Origin: a bacterium | GTDB lineage: Bacteria > SAR324 > JACQKK01 | Length of the DNA: 64,000 bases | Direction: 5' to 3' | NCBI GenBank assembly: GCA_965249525.1 | Contig: OZ252237.1 | Span: forward strand, 1,241,470 to 1,305,469 | Part shown: positions 1-64,000 of the stretch, in pieces | Numbering within the stretch: the first letter of the stretch is position 1 | Layout of the letters: each line of letters begins with the position of its first letter | Position numbers and translations under genes: made by a program | The notes under the pieces: generated by a model | Seen by the model: the letters and a program-made list of their open reading frames with translations, nothing else | Told to the model about the DNA's origin: nothing | The model's database searches: none

Positions 1-110
1 TGGGACAGAGAGAAACGCCAACTGCCAGATGCAGCTTGACGGGGAGTGGTGCTTTGAGTGGTGTTAAGCACTCTTTGAACTTGTTTGAGAAATGTGCTTA
101 TGAACTGCAT
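1..110 (-). CDS. 5' end of a further CARDB/RCC1-type lipoprotein paralog, running out of the window
   Basis: 1-176 is identical to 2433-2608; ATG at 110 gives MQFISTFLKQVQ..., the same leader as the 185-2542 gene. Confidence 0.7.
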   Translation of the reverse strand, partial: MQFISTFLKQVQRVLNTTQSTTPRQAASGSWRFSLS

Positions 111-176
111 GATTATCTTCATTGGAAACTTTATGTATGGATGATGAATGATGGCAGCTGTCACATAGCAAAGACA
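1..176. repeat. Direct repeat, second copy at 2433-2608 (period 2432 bp)
   Basis: Base-by-base identity from tgggacagag to aagaca. Confidence 0.95.
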
Positions 177-184
177 TGCCAGGC

Positions 185-2542
185 TTATTCAAACGACACG
201 CTTACGGGGGCGTTGCTGTTAGTGGTGCTGCCGTCACCCAGCTGTCTATTAATGTTGTACCCCCAGCACTTGGCAATTCCCAGGTGCAGCGCACAAGTGT
301 GGAAACTCCCTACTGAGATGGCAGTGACATCGCTAGTCAGCCCCCTCACCTGCACGGGAACAAGGCGTCTAGTGGTGCTGCCGTCGCCCAGACTTCCACT
401 GCTGTTACTTCCCCAGCACTTGGCGGCACCATTATGAAGCGCACAAGTGTGAAACACTCCCGCTGAGATGGCAGTGACATCGCTAGTCAGCCCTGTGACC
501 TGCGTGGGAGTGAAGCTGTTAGTGTTGCTGCTGTCGCCCAGCTGTCCCTTGTGGTTCCACCCCCAGCACTTGGCGGCACCATTGTGAAGCGCACAAGAGT
601 GAGAAGCCCCTGCTGAGATGGCAGTCACTCCGCTGGTCAGCCCTGAAACCTGTACGGGGGTATTGCTGGTAGTGGTGCTGCCGTCGCCCAGCTGGCCTTG
701 GTTGTTATATCCCCAGCACTTGGCGGCGCCATTGTGAATGGCACAAGTGTACCTAGACCCTGCTGAGATGGCAGTGACATCGCTAGTCAGCCCTGTGACC
801 TGCACAGGGGTACGGCGGTTATTGTCCACCCTGTCATCCTCAGGGGTATCTGGATCATCTTCGGTAATGGTGCGGGTGCCGTCGCCCAGCCGTCCATCTT
901 CGTTTTCCCCCCAGCACTTGGCGGCACCATTGTGAATGGCACAAGTGTGCTCATCCCCCGCTGAGATGACAGTGACATCGCTAGTCAGCCCTGAAACCTG
1001 TACGGGGGTATTGCGTTGAGTGTTGCTGCCGTCGCCCAGCCGTCCATCGCCGTTCTGCCCCCAGCACTTGGCGGCCCCTGTGCTGCTAAGGATGGCACAA
1101 GTGTGATCCCCTGCTGAGATGGCAGAGACCCCGCTGGTCAGCCCTGAAACCTGTACGGGGGTATTGCGTTGAGTGTTGCTGCCGTCGCCCAGCCGTCCAT
1201 CGCCGTTCCACCCCCAGCACTTGGCGGCCCCTGTGCTGCTAAGGATGGCACAAGTGTGCAAACCCCCTGCTGAGATGGCACTGGCAGATTCTCCCACCGC
1301 TACCTGAACCGCAACAGAGCAGTCATTGGCACTGTTACTGTCATCATCATGCGAAACACAGGCACCATAGTAGTAAACGCCAGCAGTGGATGGTGAGGTA
1401 GTGCTGAAACTTTGGTCTGTGGAGTCGCCTGAGCTGATAGTTGGCAGCGTTTCGCTGCCAAGTCTAGTATCACTATTACTAATGGTGTCGTCTGTGGATC
1501 GGTAATAGACGAGGGTGCCCCCGGAGGCTGCCGTGAGGTCGCCAGTATTTCTCACTTCAACACTGACAGTCAATTCTCTACCGCTAAGTATTACATTGGT
1601 GCTTACCGCAGGGTCTCTCACCTGCAAGTCTGGCCGCGCCACTTCTACTTCAATTCCTGTGGAACAATCGTTGCTGGGATTGGCATCATCAGCATGTGAA
1701 ATACAGGCACCATAGTAGTAAGTTCCCTCAGTATCAGGTGCGGTAATGGTGATACTTTGGGGGCTGCTGCCACTGCTGCTGATTGCTGCCAGAATCCTGA
1801 GGCTTTCAAAATCATCTGCGCTGGTGATGGCAGCATCGTTTGAACGGTAATAGGTAATAGTGCTGCTGCTGGCAGCATTTGCTGTACCTGAATTATACAC
1901 AGTGATGGAGAAGGTGAAGGCTGCTCCAGGCGGCACGGCATCGGGGACTGCAGAAGCTGAACGCAAACTGAGGTCTGGGGTGGGTACTGTTACAACCTTT
2001 ACACTAGCAGCACTGGAACAGATGATAGTGCCACTGCTGTTATCATCATGTGAAACACAGGCACCGTAATAGTAAGTGCCAGTAGCAGCAGGTACGGTAA
2101 TCTCGGCGCTTTGAGAAAGGCTGCTGCCCTGGGCGATTGCTGGTAGACTGCCGAAGCCCACAGAAGTATCTGTGCTGGTGATGGTGGCATCGTCTGAGCG
2201 ATAGTAGGTAATGCTGCCGCCGCTGGCTGCCTCGGCGGTACCCTCATTGGTGATGGTAACCGAGAGGGTAATAGGGGTGGACACCACTGGCGAAGATGGG
2301 TTTGCCGAAGGGGTTGAGATTGTTAAATTGGGTGCGGTTGCGGGGGTGCTGCCGCCGCCTCCACCTCCGCCTCCTCCCCCGCCGCAGCTGGTCAGCACCA
2401 GTACCACTGGCAGCAGCATGACCAGCCAACCCTGGGACAGAGAGAAACGCCAACTGCCAGATGCAGCTTGACGGGGAGTGGTGCTTTGAGTGGTGTTAAG
2501 CACTCTTTGAACTTGTTTGAGAAATGTGCTTATGAACTGCAT
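185..2542 (-). CDS. Lipoprotein with 3 CARDB-like Ig domains and a 7-blade RCC1/BLIP-II propeller
   Basis: Lipobox LTSC + poly-Gly; three P(D/N)L...TVxNxG...YYYGAC units; seven ISxGxxH(T/S)CA...KCWG...G(R/Q)LG repeats. Start set to MQFIS by analogy with MQSIS at 29406 and because the ORF-track start (2629) abuts the promoter. Confidence 0.85.
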   Translation of the reverse strand: MQFISTFLKQVQRVLNTTQSTTPRQAASGSWRFSLSQGWLVMLLPVVLVLTSCGGGGGGGGGGGSTPATAPNLTISTPSANPSSPVVSTPITLSVTITNEGTAEAASGGSITYYRSDDATITSTDTSVGFGSLPAIAQGSSLSQSAEITVPAATGTYYYGACVSHDDNSSGTIICSSAASVKVVTVPTPDLSLRSASAVPDAVPPGAAFTFSITVYNSGTANAASSSTITYYRSNDAAITSADDFESLRILAAISSSGSSPQSITITAPDTEGTYYYGACISHADDANPSNDCSTGIEVEVARPDLQVRDPAVSTNVILSGRELTVSVEVRNTGDLTAASGGTLVYYRSTDDTISNSDTRLGSETLPTISSGDSTDQSFSTTSPSTAGVYYYGACVSHDDDSNSANDCSVAVQVAVGESASAISAGGLHTCAILSSTGAAKCWGWNGDGRLGDGSNTQRNTPVQVSGLTSGVSAISAGDHTCAILSSTGAAKCWGQNGDGRLGDGSNTQRNTPVQVSGLTSDVTVISAGDEHTCAIHNGAAKCWGENEDGRLGDGTRTITEDDPDTPEDDRVDNNRRTPVQVTGLTSDVTAISAGSRYTCAIHNGAAKCWGYNNQGQLGDGSTTTSNTPVQVSGLTSGVTAISAGASHSCALHNGAAKCWGWNHKGQLGDSSNTNSFTPTQVTGLTSDVTAISAGVFHTCALHNGAAKCWGSNSSGSLGDGSTTRRLVPVQVRGLTSDVTAISVGSFHTCALHLGIAKCWGYNINRQLGDGSTTNSNAPVSVSFE

Positions 2543-2631
2543 GATTATCTTCATTGGAAACTTTATGTATGGATGATGAATGATGGCAGCTGTCACATAG
2601 CAAAGACAGTCTGGTTGCAAGTTTTGCACAC

Positions 2632-2660
2632 ATGGTAGGTTTTTTGGAACAACCTGTCAA
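2632..2660 (-). promoter_or_regulatory. Sigma70-type promoter TTGACA-N17-TACCAT
   Basis: Minus strand TTGACA (2660-2655), 17-bp spacer, TACCAT (2637-2632); TTGACAGG also precedes the other two CARDB-RCC1 genes. Confidence 0.65.
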
Positions 2661-2684
2661 TATTTATTTTAGGTTCTTTTATTT

Positions 2685-3896
2685 TCAGAGATGGGGGGTG
2701 GGGTGTGTGGGGAGTGTGGTTTGGGGGGGTTTGTAGCGGCCGATGTTCAGCAGCAGCCCTGTTGCCAGCAAATGGATGATGAGTGCGCTGCCGCCGTAGC
2801 TAATTAAGGGAAGCGGCAAGCCTTTGGTGGGAATCAAGCCCATCACCACGGACAGATTCATCAGTATTTGCACAGAGAACAGGCAGGCAATCCCATAGGC
2901 AAGATGGCGACCGAAGCCGTCTGAGGTGCGCAATGCCAAGCGAAAGGCGCGCCACAACAAAATGGCGAACAATACCATCACCCCCCACACGCCCAGCAAG
3001 CCTAGTTCCTCTCCCACAATAGAGAAAATGAAATCGGTGTGGGCATCGGGGAGGAAGAACATTTTTTGCTGGCTGTTTCCCAGCCCGCGACCCTGCCAGC
3101 CGCCTCCTCCAAAAGCCAGATAGCTTTGTACAATTTGAAAGCCAGAGTCCAATCGGTCTGACCAAGGGTCTAAAAAAGCCAGCAGTCTGCGCAAACGATA
3201 GGATTGACCCAGCACCAACCAGGTGGCTATCAGGGTTAAGCCTGCCATGCCCAGCAGCAGATGACCCAGTTTTCCTCCACCAGCAAACACCATCAATATC
3301 AGCACCAAGGCAATCAGCATCATACTGCCAAAGTCTGGCTGCAGCAGCACCAATAGTAGAAACAGGCTTGCCAATAATAAATTGGGCGCAATGCCCCGCA
3401 GAAACTGTGTGATGCGTTCGGGACATCTATCCAGATAGGAGGCCAGGTGCATCACCAACACCACTTTCAGCAGTTCCACTGGTTGAAAGCCCAGCGGACC
3501 CAGGCGCAGCCAACGACGCGCACCACCGGCTTCATGACCAATGCCGGGAATGAGTACCAACACCAGCGGTATCAAGGCTGCCAGCAGCATGAGCGGAATC
3601 CAGGGGCGCAATTGGTAATAAGGCACACGCATCACCAGCCAGAGTACTATCAAGCCCAGAATCAAATGCAGCAGATGATTGTACAACAGTGTCAGACTGC
3701 TTCCATACAGACGTTCGGACAAGGGCGCACTGGCACTGTATATCATCAGTGCGCCTATCATGGTTAGCAAAAGGGTGACACCTAATAGAACCAGGTCATA
3801 CCCCTGTTGGCGTTGCCACAGCAATTTGCGGTGCAGATAGGTGAACAGAACAGTCATCAGGGGGCCTCCTTGCCCGATGCTAGAATATAGAGACAA
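2685..3896 (-). CDS. ftsW: Putative lipid II flippase / peptidoglycan polymerase FtsW (SEDS family)
   Basis: GARRWLRLG, FQPVELLK, QPDFGS, PDAHTDFIFSIVGEELG, PTKGLPLPLISYGGS; true start may be ~3857. Confidence 0.93.
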   Translation of the reverse strand: MSLYSSIGQGGPLMTVLFTYLHRKLLWQRQQGYDLVLLGVTLLLTMIGALMIYSASAPLSERLYGSSLTLLYNHLLHLILGLIVLWLVMRVPYYQLRPWIPLMLLAALIPLVLVLIPGIGHEAGGARRWLRLGPLGFQPVELLKVVLVMHLASYLDRCPERITQFLRGIAPNLLLASLFLLLVLLQPDFGSMMLIALVLILMVFAGGGKLGHLLLGMAGLTLIATWLVLGQSYRLRRLLAFLDPWSDRLDSGFQIVQSYLAFGGGGWQGRGLGNSQQKMFFLPDAHTDFIFSIVGEELGLLGVWGVMVLFAILLWRAFRLALRTSDGFGRHLAYGIACLFSVQILMNLSVVMGLIPTKGLPLPLISYGGSALIIHLLATGLLLNIGRYKPPQTTLPTHPTPHL

Positions 3897-3900
3897 GCAG

Positions 3901-5388
3901 CTAAAGATTGCTGGCTGCGAGTGTTGGGCTGCCTTTTTCTGCTGCTGTTTTCAGCAGCGGACAGTCCACACAGCGACGCAGCCAGCTGCATGGCATCCTT
4001 TGACAACCCACTTTAACACCTTGCATAGCCAACACAAAACGTTCCATGTGTGATGAACGCGCTCCCTTAAAACCAATCACGCAGTCTGGTGCATCTAAAT
4101 TGTGCAAGGTTTGTATCAGCTCGTCTTGTGAGGCAATGCTGGCTACTTGGGTTTGGGGGGCAGCAGCTTTTAGGCTGGCAGCAAAGCCTGTTTCCTGTGG
4201 TTCATAGACCAGACAGCCTGTTACGGTTCCTGGTAGTTGTTTGGCTATCAGTTCAACGCTTTCTTTCAGGTCTTCTTCCAATTCGCTTAAAGGACCCAAT
4301 ACCAGAATCTTACGAGGTTCAGGACGCAGCTTCAAGGTTTGGGCCAGCGCAGCAATGGTTTCTGGGCTGGCGTTATAGGTATCATCTATCAGCATGGCGT
4401 GCTTGGCGCTTTTGGCTAGCTGCAGGCGACCTGGTTGTTGGGGGGCCCAGCCGTCGGCTTGCTGGACACAGTGGTCGGGCAGGTTCAAGGCGCGGCATAC
4501 GCCCCAGGCTGCCAGCAACGGCAGTGCCCCGAACGGACCGAGAATGCCTGCCTGCAAAGAGAGTTTGCTTTGTTGATGAACAGCAGTGAATTGTTGGCAG
4601 CCTTGGTGATTGTATTGGAGGTTGGTAACGGAGAAATCACCCTGTTCCAAGCCAAAGCTTTGGATGCAGCTATCGGGAGGACACAGGCTGCGGGCAAGTT
4701 TTCCCAGACGGGGGTCATGGCTGCCCCACAGGGCGGTTCCTACTGGCTGCAGATGTTGAAACAATTCGGTCTTGGTTTGGTAGATGGCTTGCTGGCTGCC
4801 GAATACGCCTAGGTGGGCATGACCAACATTGAGCAGCACCCCCACCTTTGGCGGTGCAATGCTGCACAGAAAGGCAATGTCCCCCTTTTTGCGGGCGGAG
4901 AATTCCAACACCACTGCGTCATGGCTGCCATTGAGTGCCAGCAGGCTGAGCGGTACACCAATTTCGTTATTCAGCGAACCGGGGGTTTTCAGCAGCTTCA
5001 AGTCGGCTGCTAAGACATGTGCAATTACTTCTTTGGCAGTGGTTTTGCCGTGACTGCCGGTGATAGCCACCACTTGGGGACGGTGCAGTTTGATGAGACC
5101 TCTTGCCATATCGGCAAGTGCGGTTTGTACATCTTTGGTTTGTAAAATAGCGCCTTTGAATGTCGGCAGATGGACGGGGCGGTCGGCGATAATCAGCTTT
5201 ACCGATGAGCCCATCAGCTGGGGGAGGTAGTCATGACCATCGCCGCCGACTCCACGCAGGGCGAAGAACATTTGGGCCTTGTTCAACTTGCGGGTATCGT
5301 GGGCTGCGCCATCAAGTGCTTGGTGGGGCTGGCTTGGCGGCTGCTGCCAGTGTCCGCAGGAGAAGGTTTTTGCCTGGGCGGGGGTCAT
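3901..5388 (-). CDS. murF: UDP-N-acetylmuramoyl-tripeptide--D-Ala-D-Ala ligase
   Basis: VVAITGSHGKTTAKE P-loop, NNEIGVPLSLL, DDTYNASPE. Confidence 0.9.
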   Translation of the reverse strand: MTPAQAKTFSCGHWQQPPSQPHQALDGAAHDTRKLNKAQMFFALRGVGGDGHDYLPQLMGSSVKLIIADRPVHLPTFKGAILQTKDVQTALADMARGLIKLHRPQVVAITGSHGKTTAKEVIAHVLAADLKLLKTPGSLNNEIGVPLSLLALNGSHDAVVLEFSARKKGDIAFLCSIAPPKVGVLLNVGHAHLGVFGSQQAIYQTKTELFQHLQPVGTALWGSHDPRLGKLARSLCPPDSCIQSFGLEQGDFSVTNLQYNHQGCQQFTAVHQQSKLSLQAGILGPFGALPLLAAWGVCRALNLPDHCVQQADGWAPQQPGRLQLAKSAKHAMLIDDTYNASPETIAALAQTLKLRPEPRKILVLGPLSELEEDLKESVELIAKQLPGTVTGCLVYEPQETGFAASLKAAAPQTQVASIASQDELIQTLHNLDAPDCVIGFKGARSSHMERFVLAMQGVKVGCQRMPCSWLRRCVDCPLLKTAAEKGSPTLAASNL

Positions 5389-6077
5389 GGCAAAGCCGTC
5401 TGACTAGAAGGAGAGGAACGCTGCCAAAGCACAAATCCATAAATGCCCGCAGCCAGCAAAAACAAATAAAGATAAGCGAAAAGCCGCGTATCCAGTCCCC
5501 GAATAGACAGCAGCAAATCATACCCGCCATGCAGCAAGGCAGCTACCAGCAGCCCGAGTAACATCATCAAGTATTTGGTGCGCCAGTGAACTTTCTGTGC
5601 GCTGATGGCGATGCCGATGCCCAAAGGGATGCTGAAGAGTGCATGCGCAGGTACAGTCAACACACTGCGCATCAGCAGTACAGGTGTACCAAAGCGCTGC
5701 AGATAAAACAAATTTTCTACCACGGCAAAACCAACAGCCACAGCCATGGCAGCCAGGATGGCATGAGAGATGACCAGGGTGCGGAAAGGACGGAACACTA
5801 GCAGCAGTACCAGCCATTTAGCAAATTCCTCATTTAACCCCACGCAGATTCCCCAAAAGATGCTGCGATGCCAAGGGTTGACAGCGTTAGCCCAAAACAG
5901 GGTTTCCCGTTCAATCATGTTGTTGAGTATCAAGGCCAGGAATGCTGAGGCTGCCCCGCCCAGAACCAGCCAAACCAGCAAGATGTTGCTGCGTCCCTGC
6001 CAGCCCCCCAGTCTGATAAACAGCCACAGCATCAATATGGCAGGCGCAAGTGCTATGGTAAACAGCCAGAAATTCAA
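5385..6077 (-). CDS. PrsW-family intramembrane metalloprotease
   Basis: EEFAK, GFAVVEN, HALFS and H(GG)YD motifs in a multi-TM protein. Confidence 0.8.
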   Translation of the reverse strand: MNFWLFTIALAPAILMLWLFIRLGGWQGRSNILLVWLVLGGAASAFLALILNNMIERETLFWANAVNPWHRSIFWGICVGLNEEFAKWLVLLLVFRPFRTLVISHAILAAMAVAVGFAVVENLFYLQRFGTPVLLMRSVLTVPAHALFSIPLGIGIAISAQKVHWRTKYLMMLLGLLVAALLHGGYDLLLSIRGLDTRLFAYLYLFLLAAGIYGFVLWQRSSPSSQTALP

Positions 6078-7423
6078 TTAAGCCCCCTGGTCTCCATGTT
6101 TTCCAGCAAGTGCTGGGCAATTTTCTGCCATTGGGGACCCAAGGCTGCATCACGCTGGGCTGCCTGTATGGTGTCTTTCGCCAGAGTGAAATTACCAGCT
6201 TCTACTGCCAGCAAGCCCAGCATTAACCGCGCCAAGGGCCAGCGCGAGGGATGATCACGCAGCATCTCTTGCAGATCTTTCACCCCGCCTCGCAGCACTT
6301 CATCTCCAGGGAATTGCTTGGTTACCCACAGATACCGCGCATAGGCTTGCTGATAGCTTCCTTGTGCTAGTAAAACCAACGCCAAATTCAGGTGCACATA
6401 ATACAATCCGTTGTCCAAACCCAAGGCCTGACGGCTGTAAAAATCGGCTTCTGCATAGTTGCCCAATACATAGTTGACCCATCCCAAATTCCCCAAGGCA
6501 TAAGAACTATGCACACGGCGGATAACTTCCTGATAGGCATGGGCTGCCTTGTGCATATAAACAGTCTGATAGGTTGCCAAGCCGTCGGGCTGCCGCTGGT
6601 AGCCTCGGTCATAATGCACATTGGCCAGGGTATGATACAACTCTGCCAGATTGCCAACATCGCGCGTGCGCACAAGACCTTCTTCTATCACGCGCACAGC
6701 TTCATCATATTCACCAGCATTGCGACTAAGACCGCTGCCGGCAATCACATGGTGGTCAATTAAGGGTGTGTTGGTTTGTAAAGGACCCCAACGACCGTAG
6801 CGGCGCAGCAAGTTCTCCCAACGTTTATCCAAGCTGCGTCTAGCCAAAGTCTGACCCTTGGCTGCGTTCTCTGTCTGACTGCCGCCCTTGGCAAAACGGC
6901 GTTTCAATTGATTCCACCAGCGGCTCATATCCGTACGAGGCCCCTGCTGTGGCTGCGGTCTGCCGTTGTTTAACAAATTTTCCCACCAGGATGAATCAGC
7001 AGCAGCTTGCCCCCCAGACAAACCGAACACCAACGGCTGGGCAGGGCGTGGAAATGCCAGTGTTAACACCAAATACACCGCCAAAACAGAAGCCAACACC
7101 CCCACAATTGCCAAGCGATGGGCATGGCGATGGCGATAGGTCCCTGCCTGTCGCCACCAAGCAGCTGCACGGCGGAATTCTTGCAAAGCTGCCTGCCCTG
7201 CCTGCCGTTTGAGATGTTCATTGGCTGCTGCATAGTGCGTCAAGGCTTTTGCTTCCGCCTGGTTTTCAGAAGTGCTACGGGTGAGGAAAGACAGCTTGCG
7301 CCTGCCCCACCATTTCCAACGGCTGCCAGATGTGCCGGCAGGTCGCTGAGGATTTCGCTTAAAAAGAAATGGTGCCATTGACTGCCTTAGCAAAAAGAGA
7401 AATCTCAGCACAGAAGCTGCCAT
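6074..7423 (-). CDS. Membrane-anchored tetratricopeptide-repeat protein
   Basis: One TM segment (LAIVGVLASVLAVYLVLTL) and TPR-like helices (ALGNLGWVNYVLGNYAEA, HLNLALVLLAQGSYQQA). Confidence 0.7.
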   Translation of the reverse strand: MAASVLRFLFLLRQSMAPFLFKRNPQRPAGTSGSRWKWWGRRKLSFLTRSTSENQAEAKALTHYAAANEHLKRQAGQAALQEFRRAAAWWRQAGTYRHRHAHRLAIVGVLASVLAVYLVLTLAFPRPAQPLVFGLSGGQAAADSSWWENLLNNGRPQPQQGPRTDMSRWWNQLKRRFAKGGSQTENAAKGQTLARRSLDKRWENLLRRYGRWGPLQTNTPLIDHHVIAGSGLSRNAGEYDEAVRVIEEGLVRTRDVGNLAELYHTLANVHYDRGYQRQPDGLATYQTVYMHKAAHAYQEVIRRVHSSYALGNLGWVNYVLGNYAEADFYSRQALGLDNGLYYVHLNLALVLLAQGSYQQAYARYLWVTKQFPGDEVLRGGVKDLQEMLRDHPSRWPLARLMLGLLAVEAGNFTLAKDTIQAAQRDAALGPQWQKIAQHLLENMETRGLN

Positions 7424-7539
7424 AAAAAAAGTATCGCATTTCCATTGTGGCGTAAAAGCCAGGGGCTGTCCAATCTATGATGGATGGCGTTTGCTGGAAG
7501 TGGGCAGTCAAGTTTCCTCGGTCAAGGAATGTGGGGGTG

Positions 7540-8175
7540 CTATTGCGGACGAAAGGCAGCGGTGCCGCCAAAGCCGTTGCAGAATTCCATGGGATGGTCT
7601 TGATGGCGAGGCATCCAGCCGACTTCTACGCCTTGTGAACGCAGTTGGTCGCGCACTTGGTGAAAACGGGCGAAGCTGTTGGGGGTGACCCAGAAGAAAT
7701 AGATATACTCTGCTGGAGGATGGCGCAAGCTGGCGCGCTGCCAGTTGGAGTTTGGGGATTGTGCCTGCTCCCAGCTTTCTCCGAGGGTGTTTTTGGGGGT
7801 GATTTCCAGGCAGTAGATTTGGTTGGTGACGGGGAAAAAGTTGATGTTGAGTTGGTTGTCGGGAATGTTGAGTTTGAGAGGCTGTGAGGAGGAGGGTCTT
7901 TGAGCGAGTTCCAGATAAAAGGGTTTGAGGTCTAGGTAGTGCAGTTTGTTGTTGTGCAAGGAGAACAGGGCGAATTTTTTATCAGAGGGGTGCGACCAGG
8001 GCAGCTTCAGCAGGCGCTGCTGGGTGGGGGCGGGGGGCAGCTGGGCGGTGGAGTGTTGCGCCAGCAAGGCCATGAAGGCAGCCAGAATAACTAGAACACC
8101 CACACTGTTGGAAACAATATCCACCAGGGAATCCAAGCCCGGTTCGATTAAGTTTTTGCGGCGAGATCTTTTCAT
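7540..8175 (-). CDS. Membrane-anchored hypothetical protein, ExbD/TolR-like topology
   Basis: N-terminal LDSLVDIVSNSVGVLVILAAF anchor; co-oriented with a MotA/ExbB gene. Confidence 0.6.
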   Translation of the reverse strand: MKRSRRKNLIEPGLDSLVDIVSNSVGVLVILAAFMALLAQHSTAQLPPAPTQQRLLKLPWSHPSDKKFALFSLHNNKLHYLDLKPFYLELAQRPSSSQPLKLNIPDNQLNINFFPVTNQIYCLEITPKNTLGESWEQAQSPNSNWQRASLRHPPAEYIYFFWVTPNSFARFHQVRDQLRSQGVEVGWMPRHQDHPMEFCNGFGGTAAFRPQ

Positions 8176-8177
8176 GC

Positions 8178-8918
8178 TTATGGTGTGGTTTGCGGGGAAA
8201 GCAGATAGGCGTTGGATTGAACCTTCGGCTGAAACTCTTGGTATGGAATTTCCCAGTCTGGAGGCAGTGGTTCCACCCCGATGGCCAAGCGGGTGGATTG
8301 TTCTAGCAGTTGGGAGGCAAGTTCATAGGTGTCAATGCCATTGGTGCGTACCAGCAGGATAGGATATTGCTGGATGCGTTCGGCACGGTTTTCGCCGCTG
8401 AGATTGCTGAGTTCCAGCTGGTGCAGCCAGGCGACAAAGCCCTGCTGAAAAGACGGCTGCTGGGGGATCAGACGTTTTAGTGCCAGCCATACTTGATCTC
8501 TGGAAGTGGTTGGTCCCAGTTCTTGGACAATTTTTTCAATCAGGTTATTGAGGGTGTTGACTTCTGTGCGCAGTTCTTCTATGGAAAAGCGTTGGGAGGG
8601 GATGTCCTTGCTGGCATGCAGCCATAGTGCTTCCTTGCGACATTCCAGCAGCAGCGGACGCACATATGGCGGTGCGCCCACCAGCTGTATTTCTGCTTGA
8701 ACGCGCGGGGAGACAGCACCAGAGGTTTGCAGCAATGCCAAAACCGCAGCCAAAAAAGACAGCACCCCCATGGCACCCAGCTGCACACTGAGAAAAGGAA
8801 ACAGTGAAAAACCCGGCTGACGCATAGGACTTATTCCATGGGGGATGAAGATGGGTGTTCGGTGCCTATGAAGGCCTGTTTCCTGCTGCCAGACATTGGC
8901 GGGTGAGTCCGTCCTCAC
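8178..8918 (-). CDS. Membrane-anchored hypothetical protein, ExbD-like partner (probable start 8825)
   Basis: FSLFPFLSVQLGAMGVLSFL anchor; operon spacing of 2-14 bp with neighbours. Confidence 0.6.
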   Translation of the reverse strand: MRTDSPANVWQQETGLHRHRTPIFIPHGISPMRQPGFSLFPFLSVQLGAMGVLSFLAAVLALLQTSGAVSPRVQAEIQLVGAPPYVRPLLLECRKEALWLHASKDIPSQRFSIEELRTEVNTLNNLIEKIVQELGPTTSRDQVWLALKRLIPQQPSFQQGFVAWLHQLELSNLSGENRAERIQQYPILLVRTNGIDTYELASQLLEQSTRLAIGVEPLPPDWEIPYQEFQPKVQSNAYLLSPQTTP

Positions 8919-8932
8919 CCTAGTTTGCGTGA

Positions 8933-10183
8933 CTATTCATCTTCATGGGGTTTGCTGGGGCTGGTTTTGCTGGGGCTGGGTTTGCTGGGGCTGGGTTTGC
9001 TGGGGCTGGTTTCGCTGGCAGCAACCTTGGCTGCTGTGGTTTGAGGCGCACTGTCGGCGCTTTTGCTGGGAGTACCAGCAGCTTTCTTGGGAGCATTTTG
9101 CTTCAGCAGACGCTCGGTGAATTGTCGCACCAGCGGTTGCAAACCTGTCAGCTGATGGTGTATGGTCTCGGTTTGGGTAGAAAGGTTTTTGACCAGCGGA
9201 TTCAATTCGCTGACCCAAGTTTGCGACAGCTGAGTCAACTGACGCAGGTGTGCCTGATAATTCTCATCTACGGGAATGCTAGAACTCACCTGCAGGTGTG
9301 GCAGAATGTGTTCCAAGCAGTATTCTTCCAACTCTATCAGTAATTCTTCCTCGTTTTTTTGTAAAAACGAAGACAGCATCATCACTGGCACCACCAGCAC
9401 CAATGCCAAAAAGGTGGTGTTAAACGCTATCGCCAAGCCGCCGGTCACCCCGCCCAGCGCACTGCGCATTTCATCCCCTAAGGAACTGGAGTCGCCGCTG
9501 TTTTCAATAAACACAGCAAATTGTCCCACCGCTTCTCCAATGCCCAGCACCGTACCAATAAAACCTAGAATAGGAATCGCCCAAATGAACACACGCAAGG
9601 CAGCATAACTGAGCTCCAGCTTTTTTAATTCCAGTTCGGCTTGGGAAGCCATGAAAGCAGTGAGACTCTCTTTGTTGGTTACCGATGGCTGATGCAGCAG
9701 CAAGCGTTCAATAAGTCTCCAGGCTGTAGAACGCAGCAGTTTTTTTTGGCGGCGCTGCTGCTGCTGCAAACGCTGTAATATTTCTTGCGCCTGCCAGGGT
9801 TGAATGCCCATGCGAAATATCTCTTGCGTCTTGGCTGAAAGCAGCTGCTTCTGCAGACGGTTTTCCTGGCGAAAGCGCTGGTACTTAAACCCCAGTAAAA
9901 AAAGCGAACACAGGGTAAAACCCAAAATCACTGCCGACACACGGTTTTGAAACAGTGCCAGCAGGCTGGCTTTGTCTATGAGAGGCAGCGGAAAAACTTC
10001 ATAAAAGACAGCCGTAAAAAGTATGGCAAGAAAAGCTGCCTTTAAGAGGTCAGCAGCACCCTGGGGGCGTCGAAGCAACGCAAAGGGTTTGCCCACAGCC
10101 TTTTGGTCATGATCTGCAGAAGAAGATTTTAAAGGAGACATCAGCAAACGCAGCCAGCAAGAACTTATGAAAAACGACAGCAC
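8933..10183 (-). CDS. MotA/TolQ/ExbB proton-channel family protein with low-complexity C-terminus
   Basis: IPILGFIGTVLGI...LAIAFNTTFLAL motif. Confidence 0.85.
   Translation of the reverse strand: MLSFFISSCWLRLLMSPLKSSSADHDQKAVGKPFALLRRPQGAADLLKAAFLAILFTAVFYEVFPLPLIDKASLLALFQNRVSAVILGFTLCSLFLLGFKYQRFRQENRLQKQLLSAKTQEIFRMGIQPWQAQEILQRLQQQQRRQKKLLRSTAWRLIERLLLHQPSVTNKESLTAFMASQAELELKKLELSYAALRVFIWAIPILGFIGTVLGIGEAVGQFAVFIENSGDSSSLGDEMRSALGGVTGGLAIAFNTTFLALVLVVPVMMLSSFLQKNEEELLIELEEYCLEHILPHLQVSSSIPVDENYQAHLRQLTQLSQTWVSELNPLVKNLSTQTETIHHQLTGLQPLVRQFTERLLKQNAPKKAAGTPSKSADSAPQTTAAKVAASETSPSKPSPSKPSPSKTSPSKPHEDE
8949..9018. repeat. 15-bp tandem repeat x~4.5 (PSKPS)
   Basis: ggtttgctggggctg units. 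Confidence 0.9.
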
Positions 10184-10312
10184 ACCCCAACATAACTATC
10201 GCTAAGTATAACTATACCCCCAACCATAACCTGCCACCAGCCCCATACGCAATACACCCCACTAACCCACTCCCCTGGGCTATGCTGTTGGGTTTCACCA
10301 ATGGTGCTGATG

Positions 10313-10540
10313 CTGGCAGCAGCCTTTTTTGCAGCTGCTTGACTGCTAAAAAAAATATTATGCTATAATAGCACTTATACAAACTATTATGCTATAATAG
10401 CATTTAGCACAAAGCCAGATTGAACTAGCCAAGCTGTATTTATTATAAACTGGCTTTTAGCACAAACCCAGGCTATCTTGTAAGAGGCTATCTTGTAAGC
10501 TCGTGAGGCATACTATACTCAAACTTCTAAGGAGGAGATT
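10313..10540 (+). repeat. RCC1 cassette leader, copy L0 (terminator 3' half, duplicated TGCTATAAT, 2x AGGCTATCTTGTAAG, RBS)
   Basis: Matches the elements at 12002, 13563, 15136, 19575, 21163 and, inverted, 48350, 49862, 51477. Confidence 0.9.
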
Positions 10541-12004
10541 ATGAAAACTCTACAATCATCATATACTGTGCCGGGCGTCTTTGTCTTGCTGTTGTCGGCT
10601 GTGCTGCTAAGCCTTGCCAGCTGCGGCGGCGGAGGCGGCGGTGGAGGCGGCGGCGGTGACGACAGCAAGGTTGCCGACAACAGCCCTCCCGACACGCCCC
10701 CTCCCGACGTCACCCCTCCTCCCATCATTGAGCCTGAACCCCTACTAGCCATCTCAGCAGGGTGGGTTCACACTTGTGCCATTGTGGAGGGCAAAGCCTG
10801 GTGCTGGGGAAAGAACGCCAACGGCCAGCTGGGCAACAACAGCACCGATGAGAGCAATCTTCCTGTGGCTGTGGTGCAAACCCCTGCAGTTACCACCGTT
10901 GGCAGCGAAAAAGATGCCGTTCTGCTGGACAGCGGGGTCTCTGCCATCTCAGCAGGGGTTAGCCACACTTGTGCCATTCAGGAGGGTGCCGCCTTCTGCT
11001 GGGGGAGCAACACCAATAGACGGCTGGGCAACTCTTATGGGACCAGCAATGTTGCTGTGCCTATCAGCACGCTGGGCAGCGGGGTCACTGCCATCTCAGC
11101 AGGGGATCGGCACACTTGTGCCATTCATGCTGGCAAAGCCTGGTGCTGGGGGAGCATGCTCAATGGACGGCTGGGTAACAACATCGATGCCACCAGTGTT
11201 AATACGTTTAGCGGTGTTCCTATGGCTGTGATGCTAACCGCTGAAACCACTACCACCATTGGCGGCACCACCACCACCACCGCTGCCACATTCATGGAGG
11301 GTGATGTGGATGCCATCATCTCAGCAGGGAGGGATCACACTTGTGCCGTTCACCTGGAACAAGCCTACTGCTGGGGGAACGGCGACTATGGACGGCTGGG
11401 CAACGACACTACCGACCATAAAAGCCTAGCCACGCTTGTGGGAGCCGCTGGCAGCATGCTGGACAGCGGAGTCACTTCCATCTCAACAGGGAGTGACCAC
11501 ACTTGTGCCATTCACAATACTGCTAGCGGGGATGAAGATGATGCATTTGCCGCCAAGTGCTGGGGGCGCAACAACAGGGGTCAGCTGGGCAGAGAATTTG
11601 CGGTAAGTAGCACTACTGTTCTTTTAAGCCAAAGCGATATTCCCGTGCAGGTCACAGGGCTGGAAAACAATGTCACTGCCATCTCAGCAGCGACTAATCA
11701 CACTTGTGCCGTTCAAGCTGGCAAAGCCTGGTGCTGGGGTGATGAGAAACAGGATCAGCTGGGCGTAACCGACGCTTTATCTCCAAAGCTAAGCTATGTA
11801 CCCCTGGCTGTGGAAATCACCGATGGCGGCCCCCAGCTAAGCGGGGTCACTGACATCTCAGTAGGGCAATTTCACACTTGTGCGCTGCTTGACACTGGTG
11901 TTGTCCAATGCTGGGGGGGTAACGGCAATGGACAGCTGGGGGTTGGCGCGCTTGAAGGTGGTGATGCCACAACCTTCATACCCCAAACCCTGAGCTTTAA
12001 GTAA
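10541..12004 (+). CDS. RCC1-repeat (7-blade) lipoprotein g1
   Basis: MKTLQSSY leader, lipobox LASC + 11 Gly, seven HTCA..CWG..LG repeats, RBS AAGGAGG. Confidence 0.9.
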   Translation: MKTLQSSYTVPGVFVLLLSAVLLSLASCGGGGGGGGGGGDDSKVADNSPPDTPPPDVTPPPIIEPEPLLAISAGWVHTCAIVEGKAWCWGKNANGQLGNNSTDESNLPVAVVQTPAVTTVGSEKDAVLLDSGVSAISAGVSHTCAIQEGAAFCWGSNTNRRLGNSYGTSNVAVPISTLGSGVTAISAGDRHTCAIHAGKAWCWGSMLNGRLGNNIDATSVNTFSGVPMAVMLTAETTTTIGGTTTTTAATFMEGDVDAIISAGRDHTCAVHLEQAYCWGNGDYGRLGNDTTDHKSLATLVGAAGSMLDSGVTSISTGSDHTCAIHNTASGDEDDAFAAKCWGRNNRGQLGREFAVSSTTVLLSQSDIPVQVTGLENNVTAISAATNHTCAVQAGKAWCWGDEKQDQLGVTDALSPKLSYVPLAVEITDGGPQLSGVTDISVGQFHTCALLDTGVVQCWGGNGNGQLGVGALEGGDATTFIPQTLSFK

Positions 12005-12224
12005 CAACCCGCCCAACTAGCATCAAGGCTGCTGTCTGTAACCAGGCAGCAGCCTTTTTTGCAGCGTCCTGACTGCCAAAAAAAATATCCCCATACCCTA
12101 GCATTTGATACAAAGAGGGTGTATTATTATAAACTGGCTTTTGGTGCAAACCCAGGCTATCTTGTAAGAGGCTATCTTGTAAGCTCGTGAGGCATTCTAT
12201 ACTCACATTTCTAAGGAGAAAATT
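12002..12224 (+). repeat. RCC1 cassette leader L1 (extended -10 replaced by tatccccatacc)
   Basis: Same terminator and 15-bp repeats as other copies, but no TATAAT. Confidence 0.9.
12025..12060 (+). terminator. Intrinsic terminator, reiterated after cassette genes
   Basis: aaggctgctgtct-gtaacc-aggcagcagcctt stem with one G.U pair, followed by a T run. Confidence 0.85.
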
Positions 12225-13565
12225 ATGAAAACTCTACAATCATCATATACTGTACCGGGCCTGTTTGTCTTGCTGTTATCGGCTGTACTGCTAAGCCTTG
12301 CCAGCTGCGGCGGGGGTGGCGGCGGTGGCGGTAGCAACGGTGGCGGCAGCCCTGCCATAACAGTTAGTGCTATCTCAGCAGGGGATAGCCACACTTGTGC
12401 CATCCTCAGCACAGGCGCCGCCAAATGCTGGGGAGAGAACTTCAACGGCCAGCTGGGTGACGACAGCACCGATGACAGCAATCTTCCTGCGGCTGTGGTG
12501 CAAACCCCTGCCGATACTTCTGACACTGACTCTGATAAGCATACCTCTGCCGTTCTGCTGGACAGCGGGGTCACTGCCATCTCAGCAGGGTTGGTTCACA
12601 CTTGTGCCATTCATAATGGTGCCGCTAAGTGCTGGGGGTTCAACGGCAATGGACGGCTGGGTGACGGCTTCACCGATGACAGCCCTATTCCCGTGCAGGT
12701 TTCAGGGCTGACTAGCCAGGTCACTGCCATCTCAGCAGGGGGTGCTCACACTTGTGCCATTCACAATACTGCTGGCGAGGGTGAAACTGAGGCACTTGCC
12801 GCCAAATGCTGGGGGCTCAACGGCAATGGACAGCTGGGTGACGGCAGCAGCACTAAGAGGTTAACACCCGTGCAGGTTTCTGGGCTGGGCAACGGAGTCA
12901 TTGACATCTCAGCAGGGGAAGTTCACACTTGTGCCATTCACAGGACTACTGCTGGCAAGCATGCCGCCAAGTGCTGGGGGAGCAACAACAAGGGTCAGCT
13001 GGGCAACGGCGCTACTAGCGGCGAGCAAAATGCACCCGTGCCAGTTGGCGGCGAGCTAGGCGATCTGGTCACTGACATCTCAGCAGGGAATGCTCACACT
13101 TGTGCCATTCAAGATGGCAAAGCCTGGTGCTGGGGTGATAACAGCCTGGGTCAGCTGGGCAGAGTGCTTGGTGTATCTCTAATGGTAAGCGGTACACCCG
13201 AGGCTGTTGTGGACCCTACCAGTGACGGCAGAGACCAGCTAAGCGGGGTCACTGACATCTCAGCAGGGAGTGGTCACACTTGTGCGCTGCTTGCCAGCGG
13301 TGTTGTCCACTGCTGGGGGCTCAACAGCAATGGACAGCTGGGCGTCGACACCACCAGCACTGCAAGCAGCACTATTCCCCTGCAGGTTGAAGGGCTGGAA
13401 AGCCAGGTCACTGCCATCTCAGCAGGGGATGAGCACACTTGTGCACTGCTTGACAGCGGTGTTGTCCAATGCTGGGGGAGTAACGGCGATGGACAGCTGG
13501 GGGTTGGCACACTTTCAGGTGATGCTACCTCAAGCCCCACGCCCCAAGCCCTAAGCTTTGAGTAA
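12225..13565 (+). CDS. RCC1-repeat (7-blade) lipoprotein g2
   Basis: Same leader, LASC + 8 Gly, seven repeats. Confidence 0.9.
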   Translation: MKTLQSSYTVPGLFVLLLSAVLLSLASCGGGGGGGGSNGGGSPAITVSAISAGDSHTCAILSTGAAKCWGENFNGQLGDDSTDDSNLPAAVVQTPADTSDTDSDKHTSAVLLDSGVTAISAGLVHTCAIHNGAAKCWGFNGNGRLGDGFTDDSPIPVQVSGLTSQVTAISAGGAHTCAIHNTAGEGETEALAAKCWGLNGNGQLGDGSSTKRLTPVQVSGLGNGVIDISAGEVHTCAIHRTTAGKHAAKCWGSNNKGQLGNGATSGEQNAPVPVGGELGDLVTDISAGNAHTCAIQDGKAWCWGDNSLGQLGRVLGVSLMVSGTPEAVVDPTSDGRDQLSGVTDISAGSGHTCALLASGVVHCWGLNSNGQLGVDTTSTASSTIPLQVEGLESQVTAISAGDEHTCALLDSGVVQCWGSNGDGQLGVGTLSGDATSSPTPQALSFE

Positions 13566-13789
13566 CAACCCGCCCAACTAGCATCAAGGCTGCTGTCTGT
13601 AACCAGGCAGCAGCCTTTTTTGCAGCTGCTTGACTGCCAAAAAATGAATATCTATGCTATAATAGCATTTAGCACAAAGCAAGTGAATTGATTATAAACT
13701 GGCTTTTAGCACAAACCCGGGCTATCTTGTAAGAGGCTATCTTGTAAGCTCGTGAGGCAACCTATATTCACACTTCTAAGGAGGAGATT
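13563..13789 (+). repeat. RCC1 cassette leader L2
   Basis: Terminator, ATGCTATAATAGCAT palindrome, 2x15-bp repeat, AAGGAGG. Confidence 0.9.
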
Positions 13790-15127
13790 ATGAAAACTCT
13801 ACAATCATCATATACTGTGCCGGGCCTGTTTGTCTTGCTGTTATCGGTTGTGCTGCTAAGCCTTGCCAGCTGCGGTGGAGGTGGCGGCGGCGGTGGAGGC
13901 GGCACCCCTGCCATCGCTAAGCCTAAACCCCCAATAGATGCCATAGCCATCTCAGCAGGGGAAGAACACGCTTGTGCCGTTCTCAGCACAGGCGCCGCCA
14001 AGTGCTGGGGGCTCAACGGCAGTGGACGGCTGGGTGACGGCAGCAAAGCTGACAGGGATATTCCCGTGGCTGTCAGCACGCTGGGCAGCGGGGTCTCTGC
14101 CATCTCAGCAGGGAGTGAGCACACTTGTGCCATTCATAAGGGCGTCGCCAAGTGCTGGGGTTTTAACATATATGGTCAGCTGGGTGACGACAGCATCTCT
14201 GACAGCAATAGTCCCAAGAATGTCGCAGATCTAGGCAGCGGGGTCACTGCCATCTCAGCAGGGAATAGCCACACTTGTGCCATCCTCAGCACAGGTGCCG
14301 CCATGTGCTGGGGAAGTAACCAAAATGCCCAGCTGGGTAAAGGCACCGATATTCCATCCAGCACCACGCCTGTGGAGGTCACGAATCTGGGCAGCGGGGT
14401 CGAAAAAATCTCAGCAGGGGGGTCTCACACTTGTGCCATTCACAATACGGCTACGGCTAGCGTGAGTGACCCTACCCCTGACCCTGTACTTGCCGCCAAG
14501 TGCTGGGGAGATGACACAGAGGGTCAGCTGGGCGACGGCGACACCACCACTGGAGGCCCTACACCCGTGCAGGTTTCTGGGCTGGGCAGCGGAGTCATTG
14601 ACATCTCAGCAGGGCAAAATCACACTTGTGCCATTCACAATACTGCTGCCGAGGGTGAAACTGAGCAACTTGCCGCCAAGTGCTGGGGGAACGACGGCAA
14701 TGGACGGCTGGGCAACGGCAGTGGTGACTCCAATGCAAATGCACCCGTGGCAGTTAGCGGCGAGCTAAACAGCGGAGTCACTGACATCTCAGCAGGGTAT
14801 ACTCACACTTGTGCCGTTCAAGATGGTAAAGTCTGGTGCTGGGGTGATAACAGCCAGGGTCAGCTGGGCAGAGAGATTGCTGTAACATTTCTAACAGCGA
14901 ACCACCGTATACCCGTGGCTGTGGCAGCCAACGATTACATGGGAGACCCGCTAGACGACCAGCTAAGCGGGGTCACCGCCATCTCAGCAGGGCAATTTCA
15001 CACTTGTGCGCTGCTTGACAGCGGTGTTGTCCAATGCTGGGGGAGTAACGTCCAGGGACAGCTGGGGGTTGGCAAAGATCCTATTGATGACTCTACCGCC
15101 ACGCCCCAAACCGTGCGTGAACCCTAA
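13790..15127 (+). CDS. RCC1-repeat (7-blade) lipoprotein g3
   Basis: LASC + 10 Gly, seven repeats, ends TPQTVREP. Confidence 0.9.
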   Translation: MKTLQSSYTVPGLFVLLLSVVLLSLASCGGGGGGGGGGTPAIAKPKPPIDAIAISAGEEHACAVLSTGAAKCWGLNGSGRLGDGSKADRDIPVAVSTLGSGVSAISAGSEHTCAIHKGVAKCWGFNIYGQLGDDSISDSNSPKNVADLGSGVTAISAGNSHTCAILSTGAAMCWGSNQNAQLGKGTDIPSSTTPVEVTNLGSGVEKISAGGSHTCAIHNTATASVSDPTPDPVLAAKCWGDDTEGQLGDGDTTTGGPTPVQVSGLGSGVIDISAGQNHTCAIHNTAAEGETEQLAAKCWGNDGNGRLGNGSGDSNANAPVAVSGELNSGVTDISAGYTHTCAVQDGKVWCWGDNSQGQLGREIAVTFLTANHRIPVAVAANDYMGDPLDDQLSGVTAISAGQFHTCALLDSGVVQCWGSNVQGQLGVGKDPIDDSTATPQTVREP

Positions 15128-15135
15128 GCTTTAAG

Positions 15136-15362
15136 TAACAACCCGCCCAACTAGCATCAAGGCTGCTGTCTGTAACTAGGCAGCAGCCTTTTTTGCAGCG
15201 TCCTGACTGCCAAAAAATGAATATCTATGCTATAATAGCATTTAGCACAAAGCAAGTGAATTGATTATAAACTGGCTTTTAGCACAAACTCAGGCTATCT
15301 TGTAAGAGGCTATCTTGTAAGCTCGTGAGGCATTCTATACTCACATTTCTAAGGAGAAAATC
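15136..15362 (+). repeat. RCC1 cassette leader L3
   Basis: Near-identical to L2/L6. Confidence 0.9.
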
Positions 15363-16670
15363 ATGAAAACTCTACAATCATCATATACTGTACCGGGCGT
15401 CTTTGTCTTGCTGTTATCGGCTGTGCTGCTAAGCCTTGCCAGCTGCGGCGGCGGTGGCGGTAGCAACGGTGGCGGCAGCCCTGCCATAACAGTTAGTGCT
15501 ATCTCAGCAGGGAGTGAGCACACTTGTGCCATCCTCAGCACAGGCGCCGCCAAATGCTGGGGAGAGAACTTCAACGGCCAGCTGGGTGACGACAGCACCG
15601 ATGACAGCAATCTTCCTGCGGCTGTGGTGCAAACCCCTGCCGATACTTCTGACTCTGATAAGCATACCTCTGCCGTTCTGCTGGACAGCGGGGTCACTGC
15701 CATCTCAGCAGGGGGGGGTCACACTTGTGCCATTCATAATGGCGCCGCCAAGTGCTGGGGAAACAACGGACAGGGACGGCTGGGCGACGGCAGCGATACT
15801 GAAAGCAATATTCCCGTGGCTGTCGCAGATCTGGGCAGCGGGGTCACTGCCATCTCAGCAGGGGGTCAGCACACTTGTGCCGTTCACAATGGCGCCGCCC
15901 AGTGCTGGGGTTTAAACCGACTTGGTCAGCTGGGTGACGGCACCGGCATGGAAAGGCTCACACCCACGCAGGTTTCTGAGCTGGGCAGCGGAGTCATTGA
16001 CATCTCAGCAGGGCAAAATCACACTTGTGCCATTCACAATACTGGTACCGAAGATGACCCTGTACTTGCCGCCAAGTGCTGGGGGAGCAATTTCAGTGGC
16101 AAGCTGGGCGACGGCAGCGATACTGAAAGCAATATTCCCGTGGCTGTCGCAGATCTGGACAGCGATGTCACTGCCATCTCAGCAGGGGCTAACCACACTT
16201 GTGCCGTTCATAATGGCGCCGCCAAGTGCTGGGGGAGCGACAGCAAGGGGAAGCTGGGCAACGGCAGTAGTAAAACCCGCAATCAAACCGAACCCATGCT
16301 TGTGGGAGAAACTGGCAGCGAGCTAAGCAGCGGAGTCTCTGCCATCTCAGCAGGGAATCTTCACACTTGTGCCGTTCAAAATACTAAAGCCTGGTGCTGG
16401 GGTGATAACAGCATGGGTCAGCTGGGTGTAAACATTGCTATAACTGCAGCGGAAAGCCATAGACCCGTGGCTGTGGAAACCACCCTTGACGGCAAAATGA
16501 AGCTAAGCGGGGTCACTGCCATCTCAGCAGGGTTGGAGCACACTTGTGCGCTGCTTGCCACTGGCGTTGTCCAATGCTGGGGGAGTAACGTCCAGGGACA
16601 GCTGGGGGTTGGTGCACTTCCAGATGGTGATGCCACAACCCTCACGCCCCAAACCCTGAGCTTTAAGTAA
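15363..16670 (+). CDS. RCC1-repeat (7-blade) lipoprotein g4
   Basis: LASC + 5 Gly, seven repeats. Confidence 0.9.
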   Translation: MKTLQSSYTVPGVFVLLLSAVLLSLASCGGGGGSNGGGSPAITVSAISAGSEHTCAILSTGAAKCWGENFNGQLGDDSTDDSNLPAAVVQTPADTSDSDKHTSAVLLDSGVTAISAGGGHTCAIHNGAAKCWGNNGQGRLGDGSDTESNIPVAVADLGSGVTAISAGGQHTCAVHNGAAQCWGLNRLGQLGDGTGMERLTPTQVSELGSGVIDISAGQNHTCAIHNTGTEDDPVLAAKCWGSNFSGKLGDGSDTESNIPVAVADLDSDVTAISAGANHTCAVHNGAAKCWGSDSKGKLGNGSSKTRNQTEPMLVGETGSELSSGVSAISAGNLHTCAVQNTKAWCWGDNSMGQLGVNIAITAAESHRPVAVETTLDGKMKLSGVTAISAGLEHTCALLATGVVQCWGSNVQGQLGVGALPDGDATTLTPQTLSFK

Positions 16671-16807
16671 CAACCCGCCCAACTAGCATCAAGGCTGCTG
16701 TCTGTAACCAGGCAGCAGCCTTTTTTGCAGCGTCCTGACTGCCAAAAAATGAATATCTATGCTATAATAGCATTTAGCACAAAGCAAGTGAATTTATTAT
16801 AAACTGG
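16668..16807 (+). repeat. Truncated cassette leader L4, joined to the dapD upstream region
   Basis: Follows the consensus to ataaactgg, then diverges; promoter part retained, 15-bp repeats and RBS lost. Confidence 0.85.
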
Positions 16808-16843
16808 TTTTGGGTATTCTCCATTTGTTCGGCTGGCATCCCT

Positions 16844-17977
16844 ATGACCCCTGCCTTTGTTGACCACCTCCAGCAGCTTATTTTACTGCGCATACATTCG
16901 CAGCCAAACACCCTCGCTGTGGTGCCCAGACTGCCCCCAGAGTCGTTGTTCGCTGCCCTGCTGCCACTGTTGGCAGCCCCGTTGGCAGCCCCGCCTGCCA
17001 GCAGCAGCCATGACTCCCCCGTGCTGTGTCGTCTGGACTCCTCAAAGCTGAACAGTCTGCCTGCGGCGCAATTACGCACATTAGAAGCGCATGAGGGAAT
17101 AGCTGCCTTGCTGGCATCAAAGGCGCAATGGGAACAGGTGCAAGTGGAGGTGGTGCGTTCAAAGCGCGCGGGGCTGCTGGAGAGACTGAGTCAGCGACAA
17201 GGTGATGCAGCAGACACCCAAGCATTAATTGAATTGATGGACAGCGGTCAGGTGCGCTGTGCAGAGAAAGTGCGGGGAGTATGGCAGCCGCAGGCTTGGG
17301 TGATTCAGGGGGTGTTGAATTATTTTGCCACCCATGAAATGCAAGTGATGGAACGTGCAGGCTGGGACAAGATTCCCTTAAAGACTCAAGGTTGGGATGC
17401 AGCCCGCTTTGCAGCTGGGGGGGTGCGGTATGCCCCTGGTGCGGTGGTGCGCAAGGGTGCCTGGCTGGGGGCGGGTACGGTGGTGATGAGTCATACATTT
17501 GTGAATATAGGTGCTTGGGTGGGGGGCGAGGGGGTGATGCTGGACACAGGCTCGCGGGTGGCTTCTGCTGCCCAGGTGGGCAAGGGAGTAAAGCTGGGGG
17601 CTGGCAGTGGCTTGGAAGGTGTGTTGGAACCGGCTGGTCGTATGCCTACAATTGTAGAAGACCAGGTGCGCATTGGGGCGATGTGTGAAGCTGCAGGCAT
17701 TATTGAGGAAGGTGCGGTGCTGGCCAGCGGTGTGGTGATGGCTTCTGGCAAGAAAATATATGACGAAGCCACAGGCAAGCTCATTCCTCCCCTGCCCCTA
17801 ACAGTGGAGGGCGTGACCTACCAGCTGCCAGTGATTCCAGCCTGGCGCTTGGCTGTGGGCGGGGCCTTGGTATCCAACAACACCGCTACCGATGCGGTGA
17901 TTCTCAAACCTGGCGATTTGCGAGAACGTGGTACCCTGCGCCATTTTGAGCGTCAAGGTCTGCTGTACAGCCGATAA
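16844..17977 (+). CDS. dapD: Tetrahydrodipicolinate N-succinyltransferase with N-terminal extension
   Basis: LMDSGQVRCAEK, WDKIPLK, PGAVVRKGA, FVNIGAWV, GVLEP and hexapeptide repeats. Confidence 0.85.
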   Translation: MTPAFVDHLQQLILLRIHSQPNTLAVVPRLPPESLFAALLPLLAAPLAAPPASSSHDSPVLCRLDSSKLNSLPAAQLRTLEAHEGIAALLASKAQWEQVQVEVVRSKRAGLLERLSQRQGDAADTQALIELMDSGQVRCAEKVRGVWQPQAWVIQGVLNYFATHEMQVMERAGWDKIPLKTQGWDAARFAAGGVRYAPGAVVRKGAWLGAGTVVMSHTFVNIGAWVGGEGVMLDTGSRVASAAQVGKGVKLGAGSGLEGVLEPAGRMPTIVEDQVRIGAMCEAAGIIEEGAVLASGVVMASGKKIYDEATGKLIPPLPLTVEGVTYQLPVIPAWRLAVGGALVSNNTATDAVILKPGDLRERGTLRHFERQGLLYSR

Positions 17978-17999
17978 AACACCATTTAAGCATGTGGGG

Positions 18000-18033
18000 A
18001 AATCCTCTGCTGGAAATCGCAGGGGTTTTTTTA
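18000..18033 (+). terminator. Intrinsic terminator after dapD
   Basis: aaatcctctgc-tggaaatc-gcaggggttt + T run. Confidence 0.75.
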
Positions 18034-18102
18034 TGCAATTCTTATTTATGATTCTTATGAAATATTACTTGACAATAGGCAAGAATTTGACACAATGGAA
18101 CT

Positions 18103-18121
18103 GAGAATAATAATCATTATT
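18103..18121 (+). promoter_or_regulatory. Fur-family box overlapping a putative -10
   Basis: GAGAATAATAATCATTATT matches GATAATGATAATCATTATC at 16/19; TTGACA at 18069 and 18087. Confidence 0.7.
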
Positions 18122-18159
18122 GTTTATCGGGTCATGGTTGATGGTGAGGTAAGAGTTTT

Positions 18160-19401
18160 ATGACGGAATTGGTAATCAAAGTTCACACCCGATTGCTAAA
18201 ATTGTTGGAGTTGCTGGAGGGTGAGGGGGCGCAAACTGTATTAAAGCCCAAAAACTGGCGGCGCTGGATATTTTATGGGTCCCTATCCGCTTTGTTGCTG
18301 CATCCAGAGACTCGCAGGTTGTTGTTGGAAGTGCTGCGCAACACCTATTTGACGGTGGTGGTGTTTGTGGCAGCCACCTTGGCGATATTTTATTTTCTGG
18401 AGGATTGGTTTCGGGTGGATGTGGCGGCGTTGTTGCAGCGTCATCGTCGCATTCAGCCGATGATTGCTGCCTTAGTGGGGGCTTTGCCTGGATGCGGGGG
18501 GGCGATTATGGTGGTGACACAGTATGTGAAGGGGGGCATCAGTTTTGGGGCATTGATTGCGGTGTTGACTGCAACCATGGGAGATGCGGCGTTCTTGCTT
18601 TTGGCACGCAAGCCCTTGGTGGCATTGGGATTATTTGCTGTCGGTGCTTTGGTGGGGACTGTTACAGGGATGGTGGTGGATGCCATTCATGGACCTGATT
18701 TTCTGCGCAGCAAGAATGTGCCGCAGCACATCAGTACACAGCGGGATTTGTTGGCGCCGCAGCCCTTATTTGGTTTTGCTTGGTTGTTGGCATTGCTTCC
18801 TGGGTTGGTGTTGGGCTTGGCGGATGCGTTTCAGTTAAATCTTGACGGCTTGCTGGGATTTAGTGAAGGATTTTGGCTGCCTTCTATGGTGGTAGGAGTG
18901 GCAGGAGGCACTTTAAGCATGCTGATGTGGGATTTGCTGCCTTATCGCCAGCCTCCTGTGAAGCCCAAGGGTTGTCGGGTGGAACGAAAAGACATGTTCC
19001 GCTGGCAGTATGGTTCTACCATTAGCCGCATTGTGAATGACACCAACTTTGTTACCAAGTGGGTGGTGATGGCATTTTTGTTTTATGAGTTGTTGTTATT
19101 CTTTAGCGGGGTGGAGTTGGGGAATGTGTTTCGTTTGTGGGCGCCGTTGGTGCCGCTGGTTGCAGTGCTGATGGGCTTTATCCCTGGTTGTGGACCACAG
19201 GTGTTGGTAACAGCCCTGTATGTGGATGGCTTCATTCCGTTTTCTGCCCAGCTGGGCAATGCAATTAGCAATGATGGAGATGCCCTCTTCCCTGCTATTG
19301 CCATAGCCCCCAAGGCTTCTATTGTGGCCACCTTGTATAGTGCTATTCCTGCGGTGCTGATGTCATACGGTTGGTATTGGCTGTTTGAAAGGGGGGGATA
19401 G
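18160..19401 (+). CDS. Putative manganese/metal transporter (DUF2899-type permease)
   Basis: Two internal repeats with GALPGCGGAI and GFIPGCGPQV, TATMGDAAF, NAISNDGDALFP. Confidence 0.8.
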   Translation: MTELVIKVHTRLLKLLELLEGEGAQTVLKPKNWRRWIFYGSLSALLLHPETRRLLLEVLRNTYLTVVVFVAATLAIFYFLEDWFRVDVAALLQRHRRIQPMIAALVGALPGCGGAIMVVTQYVKGGISFGALIAVLTATMGDAAFLLLARKPLVALGLFAVGALVGTVTGMVVDAIHGPDFLRSKNVPQHISTQRDLLAPQPLFGFAWLLALLPGLVLGLADAFQLNLDGLLGFSEGFWLPSMVVGVAGGTLSMLMWDLLPYRQPPVKPKGCRVERKDMFRWQYGSTISRIVNDTNFVTKWVVMAFLFYELLLFFSGVELGNVFRLWAPLVPLVAVLMGFIPGCGPQVLVTALYVDGFIPFSAQLGNAISNDGDALFPAIAIAPKASIVATLYSAIPAVLMSYGWYWLFERGG

Positions 19402-19516
19402 CCACACTTGTGCCCTTCACAATGGCGCCGCCAAGTGCTGGGGGCGCAACTTAGGCAGGCGGGGCGACGGCAGCACCCATACCAGCAACAACCCCAAAAC
19501 CGTGTTGTTTGAATAA
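19394..19516 (+). pseudogene. Orphan last blade of a CARDB-RCC1-type gene
   Basis: Reads GDSHTCALHNGAAKCWGRNLGRRGDGSTHTSNNPKTVLFE*; the 3' end aaccgtgttgtttgaataagccgtggc matches the end of the 24464 gene. Confidence 0.85.
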
Positions 19517-19574
19517 GCCGTGGCGGGCTACTTATACAGCTGCGGGGGGCGGTTCCCCCTGCATCACACCGCCC

Positions 19575-19758
19575 TGGCAGCAGCCTTTTTTGCAGCGTCC
19601 TGACTGCCAAAAAATGAATATTATGCTATAATAACATTTAGCACAAAGCAAGTGAATTGATTATAAACTGGCTTTTGGTGCAAACCCAGGCTATCTTGTA
19701 AGAGGCTATCTTGTAAGCTCGTGAGGCATACTATATTCACACTTCTAAGGAGGAGATT
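19575..19758 (+). repeat. RCC1 cassette leader L5 (begins at terminator 3' half)
   Basis: ggcagcagcctttttt...tgctataat...2x15-bp repeat...AAGGAGG. Confidence 0.9.
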
Positions 19759-21165
19759 ATGAAAACTCTACAATCATCATATACTGTGCCGAGCGTGTTT
19801 GTCTTGCTGTTATCGGCTGTGCTGCTAAGCCTTGCCAGCTGCGGCGGGGGTGGAGGCGGCGGCGGTGGCAGCAGCAACGGCGGCAGCAGCGCTGCCATAA
19901 AAGTTAGTGCTATCTCAGCAGGGAATAGCCACACTTGTGCCATCCTCAGCACAGGCGCCGCCCAGTGCTGGGGAAATAACGCCACCGGCCAGCTGGGCAA
20001 CAACAGCACCGCTGAGAGCAATCTTCCTGTGGCTGTGGTGCAAACCCCTGCCGATACTTCTGACTCTGATAAGCATACCTCTGCCGTTCTGCTGGACAGC
20101 GGGGTCGATAAAATCTCAGCAGGGAGTGAGCACACTTGTGCCGTCCTCAGCACAGGCGCCGCCCAGTGCTGGGGGAGTAACGTGAATGGACGGCTGGGCA
20201 ACAGTGATACCGATGACAGCAGTACTCCCATGGATGTCACAGGGCTGAACAGCGAGGTCACTGCCATCTCAGCAGGGGGGCAGCACACTTGTGCCATTCA
20301 TGGTGGCGCCGCCTTCTGCTGGGGGAACATGAGCGATGGACGGCTGGGTAACAACATGAATCCCGCGGCTAGTGCTACGATTAAGCATAGCGATGTTCCT
20401 GTGGCTGTGCTGCTAACCGCTGAAACCACTACCACCAGTGGCGGCACCTCCACCACCACCGCTGCCACATTCATGGAGGGCGATGTGGATGCCATCATCT
20501 CAGCAGGGACTTTTCACACTTGCGCCGTTCACCTGGAAACAGCCTACTGCTGGGGGGCCGATGGCCATGGACGGCTGGGCAACGGCGCTGATATTACCGA
20601 CAATCAAGGCCTACCCACGCTTGTGGATGTGAGCGCGCTGGAGAGCGGAGTCATGATTAACATCTCAGCAGGGCTTCAGCACACTTGTGCCATTCACAGG
20701 ACTACTGCTGGCGGTGTTAATAAGGATGCCGCCTACTGCTGGGGGAGCAACAGCCATGGTCAGCTGGGCAACGGTGCTACTAGCGGCGAGCAAAATGCAC
20801 CCGTGCCAGTTGGCGGCGAGCTAGGCGATCTGGTCACTGACATCTCAGCAGGGGGGGTTCACACTTGTGCCATTCAAGATGGCAAAGCCTGGTGCTGGGG
20901 TAATAACAACCTGGGTCAGCTGGGCAGAGTGCTTGGTGTATCTCCAATGGTAAGCGGTACACCCGAGGCTGTGGCAACCACCGATGGCGGCAAACAGCTA
21001 AGCGGGGTCAATAAAATCTCAGCAGGGAACACTCACACTTGTGCGCTGCTTAACACTGGTGTTGTCCAATGCTGGGGGAGTAACGGACAGGGACGGCTGG
21101 GGGTTGGCGCGCTTGAAGGTGGTGATGCCACAACCTTCACGCCCCAAACCCTGAGCTTTAAGTAA
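19759..21165 (+). CDS. RCC1-repeat (7-blade) lipoprotein g5
   Basis: LASC + 9 Gly, seven repeats. Confidence 0.9.
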   Translation: MKTLQSSYTVPSVFVLLLSAVLLSLASCGGGGGGGGGSSNGGSSAAIKVSAISAGNSHTCAILSTGAAQCWGNNATGQLGNNSTAESNLPVAVVQTPADTSDSDKHTSAVLLDSGVDKISAGSEHTCAVLSTGAAQCWGSNVNGRLGNSDTDDSSTPMDVTGLNSEVTAISAGGQHTCAIHGGAAFCWGNMSDGRLGNNMNPAASATIKHSDVPVAVLLTAETTTTSGGTSTTTAATFMEGDVDAIISAGTFHTCAVHLETAYCWGADGHGRLGNGADITDNQGLPTLVDVSALESGVMINISAGLQHTCAIHRTTAGGVNKDAAYCWGSNSHGQLGNGATSGEQNAPVPVGGELGDLVTDISAGGVHTCAIQDGKAWCWGNNNLGQLGRVLGVSPMVSGTPEAVATTDGGKQLSGVNKISAGNTHTCALLNTGVVQCWGSNGQGRLGVGALEGGDATTFTPQTLSFK

Positions 21166-21389
21166 CAACCCTTCCCGCCACCACCAAGGCTGCTGTCTGT
21201 AACCAGGCAGCAGCCTTTTTTGCAGCGTCCTGACTGCCAAAAAATGAATATCTATGCTATAATAGCATTTAGCACAAAGCAAGTGAATTGATTATAAACT
21301 GGCTTTTGGTGCAAACCCAGGCTATCTTGTAAGAGGCTATCTTGTAAGCTCGTGAGGCAACCTATATTCACACTTCTAAGGAGGAGATT
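21163..21389 (+). repeat. RCC1 cassette leader L6
   Basis: Matches L2/L3 apart from the left terminator flank. Confidence 0.9.
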
Positions 21390-22751
21390 ATGAAAACTCT
21401 ACAATCATCATATACTGTGCCGGGCCTGTTTGTCTTGCTGTTATCGGCTGTGCTGCTAAGCCTTGCCAGCTGCGGCGGCGGAGGCGGCGGCGGTGGCAGC
21501 AGCAACGGCGGCGGCAGCGCTGCCATAAAAGTTAGTGCTATCTCAGCAGGGAATAGCCACACTTGTGCCATCCTCAGCACAGGCGCCGCCCAGTGCTGGG
21601 GAAATAACGCCACCGGCCAGCTGGGCAACAACAGCACCGCTGAGAGCAATCTTCCTGTGGCTGTGGTGCAAACCCCTGCCGATACTTCTGACTCTGATAA
21701 GCATACCTCTGCCGTTCTGCTGGACAGCGGGGTCACTGCCATCTCAGCAAGGGGTCTTCATACTTGTGCCATTCATAATGGTGCCGCCAAGTGCTGGGGG
21801 TTCAACGGCAATGGACGGCTGGGTACCGCCTCCAGCACTGACACCAAGATTCCCCATCAGGTTTTAGGAGAGCTGGACAGCGATGCCACTACCAGTGCCA
21901 TCTCAGCAGGGGGGCAGCACACTTGTGCCATTCATGGTGGCGCCGCCTTCTGCTGGGGGAACATGCTCAGTGGACGGCTGGGTAACAACATGGTTGCCGA
22001 TGCGTTTAGCGATTTTCCTGTGGCTGTGCTGCTAAAAGCTGCAGTTACCACCGACCCCACCGAACCTGCCAAATTCATGGACGGCGATGTGGATGCCATC
22101 ATCTCAGCAGGGGAGTCTTACACTTGTGCCGTTCACCTGGAAAAAGCCTACTGCTGGGGGTACAACGGCAGTGGACAGCTGGGCAACGACACTACCGACA
22201 ATAAAAGCCTAGCCACGCTTGTGAGCGTGGACAGCGGAGTCATGATTAACATCTCAGCAGGGCTTCAGCACACTTGTGCCATTCACAGGACTACTGCTGG
22301 CGGTGTTAATAAGGATGCCGCCTACTGCTGGGGGAGCAACAGCCATGGTCAGCTGGGCAACGGTGTTACTAGAGGCAATCAAAGTGCACCCGTGGAAGTT
22401 GGCGGCGAGCTAGGCGATCTGGTCACTGACATCTCAGCAGGGGCTTCTCACACTTGTGCCGTTCAAGATGGCAAAGCCTGGTGCTGGGGTAATAACAGCC
22501 AGGGTCAGCTGGGCAGAGTGCTTGGTGTATCTCCAATGGTAAGCGCTACACCCGTGGCTGTGGACCCCAGCGGTGACGGCAGAGGCCAGCTAAGCGGGGT
22601 CAATAAAATCTCAGCAGGGCAATTTCACACTTGTGCGCTGCTTAACACTGGCGTTGTCCAATGCTGGGGGGGTAACGGCAATGGACAGCTGGGGGTTGGC
22701 AGCAAGCCTGCTGGCTCAACCTCCACGCCCCAAACCGTGCGTGAACCCTAA
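21390..22751 (+). CDS. RCC1-repeat (7-blade) lipoprotein g6
   Basis: LASC + 8 Gly, seven repeats, ends TPQTVREP. Confidence 0.9.
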   Translation: MKTLQSSYTVPGLFVLLLSAVLLSLASCGGGGGGGGSSNGGGSAAIKVSAISAGNSHTCAILSTGAAQCWGNNATGQLGNNSTAESNLPVAVVQTPADTSDSDKHTSAVLLDSGVTAISARGLHTCAIHNGAAKCWGFNGNGRLGTASSTDTKIPHQVLGELDSDATTSAISAGGQHTCAIHGGAAFCWGNMLSGRLGNNMVADAFSDFPVAVLLKAAVTTDPTEPAKFMDGDVDAIISAGESYTCAVHLEKAYCWGYNGSGQLGNDTTDNKSLATLVSVDSGVMINISAGLQHTCAIHRTTAGGVNKDAAYCWGSNSHGQLGNGVTRGNQSAPVEVGGELGDLVTDISAGASHTCAVQDGKAWCWGNNSQGQLGRVLGVSPMVSATPVAVDPSGDGRGQLSGVNKISAGQFHTCALLNTGVVQCWGGNGNGQLGVGSKPAGSTSTPQTVREP

Positions 22752-22785
22752 GCTTTGAGTAACAACCCGCCTAACTAGCATCAAG

Positions 22786-22819
22786 GCTGCTGATTGCTGG
22801 TGCATTCTAACTGCTTCAG
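22786..22819 (+). repeat. Left arm of 34-bp inverted repeat (partner 24416-24449)
   Basis: gctgctgattgctggtgcattctaactgcttcag; 33/34 to the reverse complement of the partner. Confidence 0.9.
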
Positions 22820-22900
22820 AGGGAGGGGGTGTTGTTTTTGTGATAGCATGATGCCATGAATATCTGGGGGAGGAAGGGGGTGGGTGTTGGTTGATAAGCG

Positions 22901-24016
22901 ATGGAACAGGGAACTTTGATTGTAGGGGGCGGAGTGATAGGCTTGGCTTGCGGATGGGTGTTGTGCAAGCGGGGCGAGCGGGTATTGTTGTGTGAACGGG
23001 GAGAGGCGGGAAAGGAGGCTTCTTGGGCTGCTGCGGGGATGCTGGCACCCTCAAGTGAGGTGGAGCTGGGGGAGGAAGATGTGAATTGGCTGGGTCGTGA
23101 GAGTTTGCGGTTGTATCCTGATTTTGTGAAGGAGTTGGAAGCAGCCAGCGGGGAGCGGGTGGAATTTCGCCAGGAGGGGACGCTGCAGCTGGCTTTGGAT
23201 GCGGATGAGCTGCGAGAGTTAGAACGGCGGTTTGAGCGTCAGCGTAAAATGAAGGCAGAGGTGCGCTGGTTGTCTGGAGAAGAGGCACAGGATTTGGAGC
23301 GGGGTTTATCGCCTCGGGTAGTGGGTGGGATTGATGCCTTTGGGGATTATCAGGTAGACAATCGCCAGTTGGTGAGGGCTTTGCGCCAGGCATTTTTGTC
23401 TGAGGGGGGGGAGCTGCGTGAGCATTGTGAGGTGGAGGCATTGCTGCCGAGAAACGGGGGTGCGCCGGGGGTGCGCGCAGCAGGAGAAGAGCTGTACTAC
23501 CAGCGGGTTTTGTTGACTGCTGGCTGCTGGAGTGGGAGCATTGCAGGTTTGGATTGCCTAGGGTCTTTGCCGCTGCGACCGATAAAAGGTCAGATGCTTT
23601 GCCTGAGGTCGCCGCTGAATGCTGCACCACGACATGTGCTGCGTGGTCATGGGGTGTATTTGACTCCGCGGGGGGATGGTCGGGTGTTGGTGGGGGCATC
23701 GGTGGAGGAGCGGGGTTTCAACAAACAGCTGACTGCTGGTGTGTTGTTTTCTTTGCTGCGGGAAGCCCGACGTCTGCTTCCTGGCGTGGATGAGTGGCCT
23801 ATGGAAGAGGCTTGGGCAGGCTTAAGACCAGGCACCCGAGACAATGCTCCCATTATGGGTCAGCTGGCTGCGGGACTTTTTGTGGCTACGGGACATTATC
23901 GCAATGGTATCTTGCATACACCCATCACCGCCTACAGCCTTAGCCGTCTCATGTTGGATAATCACTGCCCCCCTGTTATTCAGCCCTTCTCTGCCAAGCG
24001 ATTCCAAGTCCCTTAA
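22901..24016 (+). CDS. thiO: Glycine oxidase ThiO
   Basis: IVGGGVIG FAD site, ASWAAAGMLAP, PIKGQML, WAGLRPGT, TGHYRNGILHTP. Confidence 0.88.
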   Translation: MEQGTLIVGGGVIGLACGWVLCKRGERVLLCERGEAGKEASWAAAGMLAPSSEVELGEEDVNWLGRESLRLYPDFVKELEAASGERVEFRQEGTLQLALDADELRELERRFERQRKMKAEVRWLSGEEAQDLERGLSPRVVGGIDAFGDYQVDNRQLVRALRQAFLSEGGELREHCEVEALLPRNGGAPGVRAAGEELYYQRVLLTAGCWSGSIAGLDCLGSLPLRPIKGQMLCLRSPLNAAPRHVLRGHGVYLTPRGDGRVLVGASVEERGFNKQLTAGVLFSLLREARRLLPGVDEWPMEEAWAGLRPGTRDNAPIMGQLAAGLFVATGHYRNGILHTPITAYSLSRLMLDNHCPPVIQPFSAKRFQVP

Positions 24017-24387
24017 AAGCGTATCTCAAAATTTCTCAAAGGACAATTCTCTGCTGGGACTTTTTCCACCAAGAGTTCCCTTACCTGGGCATGCGAAGGG
24101 CCTCTGCGCAGCTGCGCCAGCATTTTGGGGCGGGTGTGGGCATTTAAGCGCATCACAGCTTCCACACGACCATCAGGCAAGTTGCGCACCCAGCCCGCCA
24201 CTTTCAGCTGCCGAGCGCAGCTGCTAACAAAATAACGATATCCCACCCCCTGCACCCGTCCTGCTGCCACAATGCGCAGCACTTCAATATCCCCCTTCCC
24301 AGCAGAGTCTGAGGAAGTGCCCATAGGAAGTGCCCATAAAGCGTACTTTGCTGTTACTGCCAAAGCCCACGCATTGTCCTCGCCCAA
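24013..24387 (-). CDS. acyP: Acylphosphatase (start uncertain)
   Basis: GRVQGVGYR and GWVRNLPDGRVEA signatures. Confidence 0.9.
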   Translation of the reverse strand: MGEDNAWALAVTAKYALWALPMGTSSDSAGKGDIEVLRIVAAGRVQGVGYRYFVSSCARQLKVAGWVRNLPDGRVEAVMRLNAHTRPKMLAQLRRGPSHAQVRELLVEKVPAENCPLRNFEIRF

Positions 24388-24415
24388 ACAGGGGAAGATG
24401 CCCTCTTAAGTGTAC

Positions 24416-24449
24416 CTGAAGCAGTTAGAATACACCAGCAATCAGCAGC
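24416..24449 (-). repeat. Right arm of 34-bp inverted repeat
   Basis: ctgaagcagttagaatacaccagcaatcagcagc. Confidence 0.9.
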
Positions 24450-24463
24450 TTTGCTGCCACGGC

Positions 24464-26806
24464 TTATTCAAACAACACGGTTTGGGGGGTGTTGCTGCTA
24501 TTGGTGCTGCCGTCGCCCAGCCGTCCATTGCCGTTATGCCCCCAGCACTTGGCCTGGCCTGCATGAACCGCACAAGTGTGATTCTCCCCTGCTGAAATAA
24601 CAGTGACATCGCTAGTCAGCCCCCTCACCTGCACGGGGGTTTCCTCCTGTGCGGTGCCGTCGTTGCCCAGCTTACCTAAGTTGTGCCCCCAGCACCAGGC
24701 ACTTCCGTTGGCAATCGCACAAGTGAACCCATCCCCTGCTGAGATAGCAGTGACATTGCTGCTTAGCTTGCTGCCAACGGCTCCCACCTCCACGGGAATA
24801 GTATTGTCAGTGGTGCTGCCGTTGCCCAGCTGGCCGTTGTCGTTCAATCCCCAGCACTTGGCGGCACCATTGTGAACCGCACAAGTATGTTTCTCCCCTG
24901 CTGAGATGGCAGAGACCTGGCTGCCCAGCCCACTCACCTGCACGGGGATGTTCTTCTGTGCGGTGCCATTGGCGGCGTAGCCCAGCTGTCCATTGCCCCC
25001 AAACCCCCAGCACCAGGCACCTCCGCTGACCAGCGCACAAGAGTGTGCAACCCCTGCTGTTATGTTCTCAACCCCGCTGTCCAGCAGGACGGCTTCGTTA
25101 CCACCATCGGCAGGGGTTTTCACCACAGCCGCAGGAAAAATGCGGTCAGTGGTGGTATTGTCGTCGCCCAGCCGTCCATTGGTGGCAGACCCCCAGCACC
25201 AGGCACCTCCGCTGATCACCGCACAAGTGTGATACCTCCCTGCTGCCAGGTGCGTAACCCCGCTGTCCAGCAGGGTGTCAGGGGGGGTTTTCACCACAGC
25301 TACGGGAACACGGCTAGTAGTTGTGCTGTTGTCGCCCAGCTGACCACTCACGCCATCTCCCCAGCACCAGACTCCCTCGTTCACAATGGCACAAGTGTGC
25401 TCCCTCCCTGCTGAGATGGTACTGGCAAGATGTGCCAAAACCATAATTGCAACCCTATCCGAACAGTCATTGGTACTGTCGGAGTCTCCAGCAACTGCAT
25501 CCACACAGGCATAGTAGTGATAAGTGCCAGGGGGAAGGTCATCAGGTAGGGTAATGGTGGTGGAAATATCAAAAGTAGCCCCAACAGCCAGTGCATTCAC
25601 CGTGGTGCTTGTGCCTACCTCAGTATCGTCATCAGGATTGCCTACGAGGTTTAGAGAACGGTAGATGCTAAGGGTGCTGCTGTCAGCCCTGAGGCTGCCA
25701 GTGTTGCGCACCGTGACCGAAAAGCTGAAAGAGTTCCCACGCTGCAAGACGCTGGTGTCAGCAGTAGCTGAGACCAACCCGAGGTTTGGAACAGTTGCAA
25801 CCATGATTGTATGGGAACAGTTGTTGGCGCTGTTGGAATCACCAGTAACTGCATCCACACAGGCATAGTAGTAATAAGTGCCAGGGGGAAGGTCATCAGG
25901 TAGGGTAATGGTGGTGGAAATATCAAAAGTAGCCCCAACAGCCAGTGCATTCACCGTGCTTGTGCCTGCCTCAGTATCATCAGCTGGAACAAGGGTCTTG
26001 TCTGCCGAGCGGTAGATTCTAAGGGTGCTGCTGCCAGCACTGAGGCTGCCAGTGTTGCGCACCGTGACCGAAAAGCTGAAAGATTTCCCACTCTGCAAGG
26101 TGCTGGTGTCAGCACTAGCGGATATTAGATTGAGGTCTGGAACAGGTGTTGCCGAAACGCTGACAACCACAGAGAAACAGTTGTTGGCGGGGCTGCTGTC
26201 ATCATGGTGTGCAACACAAGCCCCATAATAGTAAGTACCAGCAGTATCAGGTGCGGTAATCTCGATGCCTGCATGGTCAAAGGTGTTGCTGCCTGCCTCG
26301 GCACTGATGGCATCCAGCGTCACTGGCGAACCTTTTGGGGTGTCAGAGTCAGTGATGGTGGTGTCGTCTGTTGACTGGTAGTAAGTGAGGGTGCCGCCGC
26401 TGGCTGCCTCTGTACTGCCTTGATTGGTGATAGTAGCCAAGAGGGTAAAGGAGGTGGACACCTCTGGCGAAGATGGGTTTGCCGAAGCTGAGATGCTTAA
26501 ATCGGTTGCCGGTGTCCCTGCGGGTGTCCCTGCGGGGGTCTCTGCGGGTGTTGCTGCGGGTGTTGCTGCGGGTGTTGCTGCGGGTGTCTCTGCGGGTGTG
26601 CCGCTGCCGTCGCTCTCTTCTTTTCCGCCTCCGCCGCCGCAGCTGCCCAGCAGCAGCAGCACAGGCAGCAACAGCACCCACAATAGCGGGGCAAGAGAGA
26701 AACCCAGATTGCCAGATACAGCCTGAGGGGAGGTGGTGGTTTTAGTAGAGTTAAGCAATATAAAAGCTTGTCTGGAAACTTTGGTTATTGCTTTCCAAAC
26801 CCCCAT
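24464..26806 (-). CDS. Lipoprotein with 3 CARDB-like domains and 6 RCC1 repeats
   Basis: Lipobox LGSC + Gly, PAAT repeats, CARDB 2 and 3 near-duplicates; start moved to MGVWK because the promoter lies inside the ORF-track extension. Confidence 0.85.
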   Translation of the reverse strand: MGVWKAITKVSRQAFILLNSTKTTTSPQAVSGNLGFSLAPLLWVLLLPVLLLLGSCGGGGGKEESDGSGTPAETPAATPAATPAATPAETPAGTPAGTPATDLSISASANPSSPEVSTSFTLLATITNQGSTEAASGGTLTYYQSTDDTTITDSDTPKGSPVTLDAISAEAGSNTFDHAGIEITAPDTAGTYYYGACVAHHDDSSPANNCFSVVVSVSATPVPDLNLISASADTSTLQSGKSFSFSVTVRNTGSLSAGSSTLRIYRSADKTLVPADDTEAGTSTVNALAVGATFDISTTITLPDDLPPGTYYYYACVDAVTGDSNSANNCSHTIMVATVPNLGLVSATADTSVLQRGNSFSFSVTVRNTGSLRADSSTLSIYRSLNLVGNPDDDTEVGTSTTVNALAVGATFDISTTITLPDDLPPGTYHYYACVDAVAGDSDSTNDCSDRVAIMVLAHLASTISAGREHTCAIVNEGVWCWGDGVSGQLGDNSTTTSRVPVAVVKTPPDTLLDSGVTHLAAGRYHTCAVISGGAWCWGSATNGRLGDDNTTTDRIFPAAVVKTPADGGNEAVLLDSGVENITAGVAHSCALVSGGAWCWGFGGNGQLGYAANGTAQKNIPVQVSGLGSQVSAISAGEKHTCAVHNGAAKCWGLNDNGQLGNGSTTDNTIPVEVGAVGSKLSSNVTAISAGDGFTCAIANGSAWCWGHNLGKLGNDGTAQEETPVQVRGLTSDVTVISAGENHTCAVHAGQAKCWGHNGNGRLGDGSTNSSNTPQTVLFE

Positions 26807-26864
26807 GGATGAAGAATGATGACTGCTATCAATAGCAAAAACAGCAAATTCAAGATAGTCATAT

Positions 26865-26893
26865 ATCATAGAATTTTTAAAACCGCCTGTCAA
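26865..26893 (-). promoter_or_regulatory. Sigma70-type promoter TTGACA-N17-TATGAT
   Basis: Minus strand TTGACA 26893-26888, 17-bp spacer, TATGAT 26870-26865. Confidence 0.7.
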
Positions 26894-27042
26894 CTCTAAA
26901 AAAAGAGATTTTTTTATACAGGCAAAAAGCAATTGTTCAAAGGATGGTTTTGCATGTGAAAGTCAAACATGCAAGGATAGAAGTGGTTCTTAGTAGAAAT
27001 CAAAAGTTTTATTAAAACTGCTATTGCTTATGAGGAGGTGCT

Positions 27043-28263
27043 GTGATGACCAAGTATATTATTATCCAGGGAGATGGTATGGCCGACTGGCGTCAGGGGT
27101 CTCCTGACGGCAAGACCCCGCTGGAGGCTGCGCGGACGCCCAACTTTGACCGCTTGGCTGGTGCGGGTCTGTTTGGCATGACTCGCAATATTCCAGAAGG
27201 CATGCCTCCGGGTTCAGATGTGGGCAATATGGCATTGTTTGGTTATGATCCTCAAAAATACTACACAGGTCGTTCCCCACTGGAAGCCTTGGCTATGGGG
27301 GTGGCACTGGCGCCGGGCGATGTGGCTTTTCGCATGAATTTGGTGTGTTTGCGGGAGGAGAACGGAGAGGAGATCATGGATGATTACTCTGGCGGACATG
27401 TGGATGTGGCGCCTGGGAAACGGCTGGTCGCTGCCCTGCATGGAGCTTTGGGCAAGGACGGGCTGGAGTTTCATGCGGGCTTGGGCTATCGGCATTTGAT
27501 GGTCTGGCGTGGGGGCAAGCATGCCATGCGTACCACGCCGCCCCATGATCTGAGCGACAAGCCGATTGCCGCTTCCTTGCCGCAAGGAGAGGGGGCAGAG
27601 GCCTTGTTGCAGGTGATGCGTGAATCACGCCAGGTGCTGGCACCCTTGCAGACTCCAGATCAGCTGGGCGAGGGCAATCCGCGGGCGGTGACGCAAGTGT
27701 GGCTGTGGGGGCAGGGGCTGCCCACCAGCATGGACGATTTTCAAACCCATTATGGCTTGAAGGCTGCCTGCATCACTGCGGTGGATGTGGTGCGAGGTGT
27801 GGCGGTGGGTGTTGGGGCAACTTTAATCAGGGTGCCAGGTGCCACAGGGTATTTGGACACCGACTATGCTGCCAAAGGACAATATGCCTTGAACGCCTTG
27901 AATGACCATGACCTCGTCTATGTGCATATTGAAGCACCAGACGAGTCGGGTCATATGGGGGATCGTCAGGAGAAAATACGCGCTATTGAACAGATAGATG
28001 AGAAAATCGTGGGTCCCATGCTGGCAGGTTTGTCCACTCCATTTCACTTTCTTGTGACTTGTGACCATGCTACGCCCTTGGCTATCAAGACGCACAGCCC
28101 GGAGCCGGTGCCTTTTGCCCTGGCATCGGATGAAGACTTGGGGCAGTCCCGTCCCCCCAAGAAATACTGCGAGCAGGAAGCTACCACCAGCGGCGTGCTG
28201 GTAGAAGCAGGTCATACCCTGATAGAACGCATGAAGAACTACGGCGGCCGCGATGCCTCCTAG
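27043..28263 (+). CDS. apgM: 2,3-BPG-independent phosphoglycerate mutase, ApgM type
   Basis: GDGMAD, KTPLEAARTPNFD, PGSDVGNM, HIEAPDESGH, TCDHATP. Confidence 0.88.
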   Translation: MMTKYIIIQGDGMADWRQGSPDGKTPLEAARTPNFDRLAGAGLFGMTRNIPEGMPPGSDVGNMALFGYDPQKYYTGRSPLEALAMGVALAPGDVAFRMNLVCLREENGEEIMDDYSGGHVDVAPGKRLVAALHGALGKDGLEFHAGLGYRHLMVWRGGKHAMRTTPPHDLSDKPIAASLPQGEGAEALLQVMRESRQVLAPLQTPDQLGEGNPRAVTQVWLWGQGLPTSMDDFQTHYGLKAACITAVDVVRGVAVGVGATLIRVPGATGYLDTDYAAKGQYALNALNDHDLVYVHIEAPDESGHMGDRQEKIRAIEQIDEKIVGPMLAGLSTPFHFLVTCDHATPLAIKTHSPEPVPFALASDEDLGQSRPPKKYCEQEATTSGVLVEAGHTLIERMKNYGGRDAS

Positions 28264-28313
28264 CATGCAACCGAGCAAATGACCAAAACATTGCTCAGTT
28301 AGGCTGAAGAGTC

Positions 28314-29210
28314 ATGGACACTTGGGCAGTAGTTTACAATCCGCAGGCAGGCAGTTTTTCTGAGAAGCGTCTGGAAGACATCTTGCGCGCCATGCGTGCA
28401 GAGGGGGTGCGTGGGCGTGAGATGGCGTCAAGGGGTACTGGTCAGCTGGGGGAAATGGTGCGCAGCTTGAGGGGGGTCCAGCGGGTGGCGGTGTTGGGAG
28501 GGGATGGGTCATTGAATGAAGCAGCCAACGCTTTATTGGGCAGTCGCTTGCCCTTGGTGTGTTTGCCTGGGGGTACAGCCAATGTGTTGGCAGCAGAGTT
28601 GGGGATGCCCTTTAATGCCAAGGATTTGGTGCAGCAGGCGGTGCGTTCTCCTGCGGTGGAGCTGCATCCTGGGATGCTGAATCATCGTGCTTTTTTGCTG
28701 ATGGCTGGCTTGGGCTATGATGCCAGGCTGGTGCGGAGAGTGGAAGGCAGCTTGAAACGACGGCTGGGGAAATCGGCATATGTGTTGAGTGGACTGCGTG
28801 AATTGCTGCGTCCGCAGCCGATTTTTGATTGGAGGCTGCCAGGGGTGCCAGGGGTTCCAGGCAAACAGGGCTTGCAGGGACAAGCGGTGTGGTTGGTGGC
28901 TTGCAGGGCAGGTTGCTATGGGGGAAAGTTTGTTGTACTGCATCCAGAAGCCGCCTTGCTGGCAGACCAATTGGGTTTTGTGGCAGCACCCCCAGGCAGG
29001 CTGACAGGCTTGCTGCTGGAACGCTTGGTATTCAAAAGGCGAGGAAGGGGGCTCATGGGGAAGTGGGCTATGGGGGATAATTGCCAGGTTTCATCACCCA
29101 TACCACTGCATGCACAGGTGGATGGCGAATGGCTGTCCGCAGCCTGCCAGTTTCACATTGCTCTGCACCCCAAAACCATCTGGCTGGTCATGCCACAGGC
29201 TGCCCCATAA
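28314..29210 (+). CDS. Diacylglycerol/lipid kinase family protein (YegS/BmrU-like)
   Basis: [29 protein letters not shown]. Confidence 0.85.
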
Positions 29211-29405
29211 TTGCTTAGCAACTGCTGTTTTTTTAGCACCAGCTGTTTTGCTCATATGTGTGGGCAATTCTTGGGGGCTGTTGACAGGTTATTGTAGAAA
29301 ATACTATCATGTAACATTATTCTAAATTTGCTGTCTGGCGATTGACAGCAGCTATGATGATAATCATCTGAGTATTTTGGAGGGGTTTTTTTAGTAGAGG
29401 GTACC

Positions 29406-31447
29406 ATGCAGTCTATCAGCAAATGTTTCAAAAAATGTTTCAAACAAGTTCTTAAAGTGCTTAATGCTAAGAGTGCCACTTTCCCTCAGGCTGCACTTGG
29501 CAGTCTGCGGTTTTCCCTTGCCCAAGTATTGTGGGTGATGCTGCCTGTGCTGCTGCTGCTGGGCAGCTGCGGCGGCGGTGGCGGCGGCGGCACACCCGAG
29601 ACACCTGCGCCCAATTTAAGCATCTCAGCTGCTGCTGATGCCAGCAGCGTGAAGCATGAGGAATCTTTCAGCTTTTCGTTCACGGTGAACAATTCCGGTG
29701 ACGCCAGCGCCGACGGCACCACCCTTACAATCTACCGTTCTGCAGACGAAACCCTTGTTCCAGAGGAGGATGAGGTAGAAGCTGACTCAAGCTCGGTTCC
29801 TGAACTGGCTGCTGGGGCTACTTCTGATACTATTTCTACCACCATTACCATACCCGTAACCCTTGCCCCTGGTGATTATCACTACTACGCTTGTGTTACA
29901 AATACCAACATCTGTTCCCAAGCTTTTACAATAACGGTTGCAGGTATTCCAGACCTCGGGTTGGGTTCCGCTGTTGCTGATACCGACATCTTGCAACGTG
30001 GGAAATCTTTCACTTTCTCTGTCACGGTAAGCAATGTCGGCAGCGGCCGCAGCTCCGCCAGTGCCACCCTTGGAGTCTACCGTTCTGTAGACAACAGCAT
30101 CACCCCAGATTCTGATACTGAGGTTGGCACAGAAGTCACGGTGCCTGAACTGGATGCTGGCGACACCATTCCTAGTCTTAGCACCATGATTACCGCACCT
30201 GATGACCTTGCAGCTGAAACTTATTACTACTACGCCTGTGTGGGTGTTGCGGGTGATGCCGACAGAACCAATGACTGTTCTAATTCTGTTGCAATTCAGG
30301 TAACTGAGACCAAGCCTTCCCGTGCCATCTTCGCAGGGCATGGTCACTCTTGTGCCATTGTGGAAAGGGGCGAAGCCTGGTGCTGGGGAGATAATGGAGA
30401 TGGCCAGCTGGGCAACAACAGCAACGCTGACAGAAACAGACCCGTGGCTGTGGTGCAAACCCTTGCCGATGCTGATGCCATCCCTCCCATCTCTCTCACC
30501 CATCTTAGCGGGGTGACGAACATGGCAGCAGGGGGAGACCACACTTGTGCCATTGTCAGTGGCGCCGCCAAGTGCTGGGGGCAAACGGCAATGGACGATT
30601 GGGCGACAACAGCATCGGTAACAGACGTATTCCCGTGCAGGTTTCAGGGCTGACCAGCGAGGTCACTGCCATCTCAGCAGGGAATGCTCACACTTGTGCG
30701 ATTGTAGATGACGCCGCCTGGTGCTGGGGAAGTAACGGCAATGGACGGCTGGGTGACGACAGCACCAATGAACGCAGGACCCCCGTGCAGGTTGATGGAC
30801 TGACCAGCGATGTTGAAGCCATCTCAGCAGGGGAAGCCCACACTTGTGCCATTGTAGATGGCGCCGCCAAGTGCTGGGGGAACAACGATGATGGCAGACT
30901 GGGCGACGGCGAAACCACTCATAGAGATACTCCTGTAGAGGTTAGTGGTCTGGGCAGCAATGTTACTGCCATCTCAGCAGGGACTAAGCACACTTGTGCG
31001 GTTCACCAGGGCGCCGCCAAGTGTTGGGGAAGGGGCTCTCGTGGCCGGCTGGGCAACAATAGCACCTCTGAGAGCCGTACTCCAGCGGATGTGGTGCAAA
31101 CCCCTGTTGCTGGTACGACCCCTGCCGTCTTGCTGGACAGCGGAGTGACTGCCATCTCAGCAGGGGAGTATCACACTTGTGCCATTCACAATGGCGCTGC
31201 TTTGTGCTGGGGATCGAGGTTCGCTGGCAAGCTGGGTATTGGTGGTTCCACCTCTGGTAACCGCATCTGGCCTGCGCAGGTTTCGGGGCTGGGCAGCGAT
31301 GTCTCTGCTATTTCAGTAGGGAATAATCACTCTTGTGCCATTCACCAGGGAATTGCCAAGTGCTGGGGTACCAACTCAGCTGGCATACTAGGCGATGGCG
31401 GCGGTTCTTCACGTAGCTCCACCCCCGTACGCGTGCTGTTTCCATAA
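29406..31447 (+). pseudogene. CARDB x2 + RCC1 x7 lipoprotein split by a -1 frameshift in a G run (30577-30581)
   Basis: ORFs 29406-30653 and 30545-31447 join as KCWG-ANGNGRLG if G5 were G6. Confidence 0.8.
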
Positions 31448-31739
31448 GCTGTGGTAGGTTTTTTATGCTGGCAGGGGTCTTGCCCCCGCTGCCAGCACCC
31501 TGCACCTCTTGCTAGTAAAAAATACGCAAAAGAGCTGGGGCATCAGCCCAGCAAGCCTGTAAGCACAAGGGTTTACTTGCTGCGCCCCGCTGCATGAGGC
31601 AGAATCTCTAGCATGCCTTGTGGGCAGTCGCCCTTTCATCCAACCCCGCCTTTGAACCAACTTGCTGCTTGCCCCCACAGGCTGCAGCCGTTACCATTGC
31701 AGGCAGCCGCTGATGAACCCACGCCCCCGAGCTTAGCCC

Positions 31740-32702
31740 ATGTCTGCTTTATTGCCACCATCGCTTGCGCCTCCTGGGCATGCTTCCTCGCATGCAGCAC
31801 AGGCAGCACAGCAGCTGTTTCAGCTGCTGCATCAAATGCGTCAACGGCTGGAAAAACTGGACGGTCACCGCTTTGTCCAAGACCCCTGGCAGCGACCAGC
31901 AGGCGGAGGCGGTTTAAGCTGCGTGCTGGAACAAGGCCAGCTGTTTGAAAAAGCCGGGGTGTTGTTCTCCTCTGTCCATGGTGAGAAACTCCCCCCATCC
32001 ACCCTGATGCCAGCTGACGCCCAGCAGCAAACGCAAGCACCCTTTTTTGCCGTAGGAGTTTCGCTGATTCTACACCCGCACAACCCCTATGTGCCTGCCA
32101 CACATCTCAACCTGCGTTATTTTGAAGTGGGCGACTGCTGGTGGTTCGGCGGAGGCATGGACCTAACCCCCTGTTATCCATTCAAGGAAGACTGCATCCG
32201 TTTTCATCAGGCTGCCAAAGGCGCTTGCGATGCCTTTGACTGCGCTTGGTACCCCCATTTCAAACGCTGGTGCGATGAATACTTTTACCTGCCCCACAGA
32301 AAGGAACAGCGCGGCGTGGGAGGCATTTTCTTCAACCATCTGCGCCCCGCCAAACACCAGCGTGGACTGGACTTCCTGATGGCAGTAGCACAAGCCTTCT
32401 TGCAGGCGTATCCCGCCATTGCAGCTGCCAGACAACCCCTCCCCTACAGCCAGCGCCAGCGCAACTTCTTGCAGTACCGCCGTGGCCGCTATGCGGAATT
32501 CAACCTACTTTATGATCAAGGAACATTATTCGGCTTGCAATCTGGCGGGCGGGTGGAAGCCATTCTCATGTCCCTGCCCCCACTGGTCAGCTGGCACTAC
32601 AATTGGCAGACAGAAGACCACAGCCCCGAAAGCCTCATGCAGTGCTTCTTACAACCCCATGATTGGGCCAGCTGTGAAGCTATAAGCAGCAAAATCCGCT
32701 GA
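31740..32702 (+). CDS. hemF: Oxygen-dependent coproporphyrinogen III oxidase
   Basis: HPHNPYVPATHLNLRYF, WWFGGGMDLTP, RRGRYAEFNL, ILMSLPP. Confidence 0.95.
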   Translation: MSALLPPSLAPPGHASSHAAQAAQQLFQLLHQMRQRLEKLDGHRFVQDPWQRPAGGGGLSCVLEQGQLFEKAGVLFSSVHGEKLPPSTLMPADAQQQTQAPFFAVGVSLILHPHNPYVPATHLNLRYFEVGDCWWFGGGMDLTPCYPFKEDCIRFHQAAKGACDAFDCAWYPHFKRWCDEYFYLPHRKEQRGVGGIFFNHLRPAKHQRGLDFLMAVAQAFLQAYPAIAAARQPLPYSQRQRNFLQYRRGRYAEFNLLYDQGTLFGLQSGGRVEAILMSLPPLVSWHYNWQTEDHSPESLMQCFLQPHDWASCEAISSKIR

Positions 32703-32837
32703 TGTCTTCTCTTTTTTTAGCAATTTTTTGCAATATAAACCTATTAATAACAATCACTTATGCAATAAATCAGAAAAAGCTAAAAAATAGCTTGTAATAT
32801 CGTTGTTTTTTGCATACTATTTTAAACATAAGTTATG

Positions 32838-33060
32838 TGTCGGATCCCGGGCTCCCCCCTTCCCCCCCAATCCCGCCCGGGGTCCGATCTCTTTTTTGCT
32901 TACATTCAAGTCCCCCACAACCTCTTAGCGCACTGGGCGTTAAGGGGCAGTATTCACGTGTGGGTTTGTGTGTAGTGTCTGCCAGTATACACGCTGTTGC
33001 TGTATGGCTGTTGCTGTGTGCCAGCGACACTTTTAGCAGCATAGAAGGCTGCTAACGGGT
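32838..33060. ncRNA. Structured intergenic region, candidate sRNA or terminator complex (unassigned)
   Basis: cggatcccgggc/gcccggggtccg stem with C-rich loop and T run; further stems at ~32922-32946 and ttagcagc/gctgctaa. Confidence 0.3.
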
Positions 33061-33210
33061 CATTATATAGTGAAAAATATAGTGAAAAATAAAAGCAAAT
33101 TTTTTACATCAAGGGGCTTGCCTATCCCTAATAGATAAGATAGGGTGTTTTTTGTTAAAGAATTTGGCAGGAATCAGCCTCAACAGTAGAGAGGGAGAGG
33201 TCTTTATCAT

Positions 33211-34281
33211 ATGAAAGATTGGACGTATCTCAATCATCGTCAACAGTTGTTGCTGCAAATAGGAACAATTGCAGCACTACTTTTGCTGTTCTCTCTTTGG
33301 ATTTTCAAAAACGCACAAGCCCCTGGTATCTTAAAGACGGAGCAAGCCCCATCTCAGCAGATAACCTCAGGGGAAAATCCAGAGTTTAAGAGTCCCTTTT
33401 CTTTGGAAGCACTGCGGCATCGTCTACCGCCTGAGGGAGTGGCAAAAGTACATGCCCATATTGAACACTTCCGCGTTCATCAACATAAAAGAATCACCGG
33501 CGGACTGGGGCGTTCCAATCGCTACATGCAACGCTATCGCAAAATCTTCCAGCAATATGGTGTACCTGAAGAACTGACTTATCTGCCCCTAATAGAAAGC
33601 GGATTTACCGAAACAGCTGTATCTCCTGCACAGGCGGTGGGAATGTGGCAGTTTATCGCCTCCACCGGGAAACTCTTTGACCTGCACACCAACCAATGGA
33701 GTGACAGCCGTCGTGACCCCATCCAAAGTGCCCATGCGGCTGCGCGCTATTTACATCAGCTGCACCAGCGTTTTAACAACTGGGAGTTGTCCTTGGCAGC
33801 CTATAATGCCGGCGCCAACACAGTACGGTGGGCTGTGCGTCGCAACCAACGCGCAGGAAAACCCACAAACTTCTGGCATCTAGACCTCCCTGAAGAAACC
33901 CAAAACTATGTACCTGCCCTTTTGGCTACGGTGGTGATAGCCAAAAATCCAGAAGCCTTTGGCTTAAAAGTACGTTTTGAACCACAGCTGCATTTTGAAG
34001 AAATCCAAGTAGGGCCTGCCATCCATCTGAATTTGCTGGCAGGTGTGATGAATGTCCCCTTATCCAAACTGCGCGAACTCAACCCCCAATTGCTGCGCGA
34101 TACCATACCCCCAGTCCAAGGCATTTATTCCCTGCGTATCCCCAGTGGTTCAACCCAATACCTGCTTGAACAACTCAACACCAAAACAAAAAAACCCTGG
34201 GTGCTTCATTACCAAGACGAACAGTCTCAAAACTCTCCCAAAGGTTTTGTGATAAAAGAATCGCCCATACCCACACCTTAG
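33211..34281 (+). CDS. Membrane-bound lytic murein transglycosylase, MltD/SLT family
   Basis: LPLIESGF, AVGMWQFI, LAAYNAG, PEETQNYVP. Confidence 0.9.
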   Translation: MKDWTYLNHRQQLLLQIGTIAALLLLFSLWIFKNAQAPGILKTEQAPSQQITSGENPEFKSPFSLEALRHRLPPEGVAKVHAHIEHFRVHQHKRITGGLGRSNRYMQRYRKIFQQYGVPEELTYLPLIESGFTETAVSPAQAVGMWQFIASTGKLFDLHTNQWSDSRRDPIQSAHAAARYLHQLHQRFNNWELSLAAYNAGANTVRWAVRRNQRAGKPTNFWHLDLPEETQNYVPALLATVVIAKNPEAFGLKVRFEPQLHFEEIQVGPAIHLNLLAGVMNVPLSKLRELNPQLLRDTIPPVQGIYSLRIPSGSTQYLLEQLNTKTKKPWVLHYQDEQSQNSPKGFVIKESPIPTP

Positions 34282-34409
34282 CCTCTGCTTTTTCCAATCC
34301 AAGTGAGCATCGCTTTTGCTGCTTGCCAAACCTTTGCTTTGCTGCATATTGTTGTAGGAGATAGGTTTTTTTCGCAGCATCTCTTTCAGCGTCAGCGCCA
34401 TACCTAGCG

Positions 34410-35441
34410 ATGACTCAATACTTCTTAAAACGCCTGCTAGTTATTGCCCCCACCTTCCTGGGCATCACCTTGATGACCTTCATTGTGGTCAATCTGGCAC
34501 CTGGCGGACCCATTGAAAAAACCTTGCGTGAAATTCGCTTTGGGGCAGCACAAGCTGGTGTATTCAGTGCCAGCGAAATTACCAACCAAGGTGTCTCTGA
34601 GGAGGTACTCTCCCAACTGCGCCAACAGTTCGGCTTTGATAAACCTCTCCCCGTCCGCTACTTCATCTGGCTGGGACGGCTGTTGAGGCTGGACTTTGGC
34701 ACTTCCTTTGTTCATGACGAACCTGTCTTAAATGTGATTGCCAGCAAATTCCCTATCTCTTTAATGTTTGGAATCACCTCCCTGCTGCTGACTTACCTCA
34801 TCTGCATTCCGCTGGGCGTACTAAAAGCTGTGCGCGATGGCAGCTGGTTTGATTCTTCCTCCTCTATGCTGGTGTTTGCAGGTTATGCCACCCCTTCTTT
34901 AATGCTGGGCATTCTGCTGATTGTGCTTTTCGGAGGAGGCAGCTTCTTCAACTGGTTTCCCATCTCTGGCACCGTCTCCGACCTGCACGACACCTTCGGC
35001 TTCACACAACGCATCTGGGACAGAATCCATCATGCCATCTTGCCCCTCATCAGCTACCTGGCGGGCAACTTTGCCACCCTCACCCTGCTGATGAAAAACT
35101 CCTACCTGGAAGAACTGCAAAAGCCCTATGTCACCACCGCCCGTGCCAAAGGACTCAGCGAAATCACTGTGCGCTATCGTCATGTACTGCGCAATGCGCT
35201 TATTCCTATCGTCACAGGTCTGGGCAGCTTCTTGGGGGTGTTTTTTGTAGGCAATCTGTTCATTGAGCAAATCTTCACGCTTGATGGCATGGGGCTGCTG
35301 TTTTACAACTCTCTGCTGGCCCGCGATTATCCTGTTATCCTAGGCTTGCTCAGTTTGATTAGCATAATTTTGCTGATTGGCAATGTTATCAGTGACTTCT
35401 TCTATGTACTCGTTGACCCCCGCATTGACTTTGGCAAATAA
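34410..35441 (+). CDS. Peptide ABC transporter permease (YejB/OppB-like)
   Basis: APGGP, FGFDKP, YVTTARAKGL, RDYPVILG. Confidence 0.9.
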   Translation: MTQYFLKRLLVIAPTFLGITLMTFIVVNLAPGGPIEKTLREIRFGAAQAGVFSASEITNQGVSEEVLSQLRQQFGFDKPLPVRYFIWLGRLLRLDFGTSFVHDEPVLNVIASKFPISLMFGITSLLLTYLICIPLGVLKAVRDGSWFDSSSSMLVFAGYATPSLMLGILLIVLFGGGSFFNWFPISGTVSDLHDTFGFTQRIWDRIHHAILPLISYLAGNFATLTLLMKNSYLEELQKPYVTTARAKGLSEITVRYRHVLRNALIPIVTGLGSFLGVFFVGNLFIEQIFTLDGMGLLFYNSLLARDYPVILGLLSLISIILLIGNVISDFFYVLVDPRIDFGK

Positions 35442-35465
35442 CCTCCTCCACCCCGCTTTTCCCCA

Positions 35466-36500
35466 GTGCATTTTCAGCTAGACTCCATCACCCGCGCCCG
35501 CCTGGCAGCTTTTCGCAAACGCAAACTGTCGTGGTATTCATTATTGACCCTGATAATACTGTTCACGGTTTCACTGGGTGCAGAGTTGTTGGTGAACAAC
35601 CGCCCCCTGGTCATGCACTGGCAAGGAGACTGGTACTTCCCCGTCTTCCAACGCTACGCCCCCAGCCAGTTTCAGCAGCAAGATACCTTCGTCACTGACT
35701 ACCGCAGCATTCGGCTGTCCCAGGGCGATTGGGCTGTCTGGCCGTTGGTGCGTTGGGGTCCCTTGGAGTCAGATGGCAGCTTAGAGTTTTTCCCTTCATC
35801 CCCCAGCCTCCAACATTGGCTGGGGGTGGATGACAAGGGGCGGGATTTGCTCGCTCGTCTGCTGTATGGATTTCGTCTTTCTATGTTGTTTGCCCTGGGG
35901 GTGTGGCTACTCTCTTTTGCTATGGGCATGCTGGCCGGTGCTTTGCAAGGCTACTTTGGAGGACGCACCGATTTCTACGGACAACGTTTCTCTGAAATTT
36001 GGAGTGCTGTCCCCGTCTTCTTTCTGGTGATTACCATCAGTGCCATCTTTACTCCTGGGATCATTCTCTTAGCACTGCTGTTTGCTGTCTTCGGCTGGAC
36101 AGGCATTGCCCAATACCAACGTGCCGAATTCTTAAATCTGCGACGCCGCGAATTCATTGAAGCTGCCCGCATAGCAGGTGCCAGCCACTGGCGCATCATT
36201 TGGCTGCATGTCATGCCTAACGCCATCACGCCTCTCATTACCTTCACTCCCTTCACCATCGCAGGCGGCATTACCGGCATCGCTGCCCTGGACTACCTCG
36301 GCTTTGGAATCCAGCCCCCAGCACCCAGCTGGGGAGAACTGCTGCGACAAGCCCTGGAACACTTTTCCACCGCCTGGTGGATTGCCGTTTATACCGTGGG
36401 CGTAATGTTTGGCATATTGCTGCTGCTGGTCTTCATCAATGAGGGCGCACGCGAAGCCTTTGACCCCCACAAGGTCTTCCACGAAAGCACCGATATCTAA
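35466..36500 (+). CDS. Peptide ABC transporter permease (YejE/OppC-like)
   Basis: HWLGVDDKGRD, EFIEAARIAGA, LDYLGFG..P..PSWGELL. Confidence 0.9.
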   Translation: MHFQLDSITRARLAAFRKRKLSWYSLLTLIILFTVSLGAELLVNNRPLVMHWQGDWYFPVFQRYAPSQFQQQDTFVTDYRSIRLSQGDWAVWPLVRWGPLESDGSLEFFPSSPSLQHWLGVDDKGRDLLARLLYGFRLSMLFALGVWLLSFAMGMLAGALQGYFGGRTDFYGQRFSEIWSAVPVFFLVITISAIFTPGIILLALLFAVFGWTGIAQYQRAEFLNLRRREFIEAARIAGASHWRIIWLHVMPNAITPLITFTPFTIAGGITGIAALDYLGFGIQPPAPSWGELLRQALEHFSTAWWIAVYTVGVMFGILLLLVFINEGAREAFDPHKVFHESTDI

Positions 36501-36550
36501 AGCACCGATATCTAAAGCACCGATATCTAAAGCACCGATATCTAAAGCAC
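36484..36550. repeat. 15-bp tandem repeat x4.5 spanning the permease stop codon
   Basis: aaagcaccgatatct units. Confidence 0.95.
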
Positions 36551-36678
36551 TTCCAACCACCACCCGAAACATCCCGCTGACAGCATAGGTCTCCCTGCTG
36601 CTGCCGTGTCCCACAAACCCTTCTTGGGTAGTGGGGACTGATTGCAGCAGCCAGCTGCTGTTGTGCCTTTTCAGGGAG

Positions 36679-37080
36679 ATTGTAAGAAATTGTGTAGAAA
36701 AATGAAGAAAAAGTGCATTCGCTTAGCAGCCGAGACAACGGTTGTTATCATGAAAATAGGAGTGGTAGTGCACGTTCTTGAACAGGAAAGACTTGTATCA
36801 GTAATTTATTATGCCTCCATTCAAACTGATGCAAGTCTTTCCTCTTCTTTCTCATAAAAAAGAAAAATACGCTAACCCAATTGTAAGAAATCGTGTAGAA
36901 AAATGAAGAAAAAGTGCATTCGCTTAGCAGCTGAGACAGCGGTTGTTATCATGAAAATAGGAGTGGTAGTGCACGTTCTTGAACAGGAAAGACTTGTATC
37001 AGTAATTTATTATGCCTCCATCCAAACTGATGCAAGTCCTTCCTCTTCTTTCTCATAAAAAAGAAAAATATGCTAACCCA
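36679..37080. repeat. 201-bp tandem duplication (36679-36879 / 36880-37080)
   Basis: Near-identical copies from attgtaagaaa to gctaaccca. Confidence 0.95.
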
Positions 37081-37137
37081 GGTGATGTTTCTGGCAACTT
37101 GCTAAAGATGTATATCGCCATAAAAAAGGAGAACCCT

Positions 37138-37830
37138 ATGAAAACCTACATTTTACCCACATACCCTTATTTAGTTGATATGGTCAGCAAAACCAAGCAA
37201 CCGGGGCTTTACAATGCTTTATTGCTGGTAGTCATGCTGCTGCCTTCCCTTACGCTGTTCTCCTGCGGAGGCGGCGGCAGCGGCAGCGGCGGCAGCGGCG
37301 GCAGCGGCAGCGAAACAGCAGCAGCAGCACCAGCCCCTCTCTCAGACAACATTTATCTGTGGACAACAACCTCACAGTACAATGGCAATTTGGGCGGAAT
37401 AGAGGGTGCAAATAACAAATGCGCTGGCGATGACGCCAAGATAGCTGCTTTGCCAACGGGTGAATTTACTTATACCCATCAGGCAGTACTGGCTGGAAGT
37501 GAATCTCATTCCAGCAGCATTATACCCAGTACGGACACCCGTGAAGTCCAGCGTCCCGACAGCACCAAGATTGCTGACAACTACCAAGCTTTTGCAGGCA
37601 GCACTAATGCTGTGGATGCCAGCGTGACCAGCAATAACATTGAATACTGGACAGGCTTAGATTATTCTGTTGGGGATGCTACCTTTGCCCTAAGCAACCA
37701 CTGCAACAATTGGGGTGTGTCATCAGGTACTGGTGCTGTTGGACGTTCTATAGATATTGATGGAGATAGATTAGGCAATTACATACCTGCCTGTAATACC
37801 CCGCAATATCTTTTGTGCCTTAGTCATTAA
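37138..37830 (+). CDS. DUF1554 (endostatin/C-type-lectin-like) lipoprotein P1
   Basis: Lipobox LFSC + Gly; YNGNLGGIEGANNKC...WTGL...CNNW...C...LLC pattern; GGAG RBS before ATG 37138. Confidence 0.75.
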   Translation: MKTYILPTYPYLVDMVSKTKQPGLYNALLLVVMLLPSLTLFSCGGGGSGSGGSGGSGSETAAAAPAPLSDNIYLWTTTSQYNGNLGGIEGANNKCAGDDAKIAALPTGEFTYTHQAVLAGSESHSSSIIPSTDTREVQRPDSTKIADNYQAFAGSTNAVDASVTSNNIEYWTGLDYSVGDATFALSNHCNNWGVSSGTGAVGRSIDIDGDRLGNYIPACNTPQYLLCLSH

Positions 37831-37897
37831 TTTGCACCCCCAGCAAAAAAAGGGTAACATATTAGGTAGTTCTTTCTCCCATTCTAGGAGTACCTGC

Positions 37898-38587
37898 ATG
37901 CAAACCCACCTCTGGTCTCAGTCTATCTCAGTAAAATCAAGCAGGGGGCATCAAGCACTCCTGCTGTTGGCAGCCCTGCTGCTGCCCTCCCTCATACTGT
38001 TCTCCTGTGGAGGCAGTGGAGGAGGCGGCGGCGGAGACAAAACAGCAGCAGCCCCTCCCCCAGACCCCATTTATCTGTGGACAACAACAACCTCAGATCA
38101 CACGGGCAATTTGGGCGGAATAGTTGAAGCAAATAAGGTATGCGCTAACGATACCGCCAAGATAGCTGCTTTGCCAGATTTGCCAACGGGTGTTACTTAT
38201 ACCCATCAGGCAGTACTGGCTGATGCTGGATCTCATCCCAGCAGCATTATACCCAGTTCGGACACCAATCAAGTCCAGCGTCCTGACGGCACCAAAATTG
38301 CTGAAAACTACCAAGCTTTTGCAGGCAGCACTGCTAATGTGGATGCTGGCGTGACAAGCAATAGCATTGAATACTGGACTGGCTTACAGCCTGACTCTGA
38401 CTCTGGCACATTTACTACTCCTCCTGGTTCTCACTGCAGCAATTGGAGCAACGAAGAAACATCAGGGAGCGGTTTTATTGGACTTTCTCAAGAGGCCGGC
38501 TCGGGTAGATTAGGCCGCCGTGGAGTTTCTTTCTGCAATAGCACGCACCATCTTTTGTGCATCAGTCACACTCCTCCTACTGAGTGA
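37898..38587 (+). CDS. DUF1554-like lipoprotein P2
   Basis: AGGAG RBS, MQTHLWSQ leader, LFSC, same Cys/Trp pattern. Confidence 0.75.
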   Translation: MQTHLWSQSISVKSSRGHQALLLLAALLLPSLILFSCGGSGGGGGGDKTAAAPPPDPIYLWTTTTSDHTGNLGGIVEANKVCANDTAKIAALPDLPTGVTYTHQAVLADAGSHPSSIIPSSDTNQVQRPDGTKIAENYQAFAGSTANVDAGVTSNSIEYWTGLQPDSDSGTFTTPPGSHCSNWSNEETSGSGFIGLSQEAGSGRLGRRGVSFCNSTHHLLCISHTPPTE

Positions 38588-40439
38588 TGTCTGCTGAACT
38601 GCTGCTTTCGCTTTCCAGGTTGCTTACCAATTTGGCATAGAGTCCAGCGTGCTGAAGCAAGGTTTCATGGCTGCCGCTTTCCGCCACGCGCCCTTGGTCT
38701 ATCACCAAGATGCTGTCCGCACTGCGAATGGTACTCAAACGATGGGCAATAGCAATCACTGTGCGGTCTTGAAAGAGTTTGTGGACTGCCGTTTGTATGG
38801 CTTGCTCGGTGATGGAATCCACTGCACTGGTGGCTTCGTCCAACACAATCAGTTCTGATTCCCAAGCAACAGCGCGCGCCAGGGAGAGCAGCTGTCGCTG
38901 CCCCGCAGAAAAATTGCTCCCGCCGCGCTGCACCTGATGCTGGTAGCCCCCTTTGAGTCGCTCAATAAAGCCTGCAGCCTGGGTGTATTCGGCAGCTTGA
39001 CGCATCTGCTGTGAAGGAATCTCCTCCATAGCAATGTTAAAAGCCAACGAGCCTTGAAATAAGAACACATCCTGATGCACCACTGCAATCAGACGAGCAA
39101 GTGTCTCAGCGTGGTATTCCTTCAGTTCGCGTCCGTTAAGCAGAATATGACCCTGATACCCTTCATAAGCGCGCATCAGCAGCTTCACTATAGAAGACTT
39201 GCCTGCACCCGTAGCTCCCACAATCGCCAGCGTTTGCCCGCGCTGGAGAGAAAAATTGACGCCCTTGAGTATTTCCTCTCCCTCTGGTGTATAAGCAAAG
39301 CGCACCTGGCGAAATTCCAGCGAGTGGAACTCTTCCTTGGAGGGCTTGGGGTCAAGATGGTGCTGTTCGCTGACAGCAGGGGGGGTTTCACAAATTTGGT
39401 TGATGTGACTAAGGGCAGCCATGGAACGCTGCAGCAAGGCCAGCTGCTGGGAAAATTCTTTTAAGGGAACAAACAGCCGTTGGATGTACTCCATAAAAGC
39501 CACCAAGACCCCCAAGCTGAGTATACCGAATTGTACTTGGCTGGCACCAAAAGCCAGCACCACCACCATGGCAAGCACGGTAACGCTTTCCACGATAGAG
39601 TACAGGGCAGCATCATGGAAGTTGGAGGTGTTTTGGGCACGCAGGAAGCGTTGGTTTTTGCGTGTATAGCTTTGCAGGGCGGAGGCTTCGGCGCGAAACA
39701 GCTGCAGCACCTTGACCCCAGCCAGACATTCTTGCAGCCAGCCGGTGGCCTCCGAGAGGGCATGGCGCGCTTCATAAAAAGCACTGCGAATGCGCACCCG
39801 AAAGAAACGAATCGCCGCCAGCAGCAGAGGAACAATCAACAGCAGTGCCAGGGTGAGTCGCCAGTCCAGCAAGAACATGGCAATCAGAAATGCTACCATT
39901 TTTAACACATCTACCACCAGCTGCATGGCGTTGCTGCTGAGGCTTTCGCCCAGTGCTTCTACATCGCTGGTGATGCGGGTCAGCACGGTGCCGATGGGGT
40001 GGGAGTCAAAGTAGGCCCGCGGCAGCCTGAGGCTGTGGGCAAACACTCGGGTACGCAGTGCTGCCAGCAGGTTTTGTCCCACCCGCTGCATAGAGGTGAT
40101 GTACACTGCATCGGTAACATAGTCCACCAGCACCGCAGCGATAGCCAGAGAAGCCACCTTCACCAGCCCTGACCAATACGGCGCCAGGCTGCCTTCGTTG
40201 GCAGCAGGGAGGAGGTAGTCATCAATAGCCACCTTGATGAGCCAGGGCGGTATGCTTGCCATAACAGCAGAAATCGGCAGCAGCAGCACTACGCCAAAGA
40301 ACAGCCAGCGCCAGCGCACCAATTCTGGCCACAACATACGCAGCAAGGTGGGCGGCGGGCTGGCAAACAATCGTTTCCAGCAGCGTTCAGCAAAGGGTGG
40401 CAGCCGCTCGGGATATGGCTGCGAGGCAAAAGTGGTCAT
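38577..40439 (-). CDS. ABC exporter ATP-binding/permease subunit (MdlB-like)
   Basis: TM domain, GATGAGKS, FSAGQRQLL, LDEATS, IAHRLSTI. Confidence 0.9.
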   Translation of the reverse strand: MTTFASQPYPERLPPFAERCWKRLFASPPPTLLRMLWPELVRWRWLFFGVVLLLPISAVMASIPPWLIKVAIDDYLLPAANEGSLAPYWSGLVKVASLAIAAVLVDYVTDAVYITSMQRVGQNLLAALRTRVFAHSLRLPRAYFDSHPIGTVLTRITSDVEALGESLSSNAMQLVVDVLKMVAFLIAMFLLDWRLTLALLLIVPLLLAAIRFFRVRIRSAFYEARHALSEATGWLQECLAGVKVLQLFRAEASALQSYTRKNQRFLRAQNTSNFHDAALYSIVESVTVLAMVVVLAFGASQVQFGILSLGVLVAFMEYIQRLFVPLKEFSQQLALLQRSMAALSHINQICETPPAVSEQHHLDPKPSKEEFHSLEFRQVRFAYTPEGEEILKGVNFSLQRGQTLAIVGATGAGKSSIVKLLMRAYEGYQGHILLNGRELKEYHAETLARLIAVVHQDVFLFQGSLAFNIAMEEIPSQQMRQAAEYTQAAGFIERLKGGYQHQVQRGGSNFSAGQRQLLSLARAVAWESELIVLDEATSAVDSITEQAIQTAVHKLFQDRTVIAIAHRLSTIRSADSILVIDQGRVAESGSHETLLQHAGLYAKLVSNLESESSSSADITQ

Positions 40440-40455
40440 TAGGCAGAAATAGTCA

Positions 40456-42372
40456 TTAGGCAGGTGTATTCCTTACAGCAGCCTCGGCTGAACTTTCTTG
40501 CGCAGAGAAGTGATCCATAGAACGCTCTTGCTGCAGCAGCCAGGCTTCACGATAGCAGCCAGGCTGCTGTATCAATTGATGGTGACTTCCGCTGGCAATC
40601 AGGCGACCGTCTTCCAGCACCAGTACACGTGCAGCGCGTTCCAATGCCGAGATGCGGTGAGAAATAATCAAGGTAGCTTGGGCATGCTGAAATTGGTAGA
40701 TCTGGTCTATCAGCCAGCGTTCGGTGCCATGATCCACCGCAGACAGCACCTCATCCAATACCAACACCCCGCAGCGACGCATCATGCAGCGCGCCAAAGC
40801 AATGCGCTGCTTTTGACCACCAGAGAGCGTGATACCCTTTTCGCCTACCAGGGTGGACAAGCCGTTGGGAAAGCGTTTCAGGTCTGGTGAAAGACCTGCT
40901 GCGTGCGCTGCCTGCCGAATGCGGGAACGCACCTCTTTAGAAAATCCTCCACTGGATGAATCCATGCCTGCCAGCTCTCCGTTATTCCTGCCAAATTTTT
41001 GCGAAGACAAGCTGGACGCCAGTACCTCTTTGACGCTTCTGCCCTGGGCATTGTCCAGTCCTAAGGCGATGTTGGCTTCAATGGTGTCAGAGAACAACAG
41101 GGGTTCTTGGGTTACCAGCAGTATTTGGCGACGCAGGGTCTCAAGGCTGAGTTCACGCACATCCACGCCATCCAAAAAGATGGTGCCTGTGGGGGGAGAA
41201 AGCCAGCCACACAACAAATTAGCCAGAGTGCTTTTGCCTTGACCTACCGAACCGAATATGCCCACCACCTCACCAGGACGCACCACCAAAGAGATATCAC
41301 GCAGAATAGATTGCTGGGGACTGTCAGGATAAGACCAGCTCAGTGAGCGCACCTCCAAGCCCTGCTTTAACTCGGCAGGCAGAAACGGTTGCTGTTCGGG
41401 AAGAATTGGTGGAGGCTGGGGATGGGCATCAAACACTTGTCTTAAGCTGTACAAGGATGTCATCCCACGCTGCAATATAAACAACAAGAAGGTGATGCCC
41501 ATCAACGGTGGTAACAACATAGAAAGGTACAAAGCATAGGCGGTGAAATCCCCAATGCTCATCTCGCCCGATACCAGCAGACTGGCACCCAGCAGCAGCA
41601 ACACCACCTTCAATACATTCACCAAATGGCTGAGAATAGGGGTAAACAAACGGAATCTTGCTATGCGCACCGATGCCTCGCGCAAGGGAACATTCAGTTT
41701 TTCAAAGGCACCTTCCGCCCAGCCAAATCCACGATAAGAACGCAACACATCTAAACCGTTGTAGGCTTCTACAGTGAAGTCGGAAAGATGCTGCAAATTT
41801 TCCATGTGCTGAAACTGATAACGTTTCATGATGCGCAAGCCAATTTGCAGCAGAAAAAAAACAAAGACTATCGGCAGCAAAAAATAAATGGTCACCCGAG
41901 GAGCAATTTGGAACATCAACCAAGGTGCAACGGAGATAGTACCCAAGCCGTTGAAGAGCATCATCAAGCCGAATCCCATCAGCAGACGTACCCCGTTAAC
42001 ATCGTTGTTGATGCGGGAGATGAGCCCGCCGCTAGGATTTTTGAGAAAAAATTGGTGATGCATATGAGAAAGATGTGCCAACATGCGATTTTTTAAGTCA
42101 TACTCAATTTGTCTGCTGGGCACGAAAAAAGCCACACGGGATCCTGTACGAAAGACCAGGGTAATCAGTCCCAGCGCAGCCATCCAGATGAGGCTTTCTA
42201 AGAAACGGGGATGTTGCAGGTTGCCACCTTGTTCCAGTACATCTATGGCACGCTGCATCCATTGCGGTATAGACAACGCAGCCCATAGAGTCAAGCCCAG
42301 CATCAACACCCCCAGCAGATACATTCCCAAATGCTCGCGCAGCAATGCCAGCAAAAATTTTCTAGAACTCAT
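40456..42372 (-). CDS. ABC exporter ATP-binding/permease subunit (MdlA-like)
   Basis: GSVGQGKS, LSGGQKQRIALAR, LDEVLSAVD. Confidence 0.9.
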   Translation of the reverse strand: MSSRKFLLALLREHLGMYLLGVLMLGLTLWAALSIPQWMQRAIDVLEQGGNLQHPRFLESLIWMAALGLITLVFRTGSRVAFFVPSRQIEYDLKNRMLAHLSHMHHQFFLKNPSGGLISRINNDVNGVRLLMGFGLMMLFNGLGTISVAPWLMFQIAPRVTIYFLLPIVFVFFLLQIGLRIMKRYQFQHMENLQHLSDFTVEAYNGLDVLRSYRGFGWAEGAFEKLNVPLREASVRIARFRLFTPILSHLVNVLKVVLLLLGASLLVSGEMSIGDFTAYALYLSMLLPPLMGITFLLFILQRGMTSLYSLRQVFDAHPQPPPILPEQQPFLPAELKQGLEVRSLSWSYPDSPQQSILRDISLVVRPGEVVGIFGSVGQGKSTLANLLCGWLSPPTGTIFLDGVDVRELSLETLRRQILLVTQEPLLFSDTIEANIALGLDNAQGRSVKEVLASSLSSQKFGRNNGELAGMDSSSGGFSKEVRSRIRQAAHAAGLSPDLKRFPNGLSTLVGEKGITLSGGQKQRIALARCMMRRCGVLVLDEVLSAVDHGTERWLIDQIYQFQHAQATLIISHRISALERAARVLVLEDGRLIASGSHHQLIQQPGCYREAWLLQQERSMDHFSAQESSAEAAVRNTPA

Positions 42373-42529
42373 TGGTTGATACCTGTTTAAGGTGGTAGTT
42401 GCATAGAAATTATGTTAGAGATACTGCCATTGCCCCTCCCAGGCAAATAAGCCACTGGCTTGACAAGAAGTTCTGATTCATCTTGCCACCTAGACAGAAA
42501 ACACACAAGGGAGGACATATAACGCATCT

Positions 42530-43621
42530 ATGGAAACCGACTTTCTATCTCTGGATTTTCACAGAAGTGTTTGGCCCCAGCAGCTGATAAAGGGCATGCG
42601 AGACTCTTTGAAGGAGGGCTGTCTTCCTGGTTGGTGGTTGTATCATGGGACGCAGCAGGTATTGCGTTGGCAGGAGTATCAGGCGGGGCATGCACCAGCA
42701 GCAACGCAAGAGAAGAAGCTGTTTGAGTTGTACCGCCAAGCCAGTATTTGGATAGCACGAGAAGCCCTGGATAGACCCGTACAGGTGGTCAGTTTGGGTG
42801 CAGGCGATGGCAGCAAGGATGTGATGCTGGTGGATGCCCTGCTGGCAGGTGGTGGACGCAAGCCCCAGGACATTATTTACACGCCCATGGATATCAGCCC
42901 GTCTTTATGCGTACAGGCGCTGCACAACATGCATGCGCTGCAGCCCAATGTATCGCTGCATGCTTTGGTGGTGCGTTTGGATCAAGCCCCCAGGCTGCGC
43001 CCATGGTTGATGCAGCACGAAACCAGCATCGGTATTCTGGGGCGTGCTATTCGCATTATCACTTGCTTTGGGCTGTTTCCCAATATGTGGCCGCAGCCAT
43101 TTGCAGCCTGGCTGAGACGCCTGGTGCGCTATGGCGATTTTCTGCTGGTATCCACCAATCTTTCTCCTCCTATGGAAGAAGCTGTCTCCATGGTGATGCC
43201 CCAATATGACAATCCCTTGGCACGCGCTTGGTACCAAAGCGGGCTGGAGAGTTTAGGGGTGGGTCGCCAAAAGATACGGCTGGATATTCAGCCCCAAGCC
43301 CTTAATGAAGATGACAAAGCCTGGCAGGTGCAGGTGATGCTAACCAGCATGAATCTTAAACACCGTCTGAAAATTGAGCCATTTGCCTCTTTATCCATGG
43401 AATTGGAATTGGAGTCTCCTTTGTTGGTGTTCTTTTCCAATCGTTTTGAGGCGAAGACTTTTGAAGCACTGCTGGCACAAGAGGGTTTTGCGGTGTCAAA
43501 ACGTTGGTTGGAAGAAGACGCTTGCTGGGAAGGGGTCTTCGCTTGCTTCCCGCTGCCCCCAGGCATCAAGAAGGTGAAGTCCTCTGTCCCGGAGCTGCGA
43601 ATCGCTTCCCCATCCAGCTAG
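42530..43621 (+). CDS. SAM-dependent methyltransferase, EgtD (histidine N-methyltransferase)-like
   Basis: SLGAGDGSKD, YTPMDIS, FGLFPNM, GDFLLVSTNL align with the EgtD motif order. Confidence 0.6.
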   Translation: METDFLSLDFHRSVWPQQLIKGMRDSLKEGCLPGWWLYHGTQQVLRWQEYQAGHAPAATQEKKLFELYRQASIWIAREALDRPVQVVSLGAGDGSKDVMLVDALLAGGGRKPQDIIYTPMDISPSLCVQALHNMHALQPNVSLHALVVRLDQAPRLRPWLMQHETSIGILGRAIRIITCFGLFPNMWPQPFAAWLRRLVRYGDFLLVSTNLSPPMEEAVSMVMPQYDNPLARAWYQSGLESLGVGRQKIRLDIQPQALNEDDKAWQVQVMLTSMNLKHRLKIEPFASLSMELELESPLLVFFSNRFEAKTFEALLAQEGFAVSKRWLEEDACWEGVFACFPLPPGIKKVKSSVPELRIASPSS

Positions 43622-44603
43622 CCCGACCGCGTGCAAAATCTGCCCAATCCAAGGGACGCCCGCCTTCCAGCTGCACCCGCAGCAACCGTACCCCTCCCCT
43701 GCGTGTCCGCACCCGACCATCAGCATGCAATACCCCCGCTTCTCCTGAGGGCGCTTCCGCCTCTTCCAAAGACAAAAATATCACCCGCCGACCTTCCAAC
43801 AAGCCACTGCAGCCAGGCCAATACTTATAGGCCCGATACTTGCGCAGCACAGTCGCCGCATCCTCCAAGAAAAAATCCACCCCGCCATCCTGCTTGCGCA
43901 CCCGCTTGCACCAGGTTGCCTCCGCTTCTTGCTGCGGCACCCCCTCCAGCCGACCCTCCAGCATCCCTCCCAAGCACTGCCGCAGCAATTCAGCCGAACG
44001 CTCCGCCAAGCGACCTGCCAAACTGCTGGCATCATCTTCTGCGCACACCGCTTCAACCACACGCCCCACCAAACAACCCGCATCCAAGTGCTCTTCCATA
44101 CGCTGCAGGGTTACCCCCGTTTGCTTATCCCCTGCCAGCAGCACCGCCTGCACCGGACTTGCCCCCCGCCAGCGCGGCAGCAAAGAAAAATGCAAATTGA
44201 ACATCCCCAAATGCGCCATCTGCAGCATCCACGGGGGCAGCAGGCGACCATAAGCACACACCACCCCCAACTCCATTCCCCAGGCCTCCAACACCTGCCC
44301 TATTTCCTCAGGTTTCAGGCTGGCAGGTTTCAGGCTGGCAGGTTTCAGGCTGGCAGGTTTCAGGCTAGCAGGTCCCAGCCAAGGCAGCCCCCAGCGTTCT
44401 GCCTGCTGATGCACCGCACAACTGCGCAGCTGACGGGACATCCCCTCCCCGCCAGCACGCCTGCTGCCACGACCTGCAGCTTGAGGAGGCTGCGTCACTA
44501 CCCCCACCAGCCTCACCCGCTTATCTGCTGCCAATACGCCCAAAGACGGCAAAGCCCACTGTGGACTGCCAAAAAATACCGTGCGCACCCCTTGTTGTCC
44601 CAT
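43566..44603 (-). CDS. fmt: Methionyl-tRNA formyltransferase, with PASLK x4 insertion
   Basis: VFFGSP, VVTQP, VCAYGRLLP, NLHFSLLPRWRGASP, LDAG. Confidence 0.93.
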   Translation of the reverse strand: MGQQGVRTVFFGSPQWALPSLGVLAADKRVRLVGVVTQPPQAAGRGSRRAGGEGMSRQLRSCAVHQQAERWGLPWLGPASLKPASLKPASLKPASLKPEEIGQVLEAWGMELGVVCAYGRLLPPWMLQMAHLGMFNLHFSLLPRWRGASPVQAVLLAGDKQTGVTLQRMEEHLDAGCLVGRVVEAVCAEDDASSLAGRLAERSAELLRQCLGGMLEGRLEGVPQQEAEATWCKRVRKQDGGVDFFLEDAATVLRKYRAYKYWPGCSGLLEGRRVIFLSLEEAEAPSGEAGVLHADGRVRTRRGGVRLLRVQLEGGRPLDWADFARGRASWMGKRFAAPGQRTSPS

Positions 44604-44611
44604 TCATCTCC

Positions 44612-45955
44612 CTACCGACCAGAGTCATCGCCTGCTTTTTTGCCCGCAGCCTTTTGTATGGAAGCCCCTTTGCCCGTACGCGCCCGCAAGGATTCCGCAT
44701 GGGCAAACAACTGCTCGGCTTCGGCAAAACGTTGAATCTTCTCACTGTCTCGCTGCAAACGCTCTGGCGAATAACGCAGCACAGAGGAACGCTTGATGAA
44801 ATCACCCACCCCCAAGGGAGAAGAAAAGCGTGCCCGCCCCCCCGTGGGCAAAATATGGTTGGGACCGGCAAAATAATCACCCACCGCTTCTGGTGTGTCT
44901 GCCCCCAAAAAAATCGCCCCAGCATGACGCACCTGACTTAAAGTTTGAAACGGGTCAGCTGTGAGCAATTCCAAATGCTCAGGAGCCAGTTCATTCACCA
45001 CTTGCAAACCTGCCTCCAGACTGTCCACCAACACAATGCCAGAACCACTGGCAAAAGAAGCCGCAATAATATCCGCACGCGGCAAACCAGCTATCAACTC
45101 CTCCAAACGCCGCTCCACATCTTGGGCTTGCTGAGGATGCGTGGTCACCAGCAGCGCACGGGCATCGGCATCATGCTCCGCCTGAGAGAGCAAATCCCTC
45201 GCCAGATACTCTATGGGAATATCTTTCTGCGTACAAAGAATCACAATCTCGCTGGGACCTGCAATGGCATCAATGCCCACATCACCACACACCTGTCGCT
45301 TGGCTTCTGCCACCCAGCGACTGCCAGGGCCCACAATCTTGTCCACCCGCGGAACGCTTTCTGTCCCCCAAGCCAGTGCAGCAATGGCTTGTGCGCCGCC
45401 CACCGCATACAAATTCTCCACCCCCAACAAGGCCGCCGCTGCCAAAATATCCCGATGTGGAAGTCCATCCGCCCCTGGCGGCGACACCACCACTATCTCT
45501 CCCACCCCCGCCAGCTGCGCTGGCACCACGCCCATCAACAAGCTGGAAGCATAGGTTGCCTGCCCCCCAGGCACATACACCCCCACCCTGTCCAAAGGCG
45601 ATACCTTCCACCCCATCACACTGCCATCGGGAAAAAATTCCAAGCGACTATCCTCGCACTGACGCATATGAAAGCGCTCAATATTGTCCAGGGCCTCAAT
45701 CCATACATCCTTTAAGGCAGGATCAAGCCCCGACAGTGCTGCTTCCATCAGCTCCTCGCCCACCTTCAAAGAGACTGGCGCAACCCCGTCAAAACGCTGG
45801 GTATAATCCAAAAGCGCCCTGTCACCCTCAACGCGAACCCGCTCCAACACTTGGCGCACCTGTGCCTCCAGGTTGTCCTCTTGCGACAGCGTCCGACTTT
45901 CCAGCCGTTCCAGATATGCTTCCAAAGAGGGAAATATAGATACCAACGGAGGCAT
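44612..45955 (-). CDS. hisD: Histidinol dehydrogenase
   Basis: GGAQAIAALAWGT, KIVGPG, IDAIAGPSE, APEHLEL, GDYFAGPNHILPT. Confidence 0.96.
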   Translation of the reverse strand: MPPLVSIFPSLEAYLERLESRTLSQEDNLEAQVRQVLERVRVEGDRALLDYTQRFDGVAPVSLKVGEELMEAALSGLDPALKDVWIEALDNIERFHMRQCEDSRLEFFPDGSVMGWKVSPLDRVGVYVPGGQATYASSLLMGVVPAQLAGVGEIVVVSPPGADGLPHRDILAAAALLGVENLYAVGGAQAIAALAWGTESVPRVDKIVGPGSRWVAEAKRQVCGDVGIDAIAGPSEIVILCTQKDIPIEYLARDLLSQAEHDADARALLVTTHPQQAQDVERRLEELIAGLPRADIIAASFASGSGIVLVDSLEAGLQVVNELAPEHLELLTADPFQTLSQVRHAGAIFLGADTPEAVGDYFAGPNHILPTGGRARFSSPLGVGDFIKRSSVLRYSPERLQRDSEKIQRFAEAEQLFAHAESLRARTGKGASIQKAAGKKAGDDSGR

Positions 45956-45985
45956 TAGCGCAATTCCCTTAAAAGAAAGCCGATT

Positions 45986-46834
45986 TCAGGGAGAAAATTT
46001 GCGGGCTTTGGAATCATGGCCATAGCGTTTGTCAATAAATTGGAGACGGCGGGCAGCATCATCCGCCCAGGAGACATTGCGAGAGACCAGTTCTGCATAG
46101 TAGCGACGGGCTTGCAGGGGTTCTCCATTATCCTCCAAACAACGTGCCAACAGCCAGCGGGCATCGTTTATCTTACGATAGCGGGAATGTTTTTCCAACA
46201 GGGTATAAAGCGGTTCCAACGCACCCTCACACTGACGCAGCAAAAACATGGCCTGCGCCTGACGATGCAGCACTTGGGGCAGTCGCTTCTCCTTGGGAAA
46301 ATGGCTACGGAAATCCGCCAGGCTGCGCACTGCCAAATCCAAATCTCCGCTAAATAAACGAGACATTGCCACCCGCAGCGATCTGTCCGCCACAGTTTTT
46401 TCTGGCAGATCTGCCAACGGACTTTTCAACAAACGTTCCATTTCTCCTATGTCCAGCATGCGTTTATCCAGTTCATCACGCAGTGACAGCTGTGAGGCAG
46501 CATGTTTTTTCAGAGCGCTTTCCAATGCTTTTTCTAGTTTAATGCCGTCAATTTGTACATGTTCCAAGCTCTCACGCAGTGCTTGATTTTCACGCTCCAA
46601 ATTTTTTAAGTCCCGTTCTAACAGCTGTAATTTAGCCTCTATAATATTCAAAGTGCGTTGATTCTGAGGAAAAGCCAGTGTGGAACTGCCTGCCCATACC
46701 GCTATGGTCATGACCAGGCACAACCAGCTGACCGCCCCCGACAGCGACCGCAGCGGCGACCGCAGCAGCGACCACAACCAAGCAAAACAGACAGTTAAAA
46801 GCAATCCGAGGTAAAGCAATCCGATGTGTTGCAT
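45986..46834 (-). CDS. cpoB: Coiled-coil + TPR protein, CpoB/YbgF-like
   Basis: Coiled coil followed by TPRs (DFRSHFPK...DARWLLARC); directly after tolB. Confidence 0.65.
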   Translation of the reverse strand: MQHIGLLYLGLLLTVCFAWLWSLLRSPLRSLSGAVSWLCLVMTIAVWAGSSTLAFPQNQRTLNIIEAKLQLLERDLKNLERENQALRESLEHVQIDGIKLEKALESALKKHAASQLSLRDELDKRMLDIGEMERLLKSPLADLPEKTVADRSLRVAMSRLFSGDLDLAVRSLADFRSHFPKEKRLPQVLHRQAQAMFLLRQCEGALEPLYTLLEKHSRYRKINDARWLLARCLEDNGEPLQARRYYAELVSRNVSWADDAARRLQFIDKRYGHDSKARKFSP

Positions 46835-46852
46835 GGGGAAGGTTGGTGAGAG

Positions 46853-48349
46853 TTAAAATAGACGCAGCCGTCCCCAAGAGGGACTGTTTTCTTCTATGTC
46901 TTTGGCGGTGTTGGTGAGACGGCGCAGTCCGCTGCCATCAATGGCTACCACATAGAGTTTGAATTCACCACTGCGCCGTGAAGCAAACACAATCTGGCGG
47001 CCGTCTGGCGACCATTCTGCTTGCTCGCAGTTGTATGCGCCTTTTGTCACCGCTCGTAGATTCTGACCAAAGTCATCCATGATGTAAATCTGATCCACCC
47101 CTTTTTCCCGCCTGGTAAAGAGAATGTTTTGCCCATCGGGACTCCATTTGGGATCTGTGTTGTAGATGCTGTCAAAGCTCAGGCGCAGTTCACGACGAGT
47201 CTTTAAGTTCAATACATACACCTGCGGGCCGCCAGAGCGATCGGAAATATACACCAACTGGCTGCCATCGGGACTCCAATCTGGCTGGATCTCAATGCCC
47301 TCCCGTTGGGTAACACGATGGGGTTTGGAGATTTTTTTCTTGTACAGGTTCAAAAAGAACAGATCGATGTTTTCATCCATACTCATGGTAAATGCCAGCC
47401 GTTTGCCATTGCGTGAGAATGAACCACCTGTGTTTAAGCTGCCGAAATCGGTAAGGTAGCCGCTGCGCCTGCCTGTTCCAGCCAACTTCTGGTAGTAAAT
47501 GCGACTGCCTTTGAGAGAAAGCACGGTATAGATGATGGCATGGGTATCCGGTGTCAGGCGCGGCAAGATAGAAATGTTCTTGTTGCGAGAAATAATTTGA
47601 GGTCTGGTGCCGTGGGTATCGGTGGCGGCAATCACGGTTTTCCGTCCTGTCTGCTTCATGGCAAAGACAATGGTGGAGCCCAGCATTCCCCGTGTGCCCG
47701 TTAGACGCTTCGCCAACTGGTTGACCAATTCCATCACCGTCAATTCACGCAAACCTTGTTTTAAGTGAAAACCACGCTCAAACAACAGCAGCCCCTCAGG
47801 ACCAGCATCAAACACCTGCACGCGTACCAGTTTGCCATCTGTACTCAACTTCATGTACATATCCACCCGCAAACTTTGCTTGACCGGGCAGTAGCGTCTG
47901 CTGCTTTTGGCTATGCTGCTTTTGGCTATGCTGCTTTTGGCTATGCTGCTTTTGGCTATGCTGCTTTTGGCTATGCTGCTTTTAGCTAAATTGAACAGTC
48001 CGCTCCAACACAGGTTGCGTTTCAATAAGTCTTGAAATTTAACAAAATCCTGCTGCGCCCTGGCTGCCAGGACTTTTTTGCTTGGCAGCACTTCCAGCTG
48101 CAGTGACAGCCTGGCGAATCCCAGACCTTCTATCAAAATATCCTCTGCGGGATCCTGCTTGCCTGAAGGAGGCGCATAAGGCAGTGGCTGCGGCGGGCGC
48201 ACTACCTTGCTTAACCTGGCAGACTGTGCCCAGCCTGCACCCCCGCCCACCACACACAGCAACAACCACAACAAAACACTGCGCCCCACACAGCCTGACC
48301 GCAAACCGCAGCCCTGCCAAGAAAAAGCTCTCACTTGTTGCATCAACAT
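46853..48349 (-). CDS. tolB: Tol-Pal system propeller TolB, with AKSSI repeat insertion
   Basis: PD40 repeats PDWSPDG, PKWSPDG, EWSPDG; location in the tol cluster. Confidence 0.88.
   Translation of the reverse strand: MLMQQVRAFSWQGCGLRSGCVGRSVLLWLLLCVVGGGAGWAQSARLSKVVRPPQPLPYAPPSGKQDPAEDILIEGLGFARLSLQLEVLPSKKVLAARAQQDFVKFQDLLKRNLCWSGLFNLAKSSIAKSSIAKSSIAKSSIAKSSIAKSSRRYCPVKQSLRVDMYMKLSTDGKLVRVQVFDAGPEGLLLFERGFHLKQGLRELTVMELVNQLAKRLTGTRGMLGSTIVFAMKQTGRKTVIAATDTHGTRPQIISRNKNISILPRLTPDTHAIIYTVLSLKGSRIYYQKLAGTGRRSGYLTDFGSLNTGGSFSRNGKRLAFTMSMDENIDLFFLNLYKKKISKPHRVTQREGIEIQPDWSPDGSQLVYISDRSGGPQVYVLNLKTRRELRLSFDSIYNTDPKWSPDGQNILFTRREKGVDQIYIMDDFGQNLRAVTKGAYNCEQAEWSPDGRQIVFASRRSGEFKLYVVAIDGSGLRRLTNTAKDIEENSPSWGRLRLF
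47899..47988. repeat. 15-bp tandem repeat x6 inside tolB
   Basis: tgctgcttttggcta units. Confidence 0.95.
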
Positions 48350-48562
48350 TAGCTTACAAGACAGCCTCTTACAAGATAGCCTGGGTTTGCACCAAAAACC
48401 AGTTTCTAATAAATACAGCCTGGCTAATTCAGCTTGGCTAATTTACCTGGCTTGGTGCTAAATGCTATTATAGCATAATTTTTTTTGGCAGTCAGGACAC
48501 TGCAAAAAAGGCTGCTGCCTGGTTACAGACAGCAGCCTTGATGCTAGTTGGGCGGGTTGTTA
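48350..48562 (-). repeat. Cassette leader L8, directly upstream of the tolB start
   Basis: Terminator, CTGACT-N17-TATAAT, 15-bp repeats, then ATGTTGATGCAA. Confidence 0.9.
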
Positions 48563-49861
48563 CTCAAAGCTCAGGGTTTGGGGCACGGAGGTTGAGGTAT
48601 CAGGCTCGCTGTCAGCATCATCACCATCTGCAAGCTCGCCAACCCCCAGCCGTCCATTGTTGTTGGCACCCCAGCATTTGGCAACGCCGCTGTGAAGCGC
48701 ACAAGTGTGCAAATTCCCTGCTGAGATGGCAGTGACATCGTTTTCCAGCCCGTCAACCTGCACGGGAATATTGCTGGTGGTGGTGCTGGTGGCGACGCCC
48801 AGCTGACCATTGCTGTTACTCCCCCAGCACTTGGCGGCGCCCTTGTGAACCACACAAGTGTGAAATTGCCCTGCTGAGATTTTGGCATCGGCATCGACTT
48901 CCAGCAAGGCTTCATCGATAGAGTTGTCAGGGTCGGCAACGGTTTGCACCACAGCCACAGGAACCAGACTTTGAGTGATTTTGCCGTTACCCAGCCGTCC
49001 ACTGCCGTTGTTCCCCCAGCACCAGGCTTTGCCCTCCACAATGGCACAAGTGTGAGAAATCCCTGCTGAGATGATGGCATTGACATCGCTAGTCAGCACG
49101 TCAACCTGCACAGGCGTCTTGCGGTTATTATTATCTACAATACTGAAACCAACGTCAAAAGTGGTAACGGTGCCGTCACCCAGCTTGCCATTGCCATTGC
49201 TCCCCCAGCACTTGGCGACGCCATTATGAATGGCACAAGTGTGGCTACTCCCTGCTGAGATGGCAGTGACATCGCTAGTCAGCCCTGTGACCTGCACGGG
49301 AGTAGTGTTGCTACTCACTTCTTTGCCCAGCTGACCAAATTGATTACTCCCCCAGCACTTGGCGGCGCCACCATGAATGGCACAAGTGTGAGCACCCCCT
49401 GCTGAGATGGCAGTGACCCCACTGCCCAGCGTGCTGACAGCCATGGGAGTACTGCTGTCATCGGTATTACCTCTGCCCAGCTGTCCATCGCCGCCGTACC
49501 CCCAGCACTGGGCGGCGCCTGTGCTGAGGACGGCACAAGTGTGACCCGCCGCTGAGATGGCAGTGACCCCACTGCCCAGCGTGCTGACAGCCACAGGAAG
49601 ATTGCTGTCAGTGCCGCTCTCTTTGTTGCCCAGCTGGCCGCTGGCGTTATGTCCCCAGCACCAGGCTTTGCCCTCCACCATGGCACAAGTGTGACTTTGC
49701 CCTGCTGTAATAGCACTAGCCGTTAACGGTATGGCAGCACTGCCGCCGCCGCTGCCGCCGCCACCACCGCCCCCGCCGCAGCTGGCAAGGCTTAGCAGTA
49801 CAGCCGACAACAGCAAGACAAACAGGCTTGGCGCAGCATATAATGATTTTAGATTTTTCAT
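48560..49861 (-). CDS. RCC1-repeat (7-blade) lipoprotein g7
   Basis: MKNLKSLY leader, LASC + Gly, seven repeats. Confidence 0.9.
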   Translation of the reverse strand: MKNLKSLYAAPSLFVLLLSAVLLSLASCGGGGGGGGSGGGSAAIPLTASAITAGQSHTCAMVEGKAWCWGHNASGQLGNKESGTDSNLPVAVSTLGSGVTAISAAGHTCAVLSTGAAQCWGYGGDGQLGRGNTDDSSTPMAVSTLGSGVTAISAGGAHTCAIHGGAAKCWGSNQFGQLGKEVSSNTTPVQVTGLTSDVTAISAGSSHTCAIHNGVAKCWGSNGNGKLGDGTVTTFDVGFSIVDNNNRKTPVQVDVLTSDVNAIISAGISHTCAIVEGKAWCWGNNGSGRLGNGKITQSLVPVAVVQTVADPDNSIDEALLEVDADAKISAGQFHTCVVHKGAAKCWGSNSNGQLGVATSTTTSNIPVQVDGLENDVTAISAGNLHTCALHSGVAKCWGANNNGRLGVGELADGDDADSEPDTSTSVPQTLSFE

Positions 49862-50105
49862 GATCTCCTCCTTAGAAGTGTGAATATAGAATGCCTCACG
49901 AGCTTACAAGATAGCCTCTTACAAGATAGCTTCTTGCAAGATAGCCTGGATTTGCACCAAAAGCCAGTTTCTAATAAATTCACTTGCTTTGGTGTAAGTG
50001 TTATTATAGCATAATATTTTTTCTTTGGCAGTCAGGACGCTGCAAGAAAAAAGGCTGCTGCCTGGTTACAGACAGCAGCCTTTATGCTAGTTGGGCGGGT
50101 TGTTA
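49862..50105 (-). repeat. Cassette leader L9 (three 15-bp units)
   Basis: Reverse complement of the consensus element. Confidence 0.9.
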
Positions 50106-51476
50106 CTCCTCAAAGCTCACGGTTTGGGGCGTGGAGGTTGAGGTATCAGCATCGCTGTCAGCATCATCACCATCTGGAAGCTCGCCAACCCCCAGCCGTC
50201 CATTGGTGTTTTCACCCCAGCATTTGAAAACGCCGCTGTGAATGGCACAAGTGTAATTAATCCCTGCTGAGATGGCAGTGACATCGCTGTCCAGCAGAAC
50301 GGCATCAGTAGGGTTGCCATCAGAGTCGGTACCGGCAGGGGTTTGCACCACAGTCACAGGCTCATTGCTGACAAATCCAGGAGTGCTGCTTTTGGCGACG
50401 CCCAGCTGGCCGAAGGAGTTACTTCCCCAGCACTTGGCGGCACCACCATGAATGGCACAAGTGTGAAACTCCCCTGCTGAGATGGCAGTGACACCGCTAG
50501 TCAGGTCTGTGACCTGCACAGGCGTGGTTTTGTCCTTATCAATTCCCACGACACCAACAGTGGTAGTCTCGCTGTTACCCAGCTTGCCATTTTCGTTGTT
50601 CCCCCAGCACTTGGCGGCGCCATCGTGAACGGCACAAGTGTGCTCCACCCCTGCTGAGATGGCATCGACCTTGCTAGTCAGGTCTGTGACCTGCACGGGT
50701 GTAAAGCCGCTGCTGTCGTCGTCGCCGTCGCCCAGCTGACCCTCTGTGTCATCTCCCCAGCACTTGGCGGCGCCCTTGTGAACGGCACAAGTGTGATTAG
50801 CCCCTGCTGAGATGGCAGTGACATCGCTGTTTAGCTTGTCGGCAGTGGTTCCCACAAGCACGGGTACAGTTTGATCGGCGGTAGCAGCGGTGCCCAGCCG
50901 TCCATCGGTAAATTGCCCCCAGCAATAGGCGGCCTTATTTACAATCGCACAAGTGTGCCTATCCGCTGCTGAGATGGCAGTGACAAGGTTGTTCAGCGGA
51001 GAGCTGAGAGCCCCAGGAATCTTCCTGTCAGGGCTGGCGGTGAAACCCAGCCGTCCATTGCTGCCGAACCCCCAGCACCAGGCGGCGTCATCTACAATCG
51101 CACAAGTGTGCCTCTCCCCTGCTGAGATGGCAGTGACCCCGCTGTCCAGATTTGTGACCTTCTTGGGAGTACTGCTGTCAACGGCACCACCGATGCCCAG
51201 CCGTCCACTGCCGTTGTTCCCCCAGCACTGGGCGGCAAGTACCTCAGCTTCACCCTCGGCAGCAGTATTGTGAATGGCACAAGTGTGCTTCTCCCCTGCT
51301 GAGATAGTAGTACCACTTATTATGGGAGTGTCGTCGCCGCCGTTGCCGGGGTCAGCGACGACGCCGCCGTTGCCACCACCGCCGCCACCGCCGCAGCCGG
51401 CAAGGCTTAGCAGGGCAACCGAAAACAGCAGAACAAACATGTTCGGTGTAGTATATAATGATTTTAGATTTTTCAT
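50103..51476 (-). CDS. RCC1-repeat (7-blade) lipoprotein g8
   Basis: LAGC + Gly, seven repeats. Confidence 0.9.
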   Translation of the reverse strand: MKNLKSLYTTPNMFVLLFSVALLSLAGCGGGGGGGNGGVVADPGNGGDDTPIISGTTISAGEKHTCAIHNTAAEGEAEVLAAQCWGNNGSGRLGIGGAVDSSTPKKVTNLDSGVTAISAGERHTCAIVDDAAWCWGFGSNGRLGFTASPDRKIPGALSSPLNNLVTAISAADRHTCAIVNKAAYCWGQFTDGRLGTAATADQTVPVLVGTTADKLNSDVTAISAGANHTCAVHKGAAKCWGDDTEGQLGDGDDDSSGFTPVQVTDLTSKVDAISAGVEHTCAVHDGAAKCWGNNENGKLGNSETTTVGVVGIDKDKTTPVQVTDLTSGVTAISAGEFHTCAIHGGAAKCWGSNSFGQLGVAKSSTPGFVSNEPVTVVQTPAGTDSDGNPTDAVLLDSDVTAISAGINYTCAIHSGVFKCWGENTNGRLGVGELPDGDDADSDADTSTSTPQTVSFEE

Positions 51477-51650
51477 GATCTTCTCCTTAGAAGTTTGAAT
51501 ATAAAATGCCTCACGGGTTTACAAAACAGCCTCTTACAAGATAGCCTCTTACAAGATAGCCTGGATTTGCACCAAAAGCCAGTTTCTAATAAATTCACTT
51601 GCTTTGGTGTAAGTGTTATTATAGCATACTTTTGTGCAAGTGCTATGATA
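51477..51650 (-). repeat. Cassette leader L10 (no terminator; follows tolA)
   Basis: TATGCTATAAT, three 15-bp units, AAGGAG. Confidence 0.85.
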
Positions 51651-51674
51651 ATCTGTCAGATAAATCTTGTGGTT

Positions 51675-52325
51675 TTAAGGGGTGCATGTCCATACCAGCA
51701 CCGCCGACTTGGCGGAAAATTGCCTTGGCAGCGGAGGAAAGGAGGTGTTGTGGATACGCGCCAGACAAACCAGTTGATCAAAGCGTTGATTGCCACTGGA
51801 GGAAGTGAGCGCAATTTCTTGCTTGCTGCCATCACCAGCCAGCCGCAATCGTACCACTGCGCGTAATTGGGGTGAAAATTTGGCAGGGAAGTCATAATTG
51901 TCCCGCACCCGCTGACCAATGTCCTCCAAGTACAGCCGCCAAGCCAGTACTGCCGCCTTATCTCTTTCCCGCTTACTATTCTCCAGCTTAAACGCAGCCA
52001 CTGATGCATTTACTCTCCCCAGCGAAGCCTGGGGCAAAGTAGCAGGCCGCAACACCTTGGGCAACGGAGGAGCATCCTCAGACAACGGAGGAGCATCCTC
52101 AGACAACGGCACTGTGGCTGAGGGCTGCGAGGACAAGGCAGCAACTACCCCCGCTTGCACTGGCAGCAAATGCACAGGAACTGCTACCAACTGCACCTCA
52201 TAAGCCTGTTTTATCTCAGGCGGCGCAGTCGCAGGCCAAACCGCCAAACCCACTAATAACAAGCCATGCAGCAATATAGAGGCTATGAAGGCTTTTGCCA
52301 TGCCCGCTTGTTTTTTTACTTCCAT
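51675..52325 (-). CDS. tolA: TolA/TonB-family energy transducer
   Basis: SILLHGLLL TM motif, Pro-rich linker, C-terminal SSGNQRFD; follows tolQR. Confidence 0.7.
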   Translation of the reverse strand: MEVKKQAGMAKAFIASILLHGLLLVGLAVWPATAPPEIKQAYEVQLVAVPVHLLPVQAGVVAALSSQPSATVPLSEDAPPLSEDAPPLPKVLRPATLPQASLGRVNASVAAFKLENSKRERDKAAVLAWRLYLEDIGQRVRDNYDFPAKFSPQLRAVVRLRLAGDGSKQEIALTSSSGNQRFDQLVCLARIHNTSFPPLPRQFSAKSAVLVWTCTP

Positions 52326-52404
52326 ATGCTTGAACTAAAAACCCCTTGCCCTAAAAACCCCTTGCCCTAAAACTCCTTGCCCTAAGAACCCATACCCGCA
52401 CCTT

Positions 52405-52842
52405 CTATGGCTGTTCAATCACCAACCCCACCTGTTTCACTTGCAAACGGCGCAATTCAGCCATCACCTGCAATACCCTGCCGTAAGACAAGCGCGCATC
52501 CGCCCGCAGCAATGCAGGAGAATCAGGATTAGCCAGCCGCCAAAGACGCACCTGGCTGCGAAATGACTGCCTGGTAGCAGCATGGTTGAATGTCCCCAGG
52601 GTTTCCCTGTTCAAAGCCACCTCCCCCACCTGATTGATACTCACCACCAAGCTCTGCCCCTTCCCAGACCCAGCAGGAATATCCGCCTGCGGCAGCTGCA
52701 CCTGTAATGAATACGCCACCACAGGTGCCGTAATCATAAAAATCACCAACAGCACCAACAGCACATCCACCAACGGCACAATGTTAATCTCTGCCACTTC
52801 CCCTGTAGATAACGACCTGCTGCGCCAACGACTCATCATCAA
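52405..52842 (-). CDS. tolR: TolR/ExbD
   Basis: EINIVPLVDVLLVLLVIFMITAP, LRADARLSYGRV. Confidence 0.88.
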   Translation of the reverse strand: MMMSRWRSRSLSTGEVAEINIVPLVDVLLVLLVIFMITAPVVAYSLQVQLPQADIPAGSGKGQSLVVSINQVGEVALNRETLGTFNHAATRQSFRSQVRLWRLANPDSPALLRADARLSYGRVLQVMAELRRLQVKQVGLVIEQP

Positions 52843-53516
52843 TTTCCCCGTTCTATTCTATTCAAGGCACGCAAAACAAAGTTTTGCATGGTCTCCTGAT
52901 GCCGATGCAGCATCCCCTGATACACATTGTACGCCACCAATGAGGGAACCGCAGTAAACAGTCCCGCCGCCGTCGCCGCCAGCGCCTCGGATATCCCAGG
53001 CGCCACCACCGATAAACTCACCTCTCCCGAACGACCAATAGAGGTAAATGCACGCATTACTCCCAATACTGTCCCCAACAACCCTACATAAGGCGATGCA
53101 CTGGCCGTTAACGCCAAAAAACCCATTCCCCTGCGCAAGCGCTGAACCTCTGTGGCAATAGCGCACTCCATCTCTCGCATTAAGCACTCCGCCCTGCGTT
53201 CTGACTTCGCATGCGCCATATGATGCAGCTTACTTAATTCACGCATTCCCGCAACATATACCGTCGCCAACGGCGCCGTAGATTTGCTGGCATCTTGCAA
53301 AAATTTGCTGTGATGCAGTTTGGAGGTCTCCCTGGGCAAATTTGCCAAAGCCTGTAAACGACGTTCAAAGATGCGATTCCCACGTGACGCATCCCAAAAT
53401 CGCCAATTGCTGGCAAATATCCACGCCCAACTGCAAATACTGACCCCCCCCAATACCAACAACACCAAGAAGCCCGTAGAATTCTGCAGCAAACTGCCCA
53501 CAATCACATCCCACAT
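52839..53516 (-). CDS. tolQ: TolQ/ExbB
   Basis: SASPYVGLLGTVLGVM, VVAPGISEALAATAAGLFTAVP. Confidence 0.88.
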   Translation of the reverse strand: MWDVIVGSLLQNSTGFLVLLVLGGVSICSWAWIFASNWRFWDASRGNRIFERRLQALANLPRETSKLHHSKFLQDASKSTAPLATVYVAGMRELSKLHHMAHAKSERRAECLMREMECAIATEVQRLRRGMGFLALTASASPYVGLLGTVLGVMRAFTSIGRSGEVSLSVVAPGISEALAATAAGLFTAVPSLVAYNVYQGMLHRHQETMQNFVLRALNRIERGN

Positions 53517-53601
53517 AATCTGCTTCTCCTGATTCTGCCCCTCTCAAACTACTCCTTGCCCATCTCGCCCAAGCTTTAGATACGCATTGCTAAGGTTTGG
53601 C

Positions 53602-54198
53602 TTACTCTTCTTTAATCTCCACCCGTCGATTCTGACTCCAAGCCTCCTCATTGGAAGCACGAACCAACGGACGCTCCTCTCCAAAACTCACCGTACGTAT
53701 GCGGCTTCTTGAAATGCCACGCTCCAACAAAACACGCACCACCGCACTGGCACGCCGACTGCCCAATGCTAAATTGTACGCATTGGTTCCCCGTTCATCC
53801 GCATGCCCCACCACCAGCAATTGCACAGACTCATTATCCAACAAGTGTTCTGTCGTCAATGACAACACCTCCACCGCATCTGGGCGAATATCGGATTTAT
53901 CAAAGTCAAATCGTATATGCGGGTAATTCCCTTCTCGTATCGCTTGGGAAATTTGCTCTGGAGTACTGCTATCTGCAAGCTGTCTCCCTAGATCATCACC
54001 TACAGCAACCGCATCCTGCAGAGATGATGCATTGTCAATAGCCCTGCAACCTGCCATCCACAACCCCATTCCCACAGCCAACACCACCAAAACAAAAGAC
54101 GTCCTGCAACTCCATGCACCCCGCCAACCCCCTAAGCAGACATTCCACCGTTGATTTTTAAGCACTTTATTGAGCACCTTATTCAGCATTATATTCAA
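53602..54198 (-). CDS. pal: Pal/OmpA-family lipoprotein (downstream copy)
   Basis: MAGC lipobox; FDFDKS, GHADERGTNAYNLALGSRRA, SFGEERP, NRRV. Confidence 0.85.
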   Translation of the reverse strand: MNIMLNKVLNKVLKNQRWNVCLGGWRGAWSCRTSFVLVVLAVGMGLWMAGCRAIDNASSLQDAVAVGDDLGRQLADSSTPEQISQAIREGNYPHIRFDFDKSDIRPDAVEVLSLTTEHLLDNESVQLLVVGHADERGTNAYNLALGSRRASAVVRVLLERGISRSRIRTVSFGEERPLVRASNEEAWSQNRRVEIKEE

Positions 54199-54386
54199 TC
54201 GCAGCCTTATTTTTTTGCTTTAAGCATCCAGCTGCATGAAAACATACACCTTGCCAGCAGATGATGCACAAAACACGATGCACAAAACACGATGCACAAA
54301 ACACACTGCAATCATCATCTTATCCCCTATCACCACAATTGTTTATTGACAATTGTGTATTGACAATTGTGTATTGACAACGAGAA

Positions 54387-54986
54387 TTATCTCACACTAA
54401 ACACAACTCGACGATTGCTACTCCAAGCAGCAAGCGTACTGTCTAATTCCAGAGGTTGATCCTCTCCAAAGCTATCCGTGCGAATGCGATTGCTAGGCAG
54501 TCCTTGTGATACCATGGCATCTCGCACCGCACTGGCACGCCGATTGCCCAAGGCTAAATTGTAATCATTGGTTCCCCGTTCATCCGCATGCCCCACCACC
54601 AGCAATTGCACAGACTCATTATCCAACAAGTGTTCTGTCATCAATGACAACACCTCCACCGCATCTGGGCGAATATCGGATCTATCAAAGTCAAATCGTA
54701 TATGCGGGTAATTCCCTTCTCGTATCGCTTGGGAAATTTGCTCTGAAGTACCGCTGTCTGCAAGCTCATCACTTGTAGCAACCGCAGCCTGCAGAGATGA
54801 TGCATTGTCAGCAACCTGGCAACCTGCCACCCACAACCCCATCCCCGTAACCAACACCACCAAAACAAAAGGCGTCCTGCAACTCCATGCAGCCCGCCAA
54901 CCCCCTAAGCAAACATTCCACCGTTGATTTTTAAGCATTTTATTGATCATTTTATTCAGCTCCTCATTCAGCATTATATTCAGCAT
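54387..54986 (-). CDS. pal: Pal/OmpA-family lipoprotein, chimeric middle copy
   Basis: 5' two-thirds match 53602-54198, 3' end matches 55257-56108. Confidence 0.85.
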   Translation of the reverse strand: MLNIMLNEELNKMINKMLKNQRWNVCLGGWRAAWSCRTPFVLVVLVTGMGLWVAGCQVADNASSLQAAVATSDELADSGTSEQISQAIREGNYPHIRFDFDRSDIRPDAVEVLSLMTEHLLDNESVQLLVVGHADERGTNDYNLALGNRRASAVRDAMVSQGLPSNRIRTDSFGEDQPLELDSTLAAWSSNRRVVFSVR

Positions 54987-55256
54987 TATATTGCAGTACC
55001 TTATTCAGTACCTTATTCAGTGCCTTATTCAGCACCTTATTCAACATTGTATTCAGCATTATATTCAATCGCAACCTTATTTTTTTGCTTTAAGCATCCA
55101 GCTGCATGAAAACATACACCTTGCCAGCAGATAATGCACAAAACACGATGCACAAAACACACTGCAATCATCATCTTACCCCCTATCACCACAATTGTGT
55201 ATTGACAATTGTGTATTGACAATTGTGTATTGACAATTGTGTATTGACAACGAGAA

Positions 55257-56108
55257 TTATCTCACCCTAAACACAACCCGACGATTGCTACTCCAAGCAG
55301 CAAGCGTACCGCCTAATTCCACAGGACGCTCCTCTCCAAAGCTCACCGTGCGAATGCGATTGCTAGGCAGCCCTTTTGATATCATGGCATCTCGCACCAG
55401 GCGGGCGCGACGATGACCCAAGGCTAAATTGTAATCATTGCTTCCCCGTTCATCAGAATGTCCTTCCAAGGTTACTCGCAAATTGCTGTTCTTGAGCAAT
55501 TTTTTTACATTCTTGGTGATGTTACGAGAAGATTTAGCTCTAACCACTGCGCTGTCAACCTCAAAAAACACAGGAACATAACCCCGTGTGCCATAATCGC
55601 CAGGCCTGCTGGCTGGGCCTCTCACTGCTCTGACAGACCCAGGCGCCGCCGCTGCAGACAGTTCTACAATCACCAAGGATGCCTGCAGCAATGGATCTAT
55701 CCAGCCTTCAGGAAAATTTGGCGACTTAATCAACAGTGCTTTGCGCATGGTCTCTGCATTGAAAAATCGCTGAGCGGACAACCCCTGCGCTTGAACAACA
55801 ATGCTGTCATCTGCCCCATCTTCCCGCAGACGGTTCAGTGCATTTTCACTCACCTCCAAATAGGCATTTTGCAAATCCGGTGTTTGATTACTGAGATCAA
55901 GCGGCGGGGGCAAATCTTTATCCCCTTGAAGCCTTGATTCCTCAGTCGCATCCGCTACTGCCCCACCTGTTGGCGCACACCCATACATCAACAGCACCAA
56001 CAATAACAAACCCCAAAACCCTAAGCCCAGCGCTTGTCGTATGGCAGCAAGTATTCTGCTGTTGCTTGCATTCAAATGAAAAGTGGACTGCAATATTTCT
56101 AACTGCAT
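55257..56108 (-). CDS. Pal/OmpA-family lipoprotein with extra N-terminal region (upstream copy)
   Basis: MYGC lipobox; GHSDERGSNDYNLALGHRRA, NRRV. Confidence 0.8.
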   Translation of the reverse strand: MQLEILQSTFHLNASNSRILAAIRQALGLGFWGLLLLVLLMYGCAPTGGAVADATEESRLQGDKDLPPPLDLSNQTPDLQNAYLEVSENALNRLREDGADDSIVVQAQGLSAQRFFNAETMRKALLIKSPNFPEGWIDPLLQASLVIVELSAAAAPGSVRAVRGPASRPGDYGTRGYVPVFFEVDSAVVRAKSSRNITKNVKKLLKNSNLRVTLEGHSDERGSNDYNLALGHRRARLVRDAMISKGLPSNRIRTVSFGEERPVELGGTLAAWSSNRRVVFRVR

Positions 56109-56227
56109 GCTTTTTATTCCCTTATCGTCCTGTATTTTCTATGTGAATTTTAGCGTATTTGTCAAGCCATTCTTTGTTATCGTACACTTCAAGCCGTTGC
56201 CCGTTCCATCGTCCCCAGGTCCCACCC

Positions 56228-57091
56228 ATGCCCATACACACTCTCCCCTGGAATGTCTATCTGGATGATGCCCTCAGCGGCCCCCTCAACATGGCCCGAG
56301 ACCAATACCTGCTGCAGTGCGCCCTCAACCAACAGCAAGGGTTTATTCGCCTTTACAGCTGGGATCAGTCCCTGATTTCTTTGGGTCGCACCCAGCGCTG
56401 CCAAGACGACCTCAACCTGGCTGCCTGTGCAGCAAAGCGCATTCCCCTGGTCAGACGCATCACCGGCGGACGGGCTGTCCTCCATGGAGATGATCTTACT
56501 TATGCTGTCGCTGCCCCCAGAAAGGCTTTCAGCCATACCTCCCAACCCGCCAGCCTAATGGACATCTACCAAGCCATCAGCCAGGTATTTGTGCGTTTGT
56601 TTCAACATCTCCAGCTTTCCCCACACATCCAGCAGCATTCGCCCCAGCAGCGCGCCCGCTTAGCCAGCCCTATCTGCTTCGCCACACCCTCCCCCTTTGA
56701 AGTGCTGCACCAAGGCAAAAAACTCCTCGGCAGCGCACAAAGAATGCTCCCCCATGCCTTTTTACAGCACGGATCTCTCCCCCTAACCCCACAGCACCAC
56801 CAACTGCCTTCCCTTTTCCAGGCACCAGAAGCCACCCATATGCAGCACAAAATGACCGATCTCTCCTCCATTGGCGCCTGGAAACGCATCGGCAGCCTGC
56901 CCAAGCTTCAGCAGCTGCTGCTGCAATGCTTCCAAGAATGCTGGCAAACCCCATTGCTCCCTGCACAATGGCAAGAAAAAGACCATCTGGCTGTTGAAAA
57001 ACTGCTGCCCCAATACCCCTTGCTTCATCCCGCAAAACTGCTGGCTGCTAACAGTAAAAATTGCCAAACAGTCCGCCTCCATCCAAACTGA
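56228..57091 (+). CDS. Lipoate-protein ligase / octanoyltransferase (LplA/LipM family)
   Basis: GPLNMARD, RRITGGRAVLH, KKLLGSAQR, LQHGSL. Confidence 0.88.
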   Translation: MPIHTLPWNVYLDDALSGPLNMARDQYLLQCALNQQQGFIRLYSWDQSLISLGRTQRCQDDLNLAACAAKRIPLVRRITGGRAVLHGDDLTYAVAAPRKAFSHTSQPASLMDIYQAISQVFVRLFQHLQLSPHIQQHSPQQRARLASPICFATPSPFEVLHQGKKLLGSAQRMLPHAFLQHGSLPLTPQHHQLPSLFQAPEATHMQHKMTDLSSIGAWKRIGSLPKLQQLLLQCFQECWQTPLLPAQWQEKDHLAVEKLLPQYPLLHPAKLLAANSKNCQTVRLHPN

Positions 57092-57100
57092 TGCAAGTCT

Positions 57101-57230
57101 TTCCTCTTCTCTTTCCTCTTCTCTTTCCTCTTCTCTTTCCTCTTCTCTTTCCTCTTCTCTTTCCTCTTCTCTTTCCTCTTCTCTTTCCTCTTCTCTTTCC
57201 TCTTCTCTTTCCTCTTCTCTTTCCTCTTCT
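57101..57230. repeat. 12-bp all-pyrimidine VNTR, 10 full units + 1 partial
   Basis: ttcctcttctct units; only one unit in the homologous sequence near 36840 and 37040. Confidence 0.95.
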
Positions 57231-57309
57231 TTCTCATAAATTTGCACCCCCAGCAAAAAAAAGGGTAGTATGGTGGGTAGTTCTTTTCACTATTCATAGG
57301 AGTATCTGC

Positions 57310-58011
57310 ATGCAAACCCACCTCTGGTCTCAGTCTATCTCAGTAAAATCAAGCAGGGGGCATCAAGCACTCTTGCTGCTGGCAGCCCTGCTGCTGCCCT
57401 CCCTCATACTGTTCTCCTGTGGAGGCGGAGGCGGCGGCGGAGGCGGAGACAAAACACCAGCAGCAGACCCTCTCCCAGACAACATTTATCTGTGGACAAC
57501 AAGCGGAACGCACATGGGCAATTTGGGCGGAATAGAGGGTGCAAATAATGTATGCGAAGGCGATACCGACAAGACAGATACTTTGCCAGCTATTTTGCCA
57601 GCGGATGAGGATGAATTTACTTATAAACATCAGGCAGTGCTGGCTGTGGCTGATCCTGCATTTCACCCCGACAGTATTATACCTAATGCGGACACCCGTG
57701 AAGTCCAGCGTCCCGACGGCACCAAGATTGCTGACAACTACCAAGCTTTTGCAGGCAGCACTAATGCTGTGGCTGCTGGTGTAACACCCCCTCCTCCTGC
57801 TACTACACAAGAGTATTGGACTGGCTTAACGGCTACAGGGAACGATTTTATTATTGGAAATCACTGCGACAATTGGAGGGACGGAACAAATGGACAAATC
57901 AGTTCTGTTGGACTTTCTCAAAAGTTAGACGACCTTAGATTAGCCCGTGGAGTTGTTAGCTGTGATGTCCCGCTACATCTTTTGTGCGTTAGTCACTTAG
58001 TCACTAAGTAA
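57310..58011 (+). CDS. DUF1554-like lipoprotein P3
   Basis: AGGAG RBS, MQTHLWSQ leader, LFSC + Gly, conserved Cys/Trp pattern. Confidence 0.75.
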   Translation: MQTHLWSQSISVKSSRGHQALLLLAALLLPSLILFSCGGGGGGGGGDKTPAADPLPDNIYLWTTSGTHMGNLGGIEGANNVCEGDTDKTDTLPAILPADEDEFTYKHQAVLAVADPAFHPDSIIPNADTREVQRPDGTKIADNYQAFAGSTNAVAAGVTPPPPATTQEYWTGLTATGNDFIIGNHCDNWRDGTNGQISSVGLSQKLDDLRLARGVVSCDVPLHLLCVSHLVTK

Positions 58012-58139
58012 TGTCTATTGCCAAACAGCCCGCCTAGTGCTTGGGTAATATCTTTTGTGCATCAGCCATTAATTTGCACCCCCAGCAAAAAAGGGGTAGT
58101 ATGGTGGGTAGTTCTTTTCACTATTCTAGGAGTATCTGC

Positions 58140-58814
58140 ATGCAAACCCACCTCTGGTCTCAGTCTATCTCAGTAAAATCAAGCAGGGGGTATCAAGCAC
58201 TCTTGCTGCTGCCAGCCCTGCTGCTGCCCTCCCTCATACTGTTCTCCTGTGGAGGCGGAGGCGGCGGAGGCGGAGACAAAACACCAGCAGTAGTACTACC
58301 AACCCCTCCCCCAGACAACATTTATCTGTGGACAACAAGCGGAACGCACACGGGTGCTTTGGGCGGAATAGATGGTGCAAATAGTGTATGCGAAGGCGAT
58401 GCCGACAAGATAGCTGCTTTCCCAACGGATTTTACCCATCAGGCAGTGCTGGCTGTGGCTGATCCTGCATTTCACCCCGACAGTATTATACCTAATGCGG
58501 ACACCCGTGAAGTCCAGCGTCCCGACGGCACCCCGATTGCTGCCACCTACCAGGCTTTTGCAGGCAGCGCTGCTGAGGTGACTAGAGGTGTAACACCCAC
58601 TACTACTGAACAAATCTATTGGACTGGCTTATTGGATGGCAGAGGCATATATCTGATTGGTGCTCACTGCAACAATTGGCGCAGCGCAAGCGGAACAGTT
58701 CGCGGTGATATTGGACATTCTCAAGATGCCGTCTTCAGTAGATTAGGCACTGTCCTTAGTTCCTGTGATAACCTGCACCATCTTTTGTGCGTTAGTCACT
58801 TAGTCACTAAGTAA
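58140..58814 (+). CDS. DUF1554-like lipoprotein P4
   Basis: As P3; long identical middle segment, divergent C-terminal third. Confidence 0.75.
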   Translation: MQTHLWSQSISVKSSRGYQALLLLPALLLPSLILFSCGGGGGGGGDKTPAVVLPTPPPDNIYLWTTSGTHTGALGGIDGANSVCEGDADKIAAFPTDFTHQAVLAVADPAFHPDSIIPNADTREVQRPDGTPIAATYQAFAGSAAEVTRGVTPTTTEQIYWTGLLDGRGIYLIGAHCNNWRSASGTVRGDIGHSQDAVFSRLGTVLSSCDNLHHLLCVSHLVTK

Positions 58815-58994
58815 TGTCTATTGCCCAACAGCCCGTCTAGTGCTTGGGCAAAAACCAATAGTGCAAAACCCCATTGCTCCCTGCACAGCTGCTGACAGTA
58901 AAAGAGGCAGAGCGTCTGGCTAGAAAACGCTCTGCCCCATCATGTTAGGCTGTTAGCCCCGCAGGCTGTTAGCCCCAGGCTTTAACCCCAGGTG

Positions 58995-60122
58995 CTAATT
59001 ATCGCTGGTGAGCACTATGCTGCTTGAACCCACTGTCACCAACTTGCCGTCAACAGCGGTGACACCAAACAGACTGTTTGTTATCCCTGATGCTTGTTCG
59101 GTCCAACTTTCGCCATTGTCATCGCTGGTGGTAATCAGACCACCTGATCCTACCGCCACCAAGTGACTGCCAACCACTGCAGCAGCATAAAGGCTGCCGT
59201 AAATCCCTGTGTCTTGCAGGCTCCAACTTTCGCCATTGTCATCGCTGGTGGTAACCAGACCGCCTGTTCCTACCACCACCAAGTGACTGCCAATGGTTTT
59301 TACAGCCCTAAGATTTTCGCTGGTGGATGTTGTTCGGCTAGTCCAGCTAACACCCTCGTCATCACTGGTGATCAAGGTACCGCTGTTTCCCACCACCACC
59401 AAACGACTGCCAATGGTTTTTACAGCCCTAAGATTTTCGCTGGTGGATGTTGTTCGGCTGGTCCAGCTAACACCCTCGTCATCACTGGTGATCAAGGTAC
59501 CGCTGTTTCCCACCACCACCAAACGACTGTCAATCACCTCTATACCATTCAGAACCTCGTCCGTTATGGATAGTGTTTCGCCGCTCCAGCTTTCGCCGCT
59601 GTCATCACTGGTGAGGACAAGACCGTCTGATCCCACCACCACCGCCAAATGACTGCAAATGTTTTTTATAGCCTTAAGATGTTGGCTGGTGGATAATGTT
59701 TGGTGAGTCCAGCTGGCGCCAGAGTCATTGCTGGTGAGCACTGTGCTTGCGACTCCCACCACCATCAGGTTTTGACCAACGCTGGCTACATCGTTCAAAG
59801 TAATGATATTGCCATTGCTGGCAAACTGAGTCCCTGAGGTTCGGAGTGTCCAGCTATTGCCTGGTGGAGGGCTGTCGCTGTCAGTGTCGCTGTCAGTGTC
59901 AGTGTCGCTGTCAGTGTCAGTGTCGCTGTCAGTGTCGCTGTCAGTGTCGCTGCTGTCATCGCTGTTGTCTGCCAGGTGCTGTGTTGCAGAGTCGTCTGAA
60001 GAACTGCCTTTTGCAGTGTTGCCATCGCCGCCGCAACTAGCCAAAATCATGGCTGCCAGCAAAAACAGCCACCCTGTTTTGATAAAGCATGTAAATACTG
60101 TTCTAAAGTTTTTTGTTATCAT
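58995..60122 (-). CDS. Lipoprotein with Ser/Thr-Asp repeat stalk and BNR/Asp-box propeller
   Basis: LASC lipobox, (DS/DT)n tract, TSDDxGxSW repeats, one 120-bp blade duplicated almost exactly (59293-59532). Confidence 0.8.
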   Translation of the reverse strand: MITKNFRTVFTCFIKTGWLFLLAAMILASCGGDGNTAKGSSSDDSATQHLADNSDDSSDTDSDTDSDTDTDSDTDTDSDTDSDSPPPGNSWTLRTSGTQFASNGNIITLNDVASVGQNLMVVGVASTVLTSNDSGASWTHQTLSTSQHLKAIKNICSHLAVVVGSDGLVLTSDDSGESWSGETLSITDEVLNGIEVIDSRLVVVGNSGTLITSDDEGVSWTSRTTSTSENLRAVKTIGSRLVVVGNSGTLITSDDEGVSWTSRTTSTSENLRAVKTIGSHLVVVGTGGLVTTSDDNGESWSLQDTGIYGSLYAAAVVGSHLVAVGSGGLITTSDDNGESWTEQASGITNSLFGVTAVDGKLVTVGSSSIVLTSDN

Positions 60123-60529
60123 AATAAACCTTCTTTTCCCTGTTTTTCATCATGTGAGCCTATGAAAAATAGATGTTTCTGCCTGTCACCATGACATTCA
60201 GCTCATCCCTTATTTCTATGATAGCCCCCGCTATTGCTGTATCTAGGCAACCACACTTTCTTTCCATATTTCTACAGAATCTCTTTAGACTTCCAAACCT
60301 GAGACAGCCGCCGCCGCACAGCAGGCTGTTGATAACAGTTGTTCTTGGTGATGCGTACGGTTTGAAACCGCCTGCCCTCATACCCCTTGCTTCATCCCGC
60401 AAAACTGCTGGCTGCTGACAGTAAAACAGGCAGAGCGTCTTGGCTTGAAAACGCTCTGCCCATCATGCTAGGCTGTTAGCCCAGTAGGCTGTTAGCCCAG
60501 TAGGCTGTTAGCCCGCTGTTAGCCCGCTG

Positions 60530-61741
60530 TTAATTATCGCTAGCGATCACTGTGCTGCCTGAACCCACTGCCAGCAACTCGCCGTCAAGGGTTATGATGC
60601 CAGAAAGACCGCTTGTTATCCCTGATGCTTGTTCGGTCCAACTTTCGCCATTGTCATCGCTGGTGAGAACAAGACCGCTTATTCCCACCACCACCAAGCG
60701 GCTGTCAACGACTGTAACAGCATAAAGCGTACGGGCAAGAGGCCCTGCGTCTTGCAGGCTCCAACTTTCGCCATTGTCATCGCTGGTGATGACTGCACTG
60801 CCATGACCTACCGCCACCAAGCGGCTGCCGATGGTTGCGATATCATACAGAGTGCGGGTAGTCACTGCTTCTCTGGATGTCCAGCTTTCGCCATTGTCAT
60901 CACTGGTGAGGACGAGACCGTTTTCTCCCACTACCACCAAACGACTGCCAATGGTTTTTACAGCCATAAGATTTTCGCTGGTGGATGTTGTTCGGCTGGT
61001 CCAGCTAACACCATTGTCATCACTGGTGATCAAGACACCGCTGGTTCCCACCACCACCAAACGACTGCCAATAACCTCTACACCCTTAAAATTATCGGCC
61101 GTTATGGATGATGTTTGGCTGGTCCAGGTGACGCCATTGTCATCGCTGGTGAGTACTGTGCCAAAAACGCCCACTGCTATCAGGAGGCTGTCAGTAACCT
61201 TGAGCTTTTCAATACCATTGCTGGTGGATGTTGTTCGGCTGGTCCAGGTTTCGCCAGAGTCATCACTGGTGATCAATGTACCAGAGACTCCCACCGCCAC
61301 CAGGCTTTGACCGACGCTGACTACATCGTACAAAGTAATGGGTAGGCCACCGCTGGTAAACAGAGTCCCTGATGTTCGAACTGTCCAGCTGGTGCCTGGC
61401 AGAGAACTGTCAGTATCACTGCTGTCGCTGCTGTCAGAGTCGCTGTCAGAGTCGCTGTCAGAGTCGCTGTCAGAGTCGCTGTCAGAGTCGCTGTCAGAGT
61501 CGCTGTCAGAGTCACTGTCCGAGTCGCTGTCAGAATCGCTGTCCGAGTCGCTGTCAGAGTCACTGCTGTCATCGCTGTTGTCTGCCAGGTCCTGCGTTGC
61601 AAAGTCGTCTGAGGAACTGCCTTTTGCAGTGTTGCCATCGCCGCCGCTACAACCAGCCAAACCCATCATGGCTACAAGCAAAAACAGCCACCCGGCTTTG
61701 ATAAAGCCTGTGAATATTGTTCTAAAGTTTTTTACTATCAT
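60530..61741 (-). CDS. Lipoprotein with long Ser-Asp repeat stalk and BNR/Asp-box propeller
   Basis: LAGC lipobox, about 24 consecutive DS dipeptides, TSDDNG(E/V)(S/T)W repeats. Confidence 0.8.
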   Translation of the reverse strand: MIVKNFRTIFTGFIKAGWLFLLVAMMGLAGCSGGDGNTAKGSSSDDFATQDLADNSDDSSDSDSDSDSDSDSDSDSDSDSDSDSDSDSDSDSDSDSDSDSDSDSSDSSDTDSSLPGTSWTVRTSGTLFTSGGLPITLYDVVSVGQSLVAVGVSGTLITSDDSGETWTSRTTSTSNGIEKLKVTDSLLIAVGVFGTVLTSDDNGVTWTSQTSSITADNFKGVEVIGSRLVVVGTSGVLITSDDNGVSWTSRTTSTSENLMAVKTIGSRLVVVGENGLVLTSDDNGESWTSREAVTTRTLYDIATIGSRLVAVGHGSAVITSDDNGESWSLQDAGPLARTLYAVTVVDSRLVVVGISGLVLTSDDNGESWTEQASGITSGLSGIITLDGELLAVGSGSTVIASDN

Positions 61742-61999
61742 AATAATCAATCCTTTCCCCATTTTTCATCATGAGGATGTGTTAAAAACAGATGTTTCTG
61801 CCTGTCACCATGACAGTCAGTTCATCTCTTATTTCCATGATAGCCCCCGCTATTGCTGTCTTTAAGCAAACCCACTTTCTTTTCATACTTCTACAGAATT
61901 TCTTTAGATTCTCCACCAGGGACAACTGCTGCCGCCGCACAGCTGTTCTGGCAGCTGTTCTTAAGAGAACAACCCCGCTGGCTTTGACAGAATGTATGG

Positions 62000-63169
62000 C
62001 TAATAACGCGGCAGAGACGGGTTGATTTGCTCAGCCCAGGCATCAATACCGCCCTCTACGCTGACTGCGTCGGTGAAACCTTGCTGCTGCATCAACTGCA
62101 CAGCTTTTTCCGAGCGCTTGCCGTGATGGCAGTGTACAAACACTTTGCTGTCCTTGGGCAGTGAGTCCAAACCTGCTGGCAGGGTACTCAAGGGAAGCAG
62201 CTTGGCGCCTTCAATGTGTACAATTTCCCATTCGTGTGCTTCACGCACATCCAAGAGGGTAATATTGTGGTCATTGGCTATGGCTTGCTGCAATTCCCCC
62301 ACAGTGACCGTGGGTACACTCGGTTCACTTGGGGCATTGCCATTGCTGCTGGCGTTGACAAAGGCTTGGTAGTCTATCAGTTCAGTGACCTTGGGGTTGT
62401 CTCCGCACAGCAGGCAATTGTGGTTCTTGGTGATGCGTACGGTTTGAAACCGCATACGCAAAGCGTCAAACAGCAGCAGTCTGTCTTTCAATGATTCACC
62501 AATGCCCACAATCCATTTGACTGTCTCCGTTGCCATCAATAGTCCTATTACGCCCGGGAGCACGCCCAGCACACCAGCGGTGTCTCAGCTGGGGGCTAAA
62601 TCGGGGGGCGGCGGCGCAGCATACAAACAGCGATAGCAAGCCCCGCCATCGTGCGGATGAAACGCAGCAACCTGACCCTCAAAGCGGAAAATAGAACCCG
62701 ATATTAAAGGAATGCCAGCAAACCAAGCAGCATCGTTCACCAAGTAGCGCGTTTCAAAATTGTCTGATCCATCTACCACCAAGTCCCATTCGGCAAATAT
62801 TGGCTGCACATTTTCTGCTGTTAGTCGCTGCTTATAAAGCTTTACCTGCACATAGGGATTAAGTGCCTTGAGCCTCTGCCCAATGGACTCTGCCTTGGGT
62901 TGACCGATGCTGGCAGTATCGTGGGCAATTTGGCGGTTGAGGTTGGTTTCCTCCACCAAGTCATCATCCACTACACCGATGTGTCCCACTCCTGCAGCAG
63001 CCAAATAAATTCCCAACGGAGATCCCAAACCCCCCGCACCAATGCACAAAATCCTGGCAGCCTTTAGGCGACGTTGTCCAGGCAGGCCTACCTCAGGCAG
63101 GGTCAGGTGACGGTTATAGCGTTTAATTTCTTCTGCTGTAAGTTCTGCTTCAGGCATGGGGTCACGCAT
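62000..63169 (-). CDS. moeZ: MoeZ/MoeB-family adenylyltransferase-rhodanese fusion, probable selenoprotein (UGA at 62587-62585)
   Basis: Both track ORFs are in one frame: GAGGLG, CYRC, PS-[TGA]-DTAGVLGVLPG, CLLC, rhodanese CHHGKRS; 389 aa when read through. Confidence 0.85.
62549..62573 (-). promoter_or_regulatory. Candidate bacterial SECIS hairpin
   Basis: mRNA +12 to +36 after UGA: UGUGCU.GGG / CGUGCU loop / CCC(G)GGCGUA; G then U in the apical loop. Confidence 0.6.
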
Positions 63170-63178
63170 CCATCAAAA

Positions 63179-63279
63179 AAGGGGTCTTCCGCAAGAAAAT
63201 TTATCGGGTGCTGTCGGATAGGGGGAAATTGGGCAATAGGATCCCCAATGCAGCTCCCTTTCTCAACGGAAGACCCTTT
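63179..63279. ncRNA. ~100-nt multi-stem hairpin between moeZ and pdhA (unassigned)
   Basis: gggtcttccg/cggaagaccc, agaaa/tttct, gggtgctg/cagctccc, attggg/cccaat nested stems. Confidence 0.4.
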
Positions 63280-63474
63280 ACAATCTAAGATTTTTTTAAC
63301 TTAATCTACAAGCCCATAGCAATCAATTTTTCACCAAACTGTCACATGGTTGGTGCAAACTTGCCATATGCTGCAAAACTGAAGTACAATCCACCATACA
63401 TCAAAGCGACCAAGCAGCAGCAATAATTTCTTGGCAGCGGATTTTTTTGACACCCTTAGCAAGAGAAATTTTCT

Positions 63475-64000
63475 ATGCAGGAAGCAAAAAAGCGACATCT
63501 GCATGCAGTAGAAAAGCCCGCTGTATTCAGTATGAAAACCCTCACCGCCAGGCAGCAGGCGGTGGTGGAAGAACTGGGCAAAGAGCGTCTGGTAGAGATG
63601 TATCGGCTGATGTTTCTAATTCGCTCATTTGAACAACGGGCAGAACAAATGTACCAGCAGCGCAAAATTGGGGGGTTTTTGCATTTGTATATGGGTCAAG
63701 AGGCAGTCGGAGTGGGGATGCTTTCGGCTTTGCGACCAGATGACTATGTTGCCACTTCTTATCGCGACCATGGCATTTCACTGGCACAGGGCTTGAGTCC
63801 CAATGCCTGCATGGCAGAATTGTTTGGCAAGCAAAGCGGAGTTTGCGGCGGCAAAGGGGGTTCCATGCATTATTTCAGCAAAGAGAAGAACTTTTTTGGC
63901 GGGCACGGAATCGTGGGAGGACAAATTCCGGTTGGTTTGGGTGCAGGATTCGCTGCCTATTACAATCAAACCGATCAACTCAGCCTGGTGTTAATGGGTG
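63475..64000 (+). CDS. pdhA: Pyruvate dehydrogenase E1 alpha subunit, 5' part (runs off the window)
   Basis: Manual translation: IRSFEQRA..YQQRKIGGFLHLYMGQEAVG..YRDHG..GKGGSMH..GHGIVGGQIP. Confidence 0.92.
   Translation, partial: MQEAKKRHLHAVEKPAVFSMKTLTARQQAVVEELGKERLVEMYRLMFLIRSFEQRAEQMYQQRKIGGFLHLYMGQEAVGVGMLSALRPDDYVATSYRDHGISLAQGLSPNACMAELFGKQSGVCGGKGGSMHYFSKEKNFFGGHGIVGGQIPVGLGAGFAAYYNQTDQLSLVLMG

Follow-up and report, generated by a model that had tools for sequence, protein, structure and literature searches.

How did one lipoprotein gene of a small bacterial genome give rise to a series of genes that are all introduced by nearly the same leader, and does that leader move the genes about or merely lie between them? 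The window, a stretch of 64,000 nucleotides from a single 1.72-Mb contig, contains eight RCC1 lipoprotein genes and a reiterated module whose order is terminator, TGnTATAAT promoter, 15-mer repeats, ribosome-binding site and lipobox signal peptide (Table 1). An earlier note, made from the letters alone, had described this arrangement as cassette-packaged arrays that grow and move by recombination through the shared leader.

We confirmed that all eight window genes (six on the plus strand and two on the minus strand) are intact ORFs. They belong to a family of 13, the other five lying about 700 kb away, and the whole genome carries about 24 RCC1 genes including this family. Tested against the curated cut-offs of Pfam PF00415, PF13540 and PF25390 for RCC1-like repeat beta-propellers, all eight proteins exceeded the RCC1/RLD thresholds; the product of 10541-12004 scored 229 bits for PF25390 (cut-off 150) and 170 bits for PF00415 (cut-off 21.7), and that of 48560-49861 scored similarly. 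Exactly seven C-W-G blade motifs, spaced by 49-77 residues, were present in 13/13 family proteins, which are thus predicted to be seven-blade RCC1-type beta-propellers. A near-identical signal peptide, with the consensus MK(T/N)L..(V/M)F(V/L)LL(L/F)S(A/V)(V/A)LLSLA(S/G)-C, opens each of the eight window genes; it closes with the lipobox LLSLA(S/G)C, after which comes a Gly run. The five distant genes share the hydrophobic stretch and the lipobox but have different N-termini. By the bacterial lipoprotein pattern ([LVI][ASTVI][GAS]C closing the signal peptide), the family products carry a lipoprotein signal and are predicted lipoproteins, which may reside on the outer membrane or the cell surface. 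The description of eight seven-blade lipoproteins with a conserved signal peptide therefore holds.

Table 1 Features of the RCC1 lipoprotein loci in the window (positions of the window)
Feature	Position	Strand	Details
Leftmost leader	10315-10540	+	terminator 3' arm only and T-run; two TATAAT palindromes; 'long' 5'UTR variant; 2 x 15-mer; AAGGAG
RCC1 lipoprotein gene 1	10541-12004	+	487 aa, 7 blades
Leader	12005-12224	+	terminator intact; -10/palindrome degenerate (CCATACCCTAGCAT)
RCC1 lipoprotein gene 2	12225-13565	+	446 aa
Full leader (reference copy)	13566-13789	+	terminator 13586-13619; promoter CTGCCA-N18-TGcTATAAT; 5'UTR ~125 nt with 2 x 15-mer; AAGGAGG
RCC1 lipoprotein gene 3	13790-15127	+	445 aa
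Full leader	15128-15362	+	
RCC1 lipoprotein gene 4	15363-16670	+	435 aa
Partial leader	16671-16811	+	terminator, promoter, ~40 nt of 5'UTR start; 32 nt upstream of dapD-like gene
dapD-like hexapeptide acyltransferase	16844-17977	+	housekeeping; sister-species ortholog has no RCC1 gene nearby
ArsP_2 / putative manganese transporter	18160-19401	+	DAO directly next in sister species
CARDB-RCC1-type remnant	19380-19535	+	last blade and stop; 93% identity to 3' end of gene 24464-26932
Leader	19576-19758	+	begins at terminator 3' arm, same start point as copy at 10315
RCC1 lipoprotein gene 5	19759-21165	+	468 aa
Full leader	21166-21389	+	
RCC1 lipoprotein gene 6	21390-22751	+	453 aa
Array right end	22752-22792	+	terminator 5' arm only
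30-nt inverted copy of 24416-24445	22790-22819		past array right end
tolB	46853-48349	-	start codon abuts 15-mer repeats of partial leader
Partial leader before tolB	48350-48559	-	full terminator, perfect palindrome, 14-mer x3, 2 x 15-mer; sole copy with 17-nt CTGACT-TATAAT spacing; lacks family RBS
RCC1 lipoprotein gene 7	48560-49861	-	433 aa
Full leader	49862-50102	-	3 x 15-mer
RCC1 lipoprotein gene 8	50103-51476	-	457 aa, most diverged copy
Leader without terminator	51477-51640	-	begins ~35-46 nt past tolA stop
tolA-like, TonB_2 C-terminal domain	51675-52325	-	tolB directly next in sister species

The leader is one reiterated module, and its motifs recur far beyond chance: AGGCTATCTTGTAAG gave 19 matches at up to 2 mismatches (0.09 expected), ATGCTATAATAGCAT 18 strand-matches (0.07 expected) and GGCAGCAGCCTTTTTTGCAG 9 matches (0.03 expected). 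For the terminator hairpin the computed folding energy is -28.4 kcal/mol (z = -6.0), and the 5'UTR is predicted to be unstructured (z = +0.8 and +1.2); an Rfam search gave no match. The leaders contain promoter-like CTGCCA-N17/18-TGnTATAAT sites, and an A6-A8 run lies between a (C/T)TGACT box and TATAAT, a spacing that ranges from 17 to 22 nt among copies. All length differences fall at homopolymers or short tandem repeats (15-mer x1-3, 14-mer x0-3). Short repeats of 12-17 nt are common throughout the window, also in unrelated spacers and genes.

We counted eleven leader copies in the window, complete or partial, in agreement with the earlier estimate; they include the partial ones ahead of tolB and of the dapD-like gene, as well as a stub of 36 nt (22757-22792). 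Nine more BLAST matches, which for the most part cover only the terminator or only the signal peptide, lie at genome positions 511-555 kb around the five further family genes. The claim that each of the eight genes follows the same element needs qualification, since the copies before 12225, 10541 and 51476 are incomplete. TGnTATAAT is present for 7/8 genes, but the palindrome around it is imperfect in three copies, and before 12225 both TATAAT and palindrome are lost. Only the 3' arm of the terminator, together with two palindromes, precedes 10541, and the copy before 51476 has no terminator. With a strong predicted terminator and, in 7/8 cases, its own TGnTATAAT promoter, each gene nevertheless forms a self-contained unit, and we infer that the promoters and terminators of the module function as such.

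We then asked where else the leader occurs. In a genome-wide BLAST search every copy adjoined a family gene, and the leader was absent from 30 relatives (a same-genus genome among them), from the JGI metagenome contigs searched and from the viral and phage collections searched. The searches yielded no other strain of the species. The window ORFs contain no integrase or transposase domain, as had been remarked before, and the whole genome has no Y1 transposase; its only two tyrosine recombinases are both at least 190 kb from any leader copy. Homology to non-family DNA ends at leader query positions 47, 78, 94, 215, 242 and 272 on the 5' side and at 36, 56, 64, 147 and 191 on the 3' side. A dispersed repeat or mobile element of the REP/MITE/IS type was rejected, because all copies stand beside family genes and no Y1 transposase was found. 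Integron-type cassettes were likewise discarded: no integron integrase was found in the genome, each unit has its own promoter and the junctions are heterogeneous. What the earlier note called a ~220-bp element is the intergenic region of the family itself, together with the 5' coding end of its genes, and neither a dispersed nor a mobile element. With junctions scattered over the leader, no recombinase and a leader confined to the family, neither a defined mobile cassette nor movement through the leader as the route of dispersal was borne out. On the other hand, two independent left ends, 10315 and 19576, start at the same base of the terminator 3' arm and the right end 22792 lies in the 5' arm; random illegitimate recombination would be expected to give less regular ends, a hint that the hairpin may guide the process.

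The family was also compared with a sister species. Synonymous divergence between paralogs (0.09-0.43) is far below that between orthologs (pS 0.75), and by this measure the expansion is lineage-specific and followed the split from the sister species. There, tolA-tolB, arsP-DAO, DAGK-hemF and three further junctions are uninterrupted, and the RCC1 genes form a simple three-gene array, ~95% identical throughout, that represents a plain recent duplication. By this comparison the family has entered at least four junctions that are intact in the sister species, tolA/tolB among them, so that its proposed capacity to expand and spread is upheld. In a family-level outgroup, tolR is directly followed by one long ORF containing tolB, with no room for an RCC1 gene. 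RCC1-containing intervals are also enriched at synteny breaks (10/16 vs 227/971, p = 0.001). As for copies feeding tolB and dapD, partial leaders do stand before both genes; that the trailing partial leader now drives tolB is probable, and the same probably applies to the dapD-like gene.

To the leader and the bodies, different histories apply. Identity among copies is ~0.90 from -110 to +100, falls to 0.5-0.8 in the bodies and rises to 0.8-0.92 at the 3' end plus terminator. Among core copies the 5'UTR differs by a p-distance of 0.02-0.08, compared with a body pS of 0.11-0.28, and in one gene pair a leader distance of 0.7% accompanies a body pS of 0.18; within the same gene pairs divergence of the ~125-nt 5'UTR is lower than at synonymous sites by a factor of 3-25. 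For the bodies, dN/dS ranges over 0.63-1.59 (mean ~1), although aligning shuffled blades may bias pS and pN alike upwards. Relaxed constraint could also give values near 1, even though each of the 13 genes retains an intact ORF and seven blades. Bodies with an overall identity of only 79-88% share identical runs of 130-221 nt. Gene 7 shows ~92% body identity to the gene at genome 542151-543461, and 99% leader identity to another, at 540579-541901. The leader tree places g543461 with array 1 (98/100 support) and the body tree places it with w49861/g541901 (100/100). A test on the bodies rejects the leader grouping (p-AU 0.00025, for groups picked after the trees were seen), whereas one on the leaders alone leaves the body topology acceptable (p-AU 0.146). 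The low leader divergence, the tree conflict and the shared tracts together point to gene conversion and unequal crossover. The uniformity of the leader is probably due to conversion and not to selection, although strong purifying selection could have the same effect. Recombination through the leader, as proposed earlier, is thus supported in so far as leader and body have been separated, but not as a means of dispersal.

Taken together, these results make it probable that the locus is a lineage-specific multigene family with conversion-homogenised modules, diverging bodies and rare illegitimate copying. In this explanation, the module would close the upstream gene with a strong intrinsic terminator and supply the next one with an extended -10 promoter, a ~125-nt 5'UTR, a Shine-Dalgarno sequence and the signal peptide. 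Arrays would grow by tandem duplication through unequal crossover between the conserved inter-gene modules, which together with the 3' gene ends would be held nearly identical by gene conversion, while the propeller bodies would change rapidly in their loops (dN/dS ~1) and trade segments. On rare occasions, parts of an array would be copied elsewhere by non-site-specific (illegitimate or ectopic) recombination. Because a terminator closes every unit, an insertion in an operon or before an essential gene would survive only with a promoter at its end, which would explain the partial leaders trailing before tolB and the dapD-like gene. We infer such promoter donation for both genes.

Several other readings were weighed against this one. 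Static, old tandem duplication, with the leader kept uniform by purifying selection on every base and without recombination, is distinctly unlikely: promoter, Shine-Dalgarno sequence and signal peptide are indeed functional sequence, and the sister species' array is uniform throughout, but selection would have to act on a whole 5'UTR of predicted unstructured sequence, and it fits neither the conflicting trees nor the long identical tracts in diverged bodies. Moreover, the copy before 12225 lacks a -10 box and is otherwise homogenised. Programmed phase or antigenic variation, in which slippage of the A-run or of the 15-/14-mers, or a regulator acting on the palindromic -10, switches single genes so that cells show different RCC1 subsets as in Mycoplasma vlp, is also unlikely, if the most credible of the alternatives. 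It would account for the A-run and its variable spacing between paralogs, for length differences confined to simple repeats and for the body dN/dS, and vlp genes use just such a spacer tract (PMC2268961). However, given the extended TGn -10 and a CTGCCA hexamer at 17-18 nt, the A-run may not govern promoter strength; the 15-mers come after the predicted start site, within unstructured UTR, and since repeats of 12-17 nt are ubiquitous in the window, those of the leader need no special role.

True mobile gene cassettes, which would recombine at the terminator hairpin or the palindrome, leave as circles and re-insert, would be a chromosomal counterpart of phage PeSL or integron cassettes. The half-hairpin ends of array 1 and the presence of family genes in at least four otherwise collinear junctions accord with this, and terminator-promoter cassettes of T4-type phages do mediate shuffling and mini-circles (PMC2839356). 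We nevertheless regard it as quite improbable: the remaining junctions lie at many different leader positions, no mobility gene is nearby, and the leader is never found without a family gene or in any other genome or collection searched. Hairpins, furthermore, are in general prone to breakage and template switching. A combined version, in which the module is a recombination and expression platform comparable, in a cell, to the phage PeSL units, with hairpin-guided loop-out of whole RCC1 genes between adjacent modules, their re-insertion at other sites together with an outward-facing promoter, A-run/15-mer switching of single copies and tolB wired in, is given little credence here. Finally, repeated 1.5-kb units are difficult to assemble, but an assembly artefact is scarcely credible, since the units are all distinct (leaders 2-35% and bodies 8-50% apart), which makes a collapsed or duplicated assembly very unlikely; all ORFs are intact, the genome is one contig and unique housekeeping genes separate the sub-arrays.

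On the favoured multigene-family explanation, one propeller lipoprotein gene of a small-genome uncultivated bacterium has become 13 fast-diverging copies with terminator, promoter and export signal almost unchanged. The pattern is familiar from variable surface-protein families; here the copies sit within housekeeping operons. Were the platform proposal true, the population would wear an ever-changing combinatorial coat of propeller lipoproteins, with essential genes such as tolB wired to the family promoter.

We read the family as a fresh example of an already known type, represented by the Mycoplasma vsp/vlp, Borrelia UHB and S. aureus lpl families. Mycoplasma vsp (M. bovis), vpma (M. agalactiae) and vlp (M. 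hyorhinis) genes join a conserved 5'UTR and signal-peptide part to a variable mature lipoprotein, and in vlp every gene is served by a separate promoter whose -35/-10 spacer contains a homopolymer tract (PMC2268961). The RCC1 family resembles them as a multigene cluster in a small genome with the same division into conserved and variable parts, and it resembles vlp in its individual predicted promoters with an A6-A8 spacer run. It differs in its seven-blade propeller scaffold, where the Mycoplasma proteins are repetitive and extended, in lacking the adjacent site-specific recombinase of vsp and vpma, and in its diderm environmental host. [quoted passage not shown] 1996 and Sung et al. 2000, cited in PMC10016077). 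The RCC1 genes likewise share an upstream promoter/leader before bodies that vary and recombine, but they are chromosomal, tandem and interleaved with housekeeping genes, whereas Erp genes lie on cp32 prophage plasmids, and the folds are unrelated. The S. aureus lpl cluster of tandem lipoprotein paralogs evolves by homologous recombination between conserved segments, its evolutionary unit being an ORF 3' end, the spacer and the next ORF 5' end (Tsuru and Kobayashi 2008, PMC2568036). In the RCC1 family these parts, all three, also make up the conserved block, in inverse geometry: lpl genes are conserved in mid-ORF and variable at the junction, the RCC1 genes conserved at the junction and variable in the middle.

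The closest described mechanism to the earlier proposal is that of the PeSL units of T4-type phages, in which a terminator hairpin and a sigma70 promoter stand between non-essential genes and recombination between units shuffles whole genes, with mini-circles shown experimentally (Arbiol et al. 2010, PMC2839356). By sequence, the RCC1 leader also joins a terminator stem-loop to a sigma70-type promoter between genes, and the leader/body incongruence is compatible with PeSL-type recombination between cassettes. PeSL units, however, flank unrelated ORFans in phage genomes, and the RCC1 module flanks one paralog family in a cellular chromosome.

At the protein level, a similarity search matched UVR8 (E = 7e-42) and BLIP-II of Streptomyces (2.5e-22). 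The family shares seven blades with the RCC1-type propellers of known structure (UVR8, HERC2 RLD, RCC1 and bacterial BLIP-II) and differs from them in its predicted lipid anchor, attached through the N-terminal Cys and a tether rich in Gly; nothing here implies a role as GEF or photoreceptor. Variation among the proteins is greatest in the loop after C-W-G and at the two residues before the conserved H-T-C; these two correspond to the GWRHT positions that UVR8 carries on its interaction face.

The ~220-bp intergenic module that an earlier note had described before eight RCC1 lipoprotein genes was confirmed by motif counts far above chance. The 15-mer gave 19 matches against 0.09 expected, the palindrome 18 strand-hits against 0.07, and the terminator arm with its T-run 9 matches against 0.03. 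The module is present before each of the eight genes in the window, all of which are intact (433-487 codons). Corrections concern incomplete copies and imperfect palindromes: a complete terminator is missing from the first leader copy of each of the two arrays, the palindrome is imperfect in three copies, and the leader before the gene at 12225 has lost its TATAAT. The terminator hairpin, AAGGCUGCUGUCUG-UAAC-CAGGCAGCAGCCUU followed by U6, has a folding energy of -28.4 kcal/mol (z = -6.0). On its 3' side lies CTGCCA-N17/18-TGcTATAAT, then a 5'UTR of ~125 nt with two or three 15-mers, AAGGAG(G) and the ATG. From this layout the module is predicted to have both promoter and terminator activity, and the family genes are probably individually transcribed. 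Predicted folding of the 5'UTR was not stronger than that of shuffled controls (z +0.8 and +1.2) and Rfam gave no match; a regulatory RNA or riboswitch was rejected on these grounds. A regulon-wide operator was also rejected, because the palindrome and the 15-mer are confined to family leaders genome-wide.

Two representative family proteins scored above the curated Pfam thresholds both for RCC1 repeats and for the RCC1-like domain, and the solved structures nearest to a family protein were UVR8 (E = 7e-42), the HERC2 RLD, RCC1 and bacterial BLIP-II. Every family protein contains exactly seven C-W-G blade motifs, and all share a signal peptide (nearly identical across the eight window genes) that leads into a lipobox L-A-(S/G)-C and a glycine run; lipidation and surface exposure are accordingly predictions from motifs. 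GGN trinucleotide runs, different in length in each paralog, encode the glycine tether that follows the lipobox cysteine (~5 to 12 Gly), and the tether length is probably slippage-prone. The genome, a single 1.72-Mb contig that contains the window, has ~24 RCC1 genes, 13 of them with the lipobox leader. The others include larger CARDB-RCC1 proteins, four of which are encoded within the window or at its edge. One of these genes (29406-31447) lies between DAGK and hemF, which are adjacent in the sister species; it is made up of two overlapping ORFs (29406-30653 and 30545-31447) and is either a frameshifted pseudogene or the result of a sequencing error.

Coordinates of RCC1 genes, glycine-tether repeats and incomplete leaders (window positions)
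Feature	Position	Strand
RCC1 lipoprotein gene	10541-12004	+
RCC1 lipoprotein gene	12225-13565	+
RCC1 lipoprotein gene	13790-15127	+
RCC1 lipoprotein gene	15363-16670	+
RCC1 lipoprotein gene	19759-21165	+
RCC1 lipoprotein gene	21390-22751	+
RCC1 lipoprotein gene	48560-49861	-
RCC1 lipoprotein gene	50103-51476	-
CARDB-RCC1 gene	ending at 164	
CARDB-RCC1 gene	185-2629	
CARDB-RCC1 gene	24464-26932	
CARDB-RCC1 gene	29406-31447	
GGN run encoding Gly tether	10623-10656	
GGN run encoding Gly tether	13872-13903	
GGN run encoding Gly tether	21472-21519	
GGN run encoding Gly tether	49742-49779	
Partial leader before dapD-like gene	16671-16811	
Partial leader before tolB	48350-48559	
36-nt leader stub, end of array 1	22757-22792	

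A BLAST search of the module against its own genome returned 11 window copies and nine further matches, mostly partial, at 511-555 kb, where they accompany five more genes with the family lipobox signal peptide. No leader motifs were found elsewhere in the genome away from the family, and leader DNA was absent from all 30 relatives searched, including the sole same-genus genome. It was likewise absent from JGI metagenome contigs in a 19-mer scan, where two chance hits were shown to be unrelated, and from viral contigs and phage records, which led us to reject a phage origin. Since the leader is confined to the family and absent from relatives, the element is no dispersed repeat; it is an intergenic region private to a single paralog family. 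RCC1 proteins as such are common in the taxonomic family and order (17 of 31 genomes), and when an RCC1 protein was compared with genome contigs, all matches were distant RCC1 proteins from other phyla. Among 5.8 billion proteins, none related to the neighbouring ArsP_2 protein exceeded 67% identity; no other strain was found in these searches, and an exact look-up of TolA gave no match. In the sister species, three RCC1 lipoproteins of ~850 aa are encoded in tandem (L046, G001:C1:1376000-1392000; genes at 3668, 6769 and 9803). The three are ~95% identical to one another along both leader and body, and their leader is unrelated in sequence to the family leader; the trio is a separate and younger expansion of similar type.

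Conservation is unevenly distributed along the units. Averaged over all pairs of the eight units in the window, identity is ~0.90 between positions -110 and +100, drops to 0.5-0.8 within the bodies and is 0.8-0.92 across the final 100 nt and the terminator. For the same gene pairs among the core copies, the 5'UTR diverges by 2-8%, compared with 11-28% at synonymous sites; between 49861 (genes are named by their end coordinates) and the gene at genome 541901, leader divergence is 0.7%, with a pS of 0.18 for the bodies. Because an unstructured UTR thus evolves several-fold more slowly than synonymous sites, the leader is best explained as homogenised among copies. In agreement with this, identical tracts of 130-221 nt occur in bodies of 79-88% overall identity (approximate run probabilities 1e-10 to 1e-11), and leader and body trees conflict: gene 543461 groups with array 1 in the leader tree (98/100) and with 49861/541901 in the body tree (100/100). 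With the groups named post hoc, the AU comparison rejected the leader grouping on body data (p-AU 0.00025), whereas the short leader alignment was compatible with the body grouping (p 0.146). Body dN/dS is 0.63-1.59, with a mean of ~1; for 149 ordinary orthologs shared with the sister species, the median pN/pS is 0.35. Variability peaks at the two residues before a conserved H-T-C and in the loop after C-W-G. As the ORFs are all intact, we favour diversifying selection on the bodies over decay.

This arrangement recalls several known lipoprotein families. Among the closest are Mycoplasma vsp/vpma/vlp, in which the 5'UTR and signal peptide are conserved and the mature lipoprotein is variable, vlp also having a homopolymer within the promoter spacer (PMC2268961). 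Also close are the Borrelia 'upstream homology box' lipoproteins, to the extent that PMC10016077 presents them in citing Marconi 1996, and the S. aureus lpl tandem paralogs, in which the unit of evolution is 3' end, spacer and 5' end (PMC2568036). No recombinase accompanies the RCC1 family, which is at most a candidate member of a switching or mobile class. The mechanism (unequal crossover, gene conversion and diversifying selection) is textbook. What the family adds is a clear, well-delimited case, from beyond the classical pathogens, of a variable multigene family of lipoproteins; its RCC1 propeller scaffold, in a reduced genome, is of moderate interest. The retention of about two dozen RCC1 genes in such a 1.7-Mb genome, together with a body dN/dS of ~1, argues that the proteins face a changing partner, for example phage, grazer, host or neighbouring cells.

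Leader length differences all fall at homopolymers or short tandem repeats, namely the T-run, the A-run, a 14-mer (0-3 copies) and the 15-mer (1-3 copies). The A-run lies in the promoter spacer, which spans 17-22 nt among leader copies, and it may possibly serve as a phase-variation switch. The 15-mers need no special function, because unrelated tandem repeats of 12-17 nt are abundant in both the other spacers and the genes of the window; units of ~15 nt seem to be typical repeats for this genome. Examples are 15-nt units at 36484-36550 and 44309-44373, a 16-nt unit at 52335-52391, and six perfect in-frame 15-nt units (AKSSI x6) in the N-terminal part of tolB at 47899-47988.

How the copies moved can be judged from their junctions. 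Copies could in principle have travelled as terminator-promoter cassettes, and the PeSL cassettes of T4-type phages, with their gene shuffling and mini-circle formation (PMC2839356), are most like the mechanism proposed in the earlier note. However, homology ends at scattered query positions at non-family junctions, 47, 78, 94, 215, 242 and 272 on the 5' side and 36, 56, 64, 147 and 191 on the 3' side. The claim that no integrase or transposase is nearby held in a domain search of the window, and the whole genome has just two tyrosine recombinases, at the distant positions 914.6 and 1494.9 kb. Scattered junctions without a nearby recombinase argue against a site-specific cassette, and an integron was rejected on the same evidence; a hairpin-dependent transposase was rejected because the genome has no Y1 transposase (Y1_Tnp). 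It is possible that a hairpin-guided process moved the copies, as the start of array 1 (10315) and its restart after arsP (19576) fall on the same base of the terminator 3' arm and its end (22792) falls in the 5' arm. Hairpins are nevertheless general hot spots of breakage and template switching. Recombination of the lipoprotein-type with the CARDB-type RCC1 subfamily has also left footprints at the junctions: arsP is followed by 155 nt that encode the final blade and stop codon of a CARDB-RCC1-type gene and share 93% identity with the 3' end of 24464-26932, and DAO is bracketed by inverted 30-nt copies (22790-22819 and 24416-24445, 97% identical) of the RCC1 3' flank. Taken together, the earlier description was accurate and its interpretation roughly half right: the expanding and recombining lipoprotein repertoire envisaged there stands, whereas its 'cassette element' is a homogenised intergenic region with variable junctions, not a mobile packaging unit.

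We compared the whole sister genome (1.6 Mb; 991 reciprocal best hits, median identity 63%). There tolQ-tolR-tolA-tolB-cpoB-hisD are contiguous, and a family-level outgroup has no RCC1 gene at the tol locus, which makes the pair of RCC1 units that separate tolA from tolB an insertion within the tol-pal operon. The sister species also has dapD-arsP-DAO contiguous; in the present genome, four RCC1 genes stand ahead of the dapD-like gene and arsP is separated from DAO by two others. Clean insertions between sister-species neighbours account for 6 of the 16 RCC1-containing intervals; the other 10 coincide with synteny breaks, compared with 227 of 971 other intervals (23%; Fisher p = 0.001). Through this enrichment the family appears to shape gene order, and is able to remodel a small genome. 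Synonymous divergence is much lower between paralogs (pS 0.09-0.43) than the ortholog median (0.75, saturated), so the family expanded and dispersed, or was homogenised, after the species split. Beyond the window, the RCC1 pair inserted at 540-543 kb of the genome is accompanied by a 273-aa gene (543626-544447) that has no ortholog in the sister species.

The partial leaders that trail before tolB and the dapD-like gene both keep a perfect palindrome/TATAAT box. The tolB leader is the only copy with the canonical 17-nt spacing to CTGACT, and its 15-mers abut the tolB start codon. Because a strong terminator ends every unit, insertion upstream of a gene would be polar unless a promoter were brought along. 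Selection for 'promoter-out' insertions may thus have left a donated promoter before each of these genes, which would account for the position of both right-hand junctions within the leader, with no need for leader-mediated transposition. Two terminator-bearing genes within tol-pal, with the predicted donated promoter, offer a natural example of a paralog family rewiring essential genes and are the other point of moderate interest. Around this locus, the Pal gene is absent between tolB and the TPR (CpoB-like) gene, and three OmpA-family paralogs stand in a row upstream of tolQ (53602-56108), one of which may be the Pal equivalent. DUF1554 lipoprotein-like paralogs form two pairs (37012-38587 and 57061-58814), and a twofold 201-nt unit (36679-37080, 97% identity) lies just upstream of the first pair and runs into it.

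Follow-up and report, generated by a model that had tools for sequence, protein, structure and literature searches.

RCC1-like propeller paralogs of a SAR324 bacterium are recombinational mosaics

The window analyzed here, a 64,000-nucleotide stretch of contig OZ252237.1 from a SAR324 bacterium, raises the question of what process makes its RCC1 paralogs share segments in conflicting pairs while each gene keeps seven blades. A preliminary description had proposed blade-level gene conversion or shuffling under selection for complete propellers, comparable to antigenic-variation systems.

Overall architecture of the RCC1-like lipoproteins

The array consists of six genes, g1 to g6, all on the + strand and split by two unrelated genes between g4 and g5 (Table 1); the eight genes of the preliminary description are these six, at positions 10541-22751, plus g7 and g8, which lie outside that interval. 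The genome is a single 1.72-Mb contig with about 24 RCC1-domain genes, which occupy roughly 39 kb, or 2.3% of its length. The host is a small-genome, marine-type bacterium. Outside this genome the nearest proteins are at most 45% identical, and metagenome and exact-protein look-ups returned neither matches nor related contigs. Gene g7 is 91% identical to paralog p4, which is ~700 kb away, and g8 has only the tail and a few out-of-register patches in common with the others. In the frameshifted long paralog, the lesion directly follows a CWG anchor.

In each protein, a lipoprotein signal peptide and a poly-Gly tether precede a seven-bladed RCC1-like β-propeller; a Pro-rich linker after the poly-Gly run is unique to g1. 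All six proteins g1 to g6 match PF25390 (205 to 261 bits, cutoff 150), PF00415 (160 to 217 bits), and PF13540 (127 to 174 bits), with g1 scoring 229 bits for the RLD and 170 bits for RCC1. Seven CWG anchors fall in aligned columns in each of the eight window genes, and each gene gives seven blade-HMM hits, as the preliminary description had counted; by profile and repeat number alike, the proteins are RCC1-like domain (RLD) seven-bladed closed β-propellers. The AlphaFold2 model of g5 (pLDDT 85.7, pTM 0.84) has its best Foldseek match in UVR8 (target-normalised TM 0.83 to 0.88), and it also matches the RLDs of RCC1, HERC1/2, and RPGR (TM 0.73 to 0.83) as well as BLIP-II. The blade HMM scored seven blades in 21 of the 24 RCC1 paralogs of the genome; because seven is a general rule of the RCC1-like fold, this number is an expected constraint and not special to the array.

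A lipobox of the form MKTLQSSYTVPG.FVLLLSAVLLSLAS-C-GGGG, conforming to L-[AS]-[GA]-C, was read by eye in 8 of 8 genes, and residue +2 after the lipobox cysteine is Gly, not Asp. These features suggest lipoproteins of the outer envelope that are probably surface exposed.

Table 1. Positions of genes, intergenic cassettes, and shared tracts in the window
Feature	Positions	Strand	Blade string	Details
g1	10541-12004	+	..FG..A	RCC1-like seven-bladed lipoprotein, 487 aa (ORF and translation)
g2	12225-13565	+	B..CHKA	446 aa
g3	13790-15127	+	...L..A	445 aa; "TVREP" tail variant
g4	15363-16670	+	BMLM..A	435 aa; module M twice within the gene
DapD-like hexapeptide acyltransferase	16844-17977	+		Single copy, unrelated to the RCC1 array (Pfam)
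ArsP_2 10-TM exporter	18160-19401	+		Single copy, unrelated to the RCC1 array (Pfam)
g5	19759-21165	+	BDFGCHA	468 aa
g6	21390-22751	+	B.FGCHA	453 aa
g7	48560-49861	-		433 aa; same family, 26 kb downstream
g8	50103-51476	-		457 aa; most diverged of the eight
Long paralog	185-2554	-		789 aa; N-terminal domains, then seven-bladed RCC1 propeller with the same anchor codons
Similar long gene	24464-26869	-		CARDB and Ig-like domains, then RCC1 propeller
Long paralog with frameshift	29406-31447	+		ORFs 29406-30653 and 30545-31447; 2 + 5 blades
Reiterated intergenic cassette	12005-12224, 13566-13789, 15128-15362, 21166-21389	+		Before every family gene
Recent conversion tract g2/g4	12309-12638 (g2 nt 85-414) vs 15438-15762	+		94-99% identical
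Out-of-register tract g2/g5	12963-13214 (g2 nt 739-990) vs 20728-20979 (g5 nt 970-1221)	+		93-97% identical
Recent conversion tract g5/g6	19840-20121 (g5 nt 82-363) vs 21468-21734	+		99% identical
g5 blade 2, swapped module	20122-20256	+		Lies between the ISAG anchors of blades 2 and 3 (nucleotide alignment, painting)
g5/g1 tract	20386-20535 (g5 nt 628-777) vs 11207-11356 (g1 nt 667-816)	+		94% identical

Recombination among the paralogs

All six shared peptides quoted in the preliminary description occur exactly in the pairs it named: TAETTTT, FMEGDVDAIISAG, and GALEGGDATTF in g1 and g5, NDTTD.KSLATLV in g1 and g6, GNGATSGEQNAPVPVGGELGDLVTDISAG in g2 and g5, and GVMINISAGLQHTCAIHRTTAGGVNKDAAYCWG in g5 and g6. 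The shared 5′ parts of g2/g4 and g5/g6 were recovered as well (Table 1). The g5/g6 tract contains an identical run of 221 nt and has a dS of 0.010, versus 0.45 in the next blade; blade by blade, dS of this pair is 0.00 to 0.01 for blades 1 and 5 but rises to 0.45 for blade 2, where g5 (module D) resembles blade 2 of the distant g7/p3/p4 clade and not that of g6. The tract common to g5 and g1 corresponds to the long TAETTTT...FMEGDVDAIISAG loop in blade 3. The blade-type strings place the same modules at different blade positions; blades 4-5 of g2 correspond to blades 5-6 of g5 with an offset of +231 nt, and modules C-H occupy blades 4-5 in g2 and blades 5-6 in g5/g6.

The observed PHI statistic was matched by 0 of 1000 permutations, and z fell from -15 with six genes to -20 with eight and -28 with eleven; simulations without recombination (n = 40), built on the maximum likelihood (ML) tree with the real spatial rate pattern, gave z = +0.56 ± 0.93, versus -25 in the real data. 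A GENECONV-type run-length test found 15 of 55 pairs exceeding all 2000 permutations. ML trees built for single blades conflict with one another, nearly all cross-blade trees are rejected by the AU test (mostly p < 0.01), and in alignment-free painting the donors alternate at 93 to 99% identity. Each of the recombination tests was decisive: these genes are genuine recombinational mosaics that fit no single tree, as had been claimed.

The proposal of blade-level shuffling was right about recombination and mistaken about the unit: exchanged tracts range from ~20 nt to ~400 nt, and many breakpoints lie inside blades. Breakpoints at the conserved anchors number 80 versus 59 ± 6, a modest enrichment that is confounded because the anchors lack diagnostic sites. 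The blade number stays at seven although modules moved between positions, which fits selection for a closed propeller; the preliminary description's argument for such selection holds to this extent, and its "always seven" restates the general rule of the fold.

Evidence of diversifying selection on the propeller

Each blade carries an anchor of the form ATCTCAGCAGGG-N6-CACACTTGTGCC with almost no synonymous variation, in which N6 is a hypervariable di-codon. Among 58 close blade pairs, 431 codon differences are nonsynonymous and 79 are synonymous; the di-codon differs in 72 to 76% of these pairs (86 nonsynonymous differences, 1 synonymous), and the flanking codons never differ in amino acid. 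Across whole propellers pN/pS is 1.2 to 2.6 (g5-g6, 1.96, P = 0.0055; g1-g5, 2.61, P = 0.00016) and in signal peptides 0.38, and ML omega is 1.05 to 2.06 across all seven blade segments and 0.50 in the head (signal peptide); these ratios were estimated by Nei-Gojobori counting and a one-ratio ML model, applied to repeats that recombine and are misaligned in part, and patches brought in from diverged paralogs raise dN as well as dS.

In an alignment to UVR8, W285/R286 of the GWRHT motif are the counterparts of the di-codon, and D96 is that of column 37; these are residues of the UVR8 interface, their positions being read via the D96N and W285A mutant chains, and the alignment would place the variable sites on one propeller face. 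The evidence for diversifying selection on one propeller face, which the preliminary description missed, is strong.

Plain concerted evolution would hold that duplicates, tandem or dispersed, recombine simply for being similar, that the mosaic is a neutral by-product, and that the variable sites are unconstrained surface residues. The recombination signals indeed need no adaptive cause; the flanking cassette and signal peptide, 93 to 98% identical among copies, are long homology blocks, and general recombination genes are present with special machinery absent (RecA, MutS, and MutL are all encoded in the genome). However, relaxed constraint yields a dN/dS of up to 1, whereas pN/pS of the recently homogenised pairs g5-g6 and g1-g5 is about twice that or more, omega is above 1 in 7 of 7 blade segments with the invariant scaffold codons included, and the di-codon differences are nonsynonymous with a single exception. 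We therefore consider the neutral account unlikely.

Expression units of the family

The upstream alignment contains a terminator, a TTGACT/TATAAT promoter, an RBS, an ATG, and a signal peptide in 11 of 11 aligned family members, so every copy has its own promoter. The reiterated intergenic cassette comprises a terminator hairpin (AAGGCTGCTG...CAGCAGCCTTTTTT), a promoter with TTGACT-17/18-TATAAT spacing, the GCTATCTTGTAAGAG leader repeat in one to three copies between the promoter and the RBS, and an AAGGAGG RBS; the -10 box is degenerate only in the cassette before g2. No silent, promoterless, or truncated cassettes occur among the short-family copies, and no frame-shifting repeat was found in the family; the poly-Gly run mixes GGC/GGT/GGA/GGG codons, and changes in its length therefore preserve the frame. 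Near the array, where the neighbors are housekeeping genes, there is no recombinase or invertase, and no inverted-repeat switch was seen; PF00078 (reverse transcriptase) has no match in the genome, and control genomes do match.

These findings bear on programmed antigenic or phase variation, in which an expressed gene is rewritten from donors (as in pilE/pilS, vlsE, or msp2) or copies are turned on and off in evasion of a host or phages. Segmental mosaics among many putative surface-lipoprotein paralogs in a reduced genome would agree with such a program, as would dN > dS, and the variable leader repeat and degenerate g2 -10 box imply that expression could differ between copies. It is nevertheless very unlikely, given that each copy is a complete gene and none lacks a promoter, RBS, ATG, or lipobox, that poly-Gly changes remain in frame, and that recombinase, reverse transcriptase, and switch are missing as described above; the likeness to antigenic-variation systems suggested by the preliminary description fails at the machinery. 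As class assignments, an opa-type phase-variable family was rejected on the in-frame poly-Gly changes, and cassette-type antigenic variation, with one expression locus and promoterless donors, on the completeness of 11 of 11 members.

Anchors and the hypervariable di-codon

The exact frame TCAGCAGGG-N6-CACACTTGTG occurs 73 times in the genome, always within RCC1 genes. Across 77 blades, the anchor codons are TCA in 73 of 73, GGG in 71 of 72, and ACT in 76 of 76 cases, and the cysteine codons are TGT in HTC (76/77) and TGC in CWG (77/77); across the genome, TCA encodes only 12% of Ser, GGG 20% of Gly, and ACT 21% of Thr. The anchor codons are also near-invariant in the distant paralogs p0-p2, p11-p13, and p20, and the same codons vary freely in a sister species (G001).

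Changes of the di-codon are all-or-none, with blade pairs differing at 0 to 1 or at 3 to 6 bases. In the g2/g4 tract, the di-codon reads GATAGC in g2 (12384-12389) and AGTGAG in g4 (15513-15518), so that 5 of 6 bases differ, compared with 0 of 195 in the rest of the blade. Blades that are otherwise unrelated can carry the same di-codon (21 pairs versus 8.9 expected, P < 0.0005). In the variable columns, codon bases 1 and 2 change and base 3 stays column-specific: column 37 encodes 14 amino acids, yet it has C in 63 of 77 blades, and the di-codon is 87% G/T-ending versus 49% expected (P ~1e-9).

Targeted hypermutation of the di-codon and other variable codons, DGR-like or deaminase-like and guided by the 12-nt anchors, would accommodate the column-specific third base and the all-or-none changes inside otherwise identical tracts. 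However, the conserved third base is already predicted by low dS with high dN, di-codon positions 1, 2, 4, and 5 each take all four bases, so that the variation is not adenine-specific, and the recurrence of identical di-codons in unrelated blades points to copying rather than de novo mutation; with no reverse transcriptase in the genome and no template repeat recognised, hypermutation appears highly improbable. The lack of a PF00078 match and of adenine specificity likewise ruled out a diversity-generating retroelement target. Chimeric joining of paralogs or strains by a metagenome assembler is a negligible prospect, for although identical 130- to 220-nt runs between paralogs could mislead a short-read graph, the genome lies in a single contig, dozens of short 90 to 99% tracts and 6-nt patches in identical tracts are beyond any assembler, and every gene has retained an open frame, seven blades, and an intact cassette.

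Origin of the diversity

We think it likely that these genes are an expanded, lineage-specific lipoprotein family under recombination and selection, and that they provide a standing set of binding propellers with different tips rather than a switch. The diversity would arise by ordinary homologous recombination between paralogs (ectopic gene conversion), moving 6-nt patches, half blades, and blocks of up to three blades, in register or one blade out, within the array and with copies 26 kb and ~700 kb away; such exchange may be ongoing. Two filters would then act: only closed seven-bladed propellers would persist, and amino acid novelty would be favored at a few positions per blade, namely, both residues within AG-xx-HTCA, each x of CWG-x-N-xx-G, and the loops. 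The outcome would be a standing repertoire, rather than one expressed gene with silent copies, of propellers with a presumed binding function and presumed ligands.

A bolder and doubtful extension is that the 12-nt anchors ATCTCAGCAGGG and CACACTTGTGCC act as homology arms by which 6-nt "specificity" di-codons and larger modules are copied among ~150 blades, whether in register or not; the anchors would then stay conserved at the nucleotide level because that conservation sustains exchange. If true, the family would amount to a combinatorial library of closed seven-bladed binders, built by recombination in a bacterium; it would be akin to the di-residues of TAL effectors or to fungal NLR repeats, with strict ring closure as an added constraint.

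Comparison with known systems

The closest parallel appears to be the fungal NWD/HET WD40 family. In reports on the Podospora anserina NWD/HET-D/HET-E WD40 family (Paoletti, Saupe, and Clave 2007, PMC1805685; Chevanne 2010, PMC2873952) and on "high internal conservation" NLR repeats (PMC4986451, PMC12222747), ~10 NWD paralogs have propeller repeats that repeat-unit exchange keeps highly similar in nucleotides, both inside a gene and from one paralog to another, a few interaction-surface positions per repeat are under positive diversifying selection, such that reshuffling is followed by selection, and repeat number is highly polymorphic, at 2 to 15 per locus (Table 2 therein). The RCC1 family likewise has nucleotide-homogenised repeats within and between paralogs and a few hypervariable positions per repeat with dN > dS, which the UVR8 alignment would place on the surface. 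Unlike the fungal family, it is constant at seven repeats (21/24 paralogs) rather than polymorphic, and it consists of bacterial lipoproteins with RCC1 propellers and their own promoters, whereas the fungal proteins are eukaryotic, intracellular NLRs with WD40 repeats; RIP may add mutations in fungi, and no equivalent was seen here.

Among bacterial propellers, Pereira and Lupas 2022 (PMC9218822) assigned 10% of highly repetitive propellers to RCC1/BLIPII, mostly bacterial, and explained blade similarity by recent amplification from single blades; the terms gene conversion, recombination, and hypervariable positions are absent from their text. The present family is also bacterial, RCC1-type, and unusually similar in its blades, and BLIP-II, which matches the g5 model, is a secreted seven-bladed binder; however, the similarity here spans ~24 paralogs of one genome, with interparalog exchange and dN > dS.

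Neisseria opa and Helicobacter babA/babB/babC are families of complete surface-protein genes, each with its own promoter, between which segments pass by RecA-dependent conversion; phase-variable repeats (CTCTT in opa, CT in bab) switch copies on and off. The RCC1 genes resemble them as complete, individually promoted genes that yield new variants by exchanging segments, but they have no frame-shifting repeat; opa and bab proteins are not internally repetitive, so neither out-of-register exchange nor a repeat-number constraint arises there. TAL effectors have near-identical DNA repeats, in which two adjacent hypervariable codons set binding specificity, and which recombine within and between paralogs; they form a DNA-reading solenoid of variable repeat number. 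Repeat units differing mainly at a di-codon are a likeness of design, not of homology, and the RCC1 family differs in its closed ring of seven and its further variable positions. The pilE/pilS, vlsE, and msp2 systems combine one expression site with promoterless partial cassettes; segmental mosaic gene conversion among many paralogous surface-protein sequences is common to them and the RCC1 family, whose members (11/11) are instead all complete. The family looks like a natural route to a repertoire of putative binding proteins rather than a programmed antigen switch.

Gene family and locus

The RCC1-like array comprises six head-to-tail genes (g1 to g6) and is split by two unrelated genes, encoding a DapD-like acyltransferase and an ArsP_2 exporter. 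With two further short members elsewhere in the window, g7 and g8, these make up the eight genes of the preliminary description. All six array products exceed the curated Pfam thresholds for both RCC1 repeats and the RCC1-like domain. Their N termini (MKTLQSSYTVPG.FVLLLSAVLLSLAS-C-GGGG...) consist of a lipoprotein signal peptide and lipobox followed by a poly-Gly tether, which is encoded by in-frame GGN codons and has a length of 5 to 11 across the paralogs. A Pro-rich spacer (DDSKVADNSPPDTPPPDVTPPPIIEPEP) between the tether and the propeller is found only in g1. The C-terminal tail types differ by a short patch, in which CTGA is replaced by GTGCGTGAACCCTAA, making ...PQTLSFK (stop) into ...PQTVREP (stop) and leaving the former GCTTTAAGTAA stop region behind as a relic; the REP variant has a scattered distribution (g3, g6, p4, and p5).

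The window sits within a single 1.72-Mb contig. About 24 RCC1-domain genes were found in the genome by tblastn, totaling ~39 kb (2.3% of its length) and including three more short members ~700 kb distant (p3, p4, and p5) and several long paralogs of 790 to 870 aa with added N-terminal CARDB and Ig-like domains. Two long members in the window carry CARDB/DUF11 and Ig-like domains plus a seven-bladed RCC1 propeller with the same anchor codons as the short family; the N-terminal 40 residues of the first are identical to those of the long member just upstream of the window.

A common ~200-nt cassette with a terminator hairpin, a TTGACT-17/18-TATAAT promoter, a leader repeat, and an AAGGAGG ribosome binding site lies ahead of each family gene, so that all copies are predicted to be expressible. 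The copy number of the leader's tandem unit (GCTATCTTGTAAGAG) ranges from 1 to 3 among paralogs, and the -10 box of the g2 cassette is degenerate (CCCCATACCCT rather than TATGCTATAAT), so the genes may not all be expressed alike. The neighboring genes have housekeeping functions (FtsW/RodA, Mur ligase, PrsW, an ExbB-like protein, DAO oxidoreductase, and phosphoglycerate mutase).

Features of the RCC1-like family, with upstream cassettes and blade modules (blades clustered at ≥86% nucleotide identity)
Feature	Position	Strand	Cassette	Modules, blades 1-7	Description
Array	10541-22751				g1 to g6
g1	10541-12004	+	10281-10540	..FG..A	RCC1-like gene, array
g2	12225-13565	+	12005-12224	B..CHKA	RCC1-like gene, array
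g3	13790-15127	+	13566-13789	...L..A	RCC1-like gene, array
g4	15363-16670	+	15128-15362	BMLM..A	RCC1-like gene, array
g5	19759-21165	+	19500-19758	BDFGCHA	RCC1-like gene, array
g6	21390-22751	+	21166-21389	B.FGCHA	RCC1-like gene, array
g7	48560-49861	-	49862-50102	NDOPIJE	Short family member, outside array
g8	50103-51476	-	51477-51736		Short family member, outside array
p4				NDOPIJE	Short member
p5				...C.KA	Short member
Long member	185-2554	-			CARDB/DUF11, Ig-like domains, propeller
Long member	24464-26869	-			CARDB/DUF11, Ig-like domains, propeller
Long paralog	29406-31447	+			Overlapping ORFs 29406-30653 and 30545-31447
g1 5' part	10541-10760				Pro-rich spacer
g2 variable codons	12384-12389				Example of third-base pattern
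g5 blade 2	20122-20256				Whole-blade swap
g3 tail patch	~15100-15140				REP tail
g6 tail patch	~22725-22765				REP tail
DUF1554 lipoproteins	37138-58814
L093 lipoproteins	3667-6216, 6768-9314, 9802-12432 of G001:C1:1376001-1392000				Three tandem ORFs, other species

Recombination among the paralogs

The preliminary description had regarded these genes as segmental mosaics and quoted peptides shared by particular gene pairs; each peptide was indeed found in exactly the pairs named. Recombination tests and per-blade trees bore out the claim, with a strong PHI signal and trees that are incongruent. In our own implementation, the PHI z score was -15 with six genes, -20 with eight, and -28 with eleven, and none of 1,000 permutations matched the observed value. 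Because conserved anchors alternate with variable loops in these genes, a control was run on 40 recombination-free simulations along the maximum likelihood (ML) tree, with the real per-site rates in their real order, which yielded z = +0.56 ± 0.93 and 3% false positives, against z = -25 for the real data. ML trees built separately for the head, the individual blades, and the tail contain well-supported groups that conflict between segments: (g1,g5,g6) in blades 3 and 4 (99 to 100% support), (g2,g6) in blade 2 (87%), (g3,g6) in blade 7 plus tail (94%), and (g2,p5) in blade 6 (100%). Nearly every segment tree was rejected by the AU test on the alignments of the other segments, mostly at P < 0.01, and in a GENECONV-like run-length test 15 of 55 pairs exceeded all 2,000 permutations. 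Mere rate variation is excluded, since dS is near zero in some blades and high in others: for g5 and g6 it is 0.010 and 0.000 in blades 1 and 5, respectively, versus 0.45 in blade 2, and between g2 and g4 it is 0.003 in blade 1 versus 0.29 to 0.56 in blades 2 to 6. Recombination among the paralogs is thus demonstrated.

Anatomy of the mosaics

Most exchange tracts were missed by blastn with an 88% identity filter, as its HSPs extend through diverged DNA; we therefore painted each gene alignment-free, in 60-nt windows compared with all 24 paralogs at any offset. Each gene proved to be a patchwork of tracts 93 to 99% identical to differing donors, and segmentation with a copying model placed 144 donor switches across 11 genes. 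Exchange had been proposed to take place at the level of blades. Whole-blade swaps do occur, as in g5, where blade 2 matches its counterpart in p4, p3, and g7 rather than the one in g6, with both switch points inside ISAG anchors; but the tracts span ~20 to ~400 nt, so the blade is not the unit of exchange. Mapping of breakpoints relative to the anchors gave an enrichment at anchors, which is modest and confounded.

Exchange also takes place out of register, as several modules occupy differing blade positions. Modules C-H form blades 4 and 5 in g2 and blades 5 and 6 in g5 and g6 (nucleotide offset +231, 93 to 97% identity), module C is at blade 4 in p5 too, module L serves as the third blade of g4 and the fourth of g3, and module M is present in two copies within g4. 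Exchange also extends to copies 26 kb and ~700 kb distant.

Evidence for diversifying selection on the propellers

Beyond the preliminary description, there is strong evidence that the propellers are under diversifying selection. Among recently homogenized pairs, whole-propeller pN/pS was 1.96 for g5-g6, from 17 synonymous and 100 nonsynonymous differences (P = 0.0055), 2.61 for g1-g5 (P = 0.00016), and 1.62 for g2-p5 (P = 0.033). Over the signal peptide and linker, these pairs gave 0.38, a significant deficit. One-ratio ML codon models, each on the segment's own tree, gave omega values of 1.05, 1.43, 1.29, 1.43, 1.22, 1.54, and 2.06 for blades 1 to 7, averages that include invariant scaffold codons, and 0.50 for the head. 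In the alignment of all 77 blades, variability resides in the xx pair of AG-xx-HTCA, with 15 amino acids at one residue and 13 at the other, in each x of CWG-x-N-xx-G, and in the loop preceding P-V-x-V. Across 58 blade pairs at least 86% identical (431 nonsynonymous and 79 synonymous codon differences), the di-codon, that is, the two variable codons of the anchor, differs in 72 to 76% and the CWG-proximal positions in 53 to 64%, whereas the amino acids of the codons flanking the di-codon never change.

The mechanism is probably ectopic gene conversion together with diversifying selection on a homogenized repeat scaffold, and exchange is presumably ongoing. RecA, MutS, and MutL are present in the genome, and with MutS and MutL intact, loss of mismatch repair is ruled out as the cause of homeologous exchange. 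The family had been likened to antigenic-variation systems; no dedicated switching machinery was found: the neighbors are housekeeping genes, the genome lacks a reverse transcriptase, and the poly-Gly codons stay in frame.

Invariant anchors and the di-codon

Almost every blade contains the anchor ATC TCA GCA GGG nnn nnn CAC ACT TGT GCC, with TCA in 73 of 73 cases, GGG in 71 of 72, ACT in 76 of 76, and TGT in 76 of 77; the Cys of the CWG anchor is TGC in 77 of 77. The genome contains 73 exact matches to the frame TCAGCAGGG-N6-CACACTTGTG, each within an RCC1 gene, and these represent 55 different N6. The invariance cannot be put down to codon bias, because TCA, GGG, and ACT are minor codons in the genome as a whole, supplying 12% of Ser, 20% of Gly, and 21% of Thr, respectively, and because Cys is encoded differently at its two positions. 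A deep nucleotide-level constraint is ruled out as well, since these codons vary freely in G001, the only other species of the genus (1.6 Mb). Distant paralogs of the present genome carry identical anchor codons, which, given the free variation in G001, marks the invariance as homogenization within the genome.

In 39 blade pairs at least 90% identical outside the di-codon, the di-codon itself shows either 0 or 1 difference (12 pairs) or 3 to 6 (27 pairs), the mean in differing pairs being 4.5, compared with 4.05 between unrelated blades. Blade 1 of g2 and g4, for instance, has 0/195 differences outside and 5/6 inside the di-codon, and blade 1 of g7 and p4 has 1/147 outside and 6/6 inside. Blades with no other close similarity share the same di-codon in 21 pairs, against 8.9 expected by chance (P < 0.0005). 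We read these patterns as suggesting that the patch is replaced as a unit, either by microconversion or by tracts that spare it, followed by selection.

At the amino-acid-hypervariable columns of the g1 to g8 blades, the third base is column-specific and conserved while bases 1 and 2 vary; column 37 has 14 amino acids and a third-base C in 63/77 blades, and 87% of di-codon codons end in G or T against 49% expected. This pattern looks DGR-like, yet no reverse transcriptase was found in the genome, which rules out a DGR; the same caution applies to a DGR reading of the DUF1554 lipoproteins.

Blade number and the variable face

The claim of seven repeats in all eight genes holds, with seven CWG anchors in aligned columns and seven blade-HMM hits in each. 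By score, 21 of 24 paralogs have exactly seven blades. Two of the three exceptions show weak or missed hits; in the third, a long paralog, a frameshift directly after a CWG anchor splits the propeller into 2 + 5 blades, marking either a pseudogene or a sequencing error. The shifted modules imply that blades are gained and lost or that tracts are copied in shifted register, and the constant number is consistent with purifying selection for ring closure; seven blades are the expected constraint, general to the RCC1-like fold.

The AlphaFold2 model of g5 is a seven-bladed propeller (pLDDT, 85.7; pTM, 0.84), whose best structural matches are UVR8 (target-normalized TM, 0.83 to 0.88), RPGR, HERC1/2, RCC1, and BLIP-II; all solved structures that match it are seven-bladed. 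In phmmer alignments, the di-codon corresponds to W-R of the UVR8 GWRHT motifs, and columns 4 and 37 correspond to W285 and D96, respectively (wild-type versus D96N/D107N/W285A mutant chain). In UVR8, these residues make up the dimer and partner interface. Because the variable residues align with them, they may form a ring on one face of the propeller.

Relatives outside this genome

Among the sequences searched, the expansion is lineage specific. G001 has fewer RCC1 copies, mostly double propellers at most 47% identical, and larger-genome relatives have none to a few. When g5 was compared with 5.8 billion proteins, only paralogs from the same genome exceeded 45% identity, and a search of genome contigs with g2, where the lineage itself is masked, returned only distant RCC1 proteins (at most 50% identity) from many phyla. 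The single-copy DapD-like gene, used as an anchor for the orthologous locus in metagenome contigs, gave 117 pattern hits and no relative, and an exact-protein look-up with it found nothing on record. One G001 locus (L093) encodes three tandem lipoproteins of ~850 aa with 13 CWG anchors apiece (double propellers), whose pairwise identity swings between 76% and 100% among 150-nt windows; owing to these jumps, patchy exchange among RCC1 paralogs is not unique to the present genome.

Comparison with known systems

A published catalog of bacterial RCC1/BLIP-II propellers that are highly repetitive (PMC9218822) makes no mention of recombination or hypervariable positions, and we found no description in the literature of a comparable repertoire of RCC1 lipoproteins in bacteria. 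That a reduced genome devotes 2.3% to this family suggests an important interaction with a varied or evolving partner, for which host, prey, phage, and a competitor enzyme are candidates; the source lineage is uncultivated. The family also offers a ready map of the freely variable positions of an RCC1 propeller, of use in binder engineering.

Ectopic conversion and diversifying selection on homogenized repeats are known in the closest analogue, the fungal NWD/HET-D/E family (PMC1805685). The WD40 repeats of that family number 2 to 15 per locus (PMC1805685), whereas there are seven here. The closed-ring fold, as a limit on repeat shuffling, provides a natural experiment on repeat number: only seven repeats are tolerated, and despite the movement of blades between positions, products with six or eight blades do not persist. 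The di-codon design also resembles that of TAL-effector di-residues. In eukaryotic immune and recognition repeats (fungal NLR WD40, TAL di-residues, and lamprey VLRs), recombination homogenizes the scaffold and a few surface codons are driven apart; the RCC1 family would be a clear bacterial case of that design.

Follow-up and report, generated by a model that had tools for sequence, protein, structure and literature searches.

Genes and features of the window

The window, the whole stretch of 64,000 nucleotides analysed (positions 1,241,470 to 1,305,469 of the forward strand of contig OZ252237.1, from a small-genome, marine-type bacterium of the SAR324 lineage), carries 11 of about 22 paralogous genes for predicted RCC1-like lipoproteins. 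Genome-wide the family comprises 23 ORFs with ~150 blades and takes up 2% of a 1.72-Mb genome that is present as a single contig. The features of the window, with gene products as predicted, are the following.

1..164, minus strand: 5' end of another long-type RCC1 gene, which runs past the window (genome positions 1239216-1241633)
185..2629, minus strand: long-type lipoprotein gene with CARDB domains ahead of a seven-bladed RCC1 propeller (Pfam CARDB, RCC1, WD40_RLD)
10541..12004, plus strand: short-type RCC1 lipoprotein gene, 487 aa, 7 blades (Pfam, lipobox LASC, poly-Gly linker)
12225..13565, plus strand: short-type RCC1 lipoprotein gene, 446 aa, the protein modelled (AlphaFold2, Foldseek)
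12577..12608, plus strand: example of an exact anchor pair, CCATCTCAGCAGGG / TTGGTT (Leu-Val) / CACACTTGTGCC
13790..15127, plus strand: short-type RCC1 lipoprotein gene, 445 aa, 7 blades
15363..16670, plus strand: short-type RCC1 lipoprotein gene, 435 aa, 7 blades
19759..21165, plus strand: short-type RCC1 lipoprotein gene, 468 aa, 7 blades
21390..22751, plus strand: short-type RCC1 lipoprotein gene, 453 aa, 7 blades
24464..26932, minus strand: long-type CARDB + RCC1 lipoprotein gene, 822 aa (Pfam)
29406..31447, plus strand: CARDB + RCC1 gene split in two ORFs (2 + 5 blades)
48560..49861, minus strand: short-type RCC1 lipoprotein gene
50103..51476, minus strand: short-type RCC1 lipoprotein gene, 457 aa, 7 blades (Pfam)

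The gene at 10541..12004 heads a tandem array. The gene at 21390..22751 is a collinear near-twin of the 19759 gene, and the gene at 48560..49861 has a paralog some 750 kb distant, from which its blades diverge by 1-12% each. The split gene consists of ORFs 29406-30653 and 30545-31447; inspection of the sequence shows that the frame shifts by one base within TGCTGGGGG, a run at positions 30573-30581. Seven CWG motifs were counted in 20 of the 23 ORFs, six in one, and two plus five in the split gene; the window holds 76 CWG-marked blades, and the gene at 185..2629 has seven CWG and seven ISAGxxHTCA motifs.

Protein family and predicted fold

Among eight ORFs searched, all matched Pfam RCC1 (PF00415; 42-222 bits, cut-off 21.7) and seven matched WD40_RLD (PF25390; 165-229 bits, cut-off 150), the exception being the 2-blade part of the frameshifted gene. 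A lipobox LASC (…LLSLASC, residues 22-28), read from the translations with the pattern [LVI][ASTVI][GAS]C, is followed by a poly-Gly linker (GGGG…) in all short-type genes. The AlphaFold2 model of the 12225..13565 protein (pLDDT 79.5, pTM 0.81) has four strands per repeat; its top Foldseek match was UVR8 (TM 0.85-0.87), other matches being HERC2, RCC1 and BLIP-II (highest TM 0.87), and UVR8 was also the best PDB match by sequence (1e-38). As judged from sequence and model, the gene products are lipoproteins with a seven-bladed RCC1-like beta-propeller body, and the propellers are probably exposed on the cell envelope. The best non-self protein match was 51% identical, and the RCC1 loci are not shared with a genome of the same genus, with which housekeeping proteins are 64-77% identical.

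Anchors and codon fixation

Invariant DNA anchors had been predicted to bracket a hypervariable hexamer (N6) in nearly every blade. The pattern CCATCTCAGCAGGG-N6-CACACTTGTGCC, searched with up to 3 mismatches, occurred in 68 of about 77 blades of the window (22 of the 68 matches exact) and never in 100 shuffles. Genome-wide, all 117 anchor-pair matches lay within RCC1 ORFs, and no anchor copy or template repeat was found outside them. The exact pair at 12577..12608 covers the predicted strand 1 (…ISA), the turn G-x-x and strand 2 (HTCA…). No invariant run of the blade is longer than the anchors (12-14 nt each), overall blade DNA identity being about 59% with invariant islands, and the boundaries of conservation on either side of N6 are razor-sharp.

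Synonymous sites in the anchors are near-fixed, as the original prediction had it, with dominant codons at 86-96%: the anchor Ser is TCA in 96% (12% of genomic Ser codons), and the others are GCA in 87% (genome 29%), GGG in 86% (20%), CAC in 89% (41%), ACT in 93% (20%) and TGT in 91% (45%). Genome-wide codon bias, which had been named as a possible cause of the anchors, is ruled out by these usages. Third-base identity in the anchors between different blades of the same gene was 0.91-1.00 (15 core genes). Fixation is not limited to the N6 anchors: CAG-CTG of GQLG and TGC of CWG are equally fixed, and so are one GCC and two AGC codons of the blade. The same residue has different fixed codons by blade position (TGC at CWG and TGT at HTCA, and further TCA vs AGC and GCA vs GCC), which points to descent or conversion, not codon preference; gene-level codon preference and translational accuracy are ruled out on the same ground.

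In the same gene pairs, fourfold sites differed by 1.7% in the anchors vs 22.6% elsewhere, and upstream non-coding DNA by 14.6%; silent change in the anchors is about 7-13x below that of other fourfold sites or flanking non-coding DNA. In the same-genus genome ISAGxxHTCA is encoded by scrambled codons, and the anchor pattern was absent from 30 relatives (this genome included) and gave 0 matches in public genome contigs and metagenome contigs. The low fourfold divergence and the scrambled sister codons uphold the claim that more than codon bias keeps the anchors constant as DNA. We tentatively attribute their silent-site deficit to conversion from >100 identical copies, which would erase new variants. 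The third base of Gly36, which abuts the hottest codon, is kept (96% GGG), whereas Gly2, its counterpart ahead of the second hotspot, has a free third base (47%), a contrast predicted by neither linked selection nor simple conversion. The free silent sites are weakly linked to one another, and their derivation from a small number of old blade haplotypes was rejected. A Chi-like recombination hotspot was rejected as well: GCTGGGG and GCAGGG are found three times in a blade, each time in another frame, and beyond the family they show a weak strand skew (466 vs 333 and 1052 vs 691, respectively), about what GC skew gives.

Hypervariable codons and the predicted binding face

The N6 dipeptide had been described as taking dozens of values; 146 blades yielded 119 distinct hexamers, 100 of them singletons, and 94 dipeptides, and the two N6 columns are the most variable of the blade (3.70 and 3.63 bits). 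The columns after TGCTGGGG reach 3.46, 3.38 and 3.50 bits around a conserved Asn, which is AAC in 83%. Of 102 cases, 78 have C at codon 5 and 68 have T at codon 6, in keeping with the form NNC-AAC-NNC-NNT proposed for this second hotspot; the fit is weaker at codon 3, with C in 51. Near-twin blades of the 185..2629 gene do differ at CWGW/CWGQ and at N6, the latter by a one-codon length difference; that they do so mainly there, as had been stated, is right only in part, ~8 other codons differing too. In blade 1, by comparison, the 15363 and 12225 genes differ solely in N6 and two silent sites. At every variable column the third base is kept under 10-16 residues (p <= 5e-4). Ancient balanced N6 alleles were ruled out, N6 codon use being far from genomic equilibrium: at codon 37 GGC is missing among 17 Gly, and NNT is retained.

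Across 25 near-twin blade pairs there were 195 nonsynonymous and 38 synonymous codon differences. dN/dS, which had been proposed site by site as a check, was well above 1 at both hotspots, with 8.5-11.6 at N6 (lower confidence bound 4.6) and 3.0-4.1 at WGxNxx (lower bound 1.95), as obtained by counting methods on paralogous, recombining blades, in which third-party conversion can mimic substitutions. The same near-twin blades gave 0.8-1.9 for other loops (0.8-1.1 for the opposite-face turn and the variable strand-3 columns, 1.3-1.9 with confidence intervals touching 1 for the remaining loops) and about 0.1 for the structural core. Third-party conversion is unable to create singleton hexamers. 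We infer that selection, not targeted mutagenesis, lies behind the variable codons.

The N6 dipeptide corresponds to the first hairpin turn of each blade (strand 1 to strand 2), and WG-x-N-x-x opens the next-but-one loop (strand 3 to strand 4). By the beta-meander topology of the AlphaFold2 model both hotspots lie on one face of the propeller, and they align with the UVR8 interface residues W94, D96, W233/285/337 and R286/338. The expectation that the variable sites share one face thus agrees with topology and homology, and the hot residues are predicted to form a ring of about 35 on that face. A diversifying, putative ligand-binding face, as first proposed, is supported by the shared face, the alignment with the UVR8 interface and dN/dS > 1.

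Exchange between paralogs and origin of the variation

The nearest neighbours of a blade are found in other genes and at other blade positions, or within the same gene. The 12225..13565 gene is a mosaic, its nearest blades belonging to four other paralogs, and blades 1-5 of the 185..2629 gene are each other's nearest relatives. Three-sequence tracks are patchy, and promoter and body histories disagree. Each copy has its own start codon, signal peptide and conserved upstream element; promoterless or truncated silent donors of the cassette type were not found among the copies, and only one orphan blade fragment was detected.

The observation behind the original prediction is confirmed and its interpretation is partly supported. 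The variation is probably best explained by concerted evolution combined with a diversifying binding face on an RCC1 lipoprotein scaffold. In this lineage blades share recent DNA ancestry and swap pieces within and between loci, and as a consequence the core codons (…ISAG, HTCA, CWG, QLG) would still be one ancestral codon each. The residues of N6 and WG-x-N-x-x are replaced several-fold faster than silent sites, which would reflect diversifying selection on the binding face. Since most N6 hexamers are unique, new values would originate in the blade itself through point substitutions, after which the blades would be reassorted by recombination among paralogs; the outcome would be a repertoire of propellers with different specificities.

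The second half of the original inference, that the anchors are preferred sites of conversion or crossover, is not borne out. Mini-cassette exchange, in which micro-conversion or crossover would copy N6 from blade to blade with the anchors serving as arms of homology and being kept for that recombination, would suit the real mosaicism of the paralogs, the length of the anchors as invariant runs, their 7-13x more conserved silent sites and the tendency of the two N6 codons to change jointly (both changed in 15 of 25 near-twin pairs; Fisher p = 0.012). In 22 three-sequence mosaics, however, only 2-4 breakpoint intervals touch anchors and the others are scattered, so that anchors as preferred breakpoints were not seen; the 100 singletons among the 119 hexamers leave most values without a genomic donor, and shared hexamers mostly mark homologous blades (e.g., QF in the penultimate unit). 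The search found neither silent cassettes nor copies of the anchors beyond the expressed-looking genes, and 12-14 nt is less than the homology that RecA usually needs. We regard this exchange as unlikely. Exact matches often end at the hot codons, for the sole reason that these codons differ.

It is quite unlikely that the anchors are functional DNA elements rather than passive relics, either directing a diversification that is free of reverse transcriptase or serving as scaffolds for blade reassortment. The low rate of silent change in the anchors, 7-13x below the local neutral rate, extends to the very border of the six hypervariable bases. Diversification could proceed, for example, by synthesis of a patch, templated or error-prone, with two fixed sites at its ends, and scaffolds would be kept by second-order selection. 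If true, such anchors would be a new bacterial way to build a receptor repertoire.

For the anchors only, direct selection on silent sites at the RNA or DNA level, such as an mRNA helix or a translation pause before the hairpin turn, has in its favour the 10-fold silent-site deficit relative to flanking non-coding DNA. The segment UCUCAGCA of the left anchor is complementary to UGCUGGGG in the next CWG block (8 bp, two G-U); TCA, GCA and TGC maximise the pairing, and the commonest minor variants (GCG, TGT) wobble-pair. Yet the mean pairing probability is 0.35 and the folding energy does not differ from that of shuffles (z = -0.4), the partners are invariant and leave no covariation, the right anchor has no partner, and the sister genome manages without the helix. 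The helix between left anchor and next CWG block was rejected, and we hold selection of this kind to be very unlikely.

A mutator, DGR-like or other, that recognises the anchors and randomises N6, and likewise the codons after TGCTGGGG, would be in keeping with the sharp conservation edges flanking N6 and the NNC/NNT look of the variable codons, which resembles DGR targets. Near-twin blades show multi-base differences, 40 of 68 changed hot codons differing at 2-3 bases, and these, like the joint N6 changes, would also fit multi-base events. The N6 rate calculated from the counts is ~70x that of adjacent silent sites; if the slow anchor sites gave the true neutral rate, an uncertain yardstick, N6 change would be ~50-70x neutral, which is high for selection alone. 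Against a mutator, the search of the whole single-contig genome for RVT_1 (reverse transcriptase) gave no match, control genomes being positive, and no template-like anchor copy lies outside the genes. The Asn AAC inside the second hotspot is untouched, N6 often has codons that end in a purine (CAA, GAG, CAG), hot codons show nothing unusual in their mix of transitions and transversions, and dN/dS declines gradually over other loops and is not confined to marked cassettes; to our knowledge ~150 targets would be unprecedented for a mutator. A diversity-generating retroelement (DGR) proper is ruled out, with no reverse transcriptase, no template and no adenine-specific pattern, and targeted hypermutation in general appears most improbable. 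Relaxed constraint, with a recent amplification drifting apart in unconstrained loops without positive selection, fits the dN/dS of 0.8-1.1 and 1.3-1.9 outside the hotspots and the general variability of the xx of GxxH across RCC1 families, but is scarcely credible given the lower bounds of 4.6 and 1.95, which hold even against the fastest silent sites, the third base kept under up to 16 residues and the 195:38 ratio.

Comparison with known systems

The pattern of selection for diverse binding surfaces is a familiar one and was previously undescribed in the RCC1 family. The 'frozen repeat, hypervariable hotspot' arrangement, known from WD40 proteins of fungi and cyanobacteria, is thereby extended to RCC1 propellers and to a multigene family of lipoproteins. 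The fast replacement of residues on the predicted binding face points to an uncultivated lineage with a strong and persistent conflict or matching problem at its cell surface, be it with host, prey, phage or particle. The family amounts to a natural library of binders that combine a scaffold with variable loops (seven two-residue turns and seven three-residue loops), and its frozen and free silent sites within 150 bases offer a test case for conversion, selection and mutation in repeats.

In pilE/pilS minicassettes and vlsE, conserved segments bracket hypervariable ones in a multi-copy surface-protein family; unlike these, the RCC1 family has no single expression site with silent donors, and most of its values are donorless. 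In TAL effectors, the alpha-helical DNA-binding repeats of plant pathogens, repeat DNA is near-identical and two adjacent hypervariable codons per repeat (the repeat-variable diresidue) set specificity; the likeness is formal, with no homology. Diversity-generating retroelements share the NNC/NNT variable codons within the constant DNA of a binding protein (putative, here), but have one variable region vs ~150 sites in the RCC1 family.

The best solved homolog is UVR8, the plant UV-B photoreceptor (PDB 4D9S/4DNW), which has the same seven-bladed RCC1 fold. Its GWRHT (W233/285/337, R286/338) corresponds to G-x-x-H-T and its W94/D96 to WG-x, on the dimer and partner-binding face; it differs in being eukaryotic and in having conserved Trp/Arg at these sites, and the identity of about 26% implies no functional link.

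Recently amplified, highly repetitive prokaryotic propellers (Hu 2017, PMC5587647; Pereira & Lupas 2022, PMC9218822), in a set of which RCC1/BLIP-II made up 10% (PMC9218822), likewise show DNA-level blade ancestry and diverse predicted interaction hotspots on a conserved repeat. They are single genes with blades 70-100% identical, whereas the RCC1 lipoproteins form a 22-gene mosaic family of lower identity with a measured dN/dS far >1 at loop codons.

The HNWD family of Podospora anserina (WD40 repeats of het-d, het-e and het-r; Paoletti 2007, PMC1805685; Chevanne 2010, PMC2873952) differs in being fungal, cytoplasmic and of NLR type, with a WD40 fold, a variable number of uniformly similar repeats and RIP as the proposed mutator. 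The RCC1 family consists of predicted bacterial lipoproteins with an RCC1 fold, and most paralogs agree in repeat number, seven blades being found in 20 of 23 ORFs, at ~59% DNA identity with invariant islands. In both, propeller repeats undergo concerted evolution within and between loci (about 10 loci in HNWD), a few codons per repeat, paired around a conserved residue, are under diversifying selection, and the selected codons map to one interaction face; 69 HNWD repeats hold 55 residue combinations and 146 RCC1 blades hold 94 dipeptides.

Gene family and genomic setting

The sequence CCATCTCAGCAGGG-N6-CACACTTGTGCC, in which six hypervariable bases (N6, a dipeptide in columns 37-38) lie between a left anchor (ISAG) and a right anchor (HTCA), yielded 68 matches in the window when up to 3 mismatches were allowed, 22 of them exact, and none in shuffles. 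Genome-wide, the anchor pair occurs 117 times, in two regions approximately 700 kb apart in the single-contig genome of 1.72 Mb. All copies lie inside 23 ORFs, which correspond to 22 genes (one being split by a frameshift) and to 2.1% of the genome. Exactly seven CWG-marked repeats (blades) were present in 20 of the 23 ORFs, and the family ORFs matched the Pfam RCC1 and RCC1-like-domain models well over threshold. At the N-terminus, a conserved signal peptide terminates in the lipobox LASC, and a poly-glycine linker comes next, its length differing among the short-type paralogs (signal peptide plus propeller); according to Pfam, three window genes additionally carry N-terminal CARDB domains. 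The count of 22 genes rests on the CWG/HTCA filter, which missed additional RCC1-like ORFs at approximately 967-971 kb of the genome, outside the window. These open frames span 553-934 aa and are more diverged; the family is thus larger than 22 genes.

The family genes are surrounded by ordinary housekeeping genes (ftsW, murF, dapD-like, hisD, tolB, ABC transporters), and a scan of 20 neighbor genes revealed no recombinase or mobile element. Individual features of the window are as follows.

48560-49861 and 50103-51476, minus strand: two RCC1 genes, between a TonB_2/TolA-like gene (51675-52325) and tolB (46853-48349)
37012-38587, plus strand: two adjacent DUF1554 lipoprotein-like genes
19373-19504, plus strand: orphan blade fragment (…GDSHTCALHNGAAKCWGRNLGRRGDGS…), just upstream of the 19759 gene
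30573-30581: frameshift in the CARDB-RCC1 gene 29406-31447, a base missing in the run TGCTGGGGG, resulting in two ORFs

The two RCC1 genes interrupt a tol-pal-type cluster (46853-52325, minus strand) as an insertion; in this cluster, a TPR (CpoB-like) gene comes after tolB. The orphan fragment overlaps the end of an ArsP-type transporter gene and represents what is left of a paralog that was lost or truncated. The frameshift is located exactly at the second hotspot (the x positions of WG-x-N-x-x; columns 3, 5 and 6), with five G where six would keep the frame, and may represent homopolymer slippage, possibly an on/off switch, or a sequencing error. The GGG of the left anchor and Gly codons in N6 together form coding G runs of 6-8 bases (15700-15731, 20840-20871, 14406-14437), the longest run of this type genome-wide being 8; such runs are prone to slippage.

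A conserved element of approximately 130 bases is found upstream of each short-type gene (e.g., 10370-10540, 12054-12224); it ends in AAGGAGGAGATT-ATG and includes the 15-base unit AGGCTATCTTGTAAG, whose tandem copy number varies from 1 to 3 between genes. Within the opening 84 bases of the short-type genes (e.g., 12225-12308), the final 42 bases that encode the signal peptide (…CTGCTAAGCCTTGCCAGCTGC) show no variation in most of the 11 paralogs of this type, even at silent sites.

Variable codons and predicted structure

In a codon alignment of 150 complete blades (50 columns), the two N6 columns were the most variable (3.70 and 3.63 bits), followed by the three x positions of WG-x-N-x-x (3.4-3.5 bits). 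In the structure predicted by AlphaFold2 for the 12225 gene product (pLDDT 79.5, pTM 0.81), VTAISA forms one strand, G-x-x a three-residue turn, HTCAIH the next strand and AAKCWG the third, whereupon x-N-x-x-GQLG begins the long loop to the fourth strand. Successive loops of a beta-meander lie on alternate faces, and N6 and WGxNxx, being in the first and third loops, are therefore placed on a common face. Among solved structures, UVR8 was the best homolog (E = 1e-38 by sequence, TM 0.85-0.87 by fold), with G-x-x-H-T aligned to the GWRHT motif and WG-x-N-x to W92-G-W94-G-D96. In UVR8, W94, W233/285/337, R286/338 and D96 belong to the dimer-interaction surface (PMC4501546, PMC9546227). The one-face topology of the model, this alignment and the dN/dS values at the hotspots (below) support the diversifying, predicted binding face proposed in the original prediction.

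Rates of change

Since the blades are far apart overall (median nucleotide difference 41% over 150 aligned bases), rates were taken from the 25 closest pairs, i.e., spanning-tree edges of ≤12% difference, whose codons showed 195 nonsynonymous and 38 synonymous differences. The first blades of the 12225 and 15363 genes, for example, are identical over 150 bases save TTGGTT/GGGGGT and two silent changes. According to the Nei-Gojobori method with bootstrapping over pairs, dN/dS was 11.6 at N6 and 4.1 at WGxNxx, or 8.5 (lower CI 4.6) and 3.0 (lower CI 1.95), respectively, when only the fastest fourfold sites served as yardstick. Values were 1.3-1.9 in the remainder of the long loop, 1.3-1.8 in the loop to the next blade, 0.8-1.1 in the opposite-face turn and variable strand-3 columns, and 0.09-0.13 in the structural core.

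A tree-free test against genomic codon usage gave a concordant result: at each variable column, one third base was shared by 10-16 different residues much more often than predicted (all p ≤ 5e-4), e.g., C at column 5 (78/102, expected 34) and T at column 37 (61/102, expected 28), which accounts for the 'NNC-AAC-NNC-NNT' appearance described previously. The residue diversity is thus younger than the underlying silent sites, which rules out ancient balanced alleles at these columns.

Conservation of the anchors

Regarding codon usage in 769 long non-RCC1 ORFs of the same genome, genomic bias is ruled out as the source of anchor fixation: TCA accounts for 96% at its anchor column versus 12% of genomic Ser codons, GCA for 87% versus 29% (Ala), GGG for 86% versus 20% (Gly), CAC for 89% versus 41% (His), ACT for 93% versus 20% (Thr) and TGT for 91% versus 45% (Cys). 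DNA-fixed anchors around a hypervariable N6, as originally observed, are thereby confirmed. The fixed codon is set by blade position and not by residue, with Cys encoded by TGC at CWG and TGT at HTCA, Ser by TCA at ISAG versus AGC at two other columns, and Ala by GCA at ISAG versus GCC three residues before CWG, which indicates shared DNA ancestry or homogenization rather than codon preference. Fixation is not limited to the N6 anchors: each blade contains four DNA blocks that do not vary, TGCTGGGG, (C)AGCTGGG, ATCTCAGCAGGG and CACACTTGTGC. RCC1 blades of a same-genus genome, used as control, share the residues ISAGxxHTCA and CWGxNxxGQLG but have scrambled synonymous codons; the anchor pattern was not found in this genome, in 29 further relatives or in two public contig collections, and no sister strain was found in the collections searched.

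When blades of one gene are compared, two classes of silent site can be distinguished: frozen third bases (Ser34, Ala35, Gly36, Thr40, Cys41, Leu9, Cys0, Ala48; identity 0.89-1.00) and free ones (Gly2, Gly7, Gly10, Pro20, Val23, Ala42, Gly46; identity 0.35-0.59). Frozen versus free sites differed at 2/148 versus 17/172 positions in near-twin blades (p = 0.001) and at 20/636 versus 186/779 in a wider blade set (p = 7e-32). Among nine gene pairs, slow fourfold sites differed by 1.7% and fast ones by 22.6%, whereas the flanks differed by 14.6% (130 bases upstream) and 26% (100 bases downstream). The anchors are thus roughly tenfold more conserved than non-coding flanks and, as proposed, maintained at the DNA level.

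The base following most free silent sites is variable; Gly36, abutting the hottest codon, is frozen, whereas Gly2, preceding the other hotspot, is free. Given more than 100 identical anchor copies, conversion across an anchor might erase any new variant, and at already polymorphic sites it would spread differences; this copy-number reading is tentative and leaves Gly36 unaccounted for. Other candidate causes are selection acting directly on RNA or DNA, second-order selection that keeps the anchors as scaffolds for recombination, and a mutator. The left anchor has 8-bp complementarity with the next CWG block; RNA pairing between them was without thermodynamic support, and a Chi-like role of GCWGGG without genomic support.

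Origin of variation and recombination

No reverse transcriptase was found in a search of the whole genome, and outside the family genes there is neither a template carrying the anchors nor a silent cassette. Any variability of the two DUF1554 lipoprotein-like genes would likewise have to come about without a diversity-generating retroelement. Of 119 N6 hexamers, 100 occur once, and those found repeatedly mostly mark homologous blades; new values therefore cannot stem mainly from copying of other blades and arise in place.

The nearest relative of a blade is often found within its own gene, in another gene or at another position in the propeller, parentage in three-sequence comparisons is patchy, and the closest partners of upstream regions and gene bodies differ; recombination among family blades is thus pervasive. 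In a comparison of window 48560-49861 with genome 540579-543461, the 48560 gene was almost identical to one distant paralog in its upstream region (1/130 differences) and signal peptide (0/84), and its blades were closest to a second, different paralog, so that mosaicism reaches promoters. Of the breakpoint intervals in 22 mosaics, only 2-4 touch N6 anchors, six surround the CWG block and about ten are inside variable loops. The proposed role of the anchors in conversion or crossover is therefore not supported by these tests; they are not visibly preferred crossover points.

Comparison with known systems

Highly repetitive prokaryotic WD40 repeats, conserved save for diverse hotspot sites, were described by Hu et al. 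(PMC5587647), and RCC1/BLIP-II folds make up 10% of recently amplified propellers (Pereira and Lupas, PMC9218822). In the Podospora HNWD family (Paoletti et al., PMC1805685), propeller repeats evolve in concert with few codons under diversifying selection, these being located on one interaction face and paired around a conserved residue. Concerted repeats with a diversifying face are thus known from HNWD; a literature search found no report of the pattern for an RCC1 lipoprotein multigene family, where its occurrence is apparently new. The present family resembles HNWD in its concerted repeats, its handful of diversifying codons on one interaction face and their pairing around a conserved residue. 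It differs in fold, cellular location and a nearly constant blade number and, unlike the fungal family, has islands of invariant DNA in blades that have diverged elsewhere.
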